DNA of 64,000 bases from the IMG/VR virus record IMGVR_UViG_3300013383_000014, positions 101,724 to 165,723 of that record; one strand, given 5' to 3'. Below the pieces are notes generated by a model. The model had not been told where the DNA came from, did no database searches, and saw only the letters and a list, made by a program, of their open reading frames with translations. Shown here piece after piece: positions 1-64,000 of the stretch (positions within the stretch are counted from its first letter, which is position 1; the number at the start of each line of letters is the position of its first letter). Source of the DNA: a virus. Taxonomy: Duplodnaviria; Caudoviricetes. The translations under genes were made by a program, and so were the position numbers.

Positions 1-1
1 T

Positions 2-970
2 GAAATTAGAATTCCACGCGCAGCAAATTATAAGGCTGTTAAGATTCTTGATAAGAAGATATATAAGACTGCTCCAGTTGTTGGGTCAGCAGGTAAGGTT
101 AAGATTACTCTCCCTACTGGTATTACCAAGGGCGATATTATTCGTATTACGATGTTCCTCTCTACGCCAGGTGTAGAACTCGCAGAGTTTGGTACTCCGT
201 GCTGGCAGGACTTCGGAAAGCCGCTCGTTATTGAGGTTTCTGCAAAGGCAGATGCCGCTCGTGTTGCTGCTGCTATTAAGCTCGCTGCTGGTGAGTATGT
301 TACGGCTACGGTCGATTCAGGTGCCGTTGTAGTTGAGGGTAAGGAAAAGTGGATGGACTTTCAGGATGTTGACGTAAAGGTTATTGAACTCCTGGAGAAC
401 GATGAGGCTGTTGGTGTTGCTACCACTGACGCAAAGGTTGATCCTACTGCTGCTGTTGCTGAGTTTGGTACCGCTGAGTGGATTGATCACACGCTTCGTT
501 TCCCTACTGCACCAAACCGTCGCTACTCTCCGCTCTTCGCTGATGAGCTTCCGGTACGTGGTGGAAAGTACTACCAGTATGTATTCAAGTACATTGCTCG
601 TCATAACGTTCCAGGTGGTCTTTCTGGCGTTGATCAGTGCGTAGACTCTATTACTGCACACATCTTCTTCGTTAAGGATGATCAGGTTACTGCTTTTGAT
701 AAGGTTCTTACGCAGGCTGGTATCACTCCAACCCTGATTGCTGATTATAAGGCAAATCTTGAGGAGCTTTCTATGAACCCTTATGCTAACGAGGTTGCTG
801 ATGTAGCTGGTCAGGCCGATGCTAACAAGGCTGCAGTTACTGCTGCTAAGAGCGCTGCTGATGCTGCAACGGCCGCTGCAAAGAAAGCAAATGATAAACT
901 TGCTGCAATCGGTGCATTAACTGGTGATGCCGCAACAGTAGCAAACATTATTGCAAAAGCAAAGGCTTAA
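2..970 (+). CDS. Capsid-associated structural protein (5'-truncated; possible auxiliary capsid protein)
   Basis: Frame is open from base 2 to TAA 970; strongly biased codons (GCT, GGT, AAG) suggest high expression; FGTxEW..LRxPT..ELP segment resembles crAss capsid-module proteins as I recall them; Ala-rich C-terminus; terminator follows. Confidence 0.65.
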   Translation, partial: EIRIPRAANYKAVKILDKKIYKTAPVVGSAGKVKITLPTGITKGDIIRITMFLSTPGVELAEFGTPCWQDFGKPLVIEVSAKADAARVAAAIKLAAGEYVTATVDSGAVVVEGKEKWMDFQDVDVKVIELLENDEAVGVATTDAKVDPTAAVAEFGTAEWIDHTLRFPTAPNRRYSPLFADELPVRGGKYYQYVFKYIARHNVPGGLSGVDQCVDSITAHIFFVKDDQVTAFDKVLTQAGITPTLIADYKANLEELSMNPYANEVADVAGQADANKAAVTAAKSAADAATAAAKKANDKLAAIGALTGDAATVANIIAKAKA

Positions 971-996
971 TTTTAAAACAAAATAAAACAAAATAT

Positions 997-1032
997 AGAG
1001 CGAGTGAGAGCTGATTCTCGCTCGCTCTTTTT
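997..1032 (+). terminator. Rho-independent terminator
   Basis: agagcgagtgaga / tctcgctcgctct stem followed by a T-tract. Confidence 0.85.
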
Positions 1033-1050
1033 CGTATAAAAGCAAATAAA

Positions 1051-1731
1051 ATGACAGTTAATGATATTTCTTCTGCAATTTTAAATGATTTGTTTTCGGG
1101 AAATTTTGTTACCCCAAACAATCAAAGTCTGCTTTCTGTAGACCAATTGGAAGATGAAGTTATAGAAGAAAGGGCTGCTGTTATAAAGGAAATGTTCTTA
1201 AAAGGTATTTTAAATAAAAATGATGTTCTGTTCGCACTTAATTGTGTACCAGTAGATTGCAAAGACCAAAATAAATGTAAGTGTATGGGCTTGGGTGTTG
1301 TTAAAAATGCAAAACATTTTGAAATCCCGCAACTCATGCCAGGACTTGGTTCAGAATCTCTCGTTTATGTAGGTAGTACCGATAGATCAAATTCTTATAA
1401 AATCTTTTATAACAAAGAAGCTCTTGATTATTATAAATATTTTCAGAAGTACTCTCGAAGCAAAAAGAACAAACCGTTCGTTTATATAGAACGTACCCCA
1501 AATGAAAATGGAATGTTTGATGGCTGAATTTTCGACGCGCCAATGGTTGAAAATATAGCAGTTATTGGTGTGTTTCAAAACCCTAGACAATTAGAGGCGT
1601 ACAATTGTTGTAGCCAGAGCGATTACCTTGAAATGGGAGTACTTAGTAGTGAAATTAAAAATCGCATTTTAAATAAGAAGATTAGATTATATAGAAGCGC
1701 TTCTCCAAGTGCTTCACAAACAGTTGGTTAG
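1051..1731 (+). CDS. Conserved crAss tail/structural protein (226 aa, 1 TGA)
   Basis: Track ORFs 1051-1527 and 1543-1731 are in frame across TGA 1525-1527 (DG-W-IFDAP); ends TAG. Confidence 0.75.
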
Positions 1732-1734
1732 TAT

Positions 1735-2430
1735 ATGGGGAAATTAGTTAATATAAAAGCGGCATATCAGCTCTGTAACTCGTTATTCGGGGTAGACCCA
1801 GATCCAGATACGTTTGAAGATGTCGCATTGGTAGGGTGGGAAAAAATTGGAAACAAACATACTAGATTATATAGATATAAAGCAAATACGAAAGATAAGG
1901 AACTAGTTCTTCCTTGTAACGTAGAAATAATTGAGTCGGTAACAATACCGGCTCTGAGCGCACAAATAACGAGTAATAAAACAGATATAATAGATCTTGA
2001 AAATGTGCGCGTAGAAGGTTATATAGAGGCCTTCAAACAAAATAATGATCCTTTTTATACTAGCGGTAGTTACGTTAAATATAAAGAAGGAGATGGAGTG
2101 TTATATTTCTCCAGAGATTATGATGATATAACTGTGTTATATCACGGAATTTTGGCAGATGAAGATGATGGTCTGCCACTTGTTAATGAGAAAGAATTAC
2201 GTGCAATTGCAGCATTTGTTGCTTGGAGAGAGACTTACAAAGATGCAATTCGAAGAAAAGACAGAAATGCTTTTACAATTGCACAATATATAGAGGCAGA
2301 GTGGTACAGGGCCTGTAACGCAGCACGAGTAAAAGACCACTTGAATCAAAACGATATGAATGCCATTTTAGATGTTAAAACTCGTTGAGACAGAAAGAGT
2401 TACGGCAAATCATATAAAAGTGTTTTATAA
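1735..2430 (+). CDS. Tail tubular/ring protein (P22 gp4-like; 231 aa)
   Basis: Position in module; YHGILADEDDGLP motif; TGA 2386-2388 read through gives KTR-W-DRKSYGKSYK, ending TAA that overlaps the next ATG. Confidence 0.75.
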
Positions 2431-3425
2431 TGATTGGATATATTTATAAAATTACAAATGTTTTTAATAATAAAAGCTATATAGGACAAACCGGGCGTAG
2501 TGACGTTAATTTAAGATGAAAAGAACATAAAAGAAAATATAAAAATAAAAACAATAGTGATTACAACAGCAAATTTTATAGGGCATTACGAAAATATGGG
2601 CTAGAAAACTTTTTGTGGAAAATAGTAAAAATAGTAAATGCTCCTAGTGATGAAGAATTAAGAAAATTACTAAATCGATGAGAAAAATACTATATTAAAA
2701 AATATGACACTTTTGTAAACGGATACAATCTTACAAAGGGTGGTGATGGATGTTGTGTTAACTATCTTCGAATTTTAATGTTTGATGAGACCGGGAAGCT
2801 ATTAAAAACGTTTGAGTCTTCAAAAAGTGCTGCCGAGATACTCGGTGTAACTAAGGGGAGTATCCAGTCCTGTTGTTCAAGAAATAAATTTTATACAAAA
2901 ATAGATGATAATAGGGTGATTTTTAGATATGAAAATGACACAATAACCGAGGAGGATTTTAAGAACTTAAAAAGAATTAATTATGATAAGAAAATTTTAA
3001 TGTTTAATATGTCTGGAGTACTATTGAGAACTTTTAATTCTGCAAAAGAAATTTCAAGTGTTTTTAAAATTGCACCTAAAAGAATAACTGCGAATTGTAG
3101 ATCGCAATCATCTTTTGTTTTAATAAATGATACCAGATATATTTTTAAATATAAAGGTGATACTATAACGCAAAACGACTTGAAGCGGGCGCACAAAATT
3201 AAAAGTGATCCAAAAATAAAGGTTACTGCTGTAGATAGTGTAACAGATGAAATTTTAGGGAAGTTTGACACATTGTCAGAAGCCGGGAGACGTTTTAATA
3301 CACACGGTCATAATATTTCTGAAGTGTTATCTGGAAAAAGAAAAACAGCTGGGAAATTTAATGGGCATCCTATTGGTTGAATTAAAACTAGTCAGTATAA
3401 TGAAATATCCGGTAGTTGATCATAG
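2430..3425 (+). CDS. GIY-YIG homing endonuclease with NUMOD1-type repeats (331 aa, 4 TGA)
   Basis: MIGYIYKITN..KSYIGQT..R-W-KEH..E..YI..GYNLTKGG; TGA at 2517, 2679, 3378 and 3417; three C-terminal G.LL.TF.S..(E)A repeats; ends TAG. Confidence 0.9.
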
Positions 3426-4401
3426 TTTTTATGCTAGAGACCTTTTTGAAACTTTTGATATAAAAGGAAAGGTTCATTTGAAGCAAAAGATAGTTAAAAA
3501 GAAATATGGAGTAGATAGATTGCAATATCTGTGTGTTAGTGTGTTTATATATTGTTTTTATATAACACTTTTGGATATTATCGAAAATAATGCTAACTTT
3601 ACGTTGCCTTTATATAGGGGGAAACGCGCCCAGATATATTGCAAGGAATATGTTGGTGAAGAATTACAAGAAATGCGAAAATGTGGAGCATTTGCAAGCC
3701 AAGATATGTTGGAACAAAATTTTATTGGATATGGGCTAGTTTATATGTGCGATTATACTAGCGCACCAATGGTGAAGTCAATACATATTAATGATGGCCT
3801 TAAAAAAAAATTGCGCGATAGAGCAATAAAAGGACCAAAACCAGTGAAACCAACAAATCTAGACGATTACTTACCTTTTGTGTACAAGGAGTTCGAGGAT
3901 CTTCCGGAAAAGACAATTAGACAAATCTGTGAGCATGCATATAGAACTATGTTTCGACTGCAAGGAATGGGTTGCGATATTTGTTTAAGTAATAAAAGAC
4001 TTTTTCCGTTTGTTGCATATTTTGGAAGGTTTTTCATTAGTGATGAAAAATTTTACGAATATCACAATAAAAAAATGGCAGATAAAATAAGAATACGATA
4101 TAACTTGGAAAGAAAAACAAAACCATGAACAGGATATTATTATTTTGGTCTTACTGAGGATGAATATAATGAACTGTTTGCCGATAAGAAGGGTAGGTTG
4201 AAGAAAAAGATTGTCTTTCCAAAAATATGTTTATATAAAGTAAAAGAAGAAGCGGCATTGTTTAGAAAAGCCAAATATTTCTTTCGTACTCCGTGGCAGG
4301 AAGAGAAGGGTTGAAAAATCTGATTGGAAAATTACGAGACAAGAAATGTTGAACTTATCGGAGAACGTGGTGCTGATAAAAAGGTACATTTTAAAGAATA
4401 A
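3400..4401 (+). CDS. crAss IHF/HU-like protein, apparently two units fused (333 aa)
   Basis: ATG 3400; TGA 4126 gives KP-W-TGYYYF; two further TGA; TAA 4399-4401; sits between the tail tubular and muzzle genes, where crAss IHF-like genes lie. Confidence 0.55.
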
Positions 4402-4403
4402 AT

Positions 4404-7400
4404 ATGGGACAGGCTTCAAATAGTTTTTCAGATGGAATGGTAAAAGATATCAATCCGATAAATGTGCCAGCTACAGCACTTACGGATTGTAAAAATGGAA
4501 CAATTTTAACATATAACGGAAATGAGTTATGCCTCCAAAATGATATGGGAAATTTTGGATTGAAAAATTGCAAACTCAGCCCTGGTTATGTGCCTGTTGG
4601 ATTAAAGGAATATGGAGGAATATTATACATCGTTTCTTACAACCCAGCAACAGATCGAACTGAGATTGGATCTTACCCATCTACAAAAGTCAATGCAAGA
4701 TTGGATGATGGAACTACTCTTAGTGAGACAATTAATTATATTGATTGAACACAAACACAAACATATACAGATCTTTTAGATAAATATCACATACAAGTTT
4801 TTACAGATAAAGACCCAGAACGTTGGAAAATAAACCCAGGAGACCAGGTTAAAATTGAGTGGGAGGGAAATGAGGTGAAAGAAGAGAGAGAGGTCTTAGA
4901 TGAAAATGGGAAAAAACAGCTCGATGAAGACGGCAATGTAATAAAGGAAACTGTTATTACAGGAATAAAACAAGAACCTTTTCAAAAGACTGAATTTTAT
5001 ATTATGGACGAAAATAGAAATCTTACGAATATTGACGAATATATACAAGAACATCTTGCATATAAAAGTTCGGCTATGAGTAAGAATGACGAGGTTCGTT
5101 GAAAAATACCTGGGTGACTCGCTGTTAAATTATGTTTTCCGGATATAGATAATTTCTTAATTAATTTTACTACTGGAAACTCTCCAAATTTTAAAGGCGA
5201 TAACATTCCAGCAGAACTTAATATAAACTTAAAGTTTCGTACATTGATGTCGGATGGGCTATATAAAGGTCCGGTTGAGATAAAAGAAGTGGATAGTGAG
5301 GGAAAAGAGACAACAAAAAATATACAAGCAAAAGTTATATATGAGGTCACGCTCGACCAAACTTACGTAGTTAAAAAGGATAAGGAAGGTAATGAATTAA
5401 AAGACGAAAATGGAAACTTAATCTTTGAAACTGATAACAATGGCAATATTATTATAGGGGAGCGGACAATATCTGGTGAAGATTTGTTTGAAAATACTCC
5501 AGTTAATATGCCAAATGGTCAATATTATTTTAACACTGAGGGAAAATCATATACATTCACTGTTATGAAGGGTTGCAGGATCACAGTAACAGCAACTCCT
5601 TATATAGGAAATGTTGCATATGACAAGTTTAAAAAGGAATATACATACACGGCAGATGCAACATCTTTTGATGAAAACAACGTTGAAATAGGAAACAATT
5701 ATTTTACCTACGCTCTTAGTGAAGATGAATCTGAACTTAAGGTAATGTTCAACACAACAGGAATGGCAAATACGGTCGGTGCTAGACTTGAATGGGGATT
5801 ATCTCGTCTTACAGGAGAAACTAACAGTACATTAAATTGGACTCCAATTAGAAACAATATTGAACAAACAACTCCTGATTATCACCAAGTTGATACATGG
5901 GAGACCGCGGAAGATATTACGACATCTCTTACGATCAATCTTGTGAAATATGACAAATCTTTTGATGGTTCTGATGACTCTGGCAATAAAAACATAGACG
6001 GTAGCGGACATAATTACAAACAGATTGTTCCAGAGGACATATACTTATTGCAGTTCAGGATTATTTTGGATAATAAATATTTCCAGAATGACAATATGAA
6101 AAGGCTTGTTATTGCCTCTAAATTAATGAATGGATTTAACGATGCTAAGTACTATGAAATTACTTTTGATAGGTGGTTTGCTAATTATGAGAAATATATA
6201 ATTAACCCAGATTTTAAATTATACAATCTTAATGCGGAGATTTTAGACACGCCGATACAATTGTACAGCTCGTGGTTTACCGAGTTATCAAACCCAACCT
6301 GTGTAATGTACCCAGGATTTGTAGAATATTCAAAATATCAAAAACATACTTTGAATGGGAAAGAAACAACGGCAGAACAAAGGTACTCTTTAAAAAGCGA
6401 TATAAAAAGTGGTGGGATTTTACCACACGGACCAATGTGGGAGTACATTAATAATAACTCATCCATTAAAACAAAGGTCGGTGATACAACAATTGTTAAA
6501 TATAAAATAAACAATCTCACAGGATCGATAGGGCCCGTTAATATGGTAAATACACAGCATAGAGTTTCTGCAGTATATACATATGATTTAACTTATAATC
6601 ATAATGCCACAGACATAGTATGTTACGATTACACAACAAATTCAGCTAAGATTTACTCTGATATTTATACAATTCGTGATCTGGCAATGGGGAATCCTAC
6701 TAATGGCAAACCGATAACCACTTGGAGAGCTTGTTCAAATGGAATTAGCGCTACCTTTTCTGAATATAATAACACACAATGAATGCAACAACTTTGAAAG
6801 ACAGTAAACGGTCAAGTTTTTATGGTTGATGTCGGAGTACGTGGATATAAATTAACTTTAAATTCTGGCACATGAAGTTATCATGCAATTGGAGATAAAA
6901 GTATTGATGACGTTGGGAAAATTTCAAATTGGCATGTTGGTGATTCAAACTGGTTGCAAAGGTATTTTATAGGGGTTAAGCATCCAGAAAATAACAATGT
7001 ACTTATATTTCCAATCGCTGGATCTAAGTCTATACATTGAAATAATGATGACTTTGATTACACAAACATCTTGTTATTTACAATAAAATTTGCTAAAAAC
7101 ATACGTTTATTTAAAAAAGGAGATATTTTTACTGGTGGTTTCTTGCAAATAGATAAAACATCAGATACAAAATTTGATACAACAATTAAACTGGATAGTG
7201 AAATTTCAATATATCCGAGTATGTTCTGCGATGCTACATTGTCCCAAAACTCAAATTTTAAGAGAGAAGTGAAAGATATGAAATTTAGTTATCAACAAAC
7301 TCAAACAGTTTTTGATAATTTTGATTTTTCTGACTTGTTGTCTGCATTAAATAATTTTGATTTAAAAATTCAGGATTTTAACAGCGAATCAACAAAATCA

Positions 7401-7676
7401 TATGAAAGACGTTTTGGAGAAGAAGAATACTTGTTTTCAAGAGAGTTTCTAAATAAAACATCTCTTTGATTTATAGACAAAAGTGTTAATGTACTAAAAA
7501 AACATTATGCTTTTATAGAAAGTTTTTTTAATAAAGACCTTGAATATTCAAACTATCCTTGAGCTCATACCGGACATTATACTTGGGGAGACTTCGGCGA
7601 CGGCTATACATCAGTATGTGTTTTTGGTAGAGCTAGACAGGATTTGGATGAAATACAATTAACAGAGTTCGATTAA
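4404..7676 (+). CDS. Tail stabilisation/muzzle-related protein, N-terminal type (1090 aa)
   Basis: NSFSDGMVKDINP..TYNGNE..LQNDMGN..YGGILYIVSYNP N-terminus; fragments 4404/4875/5244/7071 share a frame and are separated only by TGA; TAA overlaps the next ATG. Confidence 0.75.
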
Positions 7677-10600
7677 TGTCATCAACAACATACACACTAC
7701 ACTTGCAAAGATTCGCCCAAAGTGGTGACTTGCAGCATACATACTCTGCGTTACGAAATTTGGTTTCTGATGGTAAAATAACTGGATTTAATGTTGATAA
7801 TTCTAGTCTTAAAATAGATCTGGAACATCCCGTTTCAATTGAGTGTCAACCTTCTTATGATGGTACGGTTAACTTAATTTTAACAGATGATAAAAATCCA
7901 CCTAGAATTATCAACTCTCGTTTTTCTAAAATAGAAAACAACAAATTTCGAGTAATTAACAGAAACCAAACACAACAGAGTAACTTATACGATGAAAAAA
8001 AGATAGACCTACAAACTAGGCTTATAAAAAGTACAGATAAAATCCCGGTTATAACGTTAAATAACGTTATTTCCGGGGGAAATCTTAAAGGTGGTACATA
8101 TACCTTTTATATACGATTAGCCGATGCTGATGGCAATAAAACTGACTTTCTAGCAGAATCCGGGCAAGTTTATATATACAAAGGTAGTTACGAAAATATA
8201 CCGTCTATTTCAGGAACGTTGTTAGACGAAACCACCGATAAAACAATTAAATTAAAGGCAACAAATCTAGATCGTTCTTTTTCACAATTGTTTTTATATT
8301 TTACTAGGGAAACTAGTGATATGAATGGGGTTCGCACCACAAAAGCATACCAAGTAAAAAGTGCATATAGCATAGGTTCTGAAACTGAATATTTTACATT
8401 AAATGGCTTCGAGGATCTTTTGGACATTTCTGTTGACGAACTTAATATACAATACAACCTGATAACTTGTGCAAAAACAGAAGTCCAAATACAGAATATG
8501 ATCTTTTTTGGAAATATTGAACAAAATACATTACCAATTGACGATCTACAAGCAATTTCTTATTATATTAGAGTTTCTGTAAAGCAAGACGAGGAAGGAA
8601 TTGGATGAGTAAATCCTAGTAATTACAAGGCGAGTGATACAAACAAACCAACGTTGTGTGAATACTACAACCCACTTAACCTATATTACAAGCTAGGATA
8701 TTGGCCAAACGAGTTATATAGGCTAGGAGTTGTTTATATTATGCAGGATGGGTCACTTAGCCCCGTTTTTAACTTACGAGGTTGTGATTTCTCCAATAAG
8801 GAATCTAAAAATGACTTAGTGTCTAATATTGATTATGACATTACTTATATGTTTGATGAAACAGATGGTTCTCTTATAAAGCTCAATAAAAACACTATGC
8901 TTAATAGTCCTGATTGGCTAGATAACACTTACGGAGTTTTTAAAAATCCAGATCTGTCTGTTATCGACTATTCATCTAGTTCTGTCAAACCAATATATTA
9001 CAATTTTGATATACATCCTTGAGTAAAACAAGAGCTTGAAAAAAGAGGGGTTCGAGGATATTTTTTTGTTAGACAAAAAAGAATTCCATTAACACTCTGC
9101 CAGGGTTACTCGGTTGGAATTGATGAGGGTTGTTCAATACCAATGTTGGCAACTAAAAAAGAGGGTGGTATAACGACTTTTTCTGCAGAAAGTTTTTTGA
9201 ACGGGAGTGGAGAATTAGCACATGATTATGCAAATCACATAAGAACAACGGATATGTCCTCTGGGTCTGGGTTACTCACACTTGATGCAACGTTAATACC
9301 TGAGTTAAGATCAATGTTTGACGGCTCTGAGTTTGGAATTTTTAAAACTACCGAAGGAATGGGGTTAACACAATCTCTAGATAAAAGTAGGCACTATTAT
9401 ATACAAAATGGGCAATCCTCAAACCTTACAAACTATGGTAAGGTCAATATGATATATGTTGACAATAATTGCTCATCCAAAATCGTTAACGGATACACTT
9501 TTGCTACTCAGGTTGGAAATGCAGAGGATGTTAGTCAATTTGGGTTATTTAGAAATAAGAGTGATTATTCCGAAGACAATGTTAACATAGTTCGAGGATT
9601 ATACGCTCCTTTTATAGGTGCTACCACAAGACTCCCTTACGGAGAAATGTACAATATAATGCAACGTGACTACAATGAGCAATTCCTCGCTGATTATTTT
9701 ACTGTGCGTGGTCTTGACACAGCTCCTTTTTATGCAATTACCGATCGTTACGAAATAGGCGATACAACTACACATAGTGAAGTGGATGCATATAGAGGAG
9801 ATTGTTATACAAACACCGTAACAATACGAATGAACCGTAATTTTATTGACCCTGAAGTTCCTATTAATAATACCATCGTTGATCGCAATACATGAAAAGA
9901 TAACTACAAAGGCATGGGAAATATGAAAATGGGGGCAGAAGAGTTAAAGGATGGACAGGGTGATTATAGTAAAATAAATAGGGCAGACTTAAATACAGTA
10001 GCACTTGGACAATGGGTCACTTTTAAATGCATGTCCAATTACAATCTTGGTCTTAGATCAATTGATAGAACACAAACAGACGAATATGCATTGATGGGAA
10101 ATCCTAGATACTTTTACCCGGTTAATGATATTTCGACGTCTGCTCCTTCAAAGGTTGCTGATTCTGCGTTATTAAATCAGGGGTACAATGCAACGGTTGG
10201 ACAAAGACAAAATTTCTCTGCACCAAACCTTCCTTATATAAAGGATATGTTTGATAATAGGGTGATGTTTAGTAATGCACAAACTTACGGTAATTTCCAG
10301 AATGCATATAGAATCTTCCAATCACTTGATTATCAGGATATTGAAAGACAATACGGCGCAATTGTAAAATTACTTCCATGGAATAGCAATCTTTTATGCA
10401 TATTCGAGCATGGTGTAGGAATTTTACCTGTAAATGAAAAGGCATTGCTTTCTACACAAACTGGGCAATCTGTGCATATGTACGGAGCAGGTGTACTGCA
10501 AAATCAGGTCACTGTTATCAATCCTGATTTTGGAAGCATCTGACAAGATTCGATTATTCGTACACCAATTGGTGTGTATGGTGTTGATACTACTGCGAAG

Positions 10601-11935
10601 AAGATATGGCGCATCACACAACAAAATGGTTTTGAGACCATTTCTGATATGAAAATACAGAAGTTTTTGAACGAACATATAAAACTTAGTGAATTAGACA
10701 AAACTGTTAAAATTGGCCTTAGAAATGTTAAAACACATTATAACAATTTTAAAGGAGATGTTATGTTTACTTTTTATAATGAACGTGAGGACGAAAAATG
10801 AAATGTTTGTTATAATGAGAGATTAAGTAAATGAATTACACAATATGATTGAATACCATTGTGTTCTGAAAATATTGATAATATATTTTATTCAATGGAT
10901 CGAGAAAGAGTCACCTCGTTAGCACAAATATATGACAGTAAAAACGCATCTTATGATCTTAATAGCACAAACGCAGTTTGGGACCTTGATAATAAAAATG
11001 TTATTAATTTTGAAACAAAACTTGTAGCTCCAGAAGGGATGGCTATTGACGGGATTTCTGATATAAAAATAAATAAAGTTGTTTATTGTTTATATGATGA
11101 AAATGACGAAAAGCTTGTTTACGATGAAATAACAGGCAAAGAAAAAATTGCTGAACTTTTCCAAGTTGGTTCTGATGAGGATACGGATTCTGGAAAGAAA
11201 ACAAACTGAAGAATAACTTCTAGTGGGCTTAGTGCGTTTATAAATGCGTTTTCCGAGACAAAGATGCCAGTGCAGTATGATATACACATCACTTATTGGT
11301 GCTTATATGGCGAAAATGAAAAACCGTACGATACAATTGTTGGGATGATTATCAATAGCAAAGATAAATTTCAGAAACAAATTAACAATGTTTTAACAAA
11401 TGGCTTTTTCGTGCATGGTCAGGCCGGAATATTCGATGATGTAGAGGGGCTTGAAATAAAGCCATGTTATTGGTACGATAGACAATATCCGTTTGAGTTT
11501 GAATATGTTTGTAATGATCAGGTTGGAATGCATAAGATTTTTAACAATCTCGTGATTATTTCCAATAATGTTGCTCCAGAGGAAATTGAATATATAATTG
11601 ATGGTGATGTTTACGGCTTAGTTGGTACTCCGTTAAAAGACCGAGATCTAGATAATGCAGAGATAATTGCCAGTCTAGATTACCAAAATAAGAAGGCAAT
11701 CAAAGTTGAGCAAGATTGTAAAGACGTTCGTAAAGTCGGTAGGAGACTTGGAAATACTCAATATATAGAGGACTCTTGAAATGTGCAAATAGATCCGATT
11801 AAATACAAAGACGGAAGCCGAAATAAAGAAACCAGAATACGAGATAAATACGTTAGAATACGCGTTAAATACTCTGGAAAAGATCTTGCTGTGATAACGG
11901 CATTGAAAACAATATATACACAAAGTTACGCATAA
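7676..11935 (+). CDS. Tail stabilisation/muzzle protein (P22 gp10-like; 1419 aa)
   Basis: Seven track fragments in one frame joined by TGA; SYDGTVNLILTDDKNPPRIIN, YRGDCY and C-terminal RIRDKYVRIRVKYSG..TIYTQSYA motifs. Confidence 0.85.
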
Positions 11936-11936
11936 T

Positions 11937-13349
11937 ATGTGAGAAAATAATAGTTGATTAGATCCTACGAATCTTACCGGAGTAAAAGCTCTAAAAACAC
12001 GCAAGAATGTTAATGAGTACGATATCCCCGATGAGTCTGGTATTATAGACGTAAATAAATTACTTGAGGATTATAACGCAGGGTCACATGCAAGAATGAT
12101 GACTGCAACACACCCAGTTACAGAAACATCTGTTGCAACTCCAGAAACTGCAAGTGCAACAAAAGTTATGACAGATCTTACGCAGGGCCAAAATGAAAAA
12201 GTGGAAAAAAAGTGAGCAAAGGAAAACAAACCAAAAGGTGATGGCGCAGATATATCTCAAAAAGGCTCTAGTGGGGTAGATATAATGAGTGCATTAACAG
12301 AGCCAGTAAATGCCGTTGGAAATGCATTATATCAAAAATCTGGAGTAGCTGGATTCGGAGCTAGTGATACTACAAAGCAAGTGAGAGATTCGATTTCTGA
12401 TGCTGCAATAAAATCTGGAAATCCATATGCGATGGCAATTGGACTTGCAACAAAGGCAGTCGATGGAATTACAGATGCGACGGGATTGCGAGCTGCAGAT
12501 TATACAGACGAACAAATAGAAGATCTGGGACTTGGAAGTGATGTTAAAGCAGCAAACTGGGTTCAACACGTTTTTAGTTCCTTACCTGGCTCAGCTGGTT
12601 TCGGAAATATTGCAACCAAAAAATTGACAAATGCAGAAATTTCTCAAGATACAGAAAATGTACGAAATGCATTTTCTGGGTCTCTTAAACAAATGGACGC
12701 AGCTGCGGCTGTTGGTGGTACTGGAATGGCATGGTTCTTACGTAGGGCGCAAAATAAAATGCAAGCAAAGATAGATGAGGCTAATGAACGAAATAAGTTG
12801 TTAACGAATATTAGTCGCACAAACACACTTGCAAAAGAAAATACTTACTCGCAGGAACTTAATGCACAAAACCAAAATAGATACTCCGGCAATAGTGGCG
12901 CAACAGCTCTTGCTAGGCATGGAATGGAATTGCCAGATAAGCATATGATTGCAGTAATCCTAGAAGCGCGCTCAAACATGCCCAAAAAGGGGGTAGAAAA
13001 GGCGTCTGACGAGTCTGAAAAGTTACCTGGCATAGATACTAATGTGATACCAGAAGGTGCCTTACATGCCCATAAGAATCATCTTGAAGAGGCAAATCCA
13101 GACATGGATAAAGTGACCGAAAAAGGCATACCAGTTATTGCTACAGATTCGCAAGGTGTTGACTATCAGCAACTTGCAGAGATCGAGTCAGCGGAAATTA
13201 TTTTTCGAAAGAAGCTTACAGATAAGATAGAGGAGTTAATGAAAGACGGTTCTGAAAAAGCAATGATACGTGCTGGCAAGTTACTTGCTCGTGAGATTAT
13301 GTGCAATACCGATGATAATACTGGAGAATTTTTAGATGGAGACGATTAA
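11937..13349 (+). CDS. Putative virion cargo protein (470 aa; codon 2 is TGA)
   Basis: ATG 1 nt after the upstream stop, in frame with track ORF 12285; Ala/Gly-rich middle; C-terminal NVIPEGALHAH..KGIPV..AEIE..AGKLL block. Confidence 0.7.
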
Positions 13350-13941
13350 TATAAAAATAGAAAAGAAGCCGTACAAAGTGCTCGCTGCCCGTACTGAAGA
13401 GGAGCGAGCACAAGGCTTACAAAATGTAGAGGAGATGGATAATGATGAGGGATGCATTTTCTTTTATGACGAACCACAACACGTTGATTTCTGAATGAAA
13501 GATTGTGACCTCGAACTAGATATTATATTTTTCGGAGAAGATAAAGAAGTTATCTCTGTTAAAAAGGGCGAACCAAATAACGAGGATTTCATTTCTGAAG
13601 ATAATGTGAAGTATGTCGTCGAGTTAAATGCTGGTAGTGATGTGGAACCCGGTGATGTACTTGAAATAGATAGCGATGATGATTACGCGGAAGAAGAATC
13701 TGACATAGAATTAGAACCGAACACAATGTATGTTATTGGTTCGGATGGGCAACCACAGGCTATATTAGAAGGTGGGGAAAGAATTATGTCAAGAAAGTCA
13801 AGCCGCATAATTATTGGAAAGGCAGAAAAAGCATTTCAAAGTAAGAGTGATGTAGATTACAAGGCGTTGGGTAGATATGTTTTTAAAGAGATAGATGCCC
13901 AAAATCATAGAAAAGCCGAGTATGTAAAAGCTAAAAATTAA
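13336..13941 (+). CDS. DUF192-family protein (201 aa)
   Basis: A.TEEERAQGL..EG..F.Y..F-W-MK..LDIIF..YVVELNAG; the W of the FWMK signature is TGA 13492-13494. Confidence 0.9.
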
Positions 13942-13947
13942 AAAATT

Positions 13948-14289
13948 ATGGGAGTTTATAAAACAAGAACAAAAGAAACAGAATTGCCTGGAACTAACGA
14001 TGTATTAGCTCAAACTAGAATAGAAACGTTTCCAGACGGAACACAACGCCAGATTGTATTTTATCCAGGGAGTTTATATGTTGGAGGATCGGCAGCCGCA
14101 GACACTACATTAATATCTCCACAACGAGATACTATATATTCTCCACACACTGGATATAATCACGACAAAACAACGGCAGGCTACCTACTTGGTGGGCAAA
14201 CAATTTCTCCAGAAGCGTGAAAGCGGATAAACATAGAAATGGACAAACTTCGTGAAAATATGCTATTTCCAGCTTTTAACCGCAGATAA
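13948..14289 (+). CDS. Hypothetical protein (113 aa)
   Basis: ORF extends through TGA 14218 to TAA 14287-14289. Confidence 0.65.
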
Positions 14290-14293
14290 TGCT

Positions 14294-14347
14294 TAGGTAT
14301 AGTTCATAGGTATATTAGGTATATTAAGTATATTAAGTATAGTTAGT
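14294..14347. repeat. AT-rich 9-bp repeats TA(G/A)GTATA(T/G)
   Basis: Copies at 14294, 14307, 14316, 14325 and 14334. Confidence 0.9.
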
Positions 14348-14451
14348 GGTCAATTTATTTCTTGATGTGGTCATTTTATTTTTTTATCTGGTCATTTTAT
14401 TTCGCGATATGGTCAATTTATTACGTGATGTGGTCATTTTATTACAGCACT
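14347..14451. repeat. Five iteron-like 21-bp direct repeats (core TGGTCAWTTTATT)
   Basis: Cores start at 14347, 14368, 14389, 14410 and 14431, an exact 21-bp period. Confidence 0.95.
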
Positions 14452-14467
14452 TTTTTATGTTTTTAGT

Positions 14468-14499
14468 ATTGCATATTAAAAATTTTTATATTATATTTG
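14468..14499 (+). promoter_or_regulatory. Bacteroidetes housekeeping-sigma promoter
   Basis: aTTG-N20-TATATTTG upstream of the HTH gene. Confidence 0.75.
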
Positions 14500-14543
14500 C
14501 ATTATAGAAAAGATTAATGAATTTATAAAAATTTTTTGAAAAA

Positions 14544-15275
14544 ATGCAACACACTGAAGTTCCACGAATATTAGACTCAATGAAATTAGCGCACACTTTA
14601 GAGCATGGCGATAAAATTATTTATGCCGCAATTAGAACGTACATGAATGAAGATACAAGAGAATGTTTCCCCGCCGTTTCGACAATTGCTGAATTATTGC
14701 AGTGTAGTACAGGAAAAATAAAACTAGCAATTGGAAGATTAATTGAAGTTGGAGTTGTACAAAAATCGAATGATGGCAGAAAAAACCATTATTATTTCCC
14801 GAGAAGTGACTGGGACAAACAATTTGAAATGTTCACAGAAGCTTTTTTAAGACTAGATATGCCATTGAATATAAAAGAATATTATATGGACATACAGCCT
14901 TTTTTATACGGAAAAGATACTGGAGTGGGGAAATGCTCGTTTACAAACACAGAACTATCCCGAAGAACGGGGTGAACAACACAATCGATTAAGAAATATA
15001 ACACTTGGCTTATCGAGCACGGATTTTTGGAAGAGCAAGCTACCGAAAAGAAAGATGAGTCCGGTCTGCCAGTTATACAAAAAAATTTCAATTTAGCTGG
15101 ACTGCAACAAGCCGCTTTGTGGGCAAAAGCTGTTACACAGCAAGTAGTTAAAAACACGTCTGATATAGAGGAAATTAAGTCTGAAAATGAGGATTTGAAA
15201 CGACGGATTGCTGCATTGGAAAGAGAAGCTGCTCTGAATAGAAATAGAGTTATAGAAAAGGAATACAAACTATAA
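14544..15275 (+). CDS. Winged-HTH (HTH_36/replication-initiator-like) DNA-binding protein (243 aa)
   Basis: IY.AI..YMN..T.ECFP..STIA..L.CS...I...I..L...G pattern; a second HTH spans TGA 14973; C-terminal coiled coil. Confidence 0.75.
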
Positions 15276-15276
15276 T

Positions 15277-15305
15277 AAAAAAGCCCCGCTATAACAGCAA
15301 GGGCT
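15277..15305 (-). terminator. Terminator (T-tract on - strand)
   Basis: A6 followed by an agccccgct..agcaagggct hairpin. Confidence 0.65.
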
Positions 15306-15372
15306 AGCAATACTTAAAAATGTTTAACGTCGTTTGCCGTAGCAGCGGTCACGCTCTTTTATTATTTTATTG
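15277..15372 (-). ncRNA. Candidate ~95-nt small RNA or micropeptide transcript
   Basis: Bounded by a - strand promoter (15378-15408) and a - strand terminator; no ATG-initiated ORF. Confidence 0.35.
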
Positions 15373-15377
15373 CAATA

Positions 15378-15408
15378 CAAAGATAAGATAATATTTTTAA
15401 AAAGCAAA
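15378..15408 (-). promoter_or_regulatory. Bacteroidetes promoter, leftward
   Basis: Reverse complement reads TTTG-N19-TATCTTTG. Confidence 0.7.
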
Positions 15409-15419
15409 CACAAAATATA

Positions 15420-15451
15420 TTTGCATATATCGAATTATTTTATTACTTTTG
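15420..15451 (+). promoter_or_regulatory. Bacteroidetes promoter for the endonuclease gene
   Basis: TTTG-N20-TACTTTTG, 20 nt before ATG 15472. Confidence 0.75.
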
Positions 15452-15471
15452 CCACAAAAGTAATATGATCT

Positions 15472-16416
15472 ATGAGAAAATTAACACAAGAAAAATTTAT
15501 AGAAAAATGTAGAGAAATTCACAAGGACAGATACGACTATAGTAAGACTATTTACTCTGGGCAAAGAAATAAAGTAATAATAACATGCAAAACACATGGA
15601 GATTTTATTCAACGAGCCGGCGCTCATTTACAAGGACAAAACTGTCCAAAATGTGCTTTAGAAAATAAAGTTCTTCCAAAGAGAATCTGAAACCCAAACG
15701 CGGAAGCCCGAAAAGAAAAATTGTTAAATCAATTTGCTAAAATCCATAATGATAAGTACATCTATAAAATAGATGGAACTGAACATATGCAAGATTGTAT
15801 AATGATTGTGTGTAAAAAACATAACTATAAATATAGACAACGGCTTACGAACCATCTTCGTGGTCATGGATGTCCAATTTGTTGTGGGAAATCAAAGCCT
15901 TTTACAACAGAGGAATTTATAATAAAGGCGAGGGAGATACATGGAAACCTTTATAGCTACGATAAAGTAGAGTATACTGATAAGGAAACACCAGTTATAA
16001 TAACATGCAAGACCCACGGTGACTTTTCGCAAAAACCACATAATCATATATGCGGAGGTGGTTGTCCATTTTGTAAAAACTGAAAAATGCAACAAAAAAT
16101 TTTTGAAAAACTAAAAGAACAATTTCCAAATGAACCGTGGATTTGGGAATATACAACGACTTGGTTGGGCTTTCAAAGAGTGGATATCTTTAATCCAAGA
16201 TTGAATCTTGCAATTGAATATAACGGAAGACAACATTATGAACCAGTTGAATTTTTTGGCGGAGAAATAGAATTTGAAAAAAGAAAGTTATTGGATAATA
16301 AGAAGAAAGATTTACTTGCAGAACATAATTGTACTTTATATATTATAAAATACGACGAATATGATGAGGCAAGTTTTTTTAAAAATATAAAAACACTTAT
16401 AGAAAATGAAAATTAA
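15472..16416 (+). CDS. Zn-repeat PD-(D/E)XK (Vsr-like) putative homing endonuclease (314 aa, 2 TGA)
   Basis: Three FI....IH...Y.Y...C..H.....H..G..CP.C repeats plus C-terminal QRVDIF..LAIEYNGRQHY; fragments in frame across TGA 15688 and 16081. Confidence 0.85.
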
Positions 16417-16720
16417 GAAATTTGATGTAAAGTACATGCAACAGGGTGGGCCTGTACCAGCAGAGGCACAGGGAGCTCCAGCACAAGAGGTGCAGCAAGC
16501 ACAAAGTGATGAACAGATGATGCAACAACTCTCACAAGTAGCACAACAAATTATCCAGGAGATGGGTCCAGATGCAGCAGCAATGCTCGCTCAGATTATT
16601 ATGGAAATGCTCCAGGGAGCAGCACAGGAAGTTGGTGCACAACCACAAGAAGTAGGTTTCCAGCGCAAGGGAGGCAAGATCTGTAAGAAGGCCTGCGGTG
16701 GAGCTAAGATTAGAAAGTAA
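16406..16720 (+). CDS. Small Gln/Ala-rich putative virion protein
   Basis: Intact ORF with KYMQQGG and QRKGGKI motifs; followed by a terminator. Confidence 0.7.
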   Translation: MKIKKFDVKYMQQGGPVPAEAQGAPAQEVQQAQSDEQMMQQLSQVAQQIIQEMGPDAAAMLAQIIMEMLQGAAQEVGAQPQEVGFQRKGGKICKKACGGAKIRK

Positions 16721-16737
16721 ATAAAGATTTCTTTTAT

Positions 16738-16773
16738 AAGGAGGGGTGGAATAAAAACTGCTCCTCCTTTTTT
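16738..16773 (+). terminator. Rho-independent terminator
   Basis: aaggaggggtgg / ctgctcctcctt stem plus T-tract. Confidence 0.75.
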
Positions 16774-16788
16774 AATAAATGATAATAT

Positions 16789-19700
16789 ATGTCACAAGTA
16801 ATATATAGAAGTCAAATAAAGAAATACCAGAATGCTCCAGGCCCTCTGCCTAAAAATGAAACAGAGGAACAAAAAAAGAAGCGACTGGAAGAAGAGGCAA
16901 AAAAGAAGGCTGCCGCTAGTGAAGAAAACAAAACTCAAGTTACTCCGGCCCAGTCTAGTACAACTGACACAAAAACAGGAGCCGCACCTAGTACAACAAC
17001 TACAGGAACATCTAGCGCTAAGTCCGTTGTAACAACCACTCCTGCTACTAAGCCTGCATCTACTACAAGTGCAGCTCCAGCAGATCCTGCTGAATCGGCA
17101 TTGGTAAACAATGGCTTTTTTGAGTTAAATGGAGTTCGTGTTACCGGCGCTAGAGCAATACAGGAAATAAATAAAAGGTTTAGGAACTCTTCTAATAAAA
17201 GAGCACAAACTGATGCATTAAATGCAATAAATAATGGCGGCGGAATTCGTGTTGCAGGAAATAAAGTTTGGTTTTTTGATAAAGATGGGAACGATATCAC
17301 GCATTCAATTATAACTCCAAAAACACTTCCAAAAAGTCGTTTCGCCAGAAATTGGGCAGCTACTTTTTCTACACAAAAAGACGCAGATCTTGATAGTTAT
17401 AATACTCTTATATCTGGTGAAATTACGCCAGATGCTCCTGAAAAAGAACTCGGCCCAGTAAAGAAATCACTCTTACGTGGAAGCGGGTGGTTTAGCTATG
17501 ATAAAGACAAAGATGGAAAATCGATATATAATAAAGGAGCGCAGTCCAATCAACAAATGTACGACACAATGCGTGACGCTGTTGGTGCGATATGAGCTGA
17601 TGATTTTAATAAAGACAATTATAATGATGTCGATAAATGAAATTTTGACTACATCCGTGCATTAAAAGATAATTTTAATGGAACCGAGGGTTTTAATAAT
17701 TATCTGATTGATCTGGAAAATAGACTGGCTGCTGGGGAAGAAGTAAAGGATAATGACAAACGAATTCTTAAATTGTTTGGATATGAGCCAGATGCAACAG
17801 GTACAGAATCTGGAAGTAGTTCTGGCACAGGTAGCACTACAAAAGAATACTGGACTCCGGATGCTTTTAAAGGAAATGCCGATGCTTATAAAAAGGCTGG
17901 GCTTACTTTTACAAAAGGTGAAAATGGTGAATACACTCTTACTGGAGGGATTTTTGGTAATGGAGATGTAGATTGGGCACTTTTTGGAAATAATCTTTTT
18001 AAAGGCACACAATACGAAAATGGATTTTATCACAAAGGTCGTTTATACACTAGGGATGAAGTTGCTGCAGATGATGCATTAGGTACGATATTTCGTCCAT
18101 TCTTAACTGCTAGTGCAAATGGGGCAAATTGAAATACTACTTACGACAATATGAACGCCTCTGGAGTTCGTTTTCAGGGTGATAGAATTTGAGCAGGAAA
18201 GGATAATAAGTACTATGGTGGTTATACCATGTACGACCCAGAAAGCGTTTATGCAAGAGAATATGATAGTGAGTTTAGAAAAAAAAACGGATTGGCAGGA
18301 AAGGGAGTAAAAGACATAACTGGTGAATATAACTTAGGCGCAGGAAAGAAATTATTCGCTTATACGGATGGGCAAACAAATTATGGTGAGCCAATTATAC
18401 GTTATATGATGTTTGATAATGGTGCTGTTACAAAGCTGAACAACCTAGACGCGTACGCTAGTGCTAGAAAACAAGCAGCCTATCAAACTGCTACACCAAT
18501 TGATTGAGGTGAAATAGATGCGAATGGTTATGCTCCTTACAAAGAGTTTACTACACAAGCTCCTGGAAAAGCAAGGCAAAATAACGCATTGATGTATAAT
18601 CCAACTACTGGAAGATATAGCATTATAACAAATTATGATCCGAATGCGCAAGGAGCCAAAGGATATGATATAGATCAGAGTTGGAAAGATTATATACTCG
18701 AAAATATTAAAAATGGAATCTGAAATATTGATTTTAATGGGCAATTGAGTCAGTTTGGAAAGCGCAGGGTAGATCCACAAACAAGAGCAAACAATCCAGA
18801 ATCGCGTGGCCGGGAGGCTATTTCTGGACTAGCGTTTAAAAAACAAGGAGGAAAAATTGATTGAAATAGGCTCCAAAAGCTCCAAACTGGAGGGGCTTTC
18901 GCTGGTCCGGTGGCTGAGGCAAAAATTACAAAAACTAGTGATCTTAAACACGATATTTCCAAAGCGCACACTATGGATGAGGGTCTTACAGAATCTGAAA
19001 AACTTAGGATTGGCGCTGCTATCACTGACTTAGGAGGAACAATCGTATCTCTTATCCCGGGCGCCTCTACTGCCGGCGCAGTAACTGGAGCTCTTGCTAC
19101 AACAGCTCAATTACGGGCCGATCGATTGGCACAAAAAGAGGGTCGTGACGTTGGGAATTACTGGGGTCGTGCAATTGCAAATTATGCGATGGACGCACTT
19201 ACAGCAGCTCCTATTGCTGGTGCCGCTGCAAAGATTTTCAAAGTTGGAAAAGGACTCCAAAAGATTGCTCCGTTACTTGGAAAAGCAATGCGTTTCGCCG
19301 CTCCTGTTCTTGGCGCTGCTGGTCTTGCAAACGCACAAGCAGCTCTTGATAAAATCGTTAAGGGAGAGTGAAGCAAACTTACCTCCAATGATCTTACTGA
19401 TCTTTTTAATGGACTTTCTGCTGCTACTGGTGGTGGAGCCGTTGTTAGACAGGGAATTAAAGACGCTCGTGCAATTACAAATCTTGCAGATACAGCACAA
19501 ACTGCTGCAAAAGATGCAAAGGCAATTAAAAATGGAAAGGTAGGAGACGTCCTTTTTGATAAAAAGACTGGGGAAATACTTGAAACTCTTGATAAAACAA
19601 AAACAAAGAAAGAGGCTCTTAGCAAAATCAAGGACATGGTAAAAGAGCAAAATAGTGCTCTTGATGGAGAAGCTCTTGATAAAGCAGCACAGGATGTTTT

Positions 19701-21534
19701 TGACGCTCTTGGTCTTAAAGAGACGGCTGGAAAGAAACACTGGAAAAGAAATGGATTTTTAAATTGAAGTCGCGAAGCTGGTGATGCTCGTTTCGAGTTA
19801 GGAGACAGCCTTAAATTACCAGAAAACACATCGATATGGGGCGAAATGCTGAATCCGAAAAAAGTTTGAATGCGTGACGAAAATCTTGCTAGAGCTGTTT
19901 CTGGGCTTTCTGCAGAGGAAATAAATGCTGCAAATAAAGCAGTTAGAACTAGACAATACAATCCAAACAGTGAAACTAGCTCTATGGACTTGTTTGATTG
20001 GTTACGCGCTCGTGACACCGCACAAGCTATTTCTAGGATGACAGTTAACAATCCGCAAGTTTTCACAAATGCTACTTTTGGTAACGCGCCAGTACAGGAT
20101 AGGAGACGTTGATTAGGCCCTCTGACTGCAAATGCTTTTGGGCCACGTGGATATAGGATGGTTACACCGGCTACTCCAGCAGCAACAACTCCAGCGCCAG
20201 TTGTTCCAGACAGTCGTTTATCTGCTAAAAGATTGATTGATTTTAGAAACGACCTGATTGCCCGCCAAGCATCCAGCTACCCAGCGGACGCAAGCTCGGC
20301 TCGTTATAGTCTTGAGAACATATTCGCACAGCCTGAAGCAAAAAAGTTTATGCAAGAACATCCAGAGGCGGCCGCGAACGCAATACGCCGAATTATTGCA
20401 CAATGGTATGGAAAAGGCACGCCATTATATACAGGAACAACCTACTTATTGAATAATAGTACTACTGGAGAAATTGGTAATTTTATGCGAGGAAAAGGAA
20501 TCAAATTCAAACAAGGTGGTGAAATACCGAAATTCCAAGACGGTGGTGAAAATATACATGAAAGAGGAAAAAAGCCAAAGTTTAATATTCCGGGAATGAT
20601 GGACTTGACGTCTGCAATAGTACAATCTACGGCAATTGGAAAGGCTTATGACGACAAGAGAGAAGCGTTTAAATTGGCTGGACTTGCAACGAAGACATCA
20701 CCAAGAATACAAGGAACTCGTTTTGATGTCTCCCCAATTGATAGACAAGTAAATGAAGCAGTTGAGCCTTACAGGCAGGTACAGTTCAATTCTTCTGATA
20801 ACAGAGAAAATATGGCTGGAGAACTTCAGAGAGCAAAAGCAATTTCTGATATACATGAACGCGCAGGAGAGCAGAAAACACAAGCAATCAACCAGTTTAA
20901 CGCAACTGAAGTACAAAGAGCAAATGCGCAAGCTTCACAAGATGCAGAAGTTGCAGATGCAAATAGAGCATTATCTGCACAGGTGGCCGCATCTCTTAAA
21001 GAGGCTGATGCTGCTGAAAGAAATGAAAAGTGGGCACAGGTTTGAAATACTTATAGCAAGCAGTTTAGACAGAATGCGCGTGATCTGCAGAATAAAAAGG
21101 CACAATCACAATACGAGTCCGATCTGCAAGATGCAGAGAACGAGTACAATGATGCTATTAAAATGGAGTTTGCTGGATTACGTGGCGAATACGAAAATGA
21201 CCCAAATAAAGGGAGCATGTCTTTTGAATCTTGGGTTGCTTCTGATGTAAATCGACTTAATAGATATAATAAAATTAAAGAAGGCGATGGCGTTAGAGCC
21301 GCTACAAATAGATACAGAAATAAGAGGCTTGGCTTGCAAAATAATTACTACTCGACTATATATGGACCAATCGTTGGATATAAATCCGGAGGAAAAGTAG
21401 AAAAAACTGTATCAAAGAAGCAAAAACTCGACGTTAACGATAGGCTTGTCTTACAAGGTGATAAAGCAGCAAAACGTGCTGTCTTACAAGCGAGCAACAA
21501 TCTGCATAAAATGCTGATGAAATTAATGAAATAA
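16789..21534 (+). CDS. Large putative virion cargo/ejection protein (1581 aa)
   Basis: Seven track fragments in one frame; gaps contain only TGA; S/T/A-rich N-terminal linker, Gly/Ala hydrophobic helices, C-terminal coiled coil. Confidence 0.8.
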
Positions 21535-21537
21535 TAT

Positions 21538-23430
21538 ATGAAAATAAAGAAATTTGCAGGCGGAGGTATTGCTTACCTTCCTACAACAAATAGAGTCGCA
21601 GAAGAGACCGTAAAAACAACTACGGCCTCTTCTGAGGATTCTTCAAAGAAAAACAAAACAATAGATAAATTATTCGATCTCGTTAAAGAAAAAGGGCTTG
21701 ACTCTGATGTCGCCAAGTTCTTAGATGCAGTTGATATAAAGCTCCAAATGGGACTTAACCCAGACGGAGAAAATCTTACACAACGTGATCTGGTACAATT
21801 AGCTAGAATGGCATCCTCCGTTACTACAAATTACGAACGTTACAACACAGCAGTTAAAAACTTAACGGAGCAGAATGCAGAGGCAGATCTTGCGATTGAT
21901 GATAGAGGCCGAATATATTGCATGAATACAGATAGTGGAAAAGTTGAAGCACTGACTCCAGATAAAATAAAAGAACAGGAAGGAAAAATTGCTCCTCTTA
22001 CAAATGCAGAGTTATTAAATCTTAGGCGTAGCAGACCCGATCTTGCATATAACACAAAGATTATTGATGATATAAATAACGCAGTAGGCATTGATACAAT
22101 CACAAAATATCTGCAAGATACTATTTCTAAGTTTAAAACAAGTACAGTAGAAGGGTACTCTGACAAACAACAGAATGCAATCCAATCTGGATTACAAGAT
22201 CTTATTGGAGGAGATTTTGACACAAAGCAATTACAGCTTATACAGGCGGGTCCAGATGGAGTTTACAAAATTAAAAATCAGGACACAATTGCTGATAAAA
22301 ATATATATACTGCTCTTAACTACTTGATGAGTACTCTGCCAAACAAAATGAAAAGGAAACTTGAAGCAATTTCTTTTGCAGAGGGATATGATCCAAAAGC
22401 AATGATGGCTACAATGCTTGTTGCAAATACTGAAAGATCTATTTCTGTAGACTGAGAAGGACAGGTTGAAAAAGATGGCAAGCTTAGTAAAACTGCGGCT
22501 AGCGAAAAAACCGGAGCAGAAGTGCAACATACACTTGGCGAATCTTACGTTGATGGGGCTAACTTACCGCCTGAAGAACGAATATCAATTTCTCCAGCTG
22601 ACTCAAATACATCTCTAGTTGTTTCTGGGCAAAACGTTGGCCCAATTAGAAAAGCAAATGGACAAAACCCAGGAGACATAATGCCAATAGCAAGTGTTGC
22701 ACAAGTTCTTGAAGACGCTTACGCAATTAGGGAAGTGACAAATGGTACGGTTGTTTTTGGCGATCAATTAATTTCTCAAAAAGATCTGGGCGGACTTGTT
22801 TATGATGGTTCAAATATGCACAGAGTTGTTATGCCTTCAAAAATAGTTAACGGCAGAGATATTGTTCCAGATTATGAATTGCAAGATAAACTTGATGGAA
22901 TTATTACCGCAGCCGAGGAACAAGGAATGGATGATGCAACAATACAAAGATATGTAGCACAAGCATGCCCTGGAGCTACATATGATAGTGCTCGTGGTAT
23001 AATTATATTGCCAAAAGATAAGCAGCATGTTTTCTTAACTTTTGGTGCAGTTGGGTCTCCAGACTTAATTAATTTTAATAAATCAAAATATCTTATTAGA
23101 GATGATGATAATGGTTATGTAACGAAAGATGTATACCGAGACGCCGCGATGTATGGTTATGCAAACTCACAAAATGGGCAAAAAAGAAGAGAGCGTTCTG
23201 CGGGATCTGCAAAACAAGGATGATGGAGCAGAACATTTACTGGAACAGATCTTTATAGGGGAAATGTGTTTATTCCAATTTCAAGCAATGTTATGGGGTC
23301 GGCAATGTATAATCAAGGGTATATTCCAAAGTCTGCATATCATAATATAACTGGCCAGACTGTAGAAAGCAATAGAAAAGAACAAGTATCAAACGAATTT
23401 GCATCTGGGCAAAGACAAACTAATTGGTAG
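21538..23430 (+). CDS. Putative virion cargo protein (630 aa)
   Basis: Starts MKIKKFAGGG; TGA 22453 and 23221 read through; ends TAG. Confidence 0.8.
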
Positions 23431-23431
23431 T

Positions 23432-26400
23432 ATGGAAGAAAATAAGAGAAATGATTTTTTGGCAACTCTGGTTAAAAATCCAGATCTAAGTGTTGCGGAT
23501 TTAAAAGATAATAACATAACGCCGGATAACTCGTCTTTACTTTCTAAGGACGAGTATTTGTGTATAGAAGGAGTTAGGAATGCCGATGTTTTTAAAAACG
23601 ATGCAGGGCAATTTGATGAGAAAAAGTTTGACTCCTATTATAAAAATGCACAAATTCTTTATACTAATTTCGCCAACAATGAATTTTTGGAAAATATTTC
23701 CAATAATTTAACATACGGCGAGGACGAGTGGTTTGCCCCAAAAGATGCAATAAAAAGACCGCAAGCACCAATTATAGTTAGAAATCAAATACCGACAATT
23801 GATGCGCAAGGAATTGCTTATATAACAGAGACTACACAGGACGGATCAAATCTTAGTATTAGAGAGCAGGCACAACGTGAGAAGATTGTTGATTTTGAAA
23901 CTGGTGAGGAACTGGATTATTCTCCAAATGATAAAGCGGGTCTTTTTAGTCGGTACACACTCCCATCTTTAGTTGTAGCCCAATGGGATGAAGACGGCAC
24001 ACATATTGAAAACGGGGTAGAAATTCAACACAAAGCTGGAGACTTAAAATTAAATAAACGGGGGCGGCCATATTATGAAACGCTGGGAGATCGAGATATG
24101 TACAATAAAGATCTATTGCGCATGTCTGATGTACTTACGGTTGATGGGAGCACCTGAAATCAATTTGATTTTTTTGACTCTGACGATAAAGAAAAAAGTT
24201 TTGGAAAAACCGCATTAAATCTTGTTGCTAGAATTGCTCCAATGTTTATTCCCGGAGTTGGTGAAGTTTACGGATATATAACTATGGGAGAGGCCCTTTT
24301 GCGTGTACTACCAACTATTGGAAAGGCCACAAATCGGGCTCTTTTTGGGGGCAGTGATAAAGTTAACAATGTGCTCAATGCTTGGGAAAGTTATATGGGT
24401 AGGTTTGATCCTACTGCATCTGATTATGGTCGTGAGCATTTTGTTTCTTTTGAAAATCTCGGAAATATGATCGGAGATATTTCTGGTCAATTATTTCAGC
24501 AAAGAGCAATTGCAACAATTCCAGCTATTATAAAGAAAATGTCTGGCAGCACAAAGGATATTACGAATATTAGCCGGAATCTCTCGCTAGCTTACATGGC
24601 TGCTGCATCTACTTATGACTCCTACGGCGATGCAAAAAATGCTGGAATGTCAGATATGGCTGCTGGGTTGATGATGTGGGGCACAATGTTGGGAACATAC
24701 GGCTTGATGCATAGTGATTATTTTCGAGATAATTTCTGGAAAGACACTTTTATGGATGAAAGTGATTTGCGGGGCGCAGTTCGTGGTGCAGCAAAAGAAA
24801 CTGCTGACAAACTTGCCAGCGCAGCCCAAATAACAACTACTAAACAGGCAGCAACTTTTTTACAAAAAGCATCTAACTTTTATCAGAAGAACCTTTTAAA
24901 TGCGATGCAAAATAAAGGTGTTTCTGGAATTATTGCGAGGGGTCTTTCTGAGGGAACTGAGGAAGTTATGGAAGAGGCAACTGCTGACGCAGTTAAGGCA
25001 CTTTTTGCTGGAGCTAATGCACTAGGTATACCAATTGCAAAACATGACACAAAACTTGATTTTGGATGAAGTGGAGAGGACTTCACTACACGTTATCTTT
25101 CTTCTGCGTTTGGTGGTTTTATTGGAGGAATGGTTTTTGCTGGACAAAATCGTTATGAAAAGTGGCTAAGAAAATCTCTTTACAAATTACCAGATATAAA
25201 TCCAAATGATATGGAGCGTATTATCTACGGGATTGCATCTGGAAAACGTGGAGAGATAGATGCGTATTTAGATAAATGGTACAAAAAAGGACTTCTTGGA
25301 AACAAAAACCTCACAATTGACGGAAAGACAGAATTTGCGCCAGATGGATCTTCTGTTTTTGTCCCAGATGGAAAAGGTGTCGATCAAAACACGGCTGTTT
25401 ATGAAACTCTTAAAAATGCTCTTGACACAATAGAACAGGTGATTAACTCTGAAGTAGATGTTAAATATCTGACGCCTGAAGGGTTCGAGCAACTTACCTT
25501 ACTAGGATTTAATATTGATGAAATAAAGAAAAACCCAAACTTAATTGGAGCAAGTACTTTAGTTGCATTAAAAGACTATGGTTCTTATCAAAACGCTCTA
25601 TACAAAAATATTTCAGAGTTAGTTAAAACAAAAGTTGCGTTACAAGCAAGAATAAAGGAACTTAGTCAAACTAATGCAACTACTGAGGATGAGAAAAAAA
25701 CACAAGCAGATAATATTAAAAATGACAATGTTGTTAAAAATCTTCAAGAACAGTTAAAAGAGTTACGGAAGAAGAAGGACGATTTGTTTGCTGGTAAATA
25801 TAACAAATATTATAGTGGTCAAGCTTTTTTCGCTGCGAACAAGCCATTATATGAAAACTTTGTGTCACTAGATCAAAATACCTTTGTTAAGCTAAAATAC
25901 GGACGTAATTTTAACTCTTTTACAAAGGAACAACAGGACGATCTGATAGAAGAGTTCAAGAACTACTCTGACACAACCGGAAGAAATAATATATATAGAG
26001 CATACGATTTATATCTGGATTTATCGAAAAAATATACTGGTACAATTGAAGAGAATGCCAAAAAACTTGAAGATGCTTTAAAAAGAAACAGGCTCCCGAA
26101 AACCACTTACGGAATTAAAACTTTTGATGAATTATATAAACTTACAAATGAGTTAAAAGATATTTTAAATGTCGATGAAGCAAGTAGAACTCCGGAGCAG
26201 ATAAAACGTGCTTCTGAACTTGAAGTGGAAATTAATAAACTCGATGACGATGTAAAGCGAATAGTCGCAAATCCCAGTTTAGCAGATATTTCGACCGATG
26301 AAAATATTGATGTTTATACGGGAGGAACAAAAGGCGAGGTTCTGAAACTTTATGATGACAAATCTGCATTAACCGTAGCGCGCAGCTCGAATGCAACAGT

Positions 26401-29400
26401 TGATTCTGTCTTTAATGCAACTAAATTATATTTGGATGAACTTAGGAAACAATATAAACACGATGCTACTTCTGGGGATTTCAGATATAATGATGCTGCT
26501 TTAGAGTTATTTTTATCAAAAGTTGTTTCTTCTTTTAAAGAGAACGTAGGTGTTGATTATGGCTTTAATTCGTATTTTAGTAATATACAAGAAAACCCAC
26601 GTTATATGGATGGGGATGAGGAAACAAATGAATGGTTCAATTTTAAAAGTGACGTAATCAAAAAATTGGAAATAGATGAAAATAATCCAATTTGAACACA
26701 GGGAAGAATTGAAAACGGATCTGAAATAAAGCGATTGGCACAAGAGGTTTTAAATAATGTAGGAAAAAACAACGAAGCCGCAAATAATGCATACAACGCA
26801 TTACTTTCTGAAATTGGTAAAAGTTCTAGATTGCTGGAAGCTGGAAATGAAGAATATTTAAATGATTTTTTAAATTACATTTTACCAACAATTGACAGTA
26901 AAAATATACATGACATAATCACTGAGTTTGACGATTATCGTTCAAAAATCAATTACTCCGTTTTTGGTAAAATTGCACAAACAATTGGCACTGATTTAGT
27001 AAATACAAATCTTTTTGACTTAGTACAACAAGAATACCTACATTTAGCTAACTCAAATCAACTAGCTGATTATATTATTAATAGTCCAGCAATAAAAACA
27101 TCCTTTGCCAATGAAACAATTACACCAATTGTTAAAGCAATAAACGCAGTTATTTCTGGAGCGGCAGATGGAACAAATGCAGTTATTAATAATTTCAAAG
27201 AAGACGTTGATAACATGCCACATTTAGCAGAAATGTCTAAAGACACTGCCAAAATGATAGTGGCACAAGGAAATAATTTCCTTGAGCGAATTGCGTTTTT
27301 AAGAACTTTGTCTGAAAAAAACGGTAATAGGGCAGTTAAAAAACATAGAGACACTACAGTGAATATGCGTCCTAAGTTTTTAAACGCGGTACTAAATATT
27401 GCGGATTCAATAAATAAAGAACTCGGGATTGATATTAAATCGCTGTGAAATGGGCCAAATAATGTTAATGAATCTAATTATAAAGAATTTGAGCAAAAGT
27501 GCATCGAGTTTGAGCAAACTTTTTACAACGAAGTACAAAATAAATTTGGTGAAATTACTGATAAAGATAAACAAAAGAAGTTTGCAGAAAAACTTTTAAA
27601 TCTCGTAAACAAAGGAACTTTATTTAAAGCCGCATCCACAAAACTTTCCCAAAATGAGGATGAAGTTGTTAGTGAGCTTGATTTAATCTATTATTTAGCT
27701 ACAATTGGATCCGTACCAACGGAAAACTTTTATGCTGCATATAAGACGTTTTTGCCAGATAATCTATTACCAATACCTGGACATGAATTTACAATTAAGC
27801 AGGCTGTTGCACAGGCAATTAACCCGTATTTATTTAACTCGTTACTTGATGGAATTAAATCTAATGCAAATTATGATGGAATTTCTAACGTAGCTGTTAA
27901 ATATTTAAAAGCAAAACCAAATTTGCATAATCTTTCAACAATAATAGGAAGTGCCGGAACCGGTAAAACAGTTGGTGTGGTTGTCAATATAATTAAAGCA
28001 CTTACACATAATTTAGACTCCCAAATAATTTTCTTGGCCAAAGAACAAAACCAGGCCGACAGAATTATGGAAAATGCAAACGCGGGTATTGCTAAAACAA
28101 AAGCTGAGACGGTTGATGAGTATTGTACAAAAGTATTTGGGGAATCTATAAAAGATTATGAAGTAAATAAAGAAACTCACCATGTTGAATCTAAATCAAA
28201 CGTTACATCGGTTGCATCTGATTTTGATGAAACATCAAAATTAAAGTTACTTGTGATTGACGAGGTTGAGACTTTAACGGAGGCAGAACTTGAGAGAATT
28301 TGTGCGGACGCTGAGGATAATGGAATATTTGTTATTGGGGCCGGAGATCTTAAACAACCTCCGACTAATATTAATTTAGTTCCAACCGGAATTGAAGATT
28401 GCAATTTTATTAGAACACCTAGTTTATCTGTTTCTATGAGAGCTGGAGTGGCCGCCAAAGTAGAAAATGCAGACCTACTTGGAAACGCACTAGACGTTGT
28501 TTTAAACGCAGCGCAAACGAATCCTGAGCTTACTTTACGCGATAGAGATGCACTGATTGATGCAAATTTGAAGGGTGCCGAACTATATTATTACTACGAT
28601 TCAGATTCTGGTAAAATATATGGGGATATGCAAACAAATGACGATGTTGATTTTAATGAAAAAATTAAAAAAGTAATTGCACTTGATGGTGTTAAAATCG
28701 GAATTATTGTTGACTCAAGTAAAATTGCAGAATACAAAACAAAATATGATTTACCGGGAAAAGTTGATATTGTCCCATATGAGAAACGTGCTGGAGGAGA
28801 ATGGGATTATGTTTTTGTTGATGTGGATCTTAAATCTCACAACAAAAGCGTCGATGGAGTTAGTAAATATTTACTTACTCAGGACGTTTATACATTAACA
28901 CAACGTTCTAGATTAGGCACTCTTATAAAGAGTGGCGATTTAGATATGTTTACTTTTAAAAACGATCCTAACAAAGTAGACGAGGTTTCTATTCCTAAAA
29001 ATGAATCTGAAGAATTTAGAAAATGGCGTTTTGATTGTTTGGAAAATATAGCAGACGATGAAAATGCGCTAGATGCTACAGTTTTAGAATCTCCATTGGC
29101 TAACAAACCAGTAACTCCAAAATCTACGCCTACGCCAGAACCAACAAAACCAGTTGTAGGGTCAAAGCCTACTCCAGAGCCTATTATAACTTCTAAATCT
29201 GAACCAACAATTGAGTCGGTTTCAGAGCCAACAGTTGAACCAGTTGTAGGGCCAACATCTGAACCAGAAACAAGCGCTACTCCAATAGTTGAACCAGGTG
29301 AACCAACAGTTGCTACTGAGCTAGAAATAGTTGTTACAGAACCAAAAGTAGATGAATCTGAAGACAATATTAAAGAACTTTTATCAAATGTTAGAAATAC

Positions 29401-31816
29401 ATTTAAAGAACTGACCGACAAAAACTTTGACGATGTAACACTACGAGAGCTTATTGATTTTCTTGGAGCTAATAATTTAATTAGCTCAGAAGCGGCAGCT
29501 CAATTAAAATCTGAGTTCAACGATATAATGAGTGAAACTGTCGGAAAATCTCTTGGCCTAGAAAATAATGTTGTAACTAATGAACTAAATAAAGCACTAG
29601 AAACCACCACAGTAGAAGAAGTTGTAGAAAATCCTGAGGAAGTTATTAATGAAAATAAAAAACCAAAAGCAAGACAAACATTTTGTATGGCTGAATCTGA
29701 CAATGTTGACGGAGATGTTGACGAAAGATATAATGGTACCGAATTAGAGGAGGGCGATATTTATGATGCACTTGACATAGATCCTGATCTAAAAGATGTT
29801 GATGATATTGGTGTAGCGGTCGATCAATTATCTTCTGAATTTAGAAATGGATTATTTAGTGATAGTGATAGCATAAAGAACTTAGCAATTAGTGTTGGAC
29901 TTAAAAGAAAGTTATTGAAGTTTTCTTTTGATAAATATATGATATTACCATATAAAGAAAAAGGTGCACAACTAACTGCTCGATTTACAAACGGCGAAAA
30001 ATGATTTGATATACATCTTTTAGATATCGAAGATACGCTTAGTATTTTTGGGGAGTACACTGGTCCAATTAATTTTGTGAAAAAATTAAAATTAAGAAAA
30101 AATACTGGAAATTTTACCCCAGTTGATGATTTTGCTTTTGATAATAATGTACAAGTAAACAAACGAGTTGGAATTGTAGATGTTCCAGCAACCACTAAGT
30201 TTCCAATAGGAACCCTATCTTCAAGATCGAATAAATACGTCATGGAAAATATGGGAAAACCGATGGTAACGGTAACCGATGAACCTGCATTAGCGAAGCG
30301 TTATATGCAGTTGGGGTCTGCCGGGTATACTACTGAAAATGGAAACACAATACAGGCATACGATAAGTTTGTAGTTATGGGAGTACAATGCATTGCTTCC
30401 TTTGATCAATTTTTTGAATTAATAAACAAATACCGTGATCAGACTGGATGGAATAAAGATAACCCAAAAGTTAGATTTACTTCAAAAACTCCAAAAAATT
30501 CAAGTTATGAAAGCCCATATGTTTCTGGTTCTGAGGTTGTTGATGATATCAAATTTTTAAAAGACGAAAAAGGAAACATCAGACAGCTTCTTCCAAGAAT
30601 CAGAGCTGCCAAATTGATATCCGCTGCTTTATTAGATAGTAAGAGTGCACAATTCGCATTAAATTCATTAATGCATATTATGCAATCCGGAAATGCAAAA
30701 GTGGGTTATTTGGTGAATATCGAAGATATTAGTATAGGTTTATATAATGGAAAGTATGTTGTAGGAAACTACGACTCAGATATGAATTTTGTACCAAATC
30801 CAGCATACTCTATTTCAATTGATGCAAATACTGGTTTGTTTGATTTAAATCAGATTTTATCAGAAATGGGTTATGACTTAACGGAAAATGGTTTACCAAT
30901 AGTACACTATACTTATTATAGTAAGTATCCTGGGAAAGAGCTATTTGTTAGAGATGTGTCATCAAACTGAGAATTAGCTCATACTATCGGAGCAATTGAA
31001 AACCAATCTGAGATAAATAAATTTATTGAATTCCTAAAGAATACAGAGTTCCCAAATGGAGTTTATCTTGATGACCATGCAATTGGTAAAAATAGATCTA
31101 TCGAAAAATCAGTATACTCAACACTGGAAACTGGTGGCAGAACATACTATACAGACTATGAACTAGAACATGGGACCATATATAGTCTTGAGCTTGACGG
31201 AAATATTAAACCTATTGAGCCAAAATCTACTAATCAGGAAGTAGCTATTACGCCGGATGTTACAGAAACTACTGAAACTGCCATAGAACCTATGCGGCCA
31301 TTAACGCTACAGACATTTTTGAACGACAATCTACCTGGAATTTCCGCAACTAGTATTGAAGATGCAAATCGACAATTAAAAAACAAGGCGTCCGATTGAG
31401 TTTACAAACAAATAACATTTGATGGAACAAACTATACTATAACTGAAACAGATGATTTAAATATAAAGAGTTGATTAAAAGAAAGATGAAATATTGACTT
31501 AAATGGCAATGAGGAAGAAATACTCGATTTTGCAGATTTTGTTAGATCTCTTGAAAATAACGAAATAGAAAGTGAACTTGATGTAATAATATATAAAACA
31601 CAATCTGGTCAATTATTATTTAAAAAATATAATAATAAATTTAAATTGACCGAAGATATATTTTATATAGATGCATCTGAGAATATACATAATTATATAG
31701 CCTCCAAATTTTTCAACACTGTTTCTTTTGATCAAACCAAACTCTTTGATACAATTAAGAACAACTTTGAATTATCGCAAATTTTAATTAAATTTGAAGA
31801 TCAATTTGAATGTTAA
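23432..31816 (+). CDS. Giant putative virion protein with SF1 helicase-like domain (2794 aa)
   Basis: One frame across all TGA; Walker A GSAGTGKT (27947-27970), LLVIDE, GDLKQ, SMRA, GGEWDYV and YTLTQRSR motifs; EPT-rich linker. Confidence 0.85.
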
Positions 31817-31831
31817 ATTAAATAATTTTTT

Positions 31832-34800
31832 ATGCGTTGTAATTTTGTAAAAGACAAAGACATGATTAGAGCGCTTGCTATTTATGTTGGAACTGGTGGG
31901 AACGTAGATTCGTTCCTACCGGGAACCAACTTTAATGAAGAATTAGCAAAAGCGTTCAGTAACCCAGAAGATGCCAAAAATGCTTTACTAGAGCATTTTG
32001 GAAAACTAGATGAACCAAAACCAGAAATAGAACCTGTTGTGATTATTGATGGGGTTGGTAATTATAATAGAGACGAGTCCTCGGATAATATAGCTACTTA
32101 TTATGTTGGCGGTTCTGGGTTTATGAGAATGCAACAACGTTTTAAAAAGGATATATTAAAAAACTCTGTTTTGGATATTGATTTAAAAACGGGTAAATAC
32201 ACATTTGTTGACGCATTCGCTCAAGTTACTGGTGGAGTAACACAGTTGCAACAAAACATTTTGTTATATAAAAATAGTCTTATAAATATACTTGCTTCTG
32301 TTGATGATAAAATTATTAAAAACCAACTAACAGATTTAAATATTTCTAATGCTGATTATACAAACATTATAACAAATATTTTAACAGAATTTGAGAATTA
32401 TTTGAAAACGCATGACCAAGCAACTCTTGAAGTAAATGGAATTTATGATGCATATGTAATATTAAAAAATTTTGATAAACTTATTGAATCTAATACCCCG
32501 TTTATAAAAATAGATAAGAGTTTCAGAAATCAAAATCTTGAAGGCATCGCTAAATATTTATTTGATACAAACGTCAGTCATTATTCTGGATTTACTTCTG
32601 ACGATAGTGCTGATATTTCTCGACAAATTAGTGGTCTTGCAGAAACGCTTTTACAAATAATACCAGAAGTTGAATGGAATGGCAATGTACTTGAATCATC
32701 ACCAATTGGGAAGTCAGGATTTAATGGAGCAATGCAAACATTAAAAGAGGCATTGCTTTATACAAATGTACTTGGAGAAGAGATTGTTGATGGTCAAACG
32801 CTCGCATCTAAATTTAGAGAAACGTTTAATGCAGGAGCCGGTGCTTTGCTAAATTCTGAATACGGGCTCGCTGCAATGATTGATGCTTTTATCGAAGCAA
32901 ACCAAAAGACAAACGATTTAGCAATTAGTTCCTTTGATAGTTATAGGCAGCGTTACTTACATAATAAACTAAACGGAATAAAAACATATTTGCTTTCAAA
33001 GAACACACCAGAATACATAAAGAATATGTTTGTACAAATGTTTCTGAAAACAGAAGCGACATCTTATCGGGTTTATACATTTGACCCAGAAACAGAATCT
33101 TTTATGGGAAAGAATCTTGTTTCTAGAATGACACTAAACCAGAAATATGCTTTTCAAAGTGTTATTTCTAGTGGCCTTAAAATGATTGTAAATAGTACCC
33201 GGTCTTATGCTAGTAATATTGCAAATAAATATGATATTAATATAAAATCTAATGGAAGTAGTGAGCTTGTTACAATAACTAACAAGCAGATAAATAAATC
33301 TGTTATGATTTCTTATAATAGAAATAGTAATGGAATTATGGATATTTCTCAAACTAGCTCTGTTGTAAATGATGATAATGAAGTTGTGCAAGCATTTTTA
33401 CAAGATGTATATAATTATGTTATCCCAGATACATATGCAAACTGTGTAACTAACCTTGATAATTATGATTGAAGAAATGACTTTGCTCCATTTATCGTTC
33501 TTGCAGCAAAGCAAACAAACAAAAAACTTGGTAAAGAATATGGGGCTGATCCAGTAATAATTAATAGCAATAATGAAATTGATGTTTCTAAATTTAATAG
33601 AAACATACTCGCGGTTGCAGAAAGACTTGGTGTTATTTATGGAAATTCTATACGAAATACTGTTAAAAGTTTGAGTGGAAATAATTTACCATTATTCCAA
33701 TTAACTAGTCTCGAATATAATTGAAAGCAGTGTCTTGATGACGTTAGAAAACATCCGAATCCGTTTAATATGCAAACTTTTAATTTGCTGTATGATAACG
33801 AGGACTTAGTTGTTGCTCCACAAATTAGAAACGAGATTGATATTAATGGCAAAACAAAATCCCCAACACAATTGTCTGTTAATGAGTTAAATAAACTCGG
33901 AATTGTTGATGACTTCTTTTTTGAATACTTGCGCAATAAAGCGAACAAATCTGATGATGCTGTATTATATCTACAGAATGCAACATTCTCCGATAAATCA
34001 AAACAGTTCTTGCCTGGTTTTAAATTAAATCACTTGTTACACGGATATGCAATAGAAAGTGTTTATGGCAAAGCGGTCACCCTTGAGGATATTATTGATG
34101 ATATTATTAAAAACGGAGATGCCAAAATAACAAATGTTATTTATAATATTCGTAAAAACAAATATTTAGCCGCCGCTTCTAAACTTTTAAAAGATTATAA
34201 TGAAGTTTTTAATTTTGGTTTTGATATTGATGCGATCGAGTCTGGCAATATGCAAAAGTGTGTCAATGCGTTAAATGTACTTGATAAATGGATGTTCGAC
34301 TCCAAGCAAACAATAAAATCACTTGAGGATGCGTTTTATGCGAAGGGTGTTGATTTTAAAAGGGAATTTCATGCGTATCAGCCGAAAGTAAAAACGTTTG
34401 GAAAGGCAAGAGTAAATGAAACGATTTTGGCATATTGCAAAAATACAACCAGTTTAAAAGCCTGAAATGAATATGAAAATAAAATAAAAGGTGAGTTTGG
34501 AAACAACATTTCGTCACTTGCATTACATGGTTTTGATAGAAATACAAATACACAAATTGAAGCAATTTTAAAGTGAGCAAATGAAAATAATATTGATTTA
34601 AAGGAATACTACAATCCAATAACAAAGGAATTTAAATTCGTTAATAATGGCAATTTAAATAAAATTGCGGACGCATATTATTACATTGAGCAGTTACTAA
34701 CTAATGAATTTAACTCTCTTGAAATTGGGGAAATCTGGGCACACCCAAATAAAAATAATGATACTAAAAATTACGAGAAATACTCTATTGCGAATCGTTT

Positions 34801-37800
34801 AGCAAATCAAATAAAACGCTCGGTTATTTTTGGATCGACAATACACCCATTTGCTCAAAATATAAAAGATCAAAATGGATATTTTACTGGTGTGACAGAT
34901 CAGTTAGAGATTGCTGTTATTGATGATGAGGCCGGAGACATATATACAATTAATGGAGTTTCATCTACGGTTGATTCTCAGGATGGTTCAGGACATTGCA
35001 CCGCGCTTGAAGCGTACTTAGAAAACCAATCTTTAGTTGATGCTGCGGTTGGGGTAAATAAGAAAACAATTGTCCATGATATTGACCCAGAAACAGGAGT
35101 GCCACTTCTTCTTAAATGGGCTGTATATGCTTTAACAAATGATGTTAGACGAATGGGCTATGATTCAAAATCGAACGTTGAGTCGCTTGTTAAAAAAATG
35201 TATAGCAAACATAAATTTAATATAGATCTCAATCTAGATAAAGATTTTGATGAATATAAAAGAAATGGTGGACAGCTTTATACTAAAGATATAATTGCTG
35301 GTGGAGAACCAAAACTTGTTACAAAAATTATTAAAAACTCCGACGGCTCTTTTCAACGCGCATATGAAGACGGGACTTTAAGTAGAAAATACTATTGTAA
35401 CACACTTTATGAAATTGATCAATTGTTTGGTGGAGCTTGAACATATAATAAAAACGAGAAAGGCAAATTTATACCAAATGAAGAAAGTGTCTCACTACTC
35501 GCATCAGCGGCAATTAAATACAATTTACGAGACAAACAAGTTGCGTATGCAGTGAATACTAGTGCTTGTAAGGTTGGTGCTACAAACGTTAATTCTAGCG
35601 ACGTATTAAAAGATGAAAATGAGTTACGGACATTTAAAGTACACTCAAAATATGCTGGAGTTATGATGAATGCTGACCACGAGCTTGATATAGCGGAAGT
35701 TACTGAAATGTCACAGATGATTTCTGCGCTTATTGAGGATGGACATTATACTAAATTTGTAACCGATATTTACAAAAATATTGGTAATATTGCACTGAAT
35801 AATGATAAAATCAATAAAATTATTTCTATTGTTAAATCTAATGATCCAAACAAAAAACAGAAAATGATGGAAATAATTGGCAAATCATTAATTGCTAGTT
35901 TTAGCTCCGGAGCAAAAGATACTATTGGTTTAGCTCAAGCTTTTATTAAAAAAGCATCACAAGAGTTTCAACGAGCAAAATCGCGGGGCGAAGACTACGA
36001 ATTTACAATCCCGATTAGTGATCCAACAATTTATGGAGCATTTGTTTCAGATGTCGTCTCGTCTATTAATAAGGCCGGTATCCGTAGAAAATACGAGGGT
36101 TTTGCCGGAGTGCTGAATCCGTCATATAACATGGTTCAATACTACTCTGATGGAAATAGAAATATGCTATTTAGCGAATTTAATGATTATTGCCAAGAAC
36201 AATTAATGAAAGCCGGAATTAGCCCAGCGTTGATAACATCATCCTGAGTTAATTTTGCTAGAAATAATCCTATTATTAATGGAAAAGTCTCGCCGTTATT
36301 GAGGGAAATAAATAGAAATGAAATTGATTTTGAGGATACAGTTGTTATAATTAGGCCAGATCAAAGTATTATTAAATATTATATAAAAGACGCCCCAACA
36401 TATGAACTTGTAAAACACCAACTCGACTTTACCGGATGTTCACTTTATATAGATACAGCAGAAGCTAGAAATTTACGTGGCACTGGAACATACTTTAATG
36501 TTAGTGATGGGGCCGGAAACAAAATTGGAACATTCAATATATTTGATCTTGACTCCGTTAGAGCTGCACAATTCATAAATGAACTTGGAAATGATAGAAA
36601 ACTTAATGGAGATGCAACGCACGACTTTAAAGTAAATTTAATTAACAAAGTCCTAGCTGAAAATCCAAATGCTTACGGCGTGACGGATCTTGATAAATGT
36701 AACAATATTACACAAGATATACTTGAAATATTTGATGAAAAGGGAGAAATACCTTGACAAACTAGTTTTGGGGAAAATCTTGGACAGAAATATTTTGTTG
36801 ATAGTTATTATGTTCGTCCAGCAGAAATAATTGCAGGACGTTACCAAATGGAAAAACTTGGTTTAGGTAAAAACGACCATATTTATGATGTTACAGGTCC
36901 AGAGTTCTTCCTTAAAAAGCTTCAAACAACATACGGATTTCCAAAATTAAATGGGGATACTAGTGGCGCATATGATAAAATATTATACCATAATAGACAA
37001 CCAGTTTTAGTTAAAATCGATCCGGATACATTTTCTAAAAATAATTTAGAATTACTTGAAAATAATGATATTAATATCGTTGGAGAGGACATTAAAAATG
37101 GATCGGAAGTTGTTATAACTACAAATAATCCAGATAAATTTAAGTTTTCAACACTGACAGATAAAGTAAATAAATATTTATTAATAACAGTAGCGTCTGA
37201 AGAGGATTTTAATGAACTCTATGAATCGCAATATTTTGATGATGTATATAGAAATAATATAGATTTATATAATGAGGACGGCTTGTTTGATTTACTTTCA
37301 AATAATAACACACTTGTTTATAACGGAAATTATATAAATAAAAATCAATTTGATTTACTCAATTCCGACGAAAAATATAAAGTGCTTTTAGACAACGACA
37401 ATCTTCGTGTTAATAAGCAATTAGAAATTGCAGCTAAAACAAGATATGAAGCGTTTAAAAGGGGAATTGAGTTGATTGGAGCACGTATTCCAACTCAAGC
37501 AATGCAGTCATTTATGCCTTTCAGAGTGATTGCATTTTCAAATTGTGACGAAAATGCTGTTTATGTACCTGTTGCAAATACGGCAATTGAAGGCTCAGAC
37601 TATGATATTGATAAGCTCTATTTACTTGCGGCTTCAATTTTAAAGAACGGAACTGTTTCTGCGGGAAGTAGTTTACAGAAATATGTCGGATTCGATGTTG
37701 CATCAAAATTATATACTCCAAGAGGTAATAATATAGTAGCAGGTAACACTGGAGTTAAAGTAAATGGAACGTTGCTAACTACATTTACAGAGGATCCGAA

Positions 37801-40800
37801 TAATTGAAGTGAAATAACTAAATCAAACTTTATTTCAATTGTAAATAAAATAGGAAATTCAGTAGATGACGATAGTGATATTTCTGTTAATTTTGAAAAT
37901 ACTTTAAATTTGCCAGAACAAAAATTTCAAAAGCAAGTTAGGAAGTTTTTGTCAATGGTAAATAAGCACTCAAAAACCCCATCATATATAAGAGATTCTA
38001 TGGAAGCTTTGAAAAGCAAAGTTTTTTCTGGAATTTTCCAAGTAACAACGTTTGCTCAAAACCAAATGAAAGCTCAAATTATGGTGGATGCTTGTACAGG
38101 AGAACTAAAACGACGTGCGGCAGATACAGTTGCTGGTAGTGCAGAGAAATTAATTACACCAGACAATCCAGCAAGTAAATATATTATGCAAGAACAATGT
38201 ATGCTAGGAAAAGCGGTAGTTGGTATTGGTGCGGTTTCGTTGAAGACATACTTTATTTTGTCAACAATGAATCAACAAAAAGCGGAACGTTGTACTGATT
38301 TAATTAACGCTGGTAATTATGAGTTGGCAGAGAATGTGCTAAAAACAATGGTCATTAATGGGCCGTACGGCATAACAACAATTGCTAACACAAATTTAAG
38401 ACAAATACAAAGAGCTCTTAATAGGGCGCCGGAAACACAGGAAACAAATAGAATGTGATCTGTTTTAAATGCTTTAATTAAAAATTCACAATTTATTAGT
38501 GCACCCGAATTTTTGTCTGGAATTATTTCACTAGCAGCAGATAACGCAAAAGATTTGGCACTGCCTAAATTAAATGCAACGTCTGACCTTGTTGATATAT
38601 ACACAACATCCGCAATGCTTGGAATACCTTTCCAGGAAACGGCTAGAATTATGACATCTGATATATTTAACTGAATGACAAAAGCTGGAGCTAATGATAT
38701 TTTTGATGATTACACAGATGGAAACAAGGTGAAGAAAATGGTGAAATTTATTCTTTTCCAGAATTTTGGAAAATTAAATATGGGACAAATTTATCAAGTT
38801 ATTAATAAATATAATAATTGAGCACCAAAACACGGAAAACCTGTTATTAATACAAACAACGTTGAATTACCTGTAATTCTAAGTAATATTTTAAACATAT
38901 CTAATATAAAAGAATTTTTATCTGCGCAAGATGGCATGATACAAAACGCGGCAGAATATATGTCAGAGGAGGCCCAGATAGCATATGATAGATTAGTACA
39001 AGATGCTTCAGACCAAGGACTACCTATACCAGAACCGGATATGTTAAAACAAGATTGTTATAATGCATATAGAGTATTTGAGAATTATGAACAAATGCTA
39101 TCAATTGGTTATGATGTAGAGGATATTGAAATATTAAATAAACTTCTTAACATTGTTACAGAAATGACAACATTGGGGCAACAGGGTTCTATTAACCAAG
39201 GAATGAAAACAAATACAAATGATTTTATTTCTTTTAGTAGGAAAATTTCAGATATGATAAACGATAAAATTGATGCACTAAATAAAGCTTTGAAAAAGGA
39301 CGCAGCAAAGAGGGACGTTAAATTTAATCCATATCCACAATTTAATATGACTAAATATCTGTTAGACCCAGAGTATAGAGAAAATGAAATTAACTTTTAT
39401 GAGGACGCACTAAAAAGCGGATTTAACATTTTGGAAGCACTTGCATATTCTCCGAATTTCTTTAACATGTCTCAACTCGTGCCATTTACAGAAGAAATGC
39501 TAAAGAACTCATATGCGTATCGAGTAATTGAACAAGTTAGCAACGAGTTACTTGATAAGAAAATGTTATATAGTATTTCTCAAAATGACGCAAAACAAAT
39601 TTCAAATACTGTGTTTGATGCAATGATTTATAGTTTTCTTATAAATGGCGATTTTGAAATGGACTTAACTCAGATTGACTCTGATTTTAGTATTTATACT
39701 CCTGATAAAATGTTGAGTGAAACATCTAGAAAGAAACTAACTCTAAAAACCCCAGAGGAAATTGCATCATTTAAACATTTGATGGAAACAGTAATTATTC
39801 CAAAACTTCGCTCGGATTCTAGATATTCTGATAATCAATTTATTAGAGATTTGGGATTTCAGGAAGATACTGCTGGTAAAACAAAACTCGCATTACCGAT
39901 ACAGATGATGAATGTGGACTCTGATACGGGAACGCAGTCTAGATATTCTCGTTACTTGGATGATTTTAATAAACTCTGTAAAGATTCAATTTATGGCCAA
40001 AATATCGGTTCGTTGATGTTTTTGTATAACTTAATTGTTAATAAAAACGGATACGGGCAAAATTCTTTAACTAGAATATTTGAAGATCTAATTGATAGTA
40101 AAAATCAACCAGAATCAATACAAGCATACTATAAATGAATTGGAACTTTAGATAAGAGTGGTCAATCTATAGATCCAAATCTGAGTGCAGATATTTTATA
40201 TAGGATAAAGAACTACTCTCGTGGAACAAAAATTCAAACAAAAAATCTTATACAAAAAGTTAACTTAAACTCGGACTTTACGTTTGAATTACCTTATACA
40301 GCAAAATTAAACCAAGCAAAATGGCTTAACAACCAGCCTTATTTGGCCAATGTTACTACAGTTGGGAACATTGATCCGGTTGAGGCGATTACCGCGTTGG
40401 GGGCTACAATTAATAATATAAAACCTGGCACAATTACATTTATAACGGACGCTATAGTAAAAGAACAAGGTTTACCAAAAGAAGCTGGTTTTGTTATGAA
40501 TGGAAAGATTTATATAAATAAATCAAGGTTTAATAATGTTGCAGATGCAATTGGGGTAGAAGCACATGAGCTTTCCCATTTAGTTTTGGCCGCAATGAAA
40601 GTAAATCAGGATTATAATTTTAGAAATGCTTTTTATAAATTATTAGCGTCAGTGAAGAACGATCCAGACTACAATAAATATATGGAAGCATATCCAGATT
40701 TAGTTGGTTCAGACTTAGATGAGGAGATTGTTGCATCAAAAATTGGAAAACTTATTGCAAATCAAATTAGTAATAATTCAGATTTGGAGTTACAAATAGT

Positions 40801-41041
40801 AAATGGGGAAATGTTGCTTGATGCCTTTAATGTATTGTTTAATAATAAGAATATTACGTTAAGGGACATTGTTAATAGTAACACAGAGTATCTTTTGGAG
40901 AATTTTGCTAAAAATATATTTAGTTTTACAAATGAAATAAATGAGGATTTTATTAAAAAAGATCAGCGTATTTCTGGTATTAAAACTAGATTATTTAATA
41001 GTACAAACTCAAATTGGAATTTAAAACAGGATTGTAAATAA
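31832..41041 (+). CDS. Virion RNA polymerase with C-terminal zincin-like domain (3069 aa)
   Basis: RIPTQ..GSDYDIDK catalytic DxDxD (37598-37612); QDG and DNAK motifs; HELSH..EE (40565-40579); 12 in-frame TGA by my count and no TAA/TAG. Confidence 0.92.
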
Positions 41042-44000
41042 TGAAAGTATTACAAAATGGATGTAAATGAAAACTTACTTGAGATGGTAAGTTAATTGAA
41101 ACAACAATTGGTGGGGGTCTAGATGACGAGGGTCTAGACTCCTTCCTTTTAAGAAATTCAAATAATAAAGTTTTTGATAAAGTAAATAATATATTTTATT
41201 CAAAAACAATGCAAGATCAAGTAGATGATAAAATTAAAGAAATTATTGCTGATAGAAAAAGTGGGGCAATTGAATATGCACATAAATTCCAAAACGAGGA
41301 CGGCGAACCAGAAGTAGAAATGATTTTAAAAATTCCAGATTCGATTGGTACAACTCGTTTTTTATCTGAAGTAAATTTAGAAAATGGGAAACCCCTAGTT
41401 ACTAAATTTGATCAAGAAGACTGAAAATCAGATAAAATTAAAACATATAATAGTTCTACTCCAGTTTTAAATATATTAGACCAAGACATGACTAAGTTTG
41501 CATTAGATAATAATAAAACTCCAGAAGAAATGATTAAAATGGAAATGGAGTCTTGGCCTAAATTAACAGAAACAGGAACAGAGGTCCATAAGATATTTGA
41601 GGATATTTTTAGCGATAAAACTCCAATTAAGCCAAAATCATTGTCAGACACAGTGTTCAATAGTCTTGTTGCGCAAGTAAATACATTTAAAGATTCATTA
41701 AAAAAGAAGTATCCAAATTGTCGTTTTTATACAGAATTGGGAATTAAGTCAAAAAACCTCGCTCCAGATATGCAGGAGCTTCTGAATAATGCAGGACTTA
41801 CGTCTATAAATGGTGTTATCGACCTTTTGGTTATTGACGAAAATGGAAATGGGCACGTTTATGATTATAAAGTAACTCGTAAAGCAATCGCACCAACAGG
41901 AGACGACATAAACACTTGATGAAAAACCACGGGAAATAAAGCAATTCAAACAAGGCATTTGTGGCCTTCAACAAAGAAACTGGCTGCAGAATACCAATTA
42001 GAATTATATAAAAATATGCTTAGTGCATATGGAATTAACACAATTGACACAAACGTTGTTCCGATCAAAATTAATTTTGAGTACGATAATTCTAACAACC
42101 CATTTGAAGTAACTGGAGTTAAAGACATTAATGTGCCTACCGAGTCTGGTATAATTAAAAATCCTGCAAAATGAAACGGTGGAGAACATGCAAAACGAAT
42201 TAAAAAAATGTTTACAACTACGGCTACAATTGATCCCGACGAAGTAACTAATCTTTCTAAAGTTTGGGATAGTTTTTTTCCACAAAATAGTATTATTGCC
42301 AAAAGAGAAACGGAAAGAAGTAATGTCGATTTCTATAAAAAGAACGATTCCTATGTGCACAAGGTACTACCAGGTGAACGTTATTATGGAGAACCAGGAC
42401 ATGAGTATAGACTTTCCTTAAAAGGAGTCAATTCTAAATATGTGTACTGCGATGAAGCTGATCTTGATAATAAATTAACAGAATATATAAACACATTAGC
42501 TATATCTAGAGCTGATTTTAGTGTAAATATTGCAGAAGCAATCGAGAATGTTAAATCTGGGTCTGATGAAAGCGAGTTGTTTAATTTGGTTGGAGAAAAG
42601 CAACAAAACTTTTTTCGCACTTCAATAGAAAAATATTTACGTCCGGAATGGCAATTTGTTCCAAATCCAGCGATGAATTCCCTTGGTTTACTTGTTTTTA
42701 AAAATGGAAATCGTTGTGAAATAGTAACACTAACTGACAAGGCGCTTCGAGTAACACAAAATCTTGGGGAAGGAAAGTCTATTTTAGGGAAAACAGTTGA
42801 TGATAAACACGTTGATGCCAGAGAAATACTACCTGCAATGCAGGGTAATATGGAGCTAATAAAAGCAATGATTTATATTTCCCAGCACGAGGATGTTTTT
42901 GATGGCTTAAAAATCACTGGCATTAAAGTACTCAATCCAAAGAATGGAACTGAAATGAGTGTCCTTTTATCACAATTAATTAATAATTACAATGCGCTTG
43001 TTGCGGAAAATAAAGCGTCTGGAGCAAAACGAATCAGTCAGCGTCTTTTTGCGTCGGATTTTGAAGCAATTGTAAAAAATGCAGAAGATTATGTAAATGG
43101 GCTAGAACAATTACTTGAAAATGGTGGTCACGGAGCAAATGACAATTATTATACTACAGAATGGTTTTCAAACGCAATAGATTTATTTAAAAAACATTAT
43201 GGAAATCAAATGGATTTTAATGCTGGCTATCAAAATACTGCAATTTGAAATGCGTATCAAAAATTATATGATGGGCTCATTTTGTCACAAGGATATAAAA
43301 CACACGAAGAAACCGACAAGGAGGATGTTATTTCTGGAAAGTTTTATGAATTAAATGGATTGCTTATTTCATCTCCACAATTATCCGCTTCTTCAAATAT
43401 ACGTGAATTAGGTCAAGCAATTGATGATTATGCAATGGAGGTTAGAAAGCGTTGTTTTGAGATGGGAATGCCTTTTGATTTAGCTCTTAGAAAGTTCTAT
43501 GAAAAGCACGGTACTGGCGCAAAGGTTTTTGATATATTTTATGCCGATAGAGAAAACCTTATTTTAAAAGATCCAGATTCTCCGGAATTTGCTGGTGATC
43601 AAGAAGCAAAAGAAGTACTTAATTTGTTTTTAAGAACACTTGCCAAATTGCGGGATCCAAATATAGAAACAGAAGAAGACTACAAACGCGCAAAACAACG
43701 GGAGGATTATTATGCAATCCCGTTACTCGAAGGAACATTTACACGCCAAGCAAAGAATATTGGATTTTTAAAAGCAGTTAAAAATAAATTTAAAGAAAAC
43801 TGAACTACGACCAAGAATCTTTTTATGGGAGAGGAGGTTGAATATGGTATGGATAATTATATATCCGAAAACCAGGAAGTTTATAACAAACTTAAATATG
43901 ACAACATGCTTGCTAGGCAAGATAGGCTCGTGAAATACGGTGGTGCCGGAATGATGGAAACGGACCTTGAATTAATAATGCATGCGGCATTGGTAGCTTT

Positions 44001-45636
44001 TAATCGCTCAAATGTTAGTAGAAAAGTACTCCCAATTATTACTGGCCTTAAAATGGGTCTTGAATATCGAGACGCGCATGGATCTTTTGAAAATAAAGGA
44101 AAGCGCCAGGATATGGCAAACATTAGAAAACGTTTTGACCAAATTGTAAAAAGTAAACTTTATGGAGAATCGATTGTCCCAGAGAAAGCACAAGGCTTGC
44201 TAAAGTTTATTAACTTAGTTAAATCGTTTTTTACAACAATGACCCTTTCTTTAAATAGTAGATCTTTCTTACGAGAAACTTTATCTGGTATTTACAATGG
44301 AGTTAGCCGAGCTGGAGTAAAAATGTACCCAGGAATTGACGAAAAACACTATATTGAAGGACTAACTTACGTTATGCAAGAATGCCCTAAAAATTTTAGT
44401 GGAGTTAGTCTTTTACAACAACTAAATGCGGTTTATGGAATGGCAAACCAGTCGCTTAACCAGTTGCAGGGATATAAAGTTAATTGGGCGCATATTAGCC
44501 ATTGGGGAAAAGACACAGCATTTTTGACGGCCTCTTCCCCAGACTTCTTGCATAGAATGGCATTACTTATTGCCAAAATGAAAAGTGACGGTTGTTTTGA
44601 TGCTTATTCGCTTGATGAAAATGGATTGTTAAAATACGACTTTAAAAAGGATAGGCGATTTGAACATTTCGTTAATGGAGAAACTACAAATGAGAATTAT
44701 TTAAAAGAAAAGTCATTATATTTAACAATGATCGATGAGTTCAATAAAACCGGCTTTAAAAATCCAGACGGAACACAACTAAATGCAGAGAATATGGATG
44801 CATTACCACAGGCATATACACGAATTGAGGGGCAGAGTATTAAAAACTTTGCAGATTTATTATATGGCCATTATGATGATGAATCGAAGTCGTTGTTATG
44901 TGACACTTTCTTAGGTTCTATTTTCTTGCAGTACAAGACATTTTTAACAGCAAAAGTTGAGCAGCTCACAATGACGAAAGGAGTTTATAATACTGCCCAA
45001 TTAAAACAACAGTTTGATAAAGACGGAAATCCATTATATGTTAAATATTACTGGGACGAAGATAACAAACCACATAAAGACACAATTTTACAAAGCGAAT
45101 ATGAAGCACTTTCTGATGAAGAAAAAAAGGCATGTAGGTTGTTGTTTGCTTATGAAGGTTCTCCAATGCAAGGTATTTTCCAGGAGTCCATGAATGTTTA
45201 TAAAACATTATTAACAATGAATCCAGAAAAGATTAAAAAGGTATGGAGTGACCAAACAACGAGAGCAATGTTTATGTTGCAAATACATGATTTGTGGTTC
45301 TTAGGGTTGATGATATTCCTAGTCACTTATGTGTTTGGTACAATGGAAGACTTGGATGATCCACTCAACCAGAAGGCTGTATATAGTGCAATGCGTAAAG
45401 CTGGACCAGTTGAAAGTCTTGCATATAATGTACTTGCTGGATCTATGGCAGATTTTTCGTTGCCAAATATAATTAACTCGTTTACAGATAAGCCGCCAGT
45501 AGTATCTGCCCTCTCAAAATTTGCTACAACTTCAATGAATTTAATTACCGGTGATTCGTCCGTTACAAATTGATTAACACGAAATATTGGTGCAATTAGA
45601 GATCTTGAGGGACTTACAAATATGATTGATGAATAA
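41041..45636 (+). CDS. Giant putative virion protein with N-terminal RecB-type PD-(D/E)XK nuclease domain (1531 aa)
   Basis: GTEVH..E..GVIDLL..DYK..QLELY motif series; one frame through TGA; hydrophobic helix near the C-terminus; TAA 45634-45636. Confidence 0.85.
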
Positions 45637-45639
45637 TTA

Positions 45640-45685
45640 AAAAAATAACCCCTACACAACCGAAAGGTCATGTAGGGGTTTTATT
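45640..45685. terminator. Bidirectional terminator at the convergence of the two gene blocks
   Basis: aacccctaca / tgtaggggtt stem with inner acc-GAAA-ggt; A-run before and T-run after. Confidence 0.85.
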
Positions 45686-45731
45686 ATATGATATTGTTCC
45701 AAATAAAATTCACAATTTTGTGAAAAAATAG

Positions 45732-45764
45732 CTACTACAATAGCTAAAACCTCTATTGTAGTAG
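45732..45764. repeat. Perfect 12-bp inverted repeat
   Basis: ctactacaatag-N9-ctattgtagtag. Confidence 0.85.
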
Positions 45765-45919
45765 TCAAAAGTTGTTCTGTAGGAAACTAGTGTTTCTCTG
45801 TAACTAACTAATATATAATGTATTAACCCTATTTTTAACAATAATCTCTTCTTATCTAATTATTAGTTTTGTAAAATATTTTTATAAATACAAAATAAAT
45901 AAACAATTATTTTTTATTA

Positions 45920-46015
45920 TGAAAAAATGTGCGCACTCTGCGCATATATTTTCATAATAGTGCGCATATATTTTCAACTAACTATACTTAATATATACTT
46001 AATAACTATACTTAA
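45920..46015. repeat. Orphan iteron-like repeats plus AT-rich TATACTTAA repeats
   Basis: tgcgcatatattttca at 45939 and 45961 (22-bp period); inverted copy with 2 mismatches at 45920-45935; then three tatacttaa. Confidence 0.85.
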
Positions 46016-46030
46016 ATAAATTTCAAAAGA

Positions 46031-46070
46031 AAAAATAAGGGGCGTGTAGCATAAAACTACACACCCCTAT
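46031..46070 (-). terminator. Terminator of the RepL-like gene
   Basis: aggggcgtgtag / ctacacacccct stem preceded by an A-run. Confidence 0.75.
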
Positions 46071-46073
46071 ATA

Positions 46074-46535
46074 TTATTCTTCTGTTGTTTCATCTTCCGT
46101 GTAAGTCAAGATAACTTTTCTAGTTTTTGGTAATTCATTAATTTTCCCCTTATAAAAATACTTCGGATTCAAATAATATGTCGATCTATGTTTTGGATCT
46201 TTTATGATTGTTTGTGATTTTGCCAGCCCTGAAATACAGTTTCTAATCGTTTGTCTTTTTATTCCGAGATCATTTTCAATTTTATCAAAAAGTAAATCTC
46301 CTACAACTATACAATTCCCAGTCATTCCGTCATCTGGGTAAGACGAAAATTTTCACAACCAAGCTAACACTCGCAACTCCGTCTGCGTTTTTATATTCAT
46401 TATTCCGGATAAATCGTTCAGATATAAATAAATAAAATTATCTTTTGTGTACTTTCTCTCTGCCACGATTGTAGTGGTTTCTTCTAAAATTTCTCCAGTG
46501 TTGGAGTCTACTACTGTTTTCTTTTGCTCTTTCAT
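46074..46535 (-). CDS. RepL-like (plasmid replication protein family) wHTH protein (153 aa)
   Basis: VDSNTGEI N-terminus, F..LY, HTH and YYLNPKYFYKG; the two track ORFs join across TGA 46353-46355. Confidence 0.75.
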
Positions 46536-46571
46536 AATTTTTATACTTTTGTTAACTACATTTTTATACTG

Positions 46572-46603
46572 CAAATATAGTTATATTTTTTATAAAAAGC
46601 AAG
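46572..46603 (-). promoter_or_regulatory. Bacteroidetes promoter for the RepL-like gene
   Basis: Reverse complement cTTG-N20-TATATTTG. Confidence 0.7.
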
Positions 46604-46620
46604 AGTTTCTACTTTTTTTC

Positions 46621-46694
46621 GAGTATAAAGATTGTATCAATGGAGTATAAAAGTAGTGTCAATGGAGTATAAATATTATATAACTGGAGTATAA
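46621..46694. repeat. Four iteron-like 22-bp repeats (core (TG)GAGTATAA)
   Basis: GAGTATAA at 46621, 46643, 46665 and 46687. Confidence 0.9.
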
Positions 46695-46763
46695 CTTTTC
46701 ACATCAACGTGTTATATATCAGGAACTTAACTATGTTTTTCCTATATTTATATTATATATAAC

Positions 46764-46803
46764 AAAAAAATAAGGGCCATACAGCTTTCGCCATATGACC
46801 CTA
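46764..46803 (-). terminator. Terminator ending the long - strand operon
   Basis: A7 plus an agggccata..tatgaccct hairpin just after stop 46808. Confidence 0.65.
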
Positions 46804-46807
46804 TATA

Positions 46808-47053
46808 TTACTCTTCGTACTTTTTTAATATTTCATCAAACTTTTCCTCAGGAAAATCATCCTCCATTGCGTTGTCTATAATTTCGTACACCTTAGGTGC
46901 TCCCTTTTTAAACATATTTTTTACTCTATCAAAGTAATTTCTTCTATGCTCCTCCATTGTAACAAGCACAATTCCAAAAAGAGCCATGAAAAACATTCCT
47001 GCAAACACAGAAAGTACAAGCAAAATTGCCAAAATAATAATTGTTGCTACCAT
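46808..47053 (-). CDS. Small membrane protein
   Basis: N-terminal ~32-aa hydrophobic stretch; TAATG coupling. Confidence 0.7.
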   Translation of the reverse strand: MVATIIILAILLVLSVFAGMFFMALFGIVLVTMEEHRRNYFDRVKNMFKKGAPKVYEIIDNAMEDDFPEEKFDEILKKYEE

Positions 47054-47253
47054 TAGTTATATTTCTTTTTAAAATAATTATATGCCCATTTATATAACTT
47101 ACAATTTCGGGCAAGATCTAATGTTCTATTAAATTCACCCTGTGACGCATCGTATAAAGCAAATGCAAACACAAAGAAAGCCACTCCTACAAATCCAAAT
47201 AAGAGAGTTGCTACTAGCACATAAAGGAGTATTCTAATTAAGACGATCATCAT
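47053..47253 (-). CDS. Small membrane protein
   Basis: N-terminal hydrophobic stretch and basic C-terminus. Confidence 0.7.
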   Translation of the reverse strand: MMIVLIRILLYVLVATLLFGFVGVAFFVFAFALYDASQGEFNRTLDLARNCKLYKWAYNYFKKKYN

Positions 47254-47434
47254 TCGGAACTAGCCACAAAATAATCAATCCAAGTAAGCCTAGAAAGAAA
47301 CCAAGTAGGCCTCCGATAAGCATATTGGCAGACTTGTTATCTTTTATAAAGTTCTTCTTTCCTCCCTCTTTTATAGCGAAATAAATAATTGTGATGTAAA
47401 TAATCACTGTTAAGAGCATTGTAAATCCGTCCAT
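47234..47434 (-). CDS. Small two-TM membrane protein
   Basis: Two hydrophobic helices; GGLLGFFLGLLGLIILWLVP. Confidence 0.7.
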   Translation of the reverse strand: MDGFTMLLTVIIYITIIYFAIKEGGKKNFIKDNKSANMLIGGLLGFFLGLLGLIILWLVPNDDRLN

Positions 47435-48108
47435 TTTACTATTTTATTAAATAAATCTTCAAGAGTTCCGTTGTTTTCAATTATAAAATCAAAATCGTGA
47501 TTCTCTTTCATCTCTAGCACTTCGTTTTCACTGGAGTGTTGTTCTGGTGCACAATTCGGGTTGTCTATGTATATAACAATTCCCTTATGTTTTCTAACCG
47601 CCTCTAGTTCTATTTTAAAACGCAAGTCTGTAATAATCATTTTATCAAAAGTGTGCTTCATTGCCCTTTCAGCCCAAAAAGCATCTCCGAAAAGTCCCCT
47701 AACAATTTCCGTGCCAAAACATTGTAGGAGTTGTCTAATTGTTATAAAATGTGTTCTTAAAAAAGAAAAATCTTTTTCGGAAATCATTTTAATAAAATCA
47801 GATTCAGAAAGAGTTTCCTCTTTTGGAGGAAAGCTAGTTGTTTCCAGACCTCTTATATAGAAATGCTCTTTAAAATCCCGATCATAAAACTTTTCTACAG
47901 GTATGCCAAGTAAGACAGAGAGCGTATCTTTAAGAGAATCTGCAAAAGCGACCTTCTTATATGTGTCATTAAAAGCATATCGGTAATGTCGGTACATCCA
48001 GTACTTCTTAAAAGGCTCTGGAACACTCAGGCAGTACTGTAACATATCTGCTACAGTATCTTTGCCCGAGTTTTTTAATCCAGAAATAACAATAATATTA
48101 TTCAACAT
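47410..48108 (-). CDS. Deoxynucleoside monophosphate kinase
   Basis: ISGLKNSGKDT P-loop, FADSLK, RQLLQ.FGTE..R, ITDLRF..E, HSSE. Confidence 0.9.
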   Translation of the reverse strand: MLNNIIVISGLKNSGKDTVADMLQYCLSVPEPFKKYWMYRHYRYAFNDTYKKVAFADSLKDTLSVLLGIPVEKFYDRDFKEHFYIRGLETTSFPPKEETLSESDFIKMISEKDFSFLRTHFITIRQLLQCFGTEIVRGLFGDAFWAERAMKHTFDKMIITDLRFKIELEAVRKHKGIVIYIDNPNCAPEQHSSENEVLEMKENHDFDFIIENNGTLEDLFNKIVKWTDLQCS

Positions 48109-49135
48109 TTACAGATATTTTTATATCATAATCACTTCTGTTAATTGTTTCTTCGAGAGCTCTAGACGCATCTTTAAAAGCTCCCTCTATGCAATCTTTT
48201 AACATAATTCCACACAACTCCTTATCTAGATCACTTTGTGGAGAGTACATAAGATATGTTCTAATTGATGAAATAGATGTGCCAACTGGAGACAATATAT
48301 ATTTATCTCGTAGTTGTTTTACTGCAACGGAGTTCCACTCTGGTGTATAAGAACATGCATAATAAGTAGATTGTAACAAGACTTTTACTGCTGTTTTTAC
48401 ATCCGAAATATCATATCCTGTAAGAAGTCTTAATCCTAGTCCAACAGAACTTTTATCTGGAGATTTAAGCAAGTCTCTTATAGAGAAAAAATCGTCTTTA
48501 TTTAATTTGTTGAGACTTTTTGAAACAATTGTATCAAGATCCGTGTCTGTAATTATTGCATTTATTTGATCAGTCATAATATTATATACTAAGTCTCCTT
48601 GAGGGTAACATATCGTAACATCTTCGTATAATATTTTTGGTGTAGCATTTTCTTTAAAAATAAATGGACGCCTCTTTAAAAACCCGTACCAATCTTGTGC
48701 ATATTCGTCACCGTAACGTGAAGAGGTACGATGTTGACATGGAAGAGCTCCTTGAACAACATAATAACACTCTTCACCTTCTAATATGTAACGATGTTCA
48801 ATATAAAAATTAATAGGCGATTCATGTATAACAACACAATCAGATTTATCAATTTTAATAACCCTTTTAAAAGAGGTGTCCTTGATTTTAAACCTTGGAA
48901 ATTTTGAATTTTTACTAAAATATAATTTTGACCCCTCTTTTAATTCTTTTGTTGTTGCATTTTTTATCTTATTGCAGTAGTCGTTATTTGAAATAGGATT
49001 TACAATGCAGTTTGCATGAAAATCACTTCAGAAACTATCCCAATACGAATGGTCTTTAATGCACTCCGGTTCCATTACATCCCAATAAACGCCTCTAATT
49101 TCATATATTGGTTTGTCTTTTAATAAAATTGGCAT
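48098..49135 (-). CDS. Hypothetical protein, paralog B (345 aa)
   Basis: ATG 49135 overlaps the upstream TAA; TGA 49028-49030 read through; shares motifs with the neighbouring gene. Confidence 0.8.
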
Positions 49136-50160
49136 TATTCAAAAGTTATTTTAAAAGTTGATTTAAAATCAGAATCGTTAATTATTTGATTCACTGCTGT
49201 TTGAGTAGATTTAGTCCACTTTAGTACGAAATCTTGGAACATTTCTTCGCAACATTTAGCATCATCATCACTGTGCTTTTTCTGTTTTGTGTAATTTGAA
49301 ATACAACCAATTGAATAAAAATTAGTTTGCCTTATATCGGTGTTTTTGCGAAATTGTTTTGTAGCAGTTGATTGCCACTCAGGAAGCATTTTAATACGAT
49401 TATAATTAAGTCCCAATAACATATTAACAGAAGCCTGCATTGGTTCCATGTTATAATTGCTCAACAATCTAATGCCTAGACCAATACTGTCTTTATCAGA
49501 AGACTCAATAAGTGCCTTTATCTGGTGGAAAATATTATAATTGATTGCATCAAGACCTCCAGTAATAAGTTTGTCTAATTGTTGATCAGTTATAATATTG
49601 GTTGTTTTACCATTTAATACATCAATTAGCAGATCTGGAGTACTTGTGTGAAATACATTATAATTATAACTATTTATAATTTCAGAAGAAAATAGTGCAT
49701 CTTTATATTTCTTGATAAAATTATCAAGATTTGCATATTCTTTTCTGTATTTATTCCAATAATTTCCAGAAAAATAGGCATGACTTTGAAATAAGTAATA
49801 TTTATCCTCAGTTTCAATTATTTTGCTAAAAAATTGATTTTCTATAGCAAAATCCTTAATAACTATAAAATCAGCTTTTTCTTTTTTAATGCATCTTTTA
49901 TAGCTAGTTTCTGCCAATTTAAAACGTGGAAATTTTGATGACTTATCAAACAAAAACACAGCGCCATCTTTCGGTGACACTGTGTTTATTTTTTCATTAA
50001 TTTTTGCTGTTAATTCCGTGAGTGTAGCGTCTGATGCTATTAATTTATTGCAATTATATCTTCAAGTAATACTACGATGACTAGGATCATGAACAACTGC
50101 GTCAAAATCACAATAACTATAAAAAGTATAAACTGGTTTGTTTAATAAAAAAATATCCAT
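49135..50160 (-). CDS. Hypothetical protein, paralog A (341 aa)
   Basis: ATG 50160 overlaps the ATPase TAA; TGA 50062-50064 read through. Confidence 0.8.
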
Positions 50161-51386
50161 TACAATATTTTATTTCTAATTTTAGCATTTAACAAAAGTT
50201 TGTTAGTTCTTGCTTTATATTTGCCTACGAGTTGTTTAATAATATCAAACAAGAAATCCTCAGAAAAGAGCATTTTCTTATCTGGGTCATCATTTGTGTC
50301 AATAAGATCAATAAGACGCTGTTCTACAACATCTGTTTTTGCTCCTTTCTGCTCGAAATAATACATGGAGTAGTTAAGAAGTCTGGTGTGTAAAATACTA
50401 GCTACCAATGGTTTATAATTACCGTTGTCATCATATACACATTTCTCGATTTTAGGCGCAACTTTCTTCCAGTCTCCTGTTAAGAGTTCTTCTGGAGAAA
50501 TAAGTTTATCAAGTTTATTTGCAATAAAATTGGTGAAAAGAGTTCCAATTGTGTTGTCTTTATCATCTAGGAATGCACCAGATGCAATTTGCAAAATAAG
50601 AGCAAGACTTTTTGGGTCTTCCCAATTTTCAATTCCCGAAATAGTGTTTGCAAACATCGTGTAGTTTCTAGCATTAACTGGATGTCTATGTTGTGCGTTT
50701 TCTTTCATTATTTCGCTTGAGTAGGCAAGCATAAAATTTTGAGCTCGATCATCAAGTCTGGCGTTTTCTGCATATCTCGCCCAACTATTAACATCAAATT
50801 TTACATTAAAACGCATAAATCTTGTCGCGAAAGCCTCATCATAGCCGTTTGTATCATAATTTCCATCATCTGGATTTTCTGTTAAAATAATGGTAGAGTT
50901 TGGCGGTAATTTCCATGAAATATACTCCTGACGACAGATAATTTCCATAACTGCCTGCATAATAGCTTGGCTTGTACGGTTATAATCATCTAACAAAAGT
51001 ATCGTCGGTTTATTAAGATCCAATCCTTCAATCCACGCTGGCACAGCATAAGACATCCTGGTTTCTGGGGTAATTGTCCATCCGTTTGCCGTATAAGCGT
51101 CGATAAGTTTTGCACTGATCCAATCGCACTCATCACCACGGCAAACGTGATATTCCTGATATGGCCAGCCAACAATTTCTGACGGGTCTGTCAATTGACT
51201 GAGATTCAAACGTATATAATTAGAGTCAATTTCTTGTGCTATTTGTTCACAAACTTGACTTTTACCTATCCCGGCAGCTCCACATAACGAAATTGAAACA
51301 GGAGATTGTCCTTTTTCTTGGAGTGCTCTATTATTCTTAATTATATAACGCAAAACGTCTTTTGCTTCATCTAGTGTTAATTCCAT
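50160..51386 (-). CDS. MoxR-like AAA+ ATPase
   Basis: GAAGIGKS, LLLDDYNR, LTENP, D.AF.TRF, NARNY; adjacent to a VWA gene. Confidence 0.9.
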   Translation of the reverse strand: MELTLDEAKDVLRYIIKNNRALQEKGQSPVSISLCGAAGIGKSQVCEQIAQEIDSNYIRLNLSQLTDPSEIVGWPYQEYHVCRGDECDWISAKLIDAYTANGWTITPETRMSYAVPAWIEGLDLNKPTILLLDDYNRTSQAIMQAVMEIICRQEYISWKLPPNSTIILTENPDDGNYDTNGYDEAFATRFMRFNVKFDVNSWARYAENARLDDRAQNFMLAYSSEIMKENAQHRHPVNARNYTMFANTISGIENWEDPKSLALILQIASGAFLDDKDNTIGTLFTNFIANKLDKLISPEELLTGDWKKVAPKIEKCVYDDNGNYKPLVASILHTRLLNYSMYYFEQKGAKTDVVEQRLIDLIDTNDDPDKKMLFSEDFLFDIIKQLVGKYKARTNKLLLNAKIRNKIL

Positions 51387-51387
51387 C

Positions 51388-52560
51388 TTATTTATTTTCT
51401 TTTGGTATTTCTATTACAACGCCTGGGTATTCTTGATCTGCGTGATTGGACGTTAAAACCCAGACAACATTACGTCCGTTTAAGTTATTAATATCAACAA
51501 AACCATCAGTGAACATTACGAGTGTAGAGAAATCTTTTTTATGCTCATCTTTGTACGCCCACAACTCCTCGAATGAAGTTCCTCCACGACCATTTATTTC
51601 ACCGTCAAAATGACCTTTATATTCGTATATTCTATTGATCCGTGTATCAATTTCGGCTATTGTTACTTTTACTCCACTTTTCCACAAGTGGTTTATTTCG
51701 GAAAAGAAATCTAGCAATTCATTGTTAGACACACTGCCTGATGTATCTACTCCAACTAGTACACTAGGCTTTCTTTTCATTTTAATGCCCTTAGCATCAG
51801 GAAATCTCCTACTAGGGCGCATTTTAGTTAAAAGTATTTCAGATGTTATCATATTACCGATAACTCTTCTGAAATATGCTTTCCAATTAAAAATCTGCGG
51901 CTTTACTACAAAAAGACTATCTATATATTCTTTAAACTGTCCCGGTATGTTTCCACACTGTTTCATCACTTGCTCTGCTGTGTTCTTTGCAAGTGTATCA
52001 ATTTGGTTTTTAACTAGTTGTTTTTCTGCCTCTGAAAGATCGTCTGCTTTTTTCCAAGTAGAATGATCGTCGATTGTTTTTTGCTTTCCTTTTCCTTTTT
52101 TACTTTTATTTCCTCTAGACCCATTGCCAATACCACTTTTGTCATTCTCTCCATCATCTTCTGGTTCTGGGAGATTTTCATAATAAAATTTGGAACCCAT
52201 ATTATTTTGGAAACCAAACCTAGCAGGCCATACATAAGGGTCTTTTTGTAGTACTGGGATATTTCCGTTCACTTCGCAATCACAACTCAAGTTAAACCTT
52301 TGTTTATCTGTGAAGTCCTTTCCCATAAGTAGGTGATTATAAAGCAGATGGGAAATTTCGTGCATTAGTACTCCAGTTTGTTCTTCATCGGAAAGTCCAT
52401 TCCAAAATTCCTCGTTAATCACCAATTCACAATTTATGCCATTTATTCCAACGGCTGCCGTAGGTACTTCATCGGTGAAATATCTATTCAACCCAAGCAA
52501 AAACAACCCATAAAAAGGTTCCTTAACGATGAGGGATTTTACACATTTGTCAAGTGTCAT
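51388..52560 (-). CDS. Metallopeptidase-VWA protein (DUF2201-like)
   Basis: HEISH; MIDAS DTSGS; GRGGT; FTDG. Confidence 0.9.
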   Translation of the reverse strand: MTLDKCVKSLIVKEPFYGLFLLGLNRYFTDEVPTAAVGINGINCELVINEEFWNGLSDEEQTGVLMHEISHLLYNHLLMGKDFTDKQRFNLSCDCEVNGNIPVLQKDPYVWPARFGFQNNMGSKFYYENLPEPEDDGENDKSGIGNGSRGNKSKKGKGKQKTIDDHSTWKKADDLSEAEKQLVKNQIDTLAKNTAEQVMKQCGNIPGQFKEYIDSLFVVKPQIFNWKAYFRRVIGNMITSEILLTKMRPSRRFPDAKGIKMKRKPSVLVGVDTSGSVSNNELLDFFSEINHLWKSGVKVTIAEIDTRINRIYEYKGHFDGEINGRGGTSFEELWAYKDEHKKDFSTLVMFTDGFVDINNLNGRNVVWVLTSNHADQEYPGVVIEIPKENK

Positions 52561-52565
52561 TTTTA

Positions 52566-52766
52566 TTAATCTTTCTTCTCAGACTCTACTATTTGTGCTT
52601 CTTCTGTAAAATCTGGTACTATATTCATATATTTAAAAAAGTGATTGGCAACCGCATTAACACCGCCATTTGCAGCAAAATATGCCTGTAACAAAACGTC
52701 CCGGGTTGCATTCTCCGGGACGTTCAACTCGTTATCAAAACGACTATATGTAACTATATATTTCAT
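52566..52766 (-). CDS. Hypothetical protein
   Basis: Intact ORF coupled to thyX by TAATG. Confidence 0.65.
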   Translation of the reverse strand: MKYIVTYSRFDNELNVPENATRDVLLQAYFAANGGVNAVANHFFKYMNIVPDFTEEAQIVESEKKD

Positions 52767-53953
52767 TATATCAGTTCTTTTGCTTCAAACTGGTTCTTTA
52801 AGTCAATTGCCAATTTTTGTATATCTGGGTGCGCTCCCTTCGCTGTTCTAAGTTCAAAAAAGTGCATCCAATCAGAAATAAAACCGGTATATATAACTTT
52901 TGTTTGTAGATCAAGTGGCAATATACCACGTGCTTCCTGTGGCTTCATTTTATGCCCCTCCTCTGTAGTAGTGAGGTACATATAATCCTTTTCTATATTT
53001 GCAAGGCAATCCCAATAAGCAGCAACACTACGATCTTTGCAAGTTAAATAACGTATAAGACTATTTCCTTTTGCGTTTGCAAGATCTTCATCTCTAAGCC
53101 CATCGGGTCCAGCATATTCTGCTAGTTCATCACGTAATTTATATGCCCACTCAGGTACAATAAAAGTCAGTTCGTTTCCAAACTTGTCTTTCGAGAAATT
53201 GCAGTAGCGGGAGCTCATTTCTACTATGCCTAGAGTTCTTGAACGATTCCACTCCCTGGAAATCCCTATGCTACAATTAGTTACAACAGTAGCTCGTTTT
53301 TCATGGAAATCACTAGGCTCATCCAGATAACAGAGATCTTCAAGCCAGTTATTTTCAATCAAAACTCGCATATTTGTAGTTATGCAATAAAAAGTAGTTG
53401 GACCCTGTTTCTTAACAATTTCTCTCCAATATAGTGGTGCATAGTTATATACACCAAAAGTCTTTATAGATACTCTAGAGTAAGGATTTTCGAGATATTT
53501 CTCTGCAATTGTTTGCCTTTTATCGTACTTTCCAAAAGGAATAGCAATTGTAAGATAAACACAACCAAACTCAGTTGGAGTAAGATGTCCTGCATTTTTA
53601 AGTTTTTCCACAAACTTTTCTGCCGTAACATTCTCGTAATAAGGGCAGGTTTCAAGGGTTTCCTCCTCTGCACAACTAGTAAGTTCTGGATAAAAAACAA
53701 CTAGTGCATTTGGGATCGACACATAATAACAATGGTCGAAAAAGGCACCTTGTTTTATAACTACTTGTGGATCGTCTTTTAGTTTGTTAATCAACTCCTG
53801 CGTATTCGCGTTTTTAAGGTCATCTGGAACGCAAAAATATCTTGTCCCAGTACTCTGATAACTATAGCGTCCGGCCCTCTCTATGTCCTCGTAAATGCCC
53901 TTTAACGAGGTATGTGTTTCGACTAGGGAAACACTACTATCCACAAACTTCAT
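52766..53953 (-). CDS. thyX: FAD-dependent thymidylate synthase (divergent)
   Basis: RSR-x7-SRYC, PQEARGILP, W.HFF.LR, AHPD; likely start MKFVDS. Confidence 0.85.
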   Translation of the reverse strand: MKFVDSSVSLVETHTSLKGIYEDIERAGRYSYQSTGTRYFCVPDDLKNANTQELINKLKDDPQVVIKQGAFFDHCYYVSIPNALVVFYPELTSCAEEETLETCPYYENVTAEKFVEKLKNAGHLTPTEFGCVYLTIAIPFGKYDKRQTIAEKYLENPYSRVSIKTFGVYNYAPLYWREIVKKQGPTTFYCITTNMRVLIENNWLEDLCYLDEPSDFHEKRATVVTNCSIGISREWNRSRTLGIVEMSSRYCNFSKDKFGNELTFIVPEWAYKLRDELAEYAGPDGLRDEDLANAKGNSLIRYLTCKDRSVAAYWDCLANIEKDYMYLTTTEEGHKMKPQEARGILPLDLQTKVIYTGFISDWMHFFELRTAKGAHPDIQKLAIDLKNQFEAKELI

Positions 53954-54101
53954 CGTTAAAAATAAGTGAGTGTGAGTATCCATCTTCGCGTGGGTACATT
54001 GCGTCGAGCGTATTCATCGCCTTGAACTTATCTTCGGCCTCTATTGTTAAAATATGCTCTATTCCAGTTCTTTTAACTCGAAATTGAAATTTACTTTTCA
54101 T
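53937..54101 (-). CDS. Hypothetical protein (54 aa, below track cutoff)
   Basis: [20 protein letters not shown] fills the gap between thioredoxin and thyX. Confidence 0.55.
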   Translation of the reverse strand: MKSKFQFRVKRTGIEHILTIEAEDKFKAMNTLDAMYPREDGYSHSLIFNDEVCG

Positions 54102-54351
54102 TGAGTTCTTTTATCTTGTTATAAAATGTTTCTAGAGAAATATTTCCAACGGTTCTACCGAGTTCTTCGTCTTTCTCGTTAAGAAAGAGTAGTACCGGTA
54201 TATTGCGTATTTTATATTTCTCGCAGATTTCTTCATTTTCATCTACGTCCAATTCTTCGATTGGAACGTCTGTTACTTGCTTAAGCATCTCAGAAAGTGC
54301 TCTACAAGGTGCGCACCACTCTGCACCTAGCTTCAGAACTTTATTTACCAT
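54091..54351 (-). CDS. trxA: Thioredoxin
   Basis: WCAPC, DVDEN, IRNIP. Confidence 0.92.
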
Positions 54352-55574
54352 GCGTATAATTTATATTGATTTGCAAAATAGTTAACTTCGTTTTTTATAT
54401 TTTGAGGGTTTTCTCCAGAAAGAGCCCTATTTATAAAACGAGCAATTAACTCCATATCTTTCATTCCCCGAGTAGTTATTGCAGGAGTACCCAATCTGAG
54501 ACCAGATGTCTTAAAAGGTGATCTAGTGTCTCCTGGAATCATATTTTTATTAACTGTTATATCACATTGTCCAAGTATTGTTTCAGCGTCTTTCCCAGTC
54601 ATATCAGGATATTTTGTGCGCAGATCAATCAGAAAACTGTGATTGTCGGTCCCTCCTGTAATTATGTGAAAACCAAAATCTTGCAGTGATTGCGCTAGAT
54701 TTTTTGCATTTTTAACTACTTGTTTTTGGTATTCAACAAACTCTGGAGAAAGTGCTTCTCCGAAACAAACGGCTTTTGCGGCAATTGTGTTTTCGAGCGG
54801 ACCACCTTGATTCCCAGGAAAAACAGACGAGTTAATTCGTTTGCTCATAAGTTTTCCTTCATATTCGAAATCTTCTCGCATCAAAATAATTCCACCACGA
54901 GGGCCTCGTAGAGTCTTGTGTGTTGTGGAGGTAACTATATCAGCATATTTGCACGGATTTATCAAAAGGCCAGCAGCAATTAAGCCAGCAGTATGTGCCA
55001 TATCAAACATCAATATTGCTTCAGATTGTTTTTTGGCTTCCAAAAGCGCTTCGTAACCCCACTCTCGTGAGTAAGCAGATGCACCAGCAATAATCATTTT
55101 TGGCTTTATTTTGCGTGCTTTATCAATAAGTTCATCATAATCGACAATCCCATCTTTCGTAGAACCGTAGGTTTCAACGTTATAATACTTTCCTATGTAA
55201 CTAACTGGAGATGAATGCGTTAGATGCCCACCACAATTAAGATCTAGTGCAAGTACAGTATCTCCAGGATTTAGTACAGCTTCAGTAACTGCTCTATTTG
55301 CTTGGCTACCAGAGTGTGGTTGCACATTTGCGTAAGAACAATTAAAAAGTTTGCATGCTCTATCTATTGCTAATTGCTCGATTTGGTCTATAACTCCGCA
55401 ACCGCCATAATATCTATGCCCAGGATATCCCTCAGCATATTTATTTGTGCAGACAGATCCTAGTGCTTCATATATATCATCTGAAACATAATTTTCAGAG
55501 GCAATTAATTCTATGCCATTTAATTGCCTCCGAGTTTCGTCTTCTATAAGATTTTCTATTAATTTATCCTTCAT
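54345..55574 (-). CDS. glyA: Serine hydroxymethyltransferase
   Basis: [56 protein letters not shown]. Confidence 0.98.
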
Positions 55575-56166
55575 TTTTAGCTATTTTATTTAGCTTGTAC
55601 TTGTATAAAATCTCATCAGTACGTTTCTTTAAAAGATTGTACTCTGGATTGAAATAATCATAAAAAACCTTTTTAATGTCATCATAATTGGCTCTACTAA
55701 GCGCATTGTGTGCATTGCCAAGCACGTTATAATTGACGATTTTATGGTTTTCTATAATTTGGTTTGCGAAAATGCAATATTTAATTGCTTTTAAGGATTG
55801 CTGTTTTTCAGACGGAAATTCTGTTTCACCAATTTTATTTAACTGTATATCAACACATTGCCTCAATTGCAAAAGATCGGTCTTCATAAGGAGTTTTACG
55901 TGCTCTTTAATAACGTACTTTTTATTCAAGCAAGCACATTCCCAAGCGAGTATATCACCATTCATAACTCTCAAAAACCAATCGTTTATGTTAATCGCGC
56001 TATAATTAAAATCAGCATTTAAGAGTTCTTCTGGTCTTTTAAAATCCTCAGTAACAATAAAAAGATAATAATCTTTATCGGGCTCTATTCCATATAAACT
56101 ACGAGGGAGTCAATAGATATATAAAATATCTTTATTCTCCTTTAATTTGTTAATTACACTATTCAT
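55564..56166 (-). CDS. Hypothetical protein (200 aa), possibly a degenerate nucleotidyltransferase fold
   Basis: ATG 56166; TGA 56110-56112 read through; IY...RSLYG....D....IV weakly resembles the polbeta-type N-terminus. Confidence 0.55.
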
Positions 56167-56452
56167 CCTTGTGTATATTCATATCTCCATAATAAAAACA
56201 ACCGCTTATAACATAGCCAGTATATTTATTATCTTTCCATATATAACTCCAAAAATCAAGCTCCCATCCATTTATTTCAAGAGCACCACAATTTGCATCT
56301 TCTTTTGATTCGGAAATTGTATAACCCAGTTCTTCAAGCGCTTCTCGTAGAGTAGCAAACGCAACATAATTAAGATTGCACTCTACAAGGCCATTTTCTT
56401 TAAAATATTCTACAATTTCTTCTCTTGTAGGGGAGCCTTTTATTTCTTCCAT
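56159..56452 (-). CDS. Hypothetical protein
   Basis: Intact ORF, coupled on both sides. Confidence 0.7.
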   Translation of the reverse strand: MEEIKGSPTREEIVEYFKENGLVECNLNYVAFATLREALEELGYTISESKEDANCGALEINGWELDFWSYIWKDNKYTGYVISGCFYYGDMNIHKDE

Positions 56453-57492
56453 TAGTTTTCGTCCTTTTTATAAAATTTACTTGTTTTATCGTGAGGGTTT
56501 CCAATATATTTTGGAATAGTATTTTTTCTACTAAACATATATTCGTGTGCTATATGTTGTCCATCATCCAATAAACACATGGATGAGATTCTGCCATACG
56601 ACACACCAGTATATAAGCTGGCTTCCTTTAGAGTATTAAAATGTCATATTAATTCTCCATTTGCATTAAAAACATTTACTCCTTTTTGTCGAAGAGGGCA
56701 ATTTGATTTTTTATAGTTTATACAAAAGTTGTGTTTTTCTGAACTTCATTTTCTATTTAATTTATAAATTGGAAGATTATAAAAGTGTTCAAAAATTCGT
56801 CGGGCATTTTTGCAGCTTATTGTATATGTGCAGGTGTTTCTCTTAAATTTTTTATCATGATGTAATTTAGATGTACTATTTCCTAGAATTTCTTCAAACC
56901 GATTTTTAACAAATGTTAAAACTTCTGGCGTCCCGACAAGACTTATATATAATATTTTTTGTCTACCTTTTGGTGTTGAAAAATGAATACTACCATCTCC
57001 ATCAATCAGTCCTATAATATACGCATCGATAAAAGTTTCGTCTACCAGATTCGGTGATTTTAATGTATAAGATTTAGCGTTTGTTATATTAAAATGACTG
57101 TATAAATCTGAGACTATCTGTTTTGATTTTACATCTAAATAAATTGAATTTTTGGAGCTAGGACGAAGTGTGTAATTGGTTTCTAAGCTATTTAAAAATT
57201 TTTGTAAATGCGTTGTATCTTTTCTAGATAATCCAATTATTAATCTAGACTGATCTTTCGAGATGTATCCGTCTGCTGCTATAAATCCTGCTCAATAACA
57301 ATTTTCAAGCGTTAACTCTGTAAAATAATTATCCTTTATATAATAATTTGGTTTATGGACAGGTATATTATATTTCCTCTTATATCGACTTAATCTTGTG
57401 TGTGTTCCGAATAAAATCTTTTGCGCTTCTTTTTCTGTTACATTGTTTGTTTTTGCATAAACAATGATTTGTTCTACCATTTCTTTTGTCAT
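56452..57492 (-). CDS. Double-motif LAGLIDADG homing endonuclease with C-terminal NUMOD1-like domain (346 aa, 3 TGA)
   Basis: Y-W-AGFIAADG and YIIGLIDGDGS; TGA at 57292, 56746 and 56644; TAA 56452-56454. Confidence 0.92.
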
Positions 57493-57517
57493 ATTAAATA
57501 TACTTTGAATTGAAATT

Positions 57518-57549
57518 CAAATATAGCAATATTTTAAATAAAACGCAAA
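57518..57549 (-). promoter_or_regulatory. Bacteroidetes promoter for the LAGLIDADG gene
   Basis: Reverse complement TTTG-N20-TATATTTG. Confidence 0.75.
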
Positions 57550-58911
57550 TTAATTTATGTCTTCTATATTAACAATTCCCTTATCTAAACATGCACTTGT
57601 ACCTTGAATGAACGAAAAGGTTTTTAACTTCCAGGCTCTTGCAATCATATCTTCTTTCTTTATAACAACTCCCTCCTGTGGTACTGGGTTGTTACAATCA
57701 GGTGAATTTGCTTCCATATAGAAAGATTTATCATTGGCCATTTTATCCCAGAACATATCATTCCAAGTTTCATAGTCACCTTTATCCCAGCCGTATAGAT
57801 TGCCGGCAAGACCATAATAAAATTCAGTTACCGGTGTTAATCCATTGTTATGACACCATTGTTGTACCTCTCTAGCAGAAAATTCGTGAGCTATTCCATC
57901 AACATTTGTTATGGTTATTCGATAAACTCGTACTTTAAAATGCTTTTCATGAGTATATTCCTCGCCCCCTTTAGGTGGCACGCATCCATAATCATAACCA
58001 TTCTGTATAAAACCACCGTTTGGTAGGAAACCTACGATTTCTGCATATATGTGCATGCCTTTAATAAGATGTGGTCGTAAGATTTTATCAGCCTCTGCCC
58101 AAACATCACAATCATAATAACCGCTATTTAGATGTGCGTTATAATTGGCATTTTTAATAACCTTTCTAGAGTGATATATATAATCGTAAAATACTGGTTC
58201 ATTGTGAGTTAGGCGATCATATATTCTCTGGAAGAAATTACGCTCTTTCTTACAGAGAAGATATGCAGATCCAATACTTGTGCCGTGAATTTTGGAAGTA
58301 ATTGATATTAAATCAGTTGGCTGTATAAACCATGGTTCCTTCTTTACCGTAATTGTCTCGTAATGGAACTTAAACTGTGTATCGAGTATTTTATTGTATT
58401 TCTTAACTTTCTTACGTAGATGATAATTGTTTCGTTCTGAAAATTTTCTTTCAACTACATATTTCTTACAGATCCAAAAAGACTTTTTATCCTTTTCAAC
58501 AGTATCGAACTCAATATTATCAAGTGGTTCAATTGTTTCGTTTATATTATCCTGCAAGAAAGCAGCAAATGCATCAAACGGCAAAAGAAATCCATCAGAA
58601 ACTACTCCACGTAATTTTATTGCTTTTACACGTCCATTATCCTCAAAAAAGCCAGAAATTGTTGGATTGGAATTTTTATCACTATGCCTATATAAGTTAC
58701 AGTAACCCAATAAGTTAGGGTTAATCTTACAATTAGTAGGAAAATATATATAATATCCATCTGCCTCATTCAATCCTACACAAATTTCATATCCGCCAAC
58801 TCTAGCAATTTTCATTTTATCTGCGTTGGGGTGTGGATGCCACTGTGTAATATTAACTATTTTGGCAAGATAATTAATATCACCATTTTTGTCTTTTGTT
58901 AACGCTAGCAT
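57550..58911 (-). CDS. RNA ligase, DRB0094/Rnl5-like
   Basis: N-terminal HPNADK OB-type domain; SKIHGTS, YAEIVG, EGVVIK, KLK. Confidence 0.85.
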   Translation of the reverse strand: MLALTKDKNGDINYLAKIVNITQWHPHPNADKMKIARVGGYEICVGLNEADGYYIYFPTNCKINPNLLGYCNLYRHSDKNSNPTISGFFEDNGRVKAIKLRGVVSDGFLLPFDAFAAFLQDNINETIEPLDNIEFDTVEKDKKSFWICKKYVVERKFSERNNYHLRKKVKKYNKILDTQFKFHYETITVKKEPWFIQPTDLISITSKIHGTSIGSAYLLCKKERNFFQRIYDRLTHNEPVFYDYIYHSRKVIKNANYNAHLNSGYYDCDVWAEADKILRPHLIKGMHIYAEIVGFLPNGGFIQNGYDYGCVPPKGGEEYTHEKHFKVRVYRITITNVDGIAHEFSAREVQQWCHNNGLTPVTEFYYGLAGNLYGWDKGDYETWNDMFWDKMANDKSFYMEANSPDCNNPVPQEGVVIKKEDMIARAWKLKTFSFIQGTSACLDKGIVNIEDIN

Positions 58912-59147
58912 ATGTTATAAATATATTTTTTATCACCTTCACCATCAAATATAAAGCGTTCTATATCAGCCGCTTTTACGTACCCAAATTCATCAGAAAA
59001 TATACAGTTCAGCATATAAAAATATTTTGCATATATTTCCTCTAAAATTGGATCACTTTCTATTTTGCTAGTAAGGCCATTAATATCAAACGAGTCCTGG
59101 ATCTGTACTGCCAAATCCAGGACTTTTCTATATGTTTTTTGTGTCAT
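58905..59147 (-). CDS. Hypothetical protein
   Basis: Intact coupled ORF. Confidence 0.65.
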   Translation of the reverse strand: MTQKTYRKVLDLAVQIQDSFDINGLTSKIESDPILEEIYAKYFYMLNCIFSDEFGYVKAADIERFIFDGEGDKKYIYNIC

Positions 59148-59587
59148 TAATTCAAACCAAAACTCCTCAAAATATCATCATCGTCATTGTCAACATTATA
59201 AAGCCTGCGGATTTCATCACAGAACTTGTGTAAATCGTGCATCATTTCTACGATTTCTCTACTTTCGTACTTATTTTCCCACTGGATAAGTGGCGCAACA
59301 AGATCTCCAGCTTTTAATGTAACATCATCATAATGTTCTGGTAACAACGAGATAAAACAATCAATCATTCCCCAAGTAGTGGAACGAATTTCAGTACAAA
59401 CATCTCCAATAAAAACAACATCATCTCCTTTTGGAAAAAGGTTTTCTATAAATTGAGAGTTGTGTTTGTAAATTGGTGGTCTATCAAAATTGATTCTCCT
59501 TCTATAATCACCGTCTTCCTGGTCGAATATGCCTTTTATTTTCGCTATTCTAGGAGCTTTTGTTAAATCATTGTAATCTAGTTCCAT
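59147..59587 (-). CDS. Hypothetical protein
   Basis: ATG 59587 overlaps the ligase TAA. Confidence 0.7.
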   Translation of the reverse strand: MELDYNDLTKAPRIAKIKGIFDQEDGDYRRRINFDRPPIYKHNSQFIENLFPKGDDVVFIGDVCTEIRSTTWGMIDCFISLLPEHYDDVTLKAGDLVAPLIQWENKYESREIVEMMHDLHKFCDEIRRLYNVDNDDDDILRSFGLN

Positions 59588-60780
59588 TATATATCTTTTT
59601 CTAAACGAACAGCCTTTCAAACTGGCTGGAGTGGTACACCATCGTCAGACAGATAAAAATACGTACAGGTTGCTGGTCTACCTTTTATCTGACTTTCAAA
59701 ATTGGCATACAAATCATTTTTAACTTCACGAGAACCCATTGGTTTCGCCTTAAATTGCTTCCCATCAGCAGTTTCCATAACAAAAACCATATCTTCAATT
59801 CCACGTAAACCTAGTTCAATTCCAATTGTCTTAAATTCAGAGTCTAGTCTAGATTTTAACTTAATCATATCTCTGGCCCCTGGATTGTACTTTTTATTCG
59901 GATCTCGCAATACAGCACCCTCTCAGCCTTCAGAGACGTACTGGTCATGCAATTTCCACATCAATTTTTCATCGTTCGGAATTTTAACTTGTGGTAGCAT
60001 CTGTACCATTAATTCATCATCTCCAAAGGTTTTCTCTGGATCAAACCCTAAATTGAGTTCCTTTTGGATCTCTTGTAGGATTTTATATCTTTCTTCAAAA
60101 GTCTTTTCAGTGTCTACAATATCATAAATATAATATTGCAACTTAAAAGGCAATTCTCCATCTTCGAGTCTTGCGCACCCAGATAAATTTTGTAGGCTCT
60201 TTCCAAAAACAAAGAGTTCTCCATCTGTCTGTATATCAGGATGTTGCCTAAAAAACTCTATAAATTTAGGATGATTCCTTATATGTGCTGTAGCGTAATC
60301 ATAATTGCCACCTCCTCTTGACGCACTACGTACTTGTGTGCCATCCCAGTAGAAGAGATTTCTCGTTCCGTCGATCTTTTTACTTATGTATCAATGAGTT
60401 ACACGACTAAGAGCACTTTTTGAAACGTTTTGAATTAACTTGGCCAACATCGGTTTTACTGCACCTTGTTGGTCTTGTTTTGTTTTAGGTACTGCCTTTT
60501 CTATATCATCTGGCATTGTGTCGAAAAGTTTATATCCCTTATCCAGATAACTCTTTACGTTGGAATTATACTCCAGTTCTGCCTGTTGTTCCAGTGTTCG
60601 TTTTACTTTTCCTTTGTCTATTACAATTTTAGGGTGGTCGACAAATTTACCACCAACAATGCCGGACTTGCGTGTTATTTCATAACTACTGCCGGACTTA
60701 TAACAAGAAATATTTATCTGTCTAATCTTTCCCTTTGAATCTCGTGTTAATAAAATGTTTGACTTACCAAAATCGCTCAT
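59587..60780 (-). CDS. ATP-dependent DNA ligase (397 aa, 3 TGA)
   Basis: KPMLA, W-YISKKIDGTR (motif I), DGEL, YDI, EG-W-EGAVLR (motif IV), MIKLK; TGA at 60391, 59923 and 59617. Confidence 0.93.
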
Positions 60781-60907
60781 AATTACAAACTGCTCTTTCT
60801 TCAGATTTTCCGGAATCATATCCTTTCAGATATGCCTCATCTATCAAGTTTTCTACGGTTTGTTTTTGTGCTGGAGTCAAACTACGAAAAAGTTCTTTCT
60901 TAGACAT
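60764..60907 (-). CDS. Hypothetical protein (47 aa)
   Basis: MSKKELFRSL..EAYLKGY..FW-TAA fills the gap. Confidence 0.5.
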   Translation of the reverse strand: MSKKELFRSLTPAQKQTVENLIDEAYLKGYDSGKSEERAVCNYERFW

Positions 60908-60917
60908 ATAAAATATA

Positions 60918-61418
60918 TTAAAATTCAGTTGCCAAAAGTTGTTTTACAAGAGCAAGCTTCTTAGGCTCCTGCATATAACGCACATACAATACCCAGAGAA
61001 GTTGTTTGTTTGTTATACCAGGATAATACACATCACCAATCTTTTCCTCAAAATCGATCGGCACTGCATCGGTACCAAGGATTGCATTTCCAGCATGCTT
61101 GGATAATTCAAAATAGCGATTTCCTACTGAATAAACATCTTTTGCAACCATTTGTGGCTCAGGATATTCCTCAGATGTATAAGTTATAGCATTTTCCTTT
61201 GGTTCGGGCTCTTCTGGCTTTACTACATGCACATAGCCGTTACAAGACTCAGCATCGTCTCTCTTTTCAATCTTCTTTTCGGCTTTCTTTTGTTCATCGG
61301 CCTTCTTATATGCATCTTTTACATAATCTTTACATTCGTCTTTTAGAGCCTTAATATCCTCTTTAGACAATCCAAGCACATTAAAAAGCTCGGACAAAAT
61401 ATCATTTTCTGTGTACAT
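60918..61418 (-). CDS. Hypothetical protein
   Basis: Intact ORF. Confidence 0.7.
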   Translation of the reverse strand: MYTENDILSELFNVLGLSKEDIKALKDECKDYVKDAYKKADEQKKAEKKIEKRDDAESCNGYVHVVKPEEPEPKENAITYTSEEYPEPQMVAKDVYSVGNRYFELSKHAGNAILGTDAVPIDFEEKIGDVYYPGITNKQLLWVLYVRYMQEPKKLALVKQLLATEF

Positions 61419-61426
61419 ATTTTATT

Positions 61427-61870
61427 CTATTTACCTGTTGATCCAAAACCACCTTCTCCACGATCTGTTGCACGGAGTTCTGTTACTTCGCTAAACTCAA
61501 TTGCACCTGTTATATCAAGATGAATCTGTGCAATGCGATCACCTACATTATATGGCTCCCCATTAGGATTTACTTTATAAAAGCAGCACATAATTTCTCC
61601 AACGTACGATTTGTCGATGGTACCCAACGAGTTACAGAGTTGGAGTCCGGTTTTATATATGCTACTCCTAGGACGAACGGTGAAACCAGCAATTACATCT
61701 CCATCACCTTTATCATCTATTTGTAACGCAAGTCCAGTACCATATCTGAAAACTCCAGGAGCAATCTCTTCTTTACTAGTGGCAACAAGATCATATGCAA
61801 AATCATCAGCATGTGCTTTCGTTGGCACAACTGCCTCTGGTACAAGCTTTTTAAAATTAACTTTAATCAT
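61427..61870 (-). CDS. dut: Trimeric dUTPase
   Basis: YDL, PRSS, GTID.SY.GEI, RIAQ, RGEGGFGSTG; start MIKVNF. Confidence 0.97.
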   Translation of the reverse strand: MIKVNFKKLVPEAVVPTKAHADDFAYDLVATSKEEIAPGVFRYGTGLALQIDDKGDGDVIAGFTVRPRSSIYKTGLQLCNSLGTIDKSYVGEIMCCFYKVNPNGEPYNVGDRIAQIHLDITGAIEFSEVTELRATDRGEGGFGSTGK

Positions 61871-62063
61871 TTTTAATATATAATTGACAACAGCATTTAT
61901 CCCTAAGTCTATAACTTTCGCAAGGACAATGCAGATCTCCATCATTTTCTTGGTGCGAACACGGGCACTCTCCGTTATTTTTCTCTATGCGGGTAAAAAT
62001 CGCATTTACTAGTTTATCGTTTGGGTTCAGAGACCAACCAGACTTTCTAAGAATTGTTATCAT
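61863..62063 (-). CDS. Ferredoxin-thioredoxin reductase catalytic-subunit-like protein
   Basis: LNPN..CPC..CPC..CCCQLY cysteine pattern. Confidence 0.8.
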   Translation of the reverse strand: MITILRKSGWSLNPNDKLVNAIFTRIEKNNGECPCSHQENDGDLHCPCESYRLRDKCCCQLYIKND

Positions 62064-62544
62064 GTTTCCAAAATTGTGATGTTTCGTCTCTCCAACCGGG
62101 CCCAATCGTGTAGTTACTATAAAATATACTATACTCGTAAAATCGTTGATTGGTAGTTGGACTAGTAAGAGGCCCTTTTTCTTCTATATAAGGTCCGAGT
62201 TTTATATAATCCCAGTTATATAAGTTGATTTCTTTCGAGAGTTCCTGTTTTCCAGAATACCAACCTGTTTTAACACCAAAAAATCGTAATTTAACGAATC
62301 TAGCAAGTTCGTCTATATATGCTGGGTCTTGGTCACCACCCATGAAACCAACACAAGTAATACCACTATTCGCATTTATAAGACGTTCTAGCTCTTCTTT
62401 TGTTAGTTCTATGCCAATATCATCAGCCAAGTAAGACGAGTGGCAATTTTTACACCCTTGTTTACAACCTGATATATTAATACAAAGTGCTATTTCCTTA
62501 GGAAACTCTCTAAGGCCGATCAACGTATCTACATATTTCAACAT
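62047..62544 (-). CDS. nrdG: Anaerobic ribonucleotide reductase activating protein
   Basis: SGCKQGCKNCHS radical-SAM motif, FMGGD, IKLGPY, TTNQRFY. Confidence 0.9.
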   Translation of the reverse strand: MLKYVDTLIGLREFPKEIALCINISGCKQGCKNCHSSYLADDIGIELTKEELERLINANSGITCVGFMGGDQDPAYIDELARFVKLRFFGVKTGWYSGKQELSKEINLYNWDYIKLGPYIEEKGPLTSPTTNQRFYEYSIFYSNYTIGPGWRDETSQFWKHDNNS

Positions 62545-63226
62545 ATTTTCTGAGATGATTAATTGTTGTTTCTGGTAATATAAATTTTTTTAACAGAATT
62601 TCAAGATATTCTCTATCGAGTTCCATTTTAAAATTTACAGCATCTGTGAATATTTTAAAATTTTTGTTAATCTTTTTATTAACTCGTCTAGAACGAACAC
62701 AATACGTATTATGCTTTGTTTTATAAATACCGTGCCCGAGCGTACTTAGAAATGTATTTATAGTTTTAGGGATCAAAATACATGTTTTTTCTGAATAACA
62801 CTTTGGGTAGATGCCCTCAATTTCGCAGATACAATCTTTATCTATATCACAACTATATTCCAATTTGTGTTCTGTGAATCACCTTTTAAAATTTGAATAA
62901 TATTTAAAATACTCAGAAACATATACGCCTTTTGCACCGTAGTTGGAATAACCATCTATATCTTTATAATAGCATCTCCGCTCTATATTCTTTCATATAA
63001 AATATATTGAAGTATCCACATTTCTGGCATCACAAACAAAACCAAATGCGTCTGGTTGATCAATGTTCTTAATTAGTCCGCTTTTTATTTCGTCTAATCG
63101 TTGAACATACTTCCGGGTGTATCCATCAAAATGACAATCATATAAATATCTATTTCTAACCTTTGTAGTGGATTTACTGTCTATAATTAATCAATCGCCA
63201 CAATTTTGTAGATATTTTTTTACCAT
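62510..63226 (-). CDS. HNH-related phage endonuclease (238 aa, 3 TGA)
   Basis: Y..W.....RCY...Y..YG.KGV.V..NF..W..DKD..YS..TC..IP..IN; TGA at 63191, 62993 and 62879. Confidence 0.8.
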
Positions 63227-63339
63227 AACAACCAATTAAGCCACAACACATAATAATCTTTAAAAGCCTTTGCGTCATCTGGAAGTACATCAAACAGATA
63301 ATATGCCCAGATAGCTTTTTTATTCCATCCAGCTCCCAT
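63220..63339 (-). CDS. Possible 39-aa Trp-rich peptide
   Basis: MGAGWNKK..WLNWLLW-TAA fills the gap. Confidence 0.35.
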   Translation of the reverse strand: MGAGWNKKAIWAYYLFDVLPDDAKAFKDYYVLWLNWLLW

Positions 63340-63727
63340 CGTCAATACTCTTTTTAATCTCTTCTTTAAGAGACTTATACACTTGCCTAGAAACGTACAA
63401 GTAATCTTTATAATCTTGTTCAGAAAGTTCAAAAGGTCGAAAACAAACATGCTGGAGCTCATAACAAGGTTCTTTTGAGTCATATTTAAATCCAGCAACA
63501 GACATGCACTGTTCTGGGTTTTTAAAACAACCTGGGTGGATAGTAACATTAGGATAATTTTTCATATGTGCACACCCATTATCGTCCCAATCATATTCGT
63601 CCTCATGTCCATAATAAGGATTAGGACTCCAAACAACAATATCTACATCTTTATTATCTGGTGGCGGATCAAACAGATACGTAGGTTTCCTAGACTCAAT
63701 ATTTCCAACTCTAATATACTTGTTCAT
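63320..63727 (-). CDS. Hypothetical protein
   Basis: Intact ORF. Confidence 0.7.
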   Translation of the reverse strand: MNKYIRVGNIESRKPTYLFDPPPDNKDVDIVVWSPNPYYGHEDEYDWDDNGCAHMKNYPNVTIHPGCFKNPEQCMSVAGFKYDSKEPCYELQHVCFRPFELSEQDYKDYLYVSRQVYKSLKEEIKKSIDDGSWME

Positions 63728-63905
63728 CGTAATCTCCTACTTCAAATTGTTTGTAAAAATCATCGACTTCCATTCACGCGATTTCATCTGGCTGGAAATC
63801 GTTTTTATTAAACAAAAAGTCTTCCACTTGATCACTAGTGTCAAATGGAAGACCTCTCATATACAATATTTTACCTAAATTATAATCTAAAACGACTATA
63901 TTCAT
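63711..63905 (-). CDS. Hypothetical protein (64 aa)
   Basis: ATG 63905; TGA 63774 read through to TAG 63711. Confidence 0.6.
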
Positions 63906-64000
63906 TAATAAGAATCGTAAAAATATACTTTTAAATCTGGGTGTTCCTTGTAGTACTCCTTGAACCATTCTAAGAAAATAATATTTTTATAAAAGTGTTT
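63905..64000 (-). CDS. 3' end of a gene truncated by the window edge
   Basis: Open frame ..LKVYFYDSY-TAA overlapping the next ATG. Confidence 0.55.
   Translation of the reverse strand, partial: KHFYKNIIFLEWFKEYYKEHPDLKVYFYDSY

Follow-up and report, generated by a model that had tools for sequence, protein, structure and literature searches.

TGA-to-tryptophan recoding is known from earlier work on crAss-like phages, a group for which it is amply documented (Yutin et al. 2021, PMC7886860; Babkin et al. 2025, PMC12386605), and stop-codon recoding in such phages was also reported by Borges et al. (bioRxiv 10.1101/2021.08.26.457843). Phages of the Zeta group and Lera (PMC7886860, PMC12386605) combine a genome of the 145-192 kb class and gut-type relatives with crAss ring and muzzle proteins, a PolA-type DNA polymerase, homing-endonuclease ORFs that split conserved genes, in-frame TGA codons that are restored by translation table 4, and a phage tRNA-Sup(TCA); approximately 18% of the ORFs of Lera, mostly structural, are recoded (PMC12386605). 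The system of Borges et al. [quoted passage not shown] In NCBI code 4 (Mollicutes, some endosymbionts) UGA likewise specifies tryptophan through a tRNA-Trp with anticodon UCA, TGA and TGG being synonymous, but in those organisms RF2 has been lost from the cell and the reassignment extends to the entire organism.

The stretch of DNA analysed in the current study (the window) makes up the right-hand 64 kb of a 165,723-bp crAss-like gut phage genome from IMG/VR, the record of which gives a completeness of approximately 94%. This phage shares the above features of the Zeta group and of the phages of Borges et al., and differs from each system in particular respects. Unlike the mostly structural set of Lera, its recoded ORFs account for approximately 50% of the total and include those for a helicase, primase, DnaB, RNase H and ligase, and it carries only five tRNA genes, none of which is an amber suppressor. 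In contrast to Jade phages it possesses neither a phage RF1 nor a TrpRS, while, unlike in the phages of Borges et al., replication genes are also recoded and the tRNA lies precisely where TGA-free genes meet TGA-using ones, a position conserved in relatives. The difference from code 4 is that here a virus would impose the change on some genes in a host that probably keeps RF2, and that a few early genes seem to retain TGA as a stop.

Results

Crass-specific virion proteins (PF24228, PF25731 and PF25729; ring and muzzle) were found in the phage, and its TerL is 24-26% identical to those of classified Crassvirales. The genome size of 165.7 kb lies inside the 145-192 kb class of the Zeta group, and conserved genes occur in pieces (TerL in three, the portal in two and a 475-aa homologue in three) with LAGLIDADG or GIY-YIG ORFs nearby. 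Judged by these sequence features, the phage resembles the Zeta group of crAss-like phages. The nearest GenBank phage shows 35-43% identity, a search of a phage collection with the muzzle protein gave no Lera-like match, and tblastn of a presumed capsid ORF (genome positions 73605-75158) against phages gave no match. The window contains giant ORFs (2794, 3069 and 1531 aa), and D-x-D-x-D strings occur, one of them at residue 1923 in the 3069-aa ORF, as string matches that do not demonstrate RNAP homology.

The initial annotation had described ORF fragments that are separated only by TGA, and reading TGA as a sense codon did restore full-length ORFs: stop-to-stop ORFs of 100 aa or longer then covered 96% of the window instead of 88% and the longest grew from 851 to 3071 aa, while in a control with TAG as sense the longest ORF was not increased. 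The coding-density comparison which that annotation had proposed, performed on the whole contig with a non-overlapping ORF set, gave a coverage of 75.5% under code 11 versus 90.9% with TGA as sense, and frames were interrupted by TGA alone, never by TAA or TAG. Approximately 20 ORFs with non-coding codon usage were removed from the first greedy code-4 set before statistics were computed, which left 40 ORFs in the window (Table 1), 24 of them carrying 95 in-frame TGA codons alongside a total of 136 TGG. All reconstructed genes end in TAA (31) or TAG (nine), as had been claimed; this follows from the way the ORFs were constructed, yet it is informative because the standard-code relative MT835470.1 ends 28% of its ORFs in TGA. 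Across the genome, 152 of 155 ORFs never require TGA as a stop and 226 in-frame TGA sites are present; the tryptophan content is 1.28% when TGA is counted and 0.81% when it is not, compared with 1.11% in MT835470.1. In-frame TGA codons are evenly placed along gene length (KS p = 0.39), while their use per gene is strongly over-dispersed (chi-square p = 5e-11), the plus-strand block at 1051-45636 having TGA in 16 of 17 genes (79 TGA, 75 TGG).

Table 1. Predicted genes of the window and their in-frame TGA codons (window coordinates).
Feature	Coordinates	Strand	In-frame TGA and remarks
ORF, 226 aa	1051..1731	+	1, stop TAG; no family match
crAss tail ring protein 1-like, 231 aa	1735..2430	+	1; PF24228, E = 4e-7
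GIY-YIG + NUMOD homing endonuclease, 331 aa	2430..3425	+	4; TGA 2517 = W of I-TevI RWKRH
ORF, 346 aa	3361..4401	+	3
Virion-block protein, 1090 aa	4404..7676	+	9
crAss muzzle protein, 1419 aa	7676..11935	+	9; PF25731, E = 4e-29
ORF, 470 aa	11937..13349	+	3; start ATG-TGA (M-W)
DUF192 protein, 201 aa	13336..13941	+	1 (13492) = conserved W of WM(K/R)N motif
ORF, 113 aa	13948..14289	+	1
HTH_36/DnaD-like protein, 243 aa	14544..15275	+	1
Zinc-finger (DUF4379) protein, 314 aa	15472..16416	+	2
1581-aa protein	16789..21534	+	12; 9 full-length homologues, W at most TGA columns
630-aa protein	21538..23430	+	2
Giant 2794-aa protein, AAA_30/helicase-like domain	23432..31816	+	9; crAss transcription/cargo block
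Giant 3069-aa protein	31832..41041	+	12
1531-aa protein, weak PD-(D/E)XK match	41041..45636	+	9, first = codon 10
RepL-like protein, 153 aa	46074..46535	-	1
Two ORFs, 345 and 341 aa	48098..50160	-	1 each
AAA ATPase, metallopeptidase/VWA, ThyX, 86-aa ORF (54091-54351), SHMT	50160..55574	-	0 (24 TGG combined)
ORF, 208 aa	55564..56190	-	2, first = codon 4
LAGLIDADG + NUMOD homing endonuclease, 346 aa	56452..57492	-	3 (0 TGG)
RNA ligase-like protein, 453 aa	57550..58911	-	0 (9 TGG)
ATP-dependent DNA ligase, 417 aa	59587..60840	-	4
166-aa ORF, dUTPase, radical-SAM activase-like protein	60918..62544	-	0
HNH endonuclease	62510..63235	-	3 (0 TGG); family by PHROG only

The identity of the amino acid inserted at TGA was deduced from three independent comparisons, with a standard-code relative, of TGA/TGG interchange and with solved structures, and each of them supports the reading of UGA as tryptophan. 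MT835470.1 has 94% ORF coverage under code 11, a tRNA was looked for in it and none was found, and one of its full-length ORFs is 35% identical to the muzzle protein. In a blastp comparison with an X placed at each phage TGA codon, the 56 TGA columns (49 non-gap, seven gaps) held W 17 times, Y 10 times, F six times, C once and G never, against a background W frequency of 1.15%; the tabulation of homologous residues that had been suggested thus yielded W in 17 and Y or F in 16 of 49 columns, and not once glycine, the residue that would have spoken against tryptophan. The 106 TGG control columns held W 45, F 11 and Y nine times and thus behave like the TGA columns. In this distant relative W occupies only roughly a third of TGA columns, in agreement with the TGG controls (46%), although alignment noise is possible. 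In two recoded relatives (L001 and L004; 58-63% amino acid identity), phage TGA codons lie opposite TGG 11-13 times and opposite TGA 12-17 times, TGG being the commonest non-TGA codon, while phage TGG codons are aligned to TGA 13-14 times; TGA positions are conserved or exchanged with TGG in independent assemblies. Structures of RNase HI show W in at least one structure at three of four TGA columns and those of XPB at two of four, and in five standard-code TerLs the residues opposite TGA are mainly Y, W or F, with no instance of G. The TGA columns of DNA ligase were uninformative in this regard, as PDB ligases have Y or I rather than W there.

Four TGA codons had been singled out as standing at family-typical tryptophan positions, and all four were found in frame at precisely the coordinates given (13492 and 2517 on the plus strand, 57292 and 62879 on the minus strand). 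The DUF192 codon corresponds to W in 3pjy and 3m7a, and the GIY-YIG codon to the W of the R-W-K-R-H motif of I-TevI. In 2dch, however, the residue opposite the LAGLIDADG codon is the initial L of the motif, which does not confirm a family tryptophan there. A PDB search with the HNH ORF gave no match.

A tRNA with anticodon UCA, which had been predicted to lie outside the window, was recovered by ARAGORN on the full genome at positions 28249-28322 of the minus strand, approximately 73 kb upstream of the window. It folds into a cloverleaf in which the acceptor stem has 7 bp and the variable loop is short, matches the Rfam tRNA model with 53.8 bits, and has a CUUCAAA anticodon loop, discriminator G73 and the A1-U72 pair of E. 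coli trpT; the 'SeC' label given by ARAGORN derives from the anticodon. Two relatives (82% and 64% amino acid identity), reached through searches for homologous proteins and their encoding contigs, carry tRNA(UCA) immediately downstream of the same phosphoesterase gene. In these relatives G73 and the CUUCAAA loop are conserved and the anticodon arm closely resembles its counterpart in E. coli trpT, while the acceptor stem varies (A1-U72 in the phage, G1-C72 and C1-G72 in the relatives). Within the tRNA only G73 and the anticodon loop speak for tryptophan identity, and charging with tryptophan is thus suggested by the protein alignments and not by the tRNA itself. An exact anticodon-arm search in IMG/VR gave three matches attributable to chance, none of them located in a tRNA, and a phosphoesterase-based search there found no related loci. 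Neither an RF-1 domain or release factor homologue nor a class-Ib synthetase (TrpRS) homologue was found in the phage genome; of the earlier proposal that the phage supplies such a tRNA and/or suppresses RF2, the first part was borne out, while the second is speculative, a search for a phage gene acting on RF2 having found none.

The use of TGA is uneven along the genome. A leftward block of approximately 18 kb upstream of the tRNA (approximately 28-46 kb) contains 10 TGA versus 80 TGG, and three of these 10 belong to ATGA stop/start overlaps in which the gene that follows is a real one, ClpP being among them; three genes in this block appear to end at TGA, and the early block probably still uses TGA as a stop. 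With this block nearly free of TGA and TGA present in about half of the genes, the reassignment holds but its description as genome-wide was an overstatement. Within one direction of transcription, the tRNA marks the point at which TGA-free genes give way to genes that use TGA, and this position is kept in the relatives, in which TGA/TGG counts are 4/63 and 1/10 on the upstream side of the tRNA compared with 7/19 and 15/24 on its downstream side. A temporal model is not clean, because PolA (TGA/TGG 0/11), a tail-fibre protein (0/9) and a 517-aa ORF (73605-75158; 0/4, no family match) are TGA-free amid TGA-rich genes, and two ORFs within the 'early' block hold internal TGA codons (five and two).

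The base following sense TGA is A in 48-50% of cases, versus 25-34% for TGG and 35% for all codons; this bias persists at positions where the relative has W (Fisher p = 0.02), and the trend is alike in relatives. It fits the known ease with which UGA followed by A is decoded by tRNA-Trp (Engelberg-Kulka 1981, as cited in PMC5289835). Sequence context was rejected as a means of separating stop-TGA from sense-TGA, as two of the three ATGA stops are also followed by A.

Discussion

Phage SHMT is nearest to Bacteroidales MAGs, the loci of which end ORFs in TGA, and we infer a Bacteroidales host with the standard code. In such a host, the phage tRNA(UCA) would presumably be charged by host TrpRS and compete with host RF2 at UGA. 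Recoding is partial and ordered along the genome: TGA read-through is required by genes 3' of the tRNA and throughout the rightward block of virion and giant-protein genes (window 1051-45636). Genes readable by the unmodified host may be made first, while TGA-bearing genes (virion, giant cargo/RNAP-like proteins, several replication enzymes and homing endonucleases) would yield full-length products only after the suppressor tRNA builds up. Taken as a whole, this explanation is held with high confidence.

It is very unlikely that the host itself uses code 4, as Mollicutes and some symbionts do, and that the phage merely follows it. Of 155 ORFs, 152 do without a TGA stop and tRNA(UCA) could be a mere supplementary tRNA, but a code-4 host would leave the avoidance of sense TGA upstream of the tRNA (10 TGA versus 80 TGG), the three ATGA overlaps and the strong over-dispersion between genes unaccounted for; moreover, the nearest GenBank relative has a TGA stop in 28% of its ORFs, TerL and the virion proteins are of crAss type, the closest matches of SHMT are from Bacteroidales, in which these loci have ORFs that end in TGA, and such phages are placed on standard-code hosts (bioRxiv 10.1101/2021.08.26.457843).

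Two further readings are already contradicted by the sequence comparisons and appear most improbable. Translation of TGA as glycine (code 25; Gracilibacteria, Absconditabacteria and their phages) or as cysteine or selenocysteine would give the same ORF structure as code 4, and ARAGORN did label the tRNA 'SeC' owing to its anticodon; yet glycine occupies none and cysteine one of 49 aligned columns of the standard-code relative, the five TerLs show no glycine, TGG is the commonest non-TGA codon in the recoded relatives, the 7-bp acceptor and short variable loop are unlike the extended acceptor and long variable arm of tRNA-Sec, and 226 sites exceed plausible SECIS-dependent insertion. Genuine stops, whether in pseudogenes, assembly or sequencing artefacts or fragments, or with leaky read-through that needs no dedicated decoder, would agree with the fragmentation of genes under code 11 and with the natural leakiness of UGA followed by A. 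They are difficult to reconcile with interruptions that are TGA only and never TAA or TAG, with homology and coding signal that run on past the TGAs, with sites kept or swapped with TGG in independent assemblies, with a dedicated tRNA(UCA) conserved in relatives, or with a 3069-aa ORF whose 12 TGA codons would allow essentially zero product by leakiness.

Within the preferred reading of UGA as tryptophan, a more elaborate proposal is that of a positionally programmed two-code genome, with tRNA(UCA) at the boundary, an early operon that is free of sense TGA but terminates at TGA, downstream and late genes gated by TGA, and +4A tuning of dosage and timing; we regard this as a tentative possibility, and a rather doubtful one. 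Under it, the base that follows would govern whether TGA or TGG is used, and +4A would favour the tRNA over RF2, so that read-through efficiency would be set codon by codon. The temporal switch is already published; what would be new is the tuning by +4A and the conserved location of the tRNA at the boundary.

Annotation with table 11 loses approximately 15% of the genome and splits the large virion proteins into dozens of fragments, and table 4 is advisable except for a few early genes. The results leave the established picture of phage recoding unchanged, and the genome represents a rather extreme example of it, with approximately half of the genes, replication enzymes included, being affected. 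The +4A bias bears on the competition between suppressor tRNA and RF2 in a standard-code host, while the conserved siting of the suppressor tRNA, with TGA-free genes on one side and TGA-using genes on the other, provides comparative support for the published model of a temporal code switch.

Reading TGA as a sense codon

The four TGA codons highlighted in the initial annotation, in DUF192 (window position 13492), GIY-YIG (2517), LAGLIDADG (57292) and HNH (62879) genes, were all located at exactly these coordinates. With TGA read as sense, stop-to-stop ORFs cover 96% of the window instead of 88%, and the longest of them grows from 851 aa to 3071 aa, while a control in which TAG was read as sense yielded no comparable gain in the window. 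The coding-density comparison that had been proposed was performed on a non-overlapping ORF set of the whole genome, where density rose from 75.5% under table 11 to 90.9% once TGA was counted as sense. Following removal of approximately 20 ORFs with non-coding codon usage, 155 ORFs were retained in the genome, 77 of which carry in-frame TGA (226 TGA versus 390 TGG codons), and 40 in the window, 24 of which do so (95 versus 136). Each of the 40 window ORFs ends in TAA or TAG, as had been claimed. The position of TGA along genes is uniform (KS p = 0.39); very early TGA codons are included in the table.

Features of the phage genome and of the window, with their coordinates
Feature	Coordinates	Strand	Basis or observation
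crAss tail ring protein 1	window 1735-2430		Pfam
crAss muzzle protein	window 7676-11935		Pfam
470-aa ORF	window 11937-11942 (first two codons)		TGA at codon 2 (ATG-TGA)
3069-aa ORF	window 31832-41041	+	S-D-Y-D-I-D-K string at residue ~1923
1531-aa ORF	window 41041-41085 (start of the ORF)		TGA at codon 10
SHMT	window 54345-55574	minus	Pfam E = 5e-149; no TGA
208-aa ORF	window 56179-56181 (TGA codon)		TGA at codon 4
DNA ligase	window 60826-60828 (TGA codon)		TGA at codon 5
PolA (family A DNA polymerase)	genome 17697-19718	minus	0/11 Trp codons TGA; adjacent helicase 6/7
TGA-poor stretch	genome 21-46 kb		GroEL-like chaperonin, ClpP protease, AAA ATPase, PcfJ and DUF2828/DUF7788 (TROVE/Ro60-like) protein near tRNA cluster
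tRNA(UCA)	genome 28249-28322	minus	53.8 bits versus Rfam tRNA
Block upstream of tRNA(UCA)	genome 28.3-46.5 kb	minus	10 TGA versus 80 TGG
Split conserved genes	genome 64.7-71.7 kb and 95.6-98.1 kb (outside window)		TerL in 3 ORFs, portal in 2, 475-aa protein in 3; DnaB and NrdD partial

Identity of the TGA-encoded residue

Since the nearest full-length homologues in a large protein database are themselves TGA-recoded, a standard-code comparator was sought. The human-gut phage MT835470.1 (117 kb) shows 94% ORF coverage under table 11, contains a 2970-aa ORF without recoding and terminates 28% of its ORFs in TGA; no tRNA genes were found in it. All phage ORFs, in which each TGA was translated as X, were compared by blastp with the ORFs of MT835470.1. 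Among the 56 aligned TGA columns, W was the most frequent residue (17), along with Y (10), F (6), T (5) and 7 gaps, and Gly was encountered in none of them; in the control set of 106 TGG columns, W was aligned 45 times, F 11 times and Y 9 times, against a background of 1.15% W. In two recoded relatives (58-63% aa identity) TGA of the phage pairs with TGG 11-13 times and with TGA 12-17 times, while 13-14 of its TGG codons align to TGA in the relatives, which is the behaviour of synonymous codons.

Solved structures were also consulted. The tryptophan assigned to the TGA codon in the DUF192 gene is present in 3pjy and 3m7a and that in the GIY-YIG gene in the I-TevI structure 1mk0, but the proposed tryptophan of the LAGLIDADG motif was not borne out, as its column falls on the first L of the motif instead. 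RNase HI structures have W at three of four TGA columns in at least one structure and archaeal XPB structures at two of four, while in TerL of five standard-code phages the TGA columns chiefly hold Y, W or F. The Trp content of the phage is 1.28% with TGA counted and 0.81% without it, as compared to 1.11% in MT835470.1. The columns aligned to this relative, the TGA/TGG interchange, the structures and the Trp content support the assignment of TGA to tryptophan. Decoding as Gly (code 25), Cys or Sec was excluded.

A candidate decoding tRNA

No tRNA was found in the window. The whole genome encodes five tRNAs, one of which is the UCA-anticodon tRNA that the initial annotation had predicted to lie outside the window. 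It folds into a normal cloverleaf with a short variable loop and the anticodon loop CUUCAAA, and shares A1-U72 and G73 with the E. coli tRNA-Trp gene trpT. Two related contigs, reached through homologues of the adjoining phosphoesterase (82% and 64% aa identity), both have a tRNA(UCA) directly downstream of the phosphoesterase gene; acceptor stems vary among the three tRNAs, G73 and the anticodon loop are kept, and the anticodon arms of the two relatives are close to that of trpT. The phage tRNA has an unusual T-loop (UUGGAUU versus UUCGAAU) and a D-loop lacking the usual GG, which may represent a swapped 19:56 tertiary pair. As no RF-domain protein or TrpRS-class synthetase was found to be encoded in the phage genome, we infer that tRNA(UCA) would be charged by the host TrpRS and would compete with host RF2.

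Uneven TGA usage along the genome

The recoding had been described as genome-wide, but it is not uniform, as the TGA share of Trp codons varies strongly between genes (chi-square p = 5e-11). In the window, TGA accounts for 79 of 154 Trp codons in the plus-strand virion/giant-protein block and for 16 of 77 in the minus-strand nucleotide-metabolism block, where it is found chiefly in the DNA ligase and in the endonucleases of the LAGLIDADG and HNH types. The TGA-free PolA could reflect recent acquisition or early expression; PolA/PolB switching is known in crAss-like phages.

In the block upstream of tRNA(UCA), the remaining four tRNAs are interspersed with genes for PcfJ, ClpP, the phosphoesterase and a DUF2828/TROVE-like protein. 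Three of its ten TGA codons are the sole TGA in their gene, with a TAA or TAG following after 2-12 codons, and each overlaps, as ATGA, the start codon of a genuine gene further downstream; at these three sites TGA is probably still a terminator. Clear recoding starts with genes located downstream of tRNA(UCA). In the two tRNA-bearing relatives, upstream TGA/TGG counts are 4/63 and 1/10, as compared to 7/19 and 15/24 downstream of the tRNA, and the four TGA codons of RNase H occupy identical positions in all three phages.

In the published model, early genes are readable by the host while recoded genes await the suppressor (PMC7886860; bioRxiv 10.1101/2021.08.26.457843). The observed TGA distribution fits this model, albeit imperfectly, since some structural genes lack TGA and two early-block ORFs contain several.

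Nucleotide context of TGA

The base following sense TGA is A in 48-50% of cases, as compared to 25-34% after TGG and 35% after all codons, and this trend was repeated in two relatives, while it was absent for TGG in the standard-code phage MT835470.1 (38%). The bias was kept at columns with W in the standard-code relative, where A follows in 11/25 versus 6/37 cases (Fisher p = 0.02). After true stops (TAA, TAG), the next base is T in 58% of cases. According to Engelberg-Kulka 1981 (cited in PMC5289835), tRNA-Trp in E. coli reads UGA most readily when the next base is A. Stop and sense TGA are not distinguishable by context alone, because A also comes after two of the three ATGA stops.

Phage group and host

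The source contig is a single IMG/VR virus record of 165,723 bp (35% G+C, linear as assembled) with an estimated completeness of ~94% (CheckV), and the window corresponds to its bases 101,724-165,723. Samples that contain this phage or relatives of it include ENA ERZ28613902 and ERZ28436091. Besides the crAss proteins, family matches in the window comprise DUF192, GIY-YIG and LAGLIDADG homing endonucleases, DNA ligase, ThyX, SHMT, dUTPase and dNMP kinase; SHMT lies beside ThyX, dUTPase and dNMP kinase in a thymidylate-synthesis module. A TerL fragment shares 24-26% identity with TerL of classified Crassvirales and 43% with that of the unannotated MT835470.1. Judged from sequence features, namely the size of its genome, its PolA polymerase and the large number of conserved genes in pieces, the phage would fit the Zeta group that Yutin et al. 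2021 (PMC7886860) described among crAss-like phages. LAGLIDADG or GIY-YIG ORFs are located between or close to the pieces of genes that are split relative to the standard-code phage, a pattern suggestive of group I introns or inteins such as those reported from Zeta crAss-like phages. The S-D-Y-D-I-D-K string is a candidate for the DxDxD motif of a crAss-type virion RNA polymerase.

The phage SHMT is nearest to Bacteroidales MAGs (57-63% identity), in whose loci many ORFs end in TGA, which is consistent with, although not proof of, a standard-code Bacteroidales host.

Relation to known recoded phages

Yutin et al. 2021 (PMC7886860) reported TGA-to-Trp recoding with suppressor tRNAs for crAss-like phages, above all for those of the Zeta group, which are large and rich in introns, and a detailed account exists for phage Lera (PMC12386605). 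The temporal-regulation model and the preferential recoding of homing endonucleases are covered by Borges et al. (bioRxiv 10.1101/2021.08.26.457843). Based on the findings of this analysis, we conclude that the reassignment of TGA to tryptophan in this phage is correct and well supported, and that it goes slightly beyond the published accounts consulted in the extent of recoding (~50% of ORFs, replication genes included), in the conserved position of tRNA(UCA) at the boundary and in the bias towards A after sense TGA.

Follow-up and report, generated by a model that had tools for sequence, protein, structure and literature searches.

Layout of the cassette and its setting in the genome

The 64-kb stretch of DNA that we analyzed (hereafter the window, to whose first base all coordinates refer unless the genome is named) forms the end of a single viral contig of 165,723 bp, for which CheckV gave a completeness of 94%. 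Positions 14294 to 15275 of the window hold, in this order, a block of AT-rich repeats, an array of 21-bp direct repeats, a promoter match and the gene for a 243-aa protein, P0001. The long genes of the genome are open only when TGA is read as a sense codon, and a tRNA with the anticodon TCA is encoded elsewhere in the genome, outside the cassette. A 1419-aa protein encoded upstream of the cassette matched the Crassvirus muzzle protein family (Pfam, 3.8e-29). Considering that the best tblastn matches of this protein were unannotated faecal phages and Flavobacterium phages, a crAss-like assignment was at first doubted, but the match to the muzzle protein settled the matter. The TGA-open genes, the TCA tRNA and the muzzle match together place the cassette, on sequence grounds, within the virion module of a large, TGA-recoded crAss-like phage; it was to the virion module that a sequence-only reading of this DNA had already assigned it. 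The genes for a primase, a helicase and a PolA-type polymerase are located at 10.7–19.7 kb of the genome, about 100 kb from the cassette.

The immediate neighbours of the cassette are a DUF192 gene, an ORF of 113 aa, a gene for an HNH endonuclease and an ORF of 104 aa. Comparison with the orthologous locus whose protein is 91% identical to P0001 revealed that two of these neighbours belong to insertions. One is a 351-bp insertion carrying the 113-aa ORF (13938–14288), which ends just upstream of the cassette, and the other is an HNH homing endonuclease insertion with its own promoter (15472–16416) on the downstream flank. The HNH gene is missing from the downstream slot in one relative (L132), and a different endonuclease-like ORF occupies that slot in another (L002).

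A motif scan combined with repeat finding placed the constant AT-rich block at 14294–14346 on the plus strand, where five TA(A/G)GTATA units start at positions 14294, 14307, 14316, 14325 and 14334, the first and the last of them in an extended form ending in GTT. Tandem Repeats Finder gave this block a score of 57, with a period of 9 and 4.3 copies. The only other cluster of the motif in the window consists of three copies on the minus strand at 45983–46014, and a 19-nt segment of the block (14329–14347) is repeated there exactly, in reverse complement, at 45977–45995. Abutting the AT-rich block is an array of five private 21-bp iterons (14346–14443, plus strand), whose core, TGGTCAWTTTATT, was found without mismatch at 14347, 14368, 14389, 14410 and 14431 and has no further perfect copy in the 64 kb. 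The spacing of the cores equals two helical turns, and the array, which lies 113 nt or less upstream of the ATG, obtained the top Tandem Repeats Finder score in the window (126, period 21, 4.7 copies). The GC content over 14300–14550 is 13–30% and, by its layout, the AT-rich repeated block beside the iterons is a candidate DNA unwinding element (DUE). A search for the DnaA box TTATCCACA with up to one mismatch found none in 14290–14543 and no enrichment in the 64-kb window. A repeat search found no tandem array inside the gene (14544–15275), and Rfam returned no credible match on 13800–16600 or 45500–46900.

Downstream of the array, a TTG at 14469 is followed, after 18 nt, by TAtaTTTG at 14490–14497 (promoter match 14469–14497, plus strand), which corresponds to the −33/−7 form of Bacteroidota promoters; the −33 element lies about 25 bp beyond the end of the iterons. 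The lowest GC content, 13%, was reached at 14450–14549, between the array and the start codon, a segment that spans the promoter match. The same promoter form precedes the next gene (15420–15451) and every paralogous cassette described below. A scan with the sigma-70 consensus was uninformative (12 sites versus 12.5 expected), and the Bacteroidota consensus fits instead. No inverted-repeat operator that overlaps the promoter and is conserved in the orthologues was found. A partial direct copy of the iteron, TGAATTTAT, is present in the 5′ untranslated region at about 14518 and is not kept in the orthologues.

The gene for the initiator-like protein P0001 (14544–15275, plus strand) is an ORF that is open only when TGA is translated as Trp. 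Its in-frame TGA, at 14973–14975, encodes Trp144; read with the standard code, translation would end after residue 143. The equivalent Trp is encoded by TGA in six of seven orthologues, as compared to a 47% use of TGA for Trp in the plus strand block. A GC-rich hairpin located just after the stop codon (15283–15303) is a possible terminator, but termination of the plus strand transcript there is not evident, because the T-run lies on the minus strand.

The sequence-only reading had described the five AT-rich units, the five cores at an exact 21-bp spacing and a host-type promoter, and had called the cassette self-contained. The scans recovered both sets of repeats as described, and the promoter stands as a match to the Bacteroidota −33/−7 consensus only. 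Self-containment is not complete, in that full-length P0001 depends on the TGA-suppressor tRNA of the phage.

Predicted fold and sequence kinship of P0001

The AlphaFold model of P0001, built on 60 homologues (pLDDT 86.7, pTM 0.75), predicts a first winged-helix domain at about residues 3–88 (WH1), a second at about residues 89–183 (WH2) and a coiled-coil helix at residues 190–233. The double helix-turn-helix with a coiled coil, previously read from the letters, is thus borne out by this confident model and by Pfam. When the model was submitted to Foldseek, ranks 1–30 were all RepE54 or complexes of RepE with DUE single-stranded DNA, and pi was at rank 38; the E values among these matches were about 1e-4 and the TM scores 0.37–0.54. 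A Foldseek-independent search against representative structures ranked pi (Z 8.4, 178 residues) ahead of RctB (Z 6.7) at the top of its list. Re-alignment to RepE54 gave a Z of 8.4–8.5 with an rmsd of 4.3 Å over 176–177 residues, covering residues 1–186 of the model. RctB reached 6.7–7.8, and the next structural matches, to single winged-helix proteins, fell to a Z of 5.8. In the predicted structure, then, the whole-length matches of P0001 are to the iteron initiators RepE, pi and RctB only. A structural Z of about 8.4 is nevertheless middling, and tandem winged-helix folds are also found in proteins that are not initiators.

Although its predicted shape is that of an iteron initiator, P0001 groups by sequence with HTH_36 and DnaD_N and does not appear to be a member of Rep_3. 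It matched HTH_36 in Pfam (7.9e-13, 48.4 bits versus a cut-off of 25), scored just below the threshold for DnaD_N (25.2 bits versus 27), a family for which its three paralogues obtained 27.4–31.6 bits, and one paralogue only gave a sub-threshold score for Phage_rep_O (21.2 bits versus 28.7). The PHROG matches of the N-terminal domain were to initiator families of phages and plasmids, named for a DnaD-like helicase loader, an O-like replication initiation protein and a replication initiation protein (6e-11 to 1e-7). By contrast, Pfam gave no match of P0001 to Rep_3 (PF01051) up to E = 1, nor any match to this family genome-wide at E ≤ 1. A profile search of PDB sequences with P0001 returned nothing below an E of 0.004, and the NCBIfam matches of P0001, all sub-threshold, were to winged-helix proteins of the regulator type. 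In a set of 26 non-redundant family members, variation is greatest in the recognition helices and the wings, and conservation is strongest in strand β1, the α2 motif (AIRxYMN) and residues 89–102.

Relatives, protein–iteron pairing and the other cassettes of the genome

P0001 had 168 matches in a collection clustered at 90%, many of them on contigs of 140–170 kb, and in a library clustered at 50% it matched 157 representatives at E ≤ 1e-30 and 428 at E ≤ 1e-10. Some of the family entries are pieces of 143–153 aa, as gene calling with the standard code would yield. Blastn of 13300–16500 against GenBank phages gave no match, and tblastn of P0001 against phage records gave a single weak match, to Parageobacillus. 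Among the plasmids of PLSDB, tblastn detected nothing for P0001 and only weak Bacillus helix-turn-helix matches for P0003, so that there is no plasmid precedent by sequence in that collection.

All of the IMG/VR loci that were found via the protein (13 of 13) possess constant repeats, a private array and a promoter. When IMG/VR DNA was scanned with two copies of the constant motif alone, at least 114 loci were obtained: at least 25 have a family gene within about 50–260 nt downstream, at least three have a RepL-like gene further downstream, and the remainder includes chance matches. Two of these three RepL-like genes follow an orphan array and carry a separate array of their own. After de-duplication, the related phage contigs provided at least 31 distinct cassettes, with a repeat spacing of 20–23 bp and about 20 different cores; the arrays were found by an automatic detector in most of the 31 and by eye in most of the others (one being weak and one unassessable). 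Orthologues lacking upstream repeats, which would have told against an origin, were sought, and every relative examined carries repeats that change with the protein.

The orthologues occupy the same place in the virion module, flanked by the DUF192 gene and the 104-aa gene, and this synteny holds in relatives whose cassette and flanks share about 72–82% nucleotide identity. The number of family genes varies: a complete 152-kb genome has one, a complete 159-kb genome has two adjacent copies, and others have two or three. The best family E value in these two complete genomes is about 1e-58, versus 1e-116 to 1e-124 for the cassette's own lineage. Judged by this match score, the virion-module lineage appears to be absent from the two complete relatives, and hence to be lineage-specific and dispensable.

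The iterons change along with the protein in a graded manner. Orthologues with 91% and 72% protein identity keep the core in five copies each (AGGTCAATTYATT and TAGTCAATTYATT, respectively), two orthologues with 65% and 64% identity show a core that has drifted in its left half (GTATTAATCTATT and TATCAATTTATT), and a relative with 58% identity has an unrelated core, TTTGCCTACC. Two relatives, L002 and L003, are 99.6% identical through the last base of the constant repeats and unrelated across the iterons, the promoter and codons 1–90; identity then returns to 60–76% up to about codon 170, beyond which the protein is the same and the DNA is 98–100% identical, also downstream of the gene. This pattern points to an exchange of the iterons and both helix-turn-helix regions as a single block, with one breakpoint at the constant repeats. 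The comparative evidence argues for a cognate specificity of P0001-type proteins for their own iterons. The covariation of repeat and helix-turn-helix that had been proposed as a check on the origin reading was evident in these cases of swap and drift, but the global statistic was weak: over all cassettes, N-terminal identity and iteron similarity gave a Mantel rho of 0.19 (p ~0.05), and the strong evidence for pairing comes from a few clear cases.

The cassette is one member of a multi-copy modular family and not a lone unit. A profile search identified four paralogous family genes in the genome, including that of P0001, at 47.3, 48.4, 53.5 and 116.3 kb; the other three proteins are 57%, 36% and 30% identical to P0001. 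In total, the genome contains four paralogous cassettes, one orphan array and one RepL-type cassette. Each of the paralogous cassettes proceeds from three to five TAAGTATAG-type repeats to its own array of four to five repeats, spaced by 20–21 bp, and then to the same promoter form. The arrays differ between the cassettes of this genome (spacing 20–22 bp), and most of these cassettes start with TAAGTATAG repeats, the constant motif heading cassettes A, B and C as well as orphan unit E. Possible inverted partial iteron copies are present in cassettes A and B. Orphan unit E (45920–46015, minus strand) consists of three constant TAAGTATAG repeats (45983–46014) followed, on the same strand, by a TGCGCATATATTTTCA-type repeat in three copies, two direct and one inverted, with no initiator gene after them; TGCGCA-type arrays like that of unit E occur in other phages together with a family gene for which they look cognate. 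Cassette F (46074–46694, minus strand) holds the RepL-like gene P0002, which contains one TGA (Pfam RepL, 3.7e-06, 27 bits versus 20.3). Here, about four 22-bp repeats (46621–46694) are followed by a promoter and then by P0002, so the order of private array, promoter and gene is found in this RepL cassette too, with the constant motif only in a weak version.

The genes of the genome lie on the minus strand up to 46.8 kb, on the plus strand from 47.3 to 147.3 kb and again on the minus strand from 147.8 kb, and the cumulative GC skew is lowest at 44–50 kb and highest near 146 kb. The plus strand block opens with the gene of cassette A, located at the GC-skew minimum, where the strands switch divergently. 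Orphan unit E and the RepL cassette F are located at the convergent junction, with the RepL-like gene ending the minus strand block. Skew analysis, another check proposed for the 14294–15275 cassette, gave no origin signature: neither the GC skew nor the skew at third codon positions (GC3) shows an inflection at the cassette, which sits in the middle of a block. As skew in this genome also tracks gene orientation, this result is weak negative evidence. Cassette A, at the strand switch and the skew minimum, is a likelier main origin than the cassette of the virion module.

A candidate accessory origin and its alternatives

In its order of AT-rich repeats, four to five direct repeats of about 21 bp, promoter and initiator gene, the cassette resembles RepE/ori2 of mini-F, pi/γ-ori of R6K, RepA of pPS10 and RctB of Vibrio chromosome 2. 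As with Rep_3-type initiators, a two-winged-helix fold extends across the DNA-binding part of the predicted P0001 and the iterons are private to each protein; unlike them, P0001 has no Rep_3 sequence match and ends in a C-terminal coiled coil. Neither a DnaA box, an element common in the origins of Gram-negative iteron plasmids, nor a conserved inverted-repeat operator was found in the cassette. It also departs from Rep_3-type replicons in that cassettes with different specificities share identical AT-rich repeats, a phage genome carries several cassettes, one of them in the virion module, and the gene holds a recoded stop codon. RepE and TrfA have been reported to bind repeated DUE elements as single strands, via the face opposite to that which binds the iterons, and all of the DUE repeats are required for origin activity (PMC4081077, PMC10602881). 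By analogy, the conserved AT-rich repeats of the cassette may parallel the DUE repeats of RepE and TrfA.

The families matched by the N-terminal winged helix (HTH_36, DnaD_N and Phage_rep_O) also relate P0001 to lambdoid O proteins and DnaD-like organisers, and a type-specific pairing of initiator and iterons that is swapped as a unit between related phages is the classic lambdoid pattern. In lambda, however, the iterons are within the O gene, whereas here they are upstream of a gene with no internal array, and lambda O combines a single N-terminal DNA-binding domain with a P-binding domain, whereas the predicted fold of P0001 matches RepE and pi instead. Prototypic crAssphage has been proposed to be a phage-plasmid: one of its strand blocks is bounded at either end by a RepL gene, and an origin is predicted immediately before the first of the two; neither iterons nor shared AT-rich repeats were described (Schmidtke et al. 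2024 preprint, PMC10983915). The present genome is similar in carrying plasmid-type initiator genes at module boundaries, including a RepL-like gene at the end of a minus strand block, but it differs from that proposal in that its main family consists of a RepE-fold HTH_36 protein and in that the present cassette lies inside the virion module. Our literature searches turned up no publication connecting crAss-like phages to iterons, or to an origin and direct repeats, and the RepE-fold family, its constant and private repeats, its multiple copies and its specificity swaps appear undescribed in the literature searched.

We conclude, with a probability of roughly 0.55, that the cassette is an accessory, lineage-specific origin of the iteron type together with its initiator, and that it belongs to a modular family in large TGA-recoded crAss-like phages. 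We favour this reading because of the layout, the predicted fold, the HMM kinship, the matching of each protein to its own repeats, the recurrence of the layout with a RepL gene and the presence of a paralogue at the strand switch. The iteron origin put forward by the sequence-only reading is thereby strengthened with regard to its anatomy and its kinship to initiators and weakened by the lack of a skew inflection and by the two complete relatives that appear to lack this lineage. We do not set the probability higher because the cassette has no skew signature and is apparently dispensable, and because we infer its activity as an origin.

If the cassette is an origin, host RNA polymerase would transcribe the gene from the Bacteroidota-type promoter, as the consensus match suggests. 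Since Trp144 is encoded by TGA, full-length P0001 would appear only once the UGA-suppressor tRNA of the phage is active. By analogy with RepE and pi, P0001 would then bind the five 21-bp iterons via its two winged-helix domains, successive copies lying on one face of the DNA; such binding is supported by the joint replacement and the co-drift of iterons and recognition regions in the relatives. The loaded array may open the adjacent AT-rich DNA, either at the shared TAAGTATAG repeats or in the 13%-GC promoter stretch, after which the helicase, primase and PolA-type polymerase of the phage, encoded about 100 kb away, would take over. As the shared repeats are common to cassettes with unrelated iterons, they may be read by a conserved face of the initiator, in the way that RepE and TrfA read the DUE, or by a replisome factor that the cassettes have in common. 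Firing could be limited by the coiled coil, through the pairing of bound arrays.

A somewhat unlikely alternative, though the one that fares best, is that the cassette descends from an initiator and now serves as a DNA-binding regulator or as a copy-control (incompatibility or exclusion) unit that does not fire. P0001 would control its own promoter or late genes, or would titrate or handcuff the arrays of co-infecting relatives. With the −33 element about 25 bp from the end of the array, bound protein could indeed act on the promoter, the gene-less orphan arrays recall the inc loci of iteron plasmids, and the predicted coiled coil suits the pairing of arrays. The lack of a skew inflection and the dispensability in complete relatives are also in keeping with such a unit, as is the annotation, in one source, of a homologue as a MarR-family regulator. 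On the other hand, the whole-protein fold and the HMM matches are those of initiators and not of one-domain repressors, and simple repression would leave the conserved AT-rich block found beside every array with no evident function. Moreover, the same layout serves a RepL-family protein, and one paralogue is positioned at the strand switch and skew minimum, as expected of an origin.

We consider it improbable that the cassette is a selfish or mobile unit, moving between phage genomes through recombination at its constant repeats or with the aid of the homing endonucleases next to it, with any replicative or regulatory activity benefiting the persistence of the unit itself and not the phage. 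The variation in copy number from one to four between relatives would fit such a unit, as would the breakpoint of the specificity swap exactly at the constant repeats, the homing-endonuclease-type genes in the downstream slot and the 351-bp insertion just upstream. Nevertheless, neither a transposase or integrase nor terminal inverted repeats were observed, and the stable synteny in the virion module is easier to reconcile with vertical inheritance and an occasional recombination event than with frequent transposition. Most improbable of all is a partition (centromere) site with a centromere-binding protein, by which the phage genome would be segregated like a plasmid: an arrangement of direct repeats in tandem ahead of a winged-helix gene does resemble tubC/TubR and parC/ParR, weak profile matches of P0001 to TubR and AspA were obtained (E 0.16–0.35) and crAssphage has been proposed to live as a phage-plasmid (PMC10983915), but the best structural matches are two-domain initiators instead of TubR or ParR, no NTPase partner lies beside the gene, and the reading is weakened by the lack of any ParA-type AAA_31 match in the whole genome.

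Extending the preferred reading of an accessory origin with its initiator to the whole family leads to a more tentative proposal, one that could well prove wrong. Large crAss-like phages may replicate from interchangeable plug-in origins, one to four per genome, each of which would join a universal AT-rich block, recognized by the phage replisome or by a surface conserved among the initiators, to a private array with a matching RepE-fold initiator. Specificity would be swapped at the constant block, orphan arrays would be kept as control sites, most initiators would be gated by a recoded stop codon, and the extra origins, that of the virion module among them, would fire only after the switch of genetic code. 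Were this the case, co-infecting phages would fall into incompatibility groups according to their private replicons, which could also account for a plasmid-like persistence of Crassvirales.

Crassvirales are among the most abundant gut viruses. On how they start replication and persist without lysogeny, the sole published lead that we found is the RepL pair of prototypic crAssphage. The cassette family provides short, defined candidate origins with matched proteins, in which natural swaps constitute built-in controls. If the cassettes are active, they could be starting material for Bacteroidota replicons or vectors, and they would also represent an example of the modular evolution of origin specificity, possibly coupled to stop-codon recoding.

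Sequences flanking the cassette

Comparison with three loci from related phage contigs (L132, L134 and L002) delimited a 351-bp insertion upstream of the cassette, at window positions 13938-14288. It encodes a 113-aa ORF, which contains one TGA and gave no family match. The cassette starts exactly where this insertion ends. Directly 3′, the cassette is adjoined by a homing endonuclease gene of the HNH type (phrog_559, 9.2e-54), which spans window 15420-16416 including its promoter and contains three in-frame TGA codons. This promoter is of the Bacteroidota type (window 15420-15451) and is separate from that of the cassette. The endonuclease gene is absent from L132, the nearest relative, and in L002 the slot 3′ of the cassette is occupied by another endonuclease-like ORF, which is joined to an HTH_36-like region.

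Orphan arrays

In the related IMG/VR loci L007, L011 and L014, the constant repeats and a GGTTTAAAAATACAAT array are followed by a gene of the initiator-like family. The GGTTTAAAAATACAAT array is also present in the IMG/VR loci L043 and L119, where the family gene is missing and another array, unlike the first, lies downstream together with a RepL-like gene. This layout suggests that the initiator gene was lost or replaced and that the orphan array was left behind. In the window itself, the region downstream of the orphan array (45690-45920, − strand) consists of an AT-rich stretch and then a short segment, closed by a strong hairpin with a T-run at about 45733-45765. No convincing ORF was found in this region and an Rfam search of it returned nothing; it could represent a small RNA unit at the convergent junction.

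TGA recoding and the initiator-like family

A 74-nt tRNA with anticodon TCA, labeled SeC by ARAGORN, is encoded outside the window (genome c28249-28322) and is likely the UGA suppressor underlying the recoding. The genome also has four ordinary tRNAs, at 36.9-44.7 kb. The Trp144 codon of the cassette protein (window 14973-14975) is TGA in six of seven orthologues, compared with a TGA share of 47% among the Trp codons of the + strand block. Of the four paralogues in this genome, three contain exactly one TGA, at differing sites. The fourth, paralogue B, contains none, so its full-length product could be translated even before the suppressor tRNA becomes active. Many of the family's database entries are fragments, 143-153 or about 192 aa long, that correspond to ORFs ended at a recoded TGA; the family has therefore been split in public collections by standard-code gene calling.

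Follow-up and report, generated by a model that had tools for sequence, protein, structure and literature searches.

The 19-bp sequence that occurs twice in the window (the whole stretch of 64,000 nucleotides analysed here, part of the 165.7-kb genome of a gut phage) probably forms part of the invariant portion common to a family of iteron-type replication origin/initiator modules, in which the 9-bp units that compose it would act as a DUE-like or helicase-loading element. We infer an origin function for these cassettes from their architecture. A module begins with two to six (AT)TAAGTATAG(TT) units, typically three, followed (0–6 bp away in most cassettes) by three to five iterons of 20–23 bp, mostly 21 bp, i.e., two helical turns. 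A host-type promoter comes next, and then the gene of a 225–260-aa protein that has two RepE/pi-like winged-helix domains, then a coiled coil, and ends in an aromatic tail.

The two exact copies of the 19-mer lie at 14329–14347 (+) and, as the reverse complement, at 45977–45995 (−), precisely where the first-pass annotation had placed them. Allowing up to 3 mismatches we found four matches against 0.09 expected, a number that none of the shuffles reached; the two further matches come from overlapping units within the same array. The 19-mer consists of the last 1.5 units plus the junction of an array of 9-mers, (AT)TAAGTATAG(TT), whose units near 14.3 kb start at 14294, 14307, 14316, 14325, and 14334. 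The whole genome contains five arrays of at least three units (with at most 1 mismatch), while 40 Markov-1 simulations produced none. A chance match under an AT-rich background had been considered from the outset, and both counts (4 vs. 0.09 and 5 arrays vs. 0) are far beyond it. The units are 9–13 nt long and have conserved G residues (G4/G9). All five arrays directly adjoin iterons of 20–22 bp that differ in sequence from one array to another, the gap being 0–6 bp in four of the five cassettes and 14 bp in cassette B; this agrees with the earlier reading that the two copies in the window abut 21/22-bp repeats of unrelated sequence, as the iterons of D and E are indeed different. On the other hand, the “weaker variants” reported at 45802–45816 and 46724–46734 contain no 19-mer match within 3 mismatches and are single degenerate units at best. 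The idea that the inverted pair is special because it brackets the RNAP block also had to be abandoned, since three more copies, the arrays of cassettes A, B, and C, are found outside the window, upstream of it and in the orientation of the 14.3-kb copy. The last unit and the TTAG that follows it are conserved family-wide, which is enough to account for the identity of the 19-mer in D and E, and we have rejected both recent duplication and the notion of a special inverted pair as its cause.

Four of the arrays are followed by a host-type promoter and the gene of a paralogous protein of 234–245 aa, forming the complete modules A (47.1 kb), B (48.2 kb), C (53.2 kb), and D (116.0 kb, or 14.3 kb in the window). 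The fifth, E (45.98 kb in the window), is a gene-less cassette head. The features of D and E are collected in Table 1. As in iteron origins, where three or more direct repeats of ~17–23 bp are phased with the helix, the complete modules have such iterons beside the rep gene: five of 21 bp in D and 4–5 of 20–21 bp in A, B, and C. The core of the D iterons is also present in cassette L005, the protein of which is 77% identical to that of D. Within the D promoter region, TATATTTG is presumably a Bacteroidota-type -7 element, going by the TTTG/TAnnTTTG consensus. As for E, no rep gene comes after its iterons and tblastn detected no gene remnant, and the stretch aligns with the heads of three complete cassettes (L075, L143, and L147), all carrying the family gene. 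We read E either as a relic or as a cis-only copy, and its inverted TGCGCA-core repeat looks like an operator. The neighboring RepL-like gene has its own promoter, without a 9-mer array. In the E zone no Rfam model came close to its gathering score, leaving a small-RNA reading of the hairpin at ~45.70–45.77 kb unsupported. The 16-mer TTAGTTAGTTACARAG downstream of E was also tried as a general element and discarded; it recurs in the L048 phage group and its other 26 viral matches are mostly in unrelated coding contexts. There is no obvious need for four to five origins in one phage.

Table 1. Features of cassettes D and E and of the surroundings of E, in window coordinates.
Feature	Position	Strand	Description and basis
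Cassette D constant element	14294..14347	+	Five units (TAGGTATAG, TAGGTATAT twice, TAAGTATAT, TAAGTATAG) and TTAGT junction; contains the 19-mer
Cassette D iterons	14345..14449	+	Five 21-bp direct repeats, core TGGTCAWTTTATT
Cassette D promoter region, AT-rich	14450..14543	+	Putative -7 element TATATTTG at 14492–14499, from sequence reading
Cassette D gene, 243-aa RepE-like initiator (P0001)	14544..15275	+	Translation, HTH_36, PHROG, AF2, structure matches
Hairpin terminator that closes the + arm and bounds the gene-less E zone on the left	45647..45680
Cassette E iterons	45920..45976	−	Two direct TGCGCA-core repeats ~21–22 bp apart and one inverted copy
Cassette E constant element	45977..46014	−	Three units (TAAGTATAG, TAAGTATAT, TAAGTATAG) and TTAGT; holds the reverse-complement 19-mer
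Hairpin terminator; right boundary of the E zone, end of RepL-like gene	46038..46068
RepL-like neighbor gene, 166 aa under code 4	46074..46574	−	PF05732, 27 bits vs. cutoff 20.3
22-bp repeat array upstream of RepL-like gene	46621..46694	−	TRF, period 22, 3.4 copies

Of 37 unique cassettes on public contigs (viral and MAG), 35 have the same layout. In samples ascertained by the protein, it was present in all nine unique strong members of L005–L017 and in 4 of the 5 cluster representatives sampled. Searching with the motif pair instead, we obtained 119 matches in IMG/VR, 25 of which have a co-oriented family gene downstream. Among 185,579 species genomes there were only 11 paired-motif matches, seven of them with the family gene downstream; the contexts inspected in these species genomes look like mobile or phage-like DNA. 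The iteron period in the relatives is mostly 21 bp, and distant members of the family have other short repeats. Two Bacillaceae-type elements (L133 and L049) carry 9-mers and iterons with the family gene not adjacent, and the genes beside them have no Rep-like Pfam match. Heads without a gene or with a remnant recur as well (E, the L048 group, a second head in genome G002, and the L148 remnant). Neither cassette region had a megablast match among GenBank phages, and the literature library searched contained no description of the family or of the motif. The association of the motif with repeats and HTH genes, on which the initial proposal depended, holds in dozens of contigs with different iterons. 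Its central idea, a constant element paired with interchangeable repeats that different HTH/Rep proteins would read, is borne out by the five arrays of the genome, by the other contigs and by a natural chimera (see below).

These data also bear on what the 9-mer is. An AT-rich array of 9-bp units upstream of genes could be a promoter (of the phage RNAP, as had been offered, or another), a set of host DnaA boxes or a low-complexity match arising by chance. We find this scarcely credible. The sites are restricted in the genome to the five cassette heads, each followed by a host-type promoter, the motif is conserved both on contigs with Bacteroidota-type and on contigs with sigma-70-type promoters, and the paired motif is rare in the species genomes and accompanies the family gene in most of its matches there. 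Chance is excluded by the shuffles and simulations. By inspection of the 9-mer alone, TAAGTATAG shares five of nine positions with the DnaA-box consensus TTATCCACA or the complement of that consensus and does not qualify as a host DnaA box. The 9-mer arrays are local minima of duplex stability, the D array falling in the least stable 1–5% of the 30-bp windows of the genome. However, the promoter flank of the iterons is equally AT-rich and unstable, so that the melted region could lie there instead of at the 9-mers.

The protein of cassette D (P0001) has two winged-helix domains followed by a C-terminal coiled coil and a Y-x-L tail. Its gene contains one in-frame TGA (codon 144) read as W, and such read-through is required in three of the four rep genes. 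Its paralogues are 30–57% identical to it, and all four proteins match HTH_36 (PF13730) with 48–63 bits against a cutoff of 25 (48 bits for P0001). The PHROG matches are replication-initiation families, those named “replication initiation O-like” covering the N-terminal wHTH only. In the AF2 model of P0001 (pLDDT 86.8), the predicted fold is the two-winged-helix arrangement of RepE. The top Foldseek matches were RepE54, the Rep-DUE ssDNA complexes 8ac8 and 8aan, and pi (probability 1.0, TM 0.45–0.54), and VIA-align over residues 1–186 scored pi at Z 8.6, RepE at 8.4 and RctB at 8.0, with the next unrelated fold at 5.7. The similarity to RepE amounts to ~11% identity, a moderate TM and Z ~8. 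None of the four paralogues matched Pfam Rep_3 (PF01051) at E ≤ 0.1, HTH_36 being the best family; in other words, the resemblance to RepE is one of fold and layout, without a common sequence family. For Phage_rep_O the best score was 21.2 bits (P0004 only) vs. a cutoff of 28.7. A PDB sequence search returned only generic wHTH regulators (E > 0.004), and tblastn against GenBank phages and PLSDB plasmids found no full-length relative, the matches there being distant, N-terminal wHTH only, and to Bacillus and Vibrio replication proteins. The C-terminal signature [YF]x[FLM] occurs in only 7 of 152 ORFs, namely those of the four Reps, the C-part of DnaB and an SF2 helicase, together with a small ORF next to PolA.

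In three genomes the cassettes are at, or within ~7 kb of, the cumulative GC-skew minimum (a measure confounded by transcription direction): at 47 kb with the minimum at 44–47 kb in G000, at 134 kb with the minimum at 141 kb in G002, and at 133–135 kb with the minimum at 135 kb in G003. In G000 and G002 they also coincide with a major divergent strand switch. Since A and B combine the divergent switch with the skew minimum, they are the likeliest working origin. D is inside the arm of virion genes and E at the skew maximum. The genome is organized in two arms, with giant ORFs of 1,090–3,069 aa under TGA=W and a tRNA with anticodon TCA. These traits are circumstantial evidence at most for the Crassvirales affiliation that the first-pass annotation had assumed. 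No PHROG match to Crassvirales hallmarks was obtained among ten large ORFs, and PHROG left most of 20 large ORFs without annotation.

The cassettes might alternatively be autoregulated transcription-factor modules. The wHTH protein would then use the iterons as its operators, and the 9-mers, common to the modules, would be an activator or architectural site upstream. Complete cassettes are self-contained, with promoter, gene and, where examined, terminator, there is an inverted half-iteron at the promoter of the E-type cassette, and JGI calls the relatives MarR-type regulators. Besides, the location of D among virion genes and the several copies per genome fit regulators better than origins. 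However, autoregulation is part of the Rep model too and does not discriminate between the two readings, while the arrangement of two winged helices matches iteron initiators in particular (single-WH regulators score much lower). The PHROG families, the proximity of cassettes to skew minima and a C-terminal tail common only to replication proteins also argue against regulators, and we consider this explanation rather unlikely.

Cassettes L005 and L006 together form a natural chimera. They are 100% identical as far as the final base of the 9-mer array, the left breakpoint. Identity then drops to random level over iterons, promoter and WH1, is 62–80% over WH2, and returns to ~100% from the coiled coil onward, the right breakpoint lying inside the gene at the WH2/coiled-coil boundary. 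The exchanged segment is thus made up of the iterons, the promoter and both winged-helix domains, and the 9-mer array and the C-terminal coiled coil were kept. From blastn coordinates the swap had seemed to affect WH1 only, but nucleotide windows show that WH2 was exchanged as well, and for this reason we dropped the idea of a conserved WH2 reading the 9-mer. Over the whole set, iteron cores are common only to cassettes with WH1 identity of at least 0.79. The overall correlation of iteron similarity with WH1 identity is weak (partial rho 0.18, p = 0.03), a comparison of iterons with domains that is limited by the AT-rich background and by saturation. Judging from these sequences, the iterons co-vary with the DNA-binding domains of the initiator.

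A left breakpoint exactly at the end of the array, together with the variable positions of cassettes among genomes, could indicate that the 9-mers are the target of a site-specific recombination that mobilizes the cassettes. This is very unlikely in our opinion: the right breakpoint falls within the gene, as for homologous exchange between conserved flanks, the array is fixed in orientation and position relative to the iterons, and no recombinase was noted beside the cassettes examined.

The origin/initiator reading has clear precedents. AT-rich short repeats, iterons, promoter and a two-winged-helix Rep are the classical layout of iteron origins such as F ori2, P1 oriR, pPS10, and RK2 (PMC4980987, PMC4081077), which the cassettes match, so the initial impression that the system was not described does not apply to its layout. 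In these systems, two-winged-helix Reps bind the repeated DUE elements as ssDNA and sequence-specifically, and the repeats are essential (PMC4081077, PMC10602881, PMC4980987). Mini-F ori2/RepE (and likewise P1 oriR/RepA, pPS10 RepA and R6K pi) resembles the phage modules in its short repeats, which in the phage would also lie in an easily melted stretch, its 4–5 iterons of two helical turns, its promoter and rep gene, the inverted half-iteron at the promoter (here in the E-type cassette) and the two winged-helix domains, RepE54 and pi being the best structural matches. The phage protein differs in lacking the Rep_3 signature (its family is HTH_36) and in being extended by a C-terminal coiled coil and a Y-x-F/L tail. 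We recognised no DnaA boxes in the phage cassettes (comparing the 9-mer only), and there are four to five modules in a 166-kb lytic-type phage genome instead of a single plasmid replicon. The short repeat is, moreover, conserved across many Rep/iteron specificities. The 13-mers of RK2 oriV/TrfA and the 8-mers of F oriS are likewise a few sequence-specific short repeats beside iterons, one strand of which is bound by the WH-type Rep, being essential for opening and helicase loading (PMC4081077, PMC10602881), but plasmid DUE repeats are replicon-specific whereas the phage 9-mers are common to Reps with unrelated iterons. RctB of Vibrio cholerae chromosome 2 has a similar two-WH arrangement in domains 2–3 (Z 8.0) and binds several repeat classes; it is, however, far larger, comprises four domains, belongs to a chromosomal replicon and has no sequence relationship. 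The modular specificity is shared with the O/ori system of lambdoid phages, where the iteron-binding N-terminal part of O co-varies with the iterons, the C-terminal part that contacts the replisome is constant, and natural hybrids exist. But lambda has one ori per genome, inside the O gene, and the phage iterons described here are upstream of the gene and beside a conserved external repeat, with Phage_rep_O below cutoff.

Along these lines, the two winged-helix domains would bind the private iterons of their module, as fold and covariation suggest, and the 9-mer array, predicted to melt easily, could be where the duplex unwinds or the helicase enters, by analogy with the RK2 13-mers and F 8-mers. 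The 9-mers might be engaged as single-stranded DNA by a conserved surface of the Rep or, alternatively, by the phage replisome recruited via the constant coiled coil and Y-x-F/L tail. The binding specificity looks to have been swapped in nature while the short repeat stayed constant.

Why a phage carries several of these modules may have to do with competition. Extra Rep–iteron pairs and gene-less heads such as E might serve to titrate or shut out initiators brought in by co-infecting relatives, or to evade such titration, which would drive the rapid swapping of specificity around a constant core. The fast diversification of specificity (the cores being common only at WH1 identity of at least ~0.8), the L005/L006 swap, the repeated gene-less or remnant heads, and the iteron type of E, which has its cognate gene only in other phages (L075, L143, L147, and L204), would all fit. 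This explanation is purely inferential, relics of cassette turnover account for the gene-less heads equally well, and we regard it as distinctly unlikely. A broader and rather doubtful version is that large recoded gut phages possess a swappable toolkit of private origins on one universal loading pad, the TAAGTATAG array, read by the coiled-coil/Y-x-F half of the initiator or by the replisome, with the extra modules and gene-less heads as incompatibility weapons or decoys against co-infecting relatives. If this were true, an arms race of origin specificity like that of plasmid incompatibility would be taking place inside virulent phage genomes.

Origins and initiators of replication have hardly been characterised in the large stop-codon-recoded gut phages. 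The cassettes provide clonable candidates of ~1 kb each, with the cis sites and the trans factor together, and the conserved 9-mer can be searched in metagenomes to locate candidate origins. The chimera shows initiator specificity evolving by joint exchange of the DNA-binding half and its sites around a constant core. Should the modules prove functional, they could be used as orthogonal replicon parts for poorly tractable hosts, and could explain the persistence of these phages or their competition during co-infection.

The first-pass annotation had described an exact 19-mer repeated in inverted orientation, and this was borne out, with copies at 14329-14347 (+) and 45977-45995 (-) of the window. 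Allowing up to three mismatches, we obtained 4 matches against 0.09 expected; the "weaker variants" that had been placed at 45802-45816 and 46724-46734 fall outside this limit. Read directly, the sequence shows that the 19-mer is no free-standing word: it forms the tail of a repeat, short and either tandem or interspersed, whose core is TAAGTATAG (the 9-mer). Each copy does abut its own repeat array, as had been claimed, 21-bp iterons in one case and a TGCGCA-core repeat in the other. Arrays with three or more 9-mer units were found five times genome-wide (arrays A to E, see table) and never in 40 Markov-1 simulations, which speaks against a chance match.

Coordinates of the 9-mer arrays and associated features
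Feature	Genome position	Window position	Strand	Description
9-mer array A	47093-47135			
9-mer array B	48189-48222			
9-mer array C	53236-53285			
9-mer array D	116017-116070	14294-14347	+	five units, then TTAGT
Iterons D		14345-14449	+	five 21-bp repeats, array D leading directly into them
In-frame TGA of Rep D		14973-14975		codon 144
Iterons E		45920-45976	-	TGCGCA-core repeat, two direct copies and one inverted, directly after array E
9-mer array E	147700-147737	45977-46014	-	three units, then TTAGT
RepL-like gene		directly right of E		own 22-bp repeats, without 9-mers

Cassettes A to D share a common order: behind the 9-mers come four or five iterons of 20-21 bp, next an AT-rich promoter that has a TAnnTTTG element of Bacteroidota type, and last a gene of 234-245 aa. 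The iteron sequence is different in each of them. The window covers bases 101724-165723 of the virus record, which is 165,723 bp long. The ends of this record overlap (ca. 77 bases at the end repeat the start, 1-80 versus 165,640-165,723), which makes a circular or terminally redundant assembly probable behind the "linear" record. Its genes form a plus arm (genome 47.3-147.4 kb) and a minus arm (from 147.8 kb, across the record ends, to 46.8 kb). Cassettes A and B are located exactly at the cumulative GC-skew minimum (44-47 kb; the maximum is at 146-147 kb) and the divergent strand switch, and E at the convergent switch, in a gene-less zone flanked by two terminators. Of two complete relatives, G003 has its cassettes at 133-135 kb and its skew minimum at 135 kb, and G002 has them at a divergent strand switch (134 kb), with the minimum at 141 kb; as GC skew is confounded by transcription direction, these positions are supportive only.

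TGA is read through in this phage, in which giant ORFs are open under TGA=W and a tRNA with anticodon TCA is found at ca. 28.25 kb of the genome. Rep genes A, C and D (three of the four) contain one in-frame TGA each, that of A just ahead of the coiled coil, and B has none; full-length proteins of A, C and D would thus depend on the phage tRNA. Three consecutive giant ORFs (2,805, 3,069 and 1,531 aa) occupy window 23399-45636, with others of 1,090-1,581 aa upstream, and the pieces searched against PHROG gave no match.

The proteins of A, B and C are paralogues of P0001, the protein of cassette D (30-57% identity). All four exceed the Pfam cutoff for HTH_36 and none matches Rep_3, while PHROG matches, via the N-terminal wHTH, were to replication-initiation, O-like and DnaD-like families. 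In the AlphaFold2 model of P0001 (pLDDT 86.8), two winged-helix domains (WH1 and WH2) make up residues 1-186, and residues 190-233 form a long helix at the C terminus. Its top Foldseek matches are all RepE54 (mini-F) or pi (R6K), with probability 1.0 and TM 0.45-0.54, and include the Rep-DUE ssDNA complexes 8ac8 and 8aan. VIA-align gave Z of 8.6 for pi, 8.4 for RepE and 8.0 for RctB domains 2-3 over ca. 175-183 residues, the next unrelated fold being at 5.7. A Z of about 8 is moderate; the weight of the match lies in the 44 consecutive top rows, all of them iteron initiators and covering both domains.

A C-terminal [YF]x[FLM], widespread across the Rep family, was found in only 7 of the 152 ORFs of the phage, namely the four Reps, the C-terminal part of DnaB, an SF2 helicase and a 106-aa ORF beside PolA. 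Aromatic C-terminal docking tails occur on phage replisome proteins and, by analogy, this tail would tie the Reps to the replication machinery and may serve these proteins as a common motif for docking to the replisome. A LAGLIDADG endonuclease ORF, possibly an intein or a homing element that has inserted there, seems to interrupt the DnaB-like helicase (genome 13.5-15.8 kb, L202:575-2812, outside the window), leaving an N-part with DnaB_C and a C-part whose last residues are EINYSF.

The association of the motif with repeats and HTH genes also holds in other genomes. Scanning IMG/VR by protein yielded 13 loci, and all strong family members had a 9-mer array directly 5' of their own, differing iterons. 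Scanning by motif (two 9-mer units separated by 1-9 nt) gave 119 matches, 25 with a same-orientation family gene downstream (E 1e-27 to 1e-88); the other matches included several truncated copies or other loci with iterons, the remainder being unrelated tandem repeats. A stricter motif, searched in a single genome from each of 185,579 species, occurred 11 times, seven with a family gene. In the pooled set, 35 of the 37 unique cassettes have two to six units 100-290 bp 5' of the start codon, typically three with spacings of 13-16 and then 9-13 bp, and in most the iterons begin 0-6 bp past the last unit, mostly with a 21-bp period. Aligned arrays have high information content at nine core positions and two T's after them, a conservation partly ascertained via the scan pattern itself. 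As a control for this bias, five further 50%-cluster representatives were sampled by protein alone; four had canonical arrays and one a single degenerate unit. Three more distant members keep iterons with different short repeats, e.g., two ATATACGTTA units. The family comprises 765 clusters at 90% identity (207 at 50% identity with E <= 1e-30), and no full-length member was found in GenBank phage or PLSDB records. Some contigs have Bacteroidota-type promoters 3' of the iterons and others have sigma-70 ones (TTGnnn/TATAAT), with the 9-mer unchanged, which argues against a host-lineage-specific reader. Bacillaceae-type elements in L133 (a Neobacillus niacini contig) and L049 have two or three TAAGTATAGTTA units abutting 4-5 iterons, then small genes of 81-84 aa and no HTH_36 Rep; the motif thus extends beyond the phage family studied. 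In TAG-recoded G002, a second array (135158-135183, L162) lies right 3' of the single rep gene, with no clear iterons and an unrelated gene next.

A natural exchange was found between L005 and L006, loci from different metagenomes. They are identical (100%) through the final base of the array of 9-mers, at random level over iterons, promoter and codons 1 to ca. 84, 62-80% identical at codons ca. 84-170 (WH2) and ca. 100% after codon ca. 180 (protein identity 47% in WH1, 68% in WH2 and 100% in the coiled coil). The exchanged unit is therefore the iterons with both DNA-binding domains, and the 9-mer array stays constant, as do the coiled coil and its tail. This backs the earlier proposal of a constant element paired with interchangeable specificity repeats and their own HTH/Rep proteins, and is the strongest evidence that Reps would read their own iterons and that the 9-mers would act independently of specificity. 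Across 17 cassettes, iteron cores were common only at WH1 identity of at least 0.79, and the global correlation of iterons with WH1 identity was weak.

Cassette E aligns unit by unit to the heads of complete cassettes (L075, L143, L147), from the 9-mers across the TGCGCA iterons to the inverted copy and the TTTTCATAAT after it, and diverges beyond; L204 has iterons of the same TGCGCAC-core type. Since tblastn found no rep gene remnant past this point, E is a gene-less head. Further gene-less or decayed heads occur in the L048 group, G002 and L148. Downstream of the E head (window 45690-45830, minus strand) there is a 16-mer, TTAGTTAGTTACAGAG, then a 12-bp-stem hairpin and after it a T-run, without an Rfam match; in the L048/L189/L190/L199 phage group the 16-mer likewise comes after a gene-less cassette head, with the same relative placement. 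In L148 (contig of L016), an isolated remnant of the inverted operator of E type, GTGCGCACATATTTTCATAAT (286-305), lies just 5' of a complete cassette with another specificity, which suggests that cassettes are replaced there and decay in place.

The 9-mer arrays fall within the 1-5% least stable 30-bp windows, and the promoter flank equally so. In known systems, two-winged-helix Reps such as TrfA and RepE bind repeated DUE elements (four 13-mers in RK2, 8-nt repeats in F) sequence-specifically as ssDNA, and these repeats are required for opening and helicase loading (PMC4081077, PMC10602881, PMC4980987). What is observed here, namely a conserved anatomy, the fold, the swap of specificity and the association with particular positions, is best read as the mark of iteron-type origin/initiator modules, in which the 9-mer array would be a constant DUE-like or helicase-entry element. 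Rep would bind, the DNA would melt at the 9-mers and replication would start from whichever cassette is used. As classical iteron replicons have the same layout and fold, this is no new kind of system, contrary to the first-pass annotation, which had not recognised it as described. Our literature search found no description of a short repeat conserved over many initiator specificities, of several such modules per phage genome, or of sites swapped together with DNA-binding domains. For the presence of four modules and one head in a single phage, redundancy, cassette turnover and incompatibility-type competition are all candidate explanations.

Follow-up and report, generated by a model that had tools for sequence, protein, structure and literature searches.

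Why should a gut phage that reads TGA as tryptophan use this codon freely in some genes and spell every tryptophan TGG in others beside them? The question is raised by a block of genes at positions 50160-63235 of the window, the 64,000-nucleotide stretch analysed here; in the 165.7-kb phage genome this block closes the arm that carries the genes for replication and nucleotide metabolism. According to the original prediction, TGA is placed selectively in nucleases and DNA ligase within an otherwise TGA-free block and acts as a per-gene timer, with metabolic genes working under the host code and the enzymes that cut and join DNA having to wait. The open reading frames of the block were translated with TGA as tryptophan, domains were assigned with Pfam and PHROGs, and codon counts are given below as TGA/TGG. 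The comparison set comprised five diverged TGA=Trp genomes, the present one (G0) and four relatives (G1-G4), at 25-70% amino-acid identity.

The phage reads TGA as tryptophan by means of its own tRNA(tca). In alignments to relatives, in-frame TGA pairs with tryptophan in 53% of cases and next with phenylalanine and tyrosine, and the profile of TGG is the same. ARAGORN places a tRNA with anticodon TCA and a normal cloverleaf at genome c[28249-28322]; tRNA(tca) was found in G0, G2, G3 and G4 and was undetected in G1, though the TGA pattern of G1 is the same as that of the others. The 84 ortholog-supported genes stop at TAA (57) or TAG (27), a tally built in by the calling of reading frames, which allowed only TAA and TAG as stops. 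Independent evidence that TGA is not a stop comes from its alignment with tryptophan and from the lone TGAs of TGA-free families, which fall near the N-terminus, none lying at an ortholog C-terminus. The phage encodes neither a release factor nor a class-Ib tRNA synthetase (TrpRS belongs to this family), so a code switch would depend on the tRNA alone; a search for a phage factor directed against release factor 2 found none.

The features of the genome fit a Zeta-type crAss-like phage, a group described by Yutin et al. 2021 (PMC7886860) and since proposed as the family Echekviridae (PMC12386605). A size of ~166 kb, an arrangement of the genes in two opposed blocks, an ample complement of genes for replication and dNTP metabolism, giant proteins (2805, 3069 and 1531 aa) closing the structural arm, many homing endonucleases and split genes, a swap between PolA and PolB, and a code that differs by branch (TGA, TAG or standard) are all compatible with this group. 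The likeness is one of genome features: the sole crAss-specific Pfam match, to Crass_capsid, is below the cut-off of 27 bits (20.6 bits, E 1.6e-4, in one exon), and the Atlas match to crAss_AuxCP (score 0.80) serves as a lead only. Bacteroidetes are the hosts of crAss-like phages (PMC7886860); from this literature and from the serine hydroxymethyltransferase of the block, whose best cellular relatives are Bacteroidales MAGs (62-63%), we infer that the host is a standard-code member of the Bacteroidales.

All genes of the block lie on the minus strand. A MoxR-like AAA ATPase (50160..51386; Pfam AAA_5/bpMoxR; 0/8) adjoins a DUF2201 metallopeptidase and VWA-like protein (51388..52560; DUF2201_N and DUF2201; 0/7), followed by a ThyX thymidylate synthase with a long N-terminal extension (52766..53983; Thy1 at residues 231-400 only; 0/6), a thioredoxin (54091..54351; Pfam Thioredoxin; 0/1) and the serine hydroxymethyltransferase (SHMT, GlyA; 54345..55574; Pfam SHMT, E 5e-149), whose tryptophan codons (0/2) are too scarce to inform on TGA avoidance. 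Two genes of unknown function come next, one of 208 aa (55564..56190) with one or two TGA and two TGG, the TGA at codon 4 probably lying upstream of the true start, and one of 97 aa (56159..56452; 0/3, and 0/8 when pooled); relatives of the former have 0/4, 0/2, 0/4 and 1/2. A free-standing LAGLIDADG and NUMOD1 homing endonuclease (56452..57492; Pfam LAGLIDADG_3, LAGLIDADG_1 and NUMOD1; 3/0) is followed by an RNA ligase (57550..58911; 0/9), for which the Pfam matches to the PHA02142 OB fold and RNA_ligase are both just below the curated cut-off, and by an ATP-dependent DNA ligase (59587..60840). Further on lie a dUTPase (61427..61945; Pfam dUTPase), which has no tryptophan codons, an NrdG-like radical-SAM activase (62047..62544; weak Radical_SAM and Fer4_12 matches; 0/4) and an HNH homing endonuclease (62510..63235; PHROGs phrog_953, E 2e-17; 3/0).

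TGA is spread unevenly across the 16 genes (G=46.4), and none of 100,000 permutations reached this value (p <= 1e-5); TGA use thus varies gene by gene and is not only a property of strand or arm, as had been anticipated. The per-gene counts on which that view was built were right for MoxR, VWA, ThyX, RNA ligase, GlyA and both endonucleases, and for DNA ligase (three TGA among five tryptophan codons) from Met21, and a Fisher test on its functional classes, which were drawn post hoc, gives p=2.7e-8. The block is not otherwise TGA-free, however, as the 208-aa gene shows. Neither GC3 nor the share of A-ending lysine, glutamate and glutamine codons separates TGA-free from TGA-bearing genes, MoxR having an A-ending share of 0.80 and a GC3 of 0.27 and DNA ligase 0.62 and 0.30. 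The two gene classes do not differ in third-position composition, so the heterogeneity is not an effect of AT content. No genes in the block have a higher AT content than the two endonucleases (GC 0.29), which speaks for chance or local AT content, but the probability of either being the explanation is practically negligible: to the permutation result is added that the A-ending share of DNA ligase lies below those of MoxR, VWA and SHMT, and that in relatives genes with a GC3 of 0.16 and 0/9 adjoin genes with a GC3 of 0.17 and 9/0.

The uneven pattern is real and is conserved in the four diverged TGA=Trp relatives. Pooled over five genomes, RNA ligase has 0/37, dNTPase (dNTP diphosphohydrolase) 1/31 and RecE-like exonuclease 1/32, and the single TGAs of the latter two fall in N-terminal over-extensions of the reading-frame calls. 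ThyX has 0/16 over three genomes, and MoxR 0/16, its ortholog in G1 having 0/8 as well at 55% identity. In 80 related loci RNA ligase has 0 TGA and 553 TGG, and its new lineage-specific tryptophan codons are TGG every time. By contrast, TGA is abundant over the five genomes in RNase H (32/6), primase (24/8), SNF2 helicase (21/8) and DNA ligase (16/6). DNA ligase does carry TGA in every one of the five genomes, and no TGA occurs in RNA ligase, ThyX or MoxR. The proposed division between enzymes of metabolism and enzymes that cut or join DNA nevertheless fails, for a nuclease, the RecE-like exonuclease, is TGA-free in five genomes. Metabolic genes carry TGA in several genomes, including NrdD (22/23) and dNMP kinase (11/8), and NrdG, 0/4 here, has 2/2, 5/0 and 0/4 in relatives.

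As a neutral yardstick we used the A-ending share of the two-fold purine codons (lysine, glutamate and glutamine). Homing endonucleases have TGA at 34 of 41 tryptophan codons (0.83, against 0.82 A-ending) and the replisome set, DNA ligase included, at 117 of 155 (0.75 against 0.80, p=0.16). Since TGA share equals the neutral share in both, there is no excess to explain in the genes in which TGA was thought to have been placed. In the TGA-free set, on the other hand, the TGA share is 0.015 against 0.75 A-ending. At conserved tryptophan columns of permissive families the codon differs in 41% of genome pairs, compared with the 47.6% expected if codons were independent, and TGA/TGG flips are near saturation; in TGA-free families 191 of 191 pairs are TGG-TGG. 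Synonymous turnover of lysine, glutamate and glutamine codons is the same in the two classes (0.34 and 0.31). We conclude that the signal of selection is the avoidance of TGA in TGA-free genes and not its enrichment in endonucleases or ligase. Purifying selection keeps every tryptophan as TGG in a TGA-intolerant class, comprising RNA ligase, ThyX, MoxR, VWA, dNTPase, RecE-like exonuclease, much of the early region and the capsid protein. All other genes, among them homing endonucleases, DNA ligase, primase, DnaB-like and SNF2 helicases, RNase H and the PolB of relatives, drift to roughly 75-83% TGA, the neutral A-ending level of the genome.

The homing endonucleases had also been expected to be inactive if moved to standard-code genomes. 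The closest homologs of both lie in contig L088, which does not read TGA as tryptophan across the 12 kb examined and may read TAG as glutamine; there they use TGG only, the HNH homolog having 0/3, so that both families evidently cross code boundaries. A LAGLIDADG homolog is present in L020 at the same site, after RNA ligase, and the gene is missing from that site in L017, which is 97% identical in RNA ligase. With three tryptophan codons in each endonuclease, 100% TGA is inseparable from 80%. A delay in their production here would be a by-product of neutral TGA content and is not a demonstrated adaptation; it is worth cautioning that for selfish endonucleases a high share of TGA is the default state and no sign of design. 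The pattern TTTG-N20-TAnnTTTG is the Bacteroidetes-type promoter consensus, and a single match to it (57518..57549, minus strand) immediately precedes the LAGLIDADG gene. Across the window there is no enrichment of the pattern, with 7 found against 3.9 expected.

The DNA ligase has 4/2 in its longest reading frame and 3/2 from Met21, the start used by relatives. Its DNA_ligase_A_M adenylation domain covers the full profile (E 4.6e-16), 645 phage records match the ligase by tblastn, and relatives that do not use TGA for tryptophan have TGG or aromatic residues at the positions of its TGAs. The polymerase presents a different case. None of the four TGA=Trp relatives has a homolog of the present PolA (0/11); a TGA-rich PolB (35/7) occupies its site in relatives, and PolA resembles polymerases of relatives where TGA is not tryptophan (42-48% identity). 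PolA is most likely TGA-free because it replaced PolB, and it is probably not kept so by selection.

How might avoidance arise? In G0, G2, G3 and G4, 5-kb bins show that tRNA(tca) ends a TGA-poor region of 20-40 kb, with the TGA-rich replisome directly after it, and past the replisome TGA-free genes turn up again. Those of the block come after both the suppressor tRNA and the replisome genes, on one strand with them, a position for which a simple order in which promoter-proximal means early does not account. No strong minus-strand terminator was found within 50160-63235, so discrimination between block genes would be translational and not transcriptional. In a standard-code Bacteroidales host TGA would terminate translation until the suppressor tRNA had accumulated; proteins required before this switch, or in the highest amounts, could not afford TGA, and the products of TGA-bearing genes would appear only after it. 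The position of tRNA(tca) between the TGA-poor early region and the TGA-rich replisome is consistent with such translational gating, with timing read from genome layout. We consider this account as a whole, with a TGA-intolerant class under purifying selection, neutral drift elsewhere and a suppressor-tRNA switch, to be probable.

Timing cannot be its sole cause, and yield matters too: in five genomes the major capsid protein, a late product, has 0 TGA and 33 TGG. Indeed, yield might replace timing altogether if suppressor decoding were always slow and leaky through competition with release factor 2, such that products needed in high amount or at full length avoid TGA. The late genes overall are below neutrality (0.47-0.64 TGA against 0.69-0.79 A-ending), and the failure to find a phage factor against release factor 2 points the same way. 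However, the TGA-free RNA ligase, ThyX, MoxR, exonuclease and dNTPase are not obviously more abundant than primase, helicases and RNase H, they match their TGA-bearing neighbours in GC3 and in the use of A-ending codons, and the end of the TGA-poor region at the suppressor tRNA in four genomes argues for temporal order. We therefore regard yield without timing as rather doubtful, although as causes of avoidance the two are inseparable in the present genomes. Active placement of TGA as a lock on individual enzymes, leaving metabolic genes host-readable, is unlikely. It draws on the three TGA-rich genes of the window being two endonucleases and DNA ligase, on the recurrence of TGA in that ligase in all five genomes and on the TGA-preferring intron endonuclease family found by Borges et al., but has against it the neutral TGA shares, the TGA-free exonuclease and TGA-bearing metabolic genes, the TGG-only homologs in L088 and the small number of tryptophan codons per endonuclease. 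It is very unlikely that the TGA-free genes are recent arrivals from standard-code bacteria or phages that have yet to acquire TGA. PolA would suit this reading, as would SHMT, which is Bacteroidales-like and lacks an ortholog in G1-G4, leaving the present genome alone among the five in having it. Yet RNA ligase, ThyX, MoxR, exonuclease and dNTPase are common to diverged TGA=Trp genomes, the RNA ligases of these genomes form one supported clade, new tryptophan codons within RNA ligase are TGG throughout, and these five families have saturated synonymous sites and fully adapted GC3 (0.13-0.21 in relatives), still without TGA.

The kind of pattern and the idea of a translation timer have been published, and the gain here lies in refining it, with no claim to discovery. 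A post-transcriptional timer based on recoding was proposed for stop-codon-recoded gut phages with suppressor tRNAs, a TGA-rich intron endonuclease being one example (Borges et al., bioRxiv 10.1101/2021.08.26.457843; Nat Microbiol 2022). The present phage resembles these in reading TGA as tryptophan in a standard-code host, in its tRNA(tca) and TGA-free early region, in having families in which the recoded codon is over- or under-represented, and in variable recoding of replication genes and a TGA-rich homing endonuclease. Unlike their crAss-like and Agate examples, whose replisome keeps the standard code, the present phage has its entire replisome recoded; the endonuclease TGA share is demonstrably neutral and not preferred; and a conserved TGA-free set is interleaved with TGA-bearing genes on an apparent single transcription unit. 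With five diverged genomes and a neutral yardstick, the genes that a recoded phage must keep host-readable can be told from those that it need not, and for annotation such phages require code 4, replication genes included.

It is possible, though we suggest it tentatively, that the code switch gates the onset of DNA replication itself, beyond lysis and assembly, with the suppressor tRNA as checkpoint. Primase, two helicases, RNase H, DNA ligase and the PolB of relatives would all need TGA decoding, and the checkpoint would separate host takeover and dNTP supply from replication. The host-readable proteome before the switch would consist of RNA ligase, RecE-like exonuclease, ThyX, dNTPase, MoxR/VWA and the early region, the named proteins giving a testable list. 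In phage T4, the expression of homing endonucleases such as I-TevI is delayed by late promoters and translational repression. The endonucleases of the block resemble I-TevI in lying amid early or middle genes and in that they would be made late under post-transcriptional control, but T4 owes the delay to RNA structure and late promoters and not to a suppressor-dependent codon.

The window lies in a single phage contig of 165,723 bases (bases 101724-165723), which has a GC content of 0.35 and a direct repeat of approximately 75 nt common to both ends. Long frames open once TGA is read as Trp, and ARAGORN detects a TCA-anticodon tRNA (genome c[28249-28322]) and, elsewhere or near it, four further tRNAs, all of them on the minus arm. 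When the genome was aligned with its relatives, the partner of TGA was Trp in 53% of cases, followed by Phe and Tyr; the profile for TGG was identical, and the assignment of TGA to Trp is therefore upheld. On the plus arm (genome 47-147 kb) are the structural genes, with giant proteins of 2805, 3069 and 1531 aa; the minus arm (147-165.7 kb, then 1-46 kb) carries early, replication and nucleotide-metabolism genes. The phage is a candidate member of the crAss-like Zeta group, whose published descriptions (Yutin et al., PMC7886860; see also PMC12386605) agree with its size, layout and gene content and with its homing endonucleases and split genes. The nearest relatives of SHMT are from Bacteroidales, an affinity that would be in line with a standard-code host.

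The block of minus-strand genes at window 50160-63235 gave no megablast match in the phage collection, and a scan with the single MoxR protein identified one relative only. A two-sequence RNA ligase alignment used as query recovered 80 related loci, of which six are TGA-recoded, as judged on the region fetched only; among the six, L017 and L020 share 97% identity and L071 differs in gene context. The TGA=Trp genomes group as one supported clade in the RNA ligase tree. Four full relatives of 168-177 kb were compared: IMGVR_UViG_3300021400_000028 (G1), IMGVR_UViG_3300021255_000060 (G2), IMGVR_UViG_3300021387_000091 (G3) and IMGVR_UViG_3300021255_000128 (G4). Families were defined as reciprocal best hits against the present genome (25-70% amino acid identity), and MT835492.1 (which looks to be TAG=Gln) and MT835470.1 (which looks standard-code) served only as controls in which TGA is not Trp. 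None of the five genomes yielded a release factor or a class-Ib tRNA synthetase. Besides its tRNA(tca), G2 has a tRNA with anticodon TTA (G002:C1:83959-84033; ARAGORN), which would read TAA, the stop codon that these genomes use most.

The original prediction held that TGA is selectively placed in the nucleases and DNA ligase of an otherwise TGA-free block, where it would act as a per-gene timer. Each of its counts was reproduced on recount and its gene annotations stand, with the DNA ligase having 4 TGA and 2 TGG codons in the longest ORF and 3 and 2, respectively, from Met21, the start in the relatives. The block is not otherwise TGA-free, since a 208-aa gene of no assigned function at 55564-56190, which had been missed, contains one or two TGA codons. 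Heterogeneity across the 16 genes is strong (G=46.4, reached in 0 of 100,000 permutations). Composition is alike in both classes and is not the cause: GC3 is 0.24-0.30 across the block genes compared, and the A-ending share of purine-ending two-fold codons (Lys, Glu and Gln), our neutral yardstick, is 0.78-0.85 in MoxR, VWA and SHMT as against 0.62 in DNA ligase. The five named TGA-free genes have 32 Trp codons between them; by arithmetic from gene-specific A-ending shares, the probability that none of these is TGA is ~1e-18, whereas TGA fractions of 3/3, 3/3 and 3/5 in the LAGLIDADG, HNH-like and ligase genes are unremarkable against A-ending shares of 0.85, 0.77 and 0.62.

The same yardstick shows no enrichment of TGA in the genes where it was thought to be placed. 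Endonuclease-like ORFs have a TGA share of 0.83 (34/41) and an A-ending share of 0.82, and for the replisome set, including DNA ligase, the values are 0.75 (117/155) and 0.80 (p=0.16). Since the TGA-rich genes sit at the neutral share, it is avoidance and not placement that needs explaining: the TGA-free set has a TGA share of 0.015 at an A-ending share of 0.75, and late genes are intermediate (0.47-0.64 vs 0.69-0.79). A functional division between cutting or joining enzymes and metabolic enzymes also fails, as the RecE-like exonuclease is TGA-free and NrdD, dNMP kinase and NrdG are metabolic yet contain TGA. The observation behind the prediction stands and its interpretation holds in part, once recast as avoidance.

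The pattern recurs in other recoded genomes, with the TGA class of each family conserved among those of the five genomes that have the gene. Summed TGA/TGG counts are 0/37 for RNA ligase, 0/16 for both ThyX and MoxR, 1/31 for the dNTP diphosphohydrolase and 1/32 for the RecE-like exonuclease (phrog_412), the lone TGA in each of the last two lying in an N-terminal over-extension of the ORF call. RNA ligase has 0 TGA against 553 TGG across the 80 loci. TGA-bearing families include RNase H (32/6), primase (24/8), SNF2 helicase (21/8), DNA ligase (16/6), DnaB-like helicase (9/4), NrdD (22/23) and dNMP kinase (11/8), and NrdG is variable (0/4, 2/2, 5/0 and 0/4 in single genomes). Most of the late proteins free of TGA could not be named with Pfam or PHROGs.

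A TGA-free state might simply mean that too little time has passed for TGA to arise. At conserved Trp columns of permissive families, the codon differs in 41% of genome pairs, compared with 47.6% expected under independence, so that switching between TGA and TGG is near saturation at this divergence; one DNA ligase column already differs between L017 and L020 despite their 97% identity. In TGA-free families, 191 of 191 pairs are TGG-TGG, and synonymous turnover at conserved Lys, Glu and Gln is alike in the two classes (0.34 TGA-free, 0.31 permissive). Trp residues of RNA ligase have been gained and lost between lineages, and every new one is TGG. These codon comparisons indicate that the TGA-free state reflects purifying selection against TGA rather than a shortage of time.

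PolA of the present genome (0 TGA/11 TGG) was considered as a replication enzyme kept TGA-free, and was dropped. No PolA homolog is present in G1-G4, where a divergent PolB with 35 TGA and 7 TGG codons occupies its site (family A at G000:C1:17697-19718 in the present genome; family B at G001:C1:131806-133707 and the same site in G2-G4). Pfam gave no match for this family B polymerase, but its profile matches E. coli Pol II (E=0.005) and its consensus shows DIE, SMYPS, KLxxNG and NTDG motifs. Replacement is therefore the preferred explanation for the lack of TGA in PolA.

The closest homologs of the LAGLIDADG and HNH endonucleases, at 46-48% identity, are TGG only and lie in L088, a locus in which TGA is not Trp over the 12 kb covered and TAG may be Gln. 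The presence of the LAGLIDADG gene after RNA ligase in the present genome and L020, and its absence from L017, is what a mobile gene would show. In the anaerobic ribonucleotide reductase NrdD, a GIY-YIG endonuclease gene (G000:C1:4402-5298) separates the N-terminal half (5442-6752) from the C-terminal one (3299-4243), and an HNH_3 gene (2725-3297) comes next. A second LAGLIDADG gene (G000:C1:14273-15139) adjoins a short DnaB-like piece (15186-15812) of 208 aa, compared with 370 aa in G1, and the helicase may be interrupted.

In G0 (the present genome), G2, G3 and G4, a TGA-poor region of 20-40 kb has tRNA(tca) at its downstream end, and the TGA-rich replisome follows directly; the tRNA was not detected in G1, where ARAGORN draws at the syntenic position (G001:C1:142354-142431) a Leu-like tRNA whose anticodon loop has 8 nt (taag). 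This layout fits the model of Borges et al., in which the host code would suffice for early proteins and later ones would need the suppressor. Borges et al. also note that recoding of replication genes varies, that individual gene families are selected for or against the recoded codon, and that one intron endonuclease has a preference for TGA which should delay it; the pattern here is one more example of an already known phenomenon. Against the timing reading, the TGA-free genes of the block lie downstream of both tRNA(tca) and the replisome. No strong minus-strand terminator was found within the block, which makes co-transcription of its TGA-free and TGA-bearing genes probable; any discrimination would then act at translation. 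Sigma-70 promoters were at shuffle level (95 found, 84 expected), a Bacteroidetes-type pattern was not enriched (7 vs 3.9), and no promoter class could be linked to TGA status. A slight N-terminal shift of TGA in the replication arm (KS p=0.01) is put down to longest-ORF over-extension, as in DNA ligase, the exonuclease and the dNTPase; A is somewhat commoner as the base after TGA than after TGG, a small effect.

The late major capsid protein, which has a weak Pfam Crass_capsid match, uses only TGG for Trp throughout the five genomes (0/33), and yield or the cost of read-through must therefore count too. Its crAss-type gene (G000:C1:95697-98110, ~3.6-6.0 kb before the window) is in three pieces, and in three to four in G1 and G4; one intervening stretch contains a 202-aa ORF, so the interruptions look like introns.

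The clearest exception to the early-region rule is a 154-aa ORF (G000:C1:37705-38169; 5 TGA/0 TGG) with a weak DUF659 match amid the TGA-poor early region. A DUF2828/DUF7788 (Ro60/TROVE-like) protein (G000:C1:42629-44026) is encoded within the early region that lacks TGA, close to tRNA-like genes; considered alongside the RNA ligase, which is also TGA-free, it hints at an early module for RNA repair or handling. ThyX (window 52766-53983) is 405 aa long, and the Thy1 profile covers residues 231-400 only, from profile position 59, with the N-terminal 230 residues outside the match. Four TTATACTC(CA) repeat copies spaced by ~22 bp (window 46575-46800) lie upstream of a RepL-like gene (46074-46574), flanked by strong terminators, and look like an iteron-type origin cassette.
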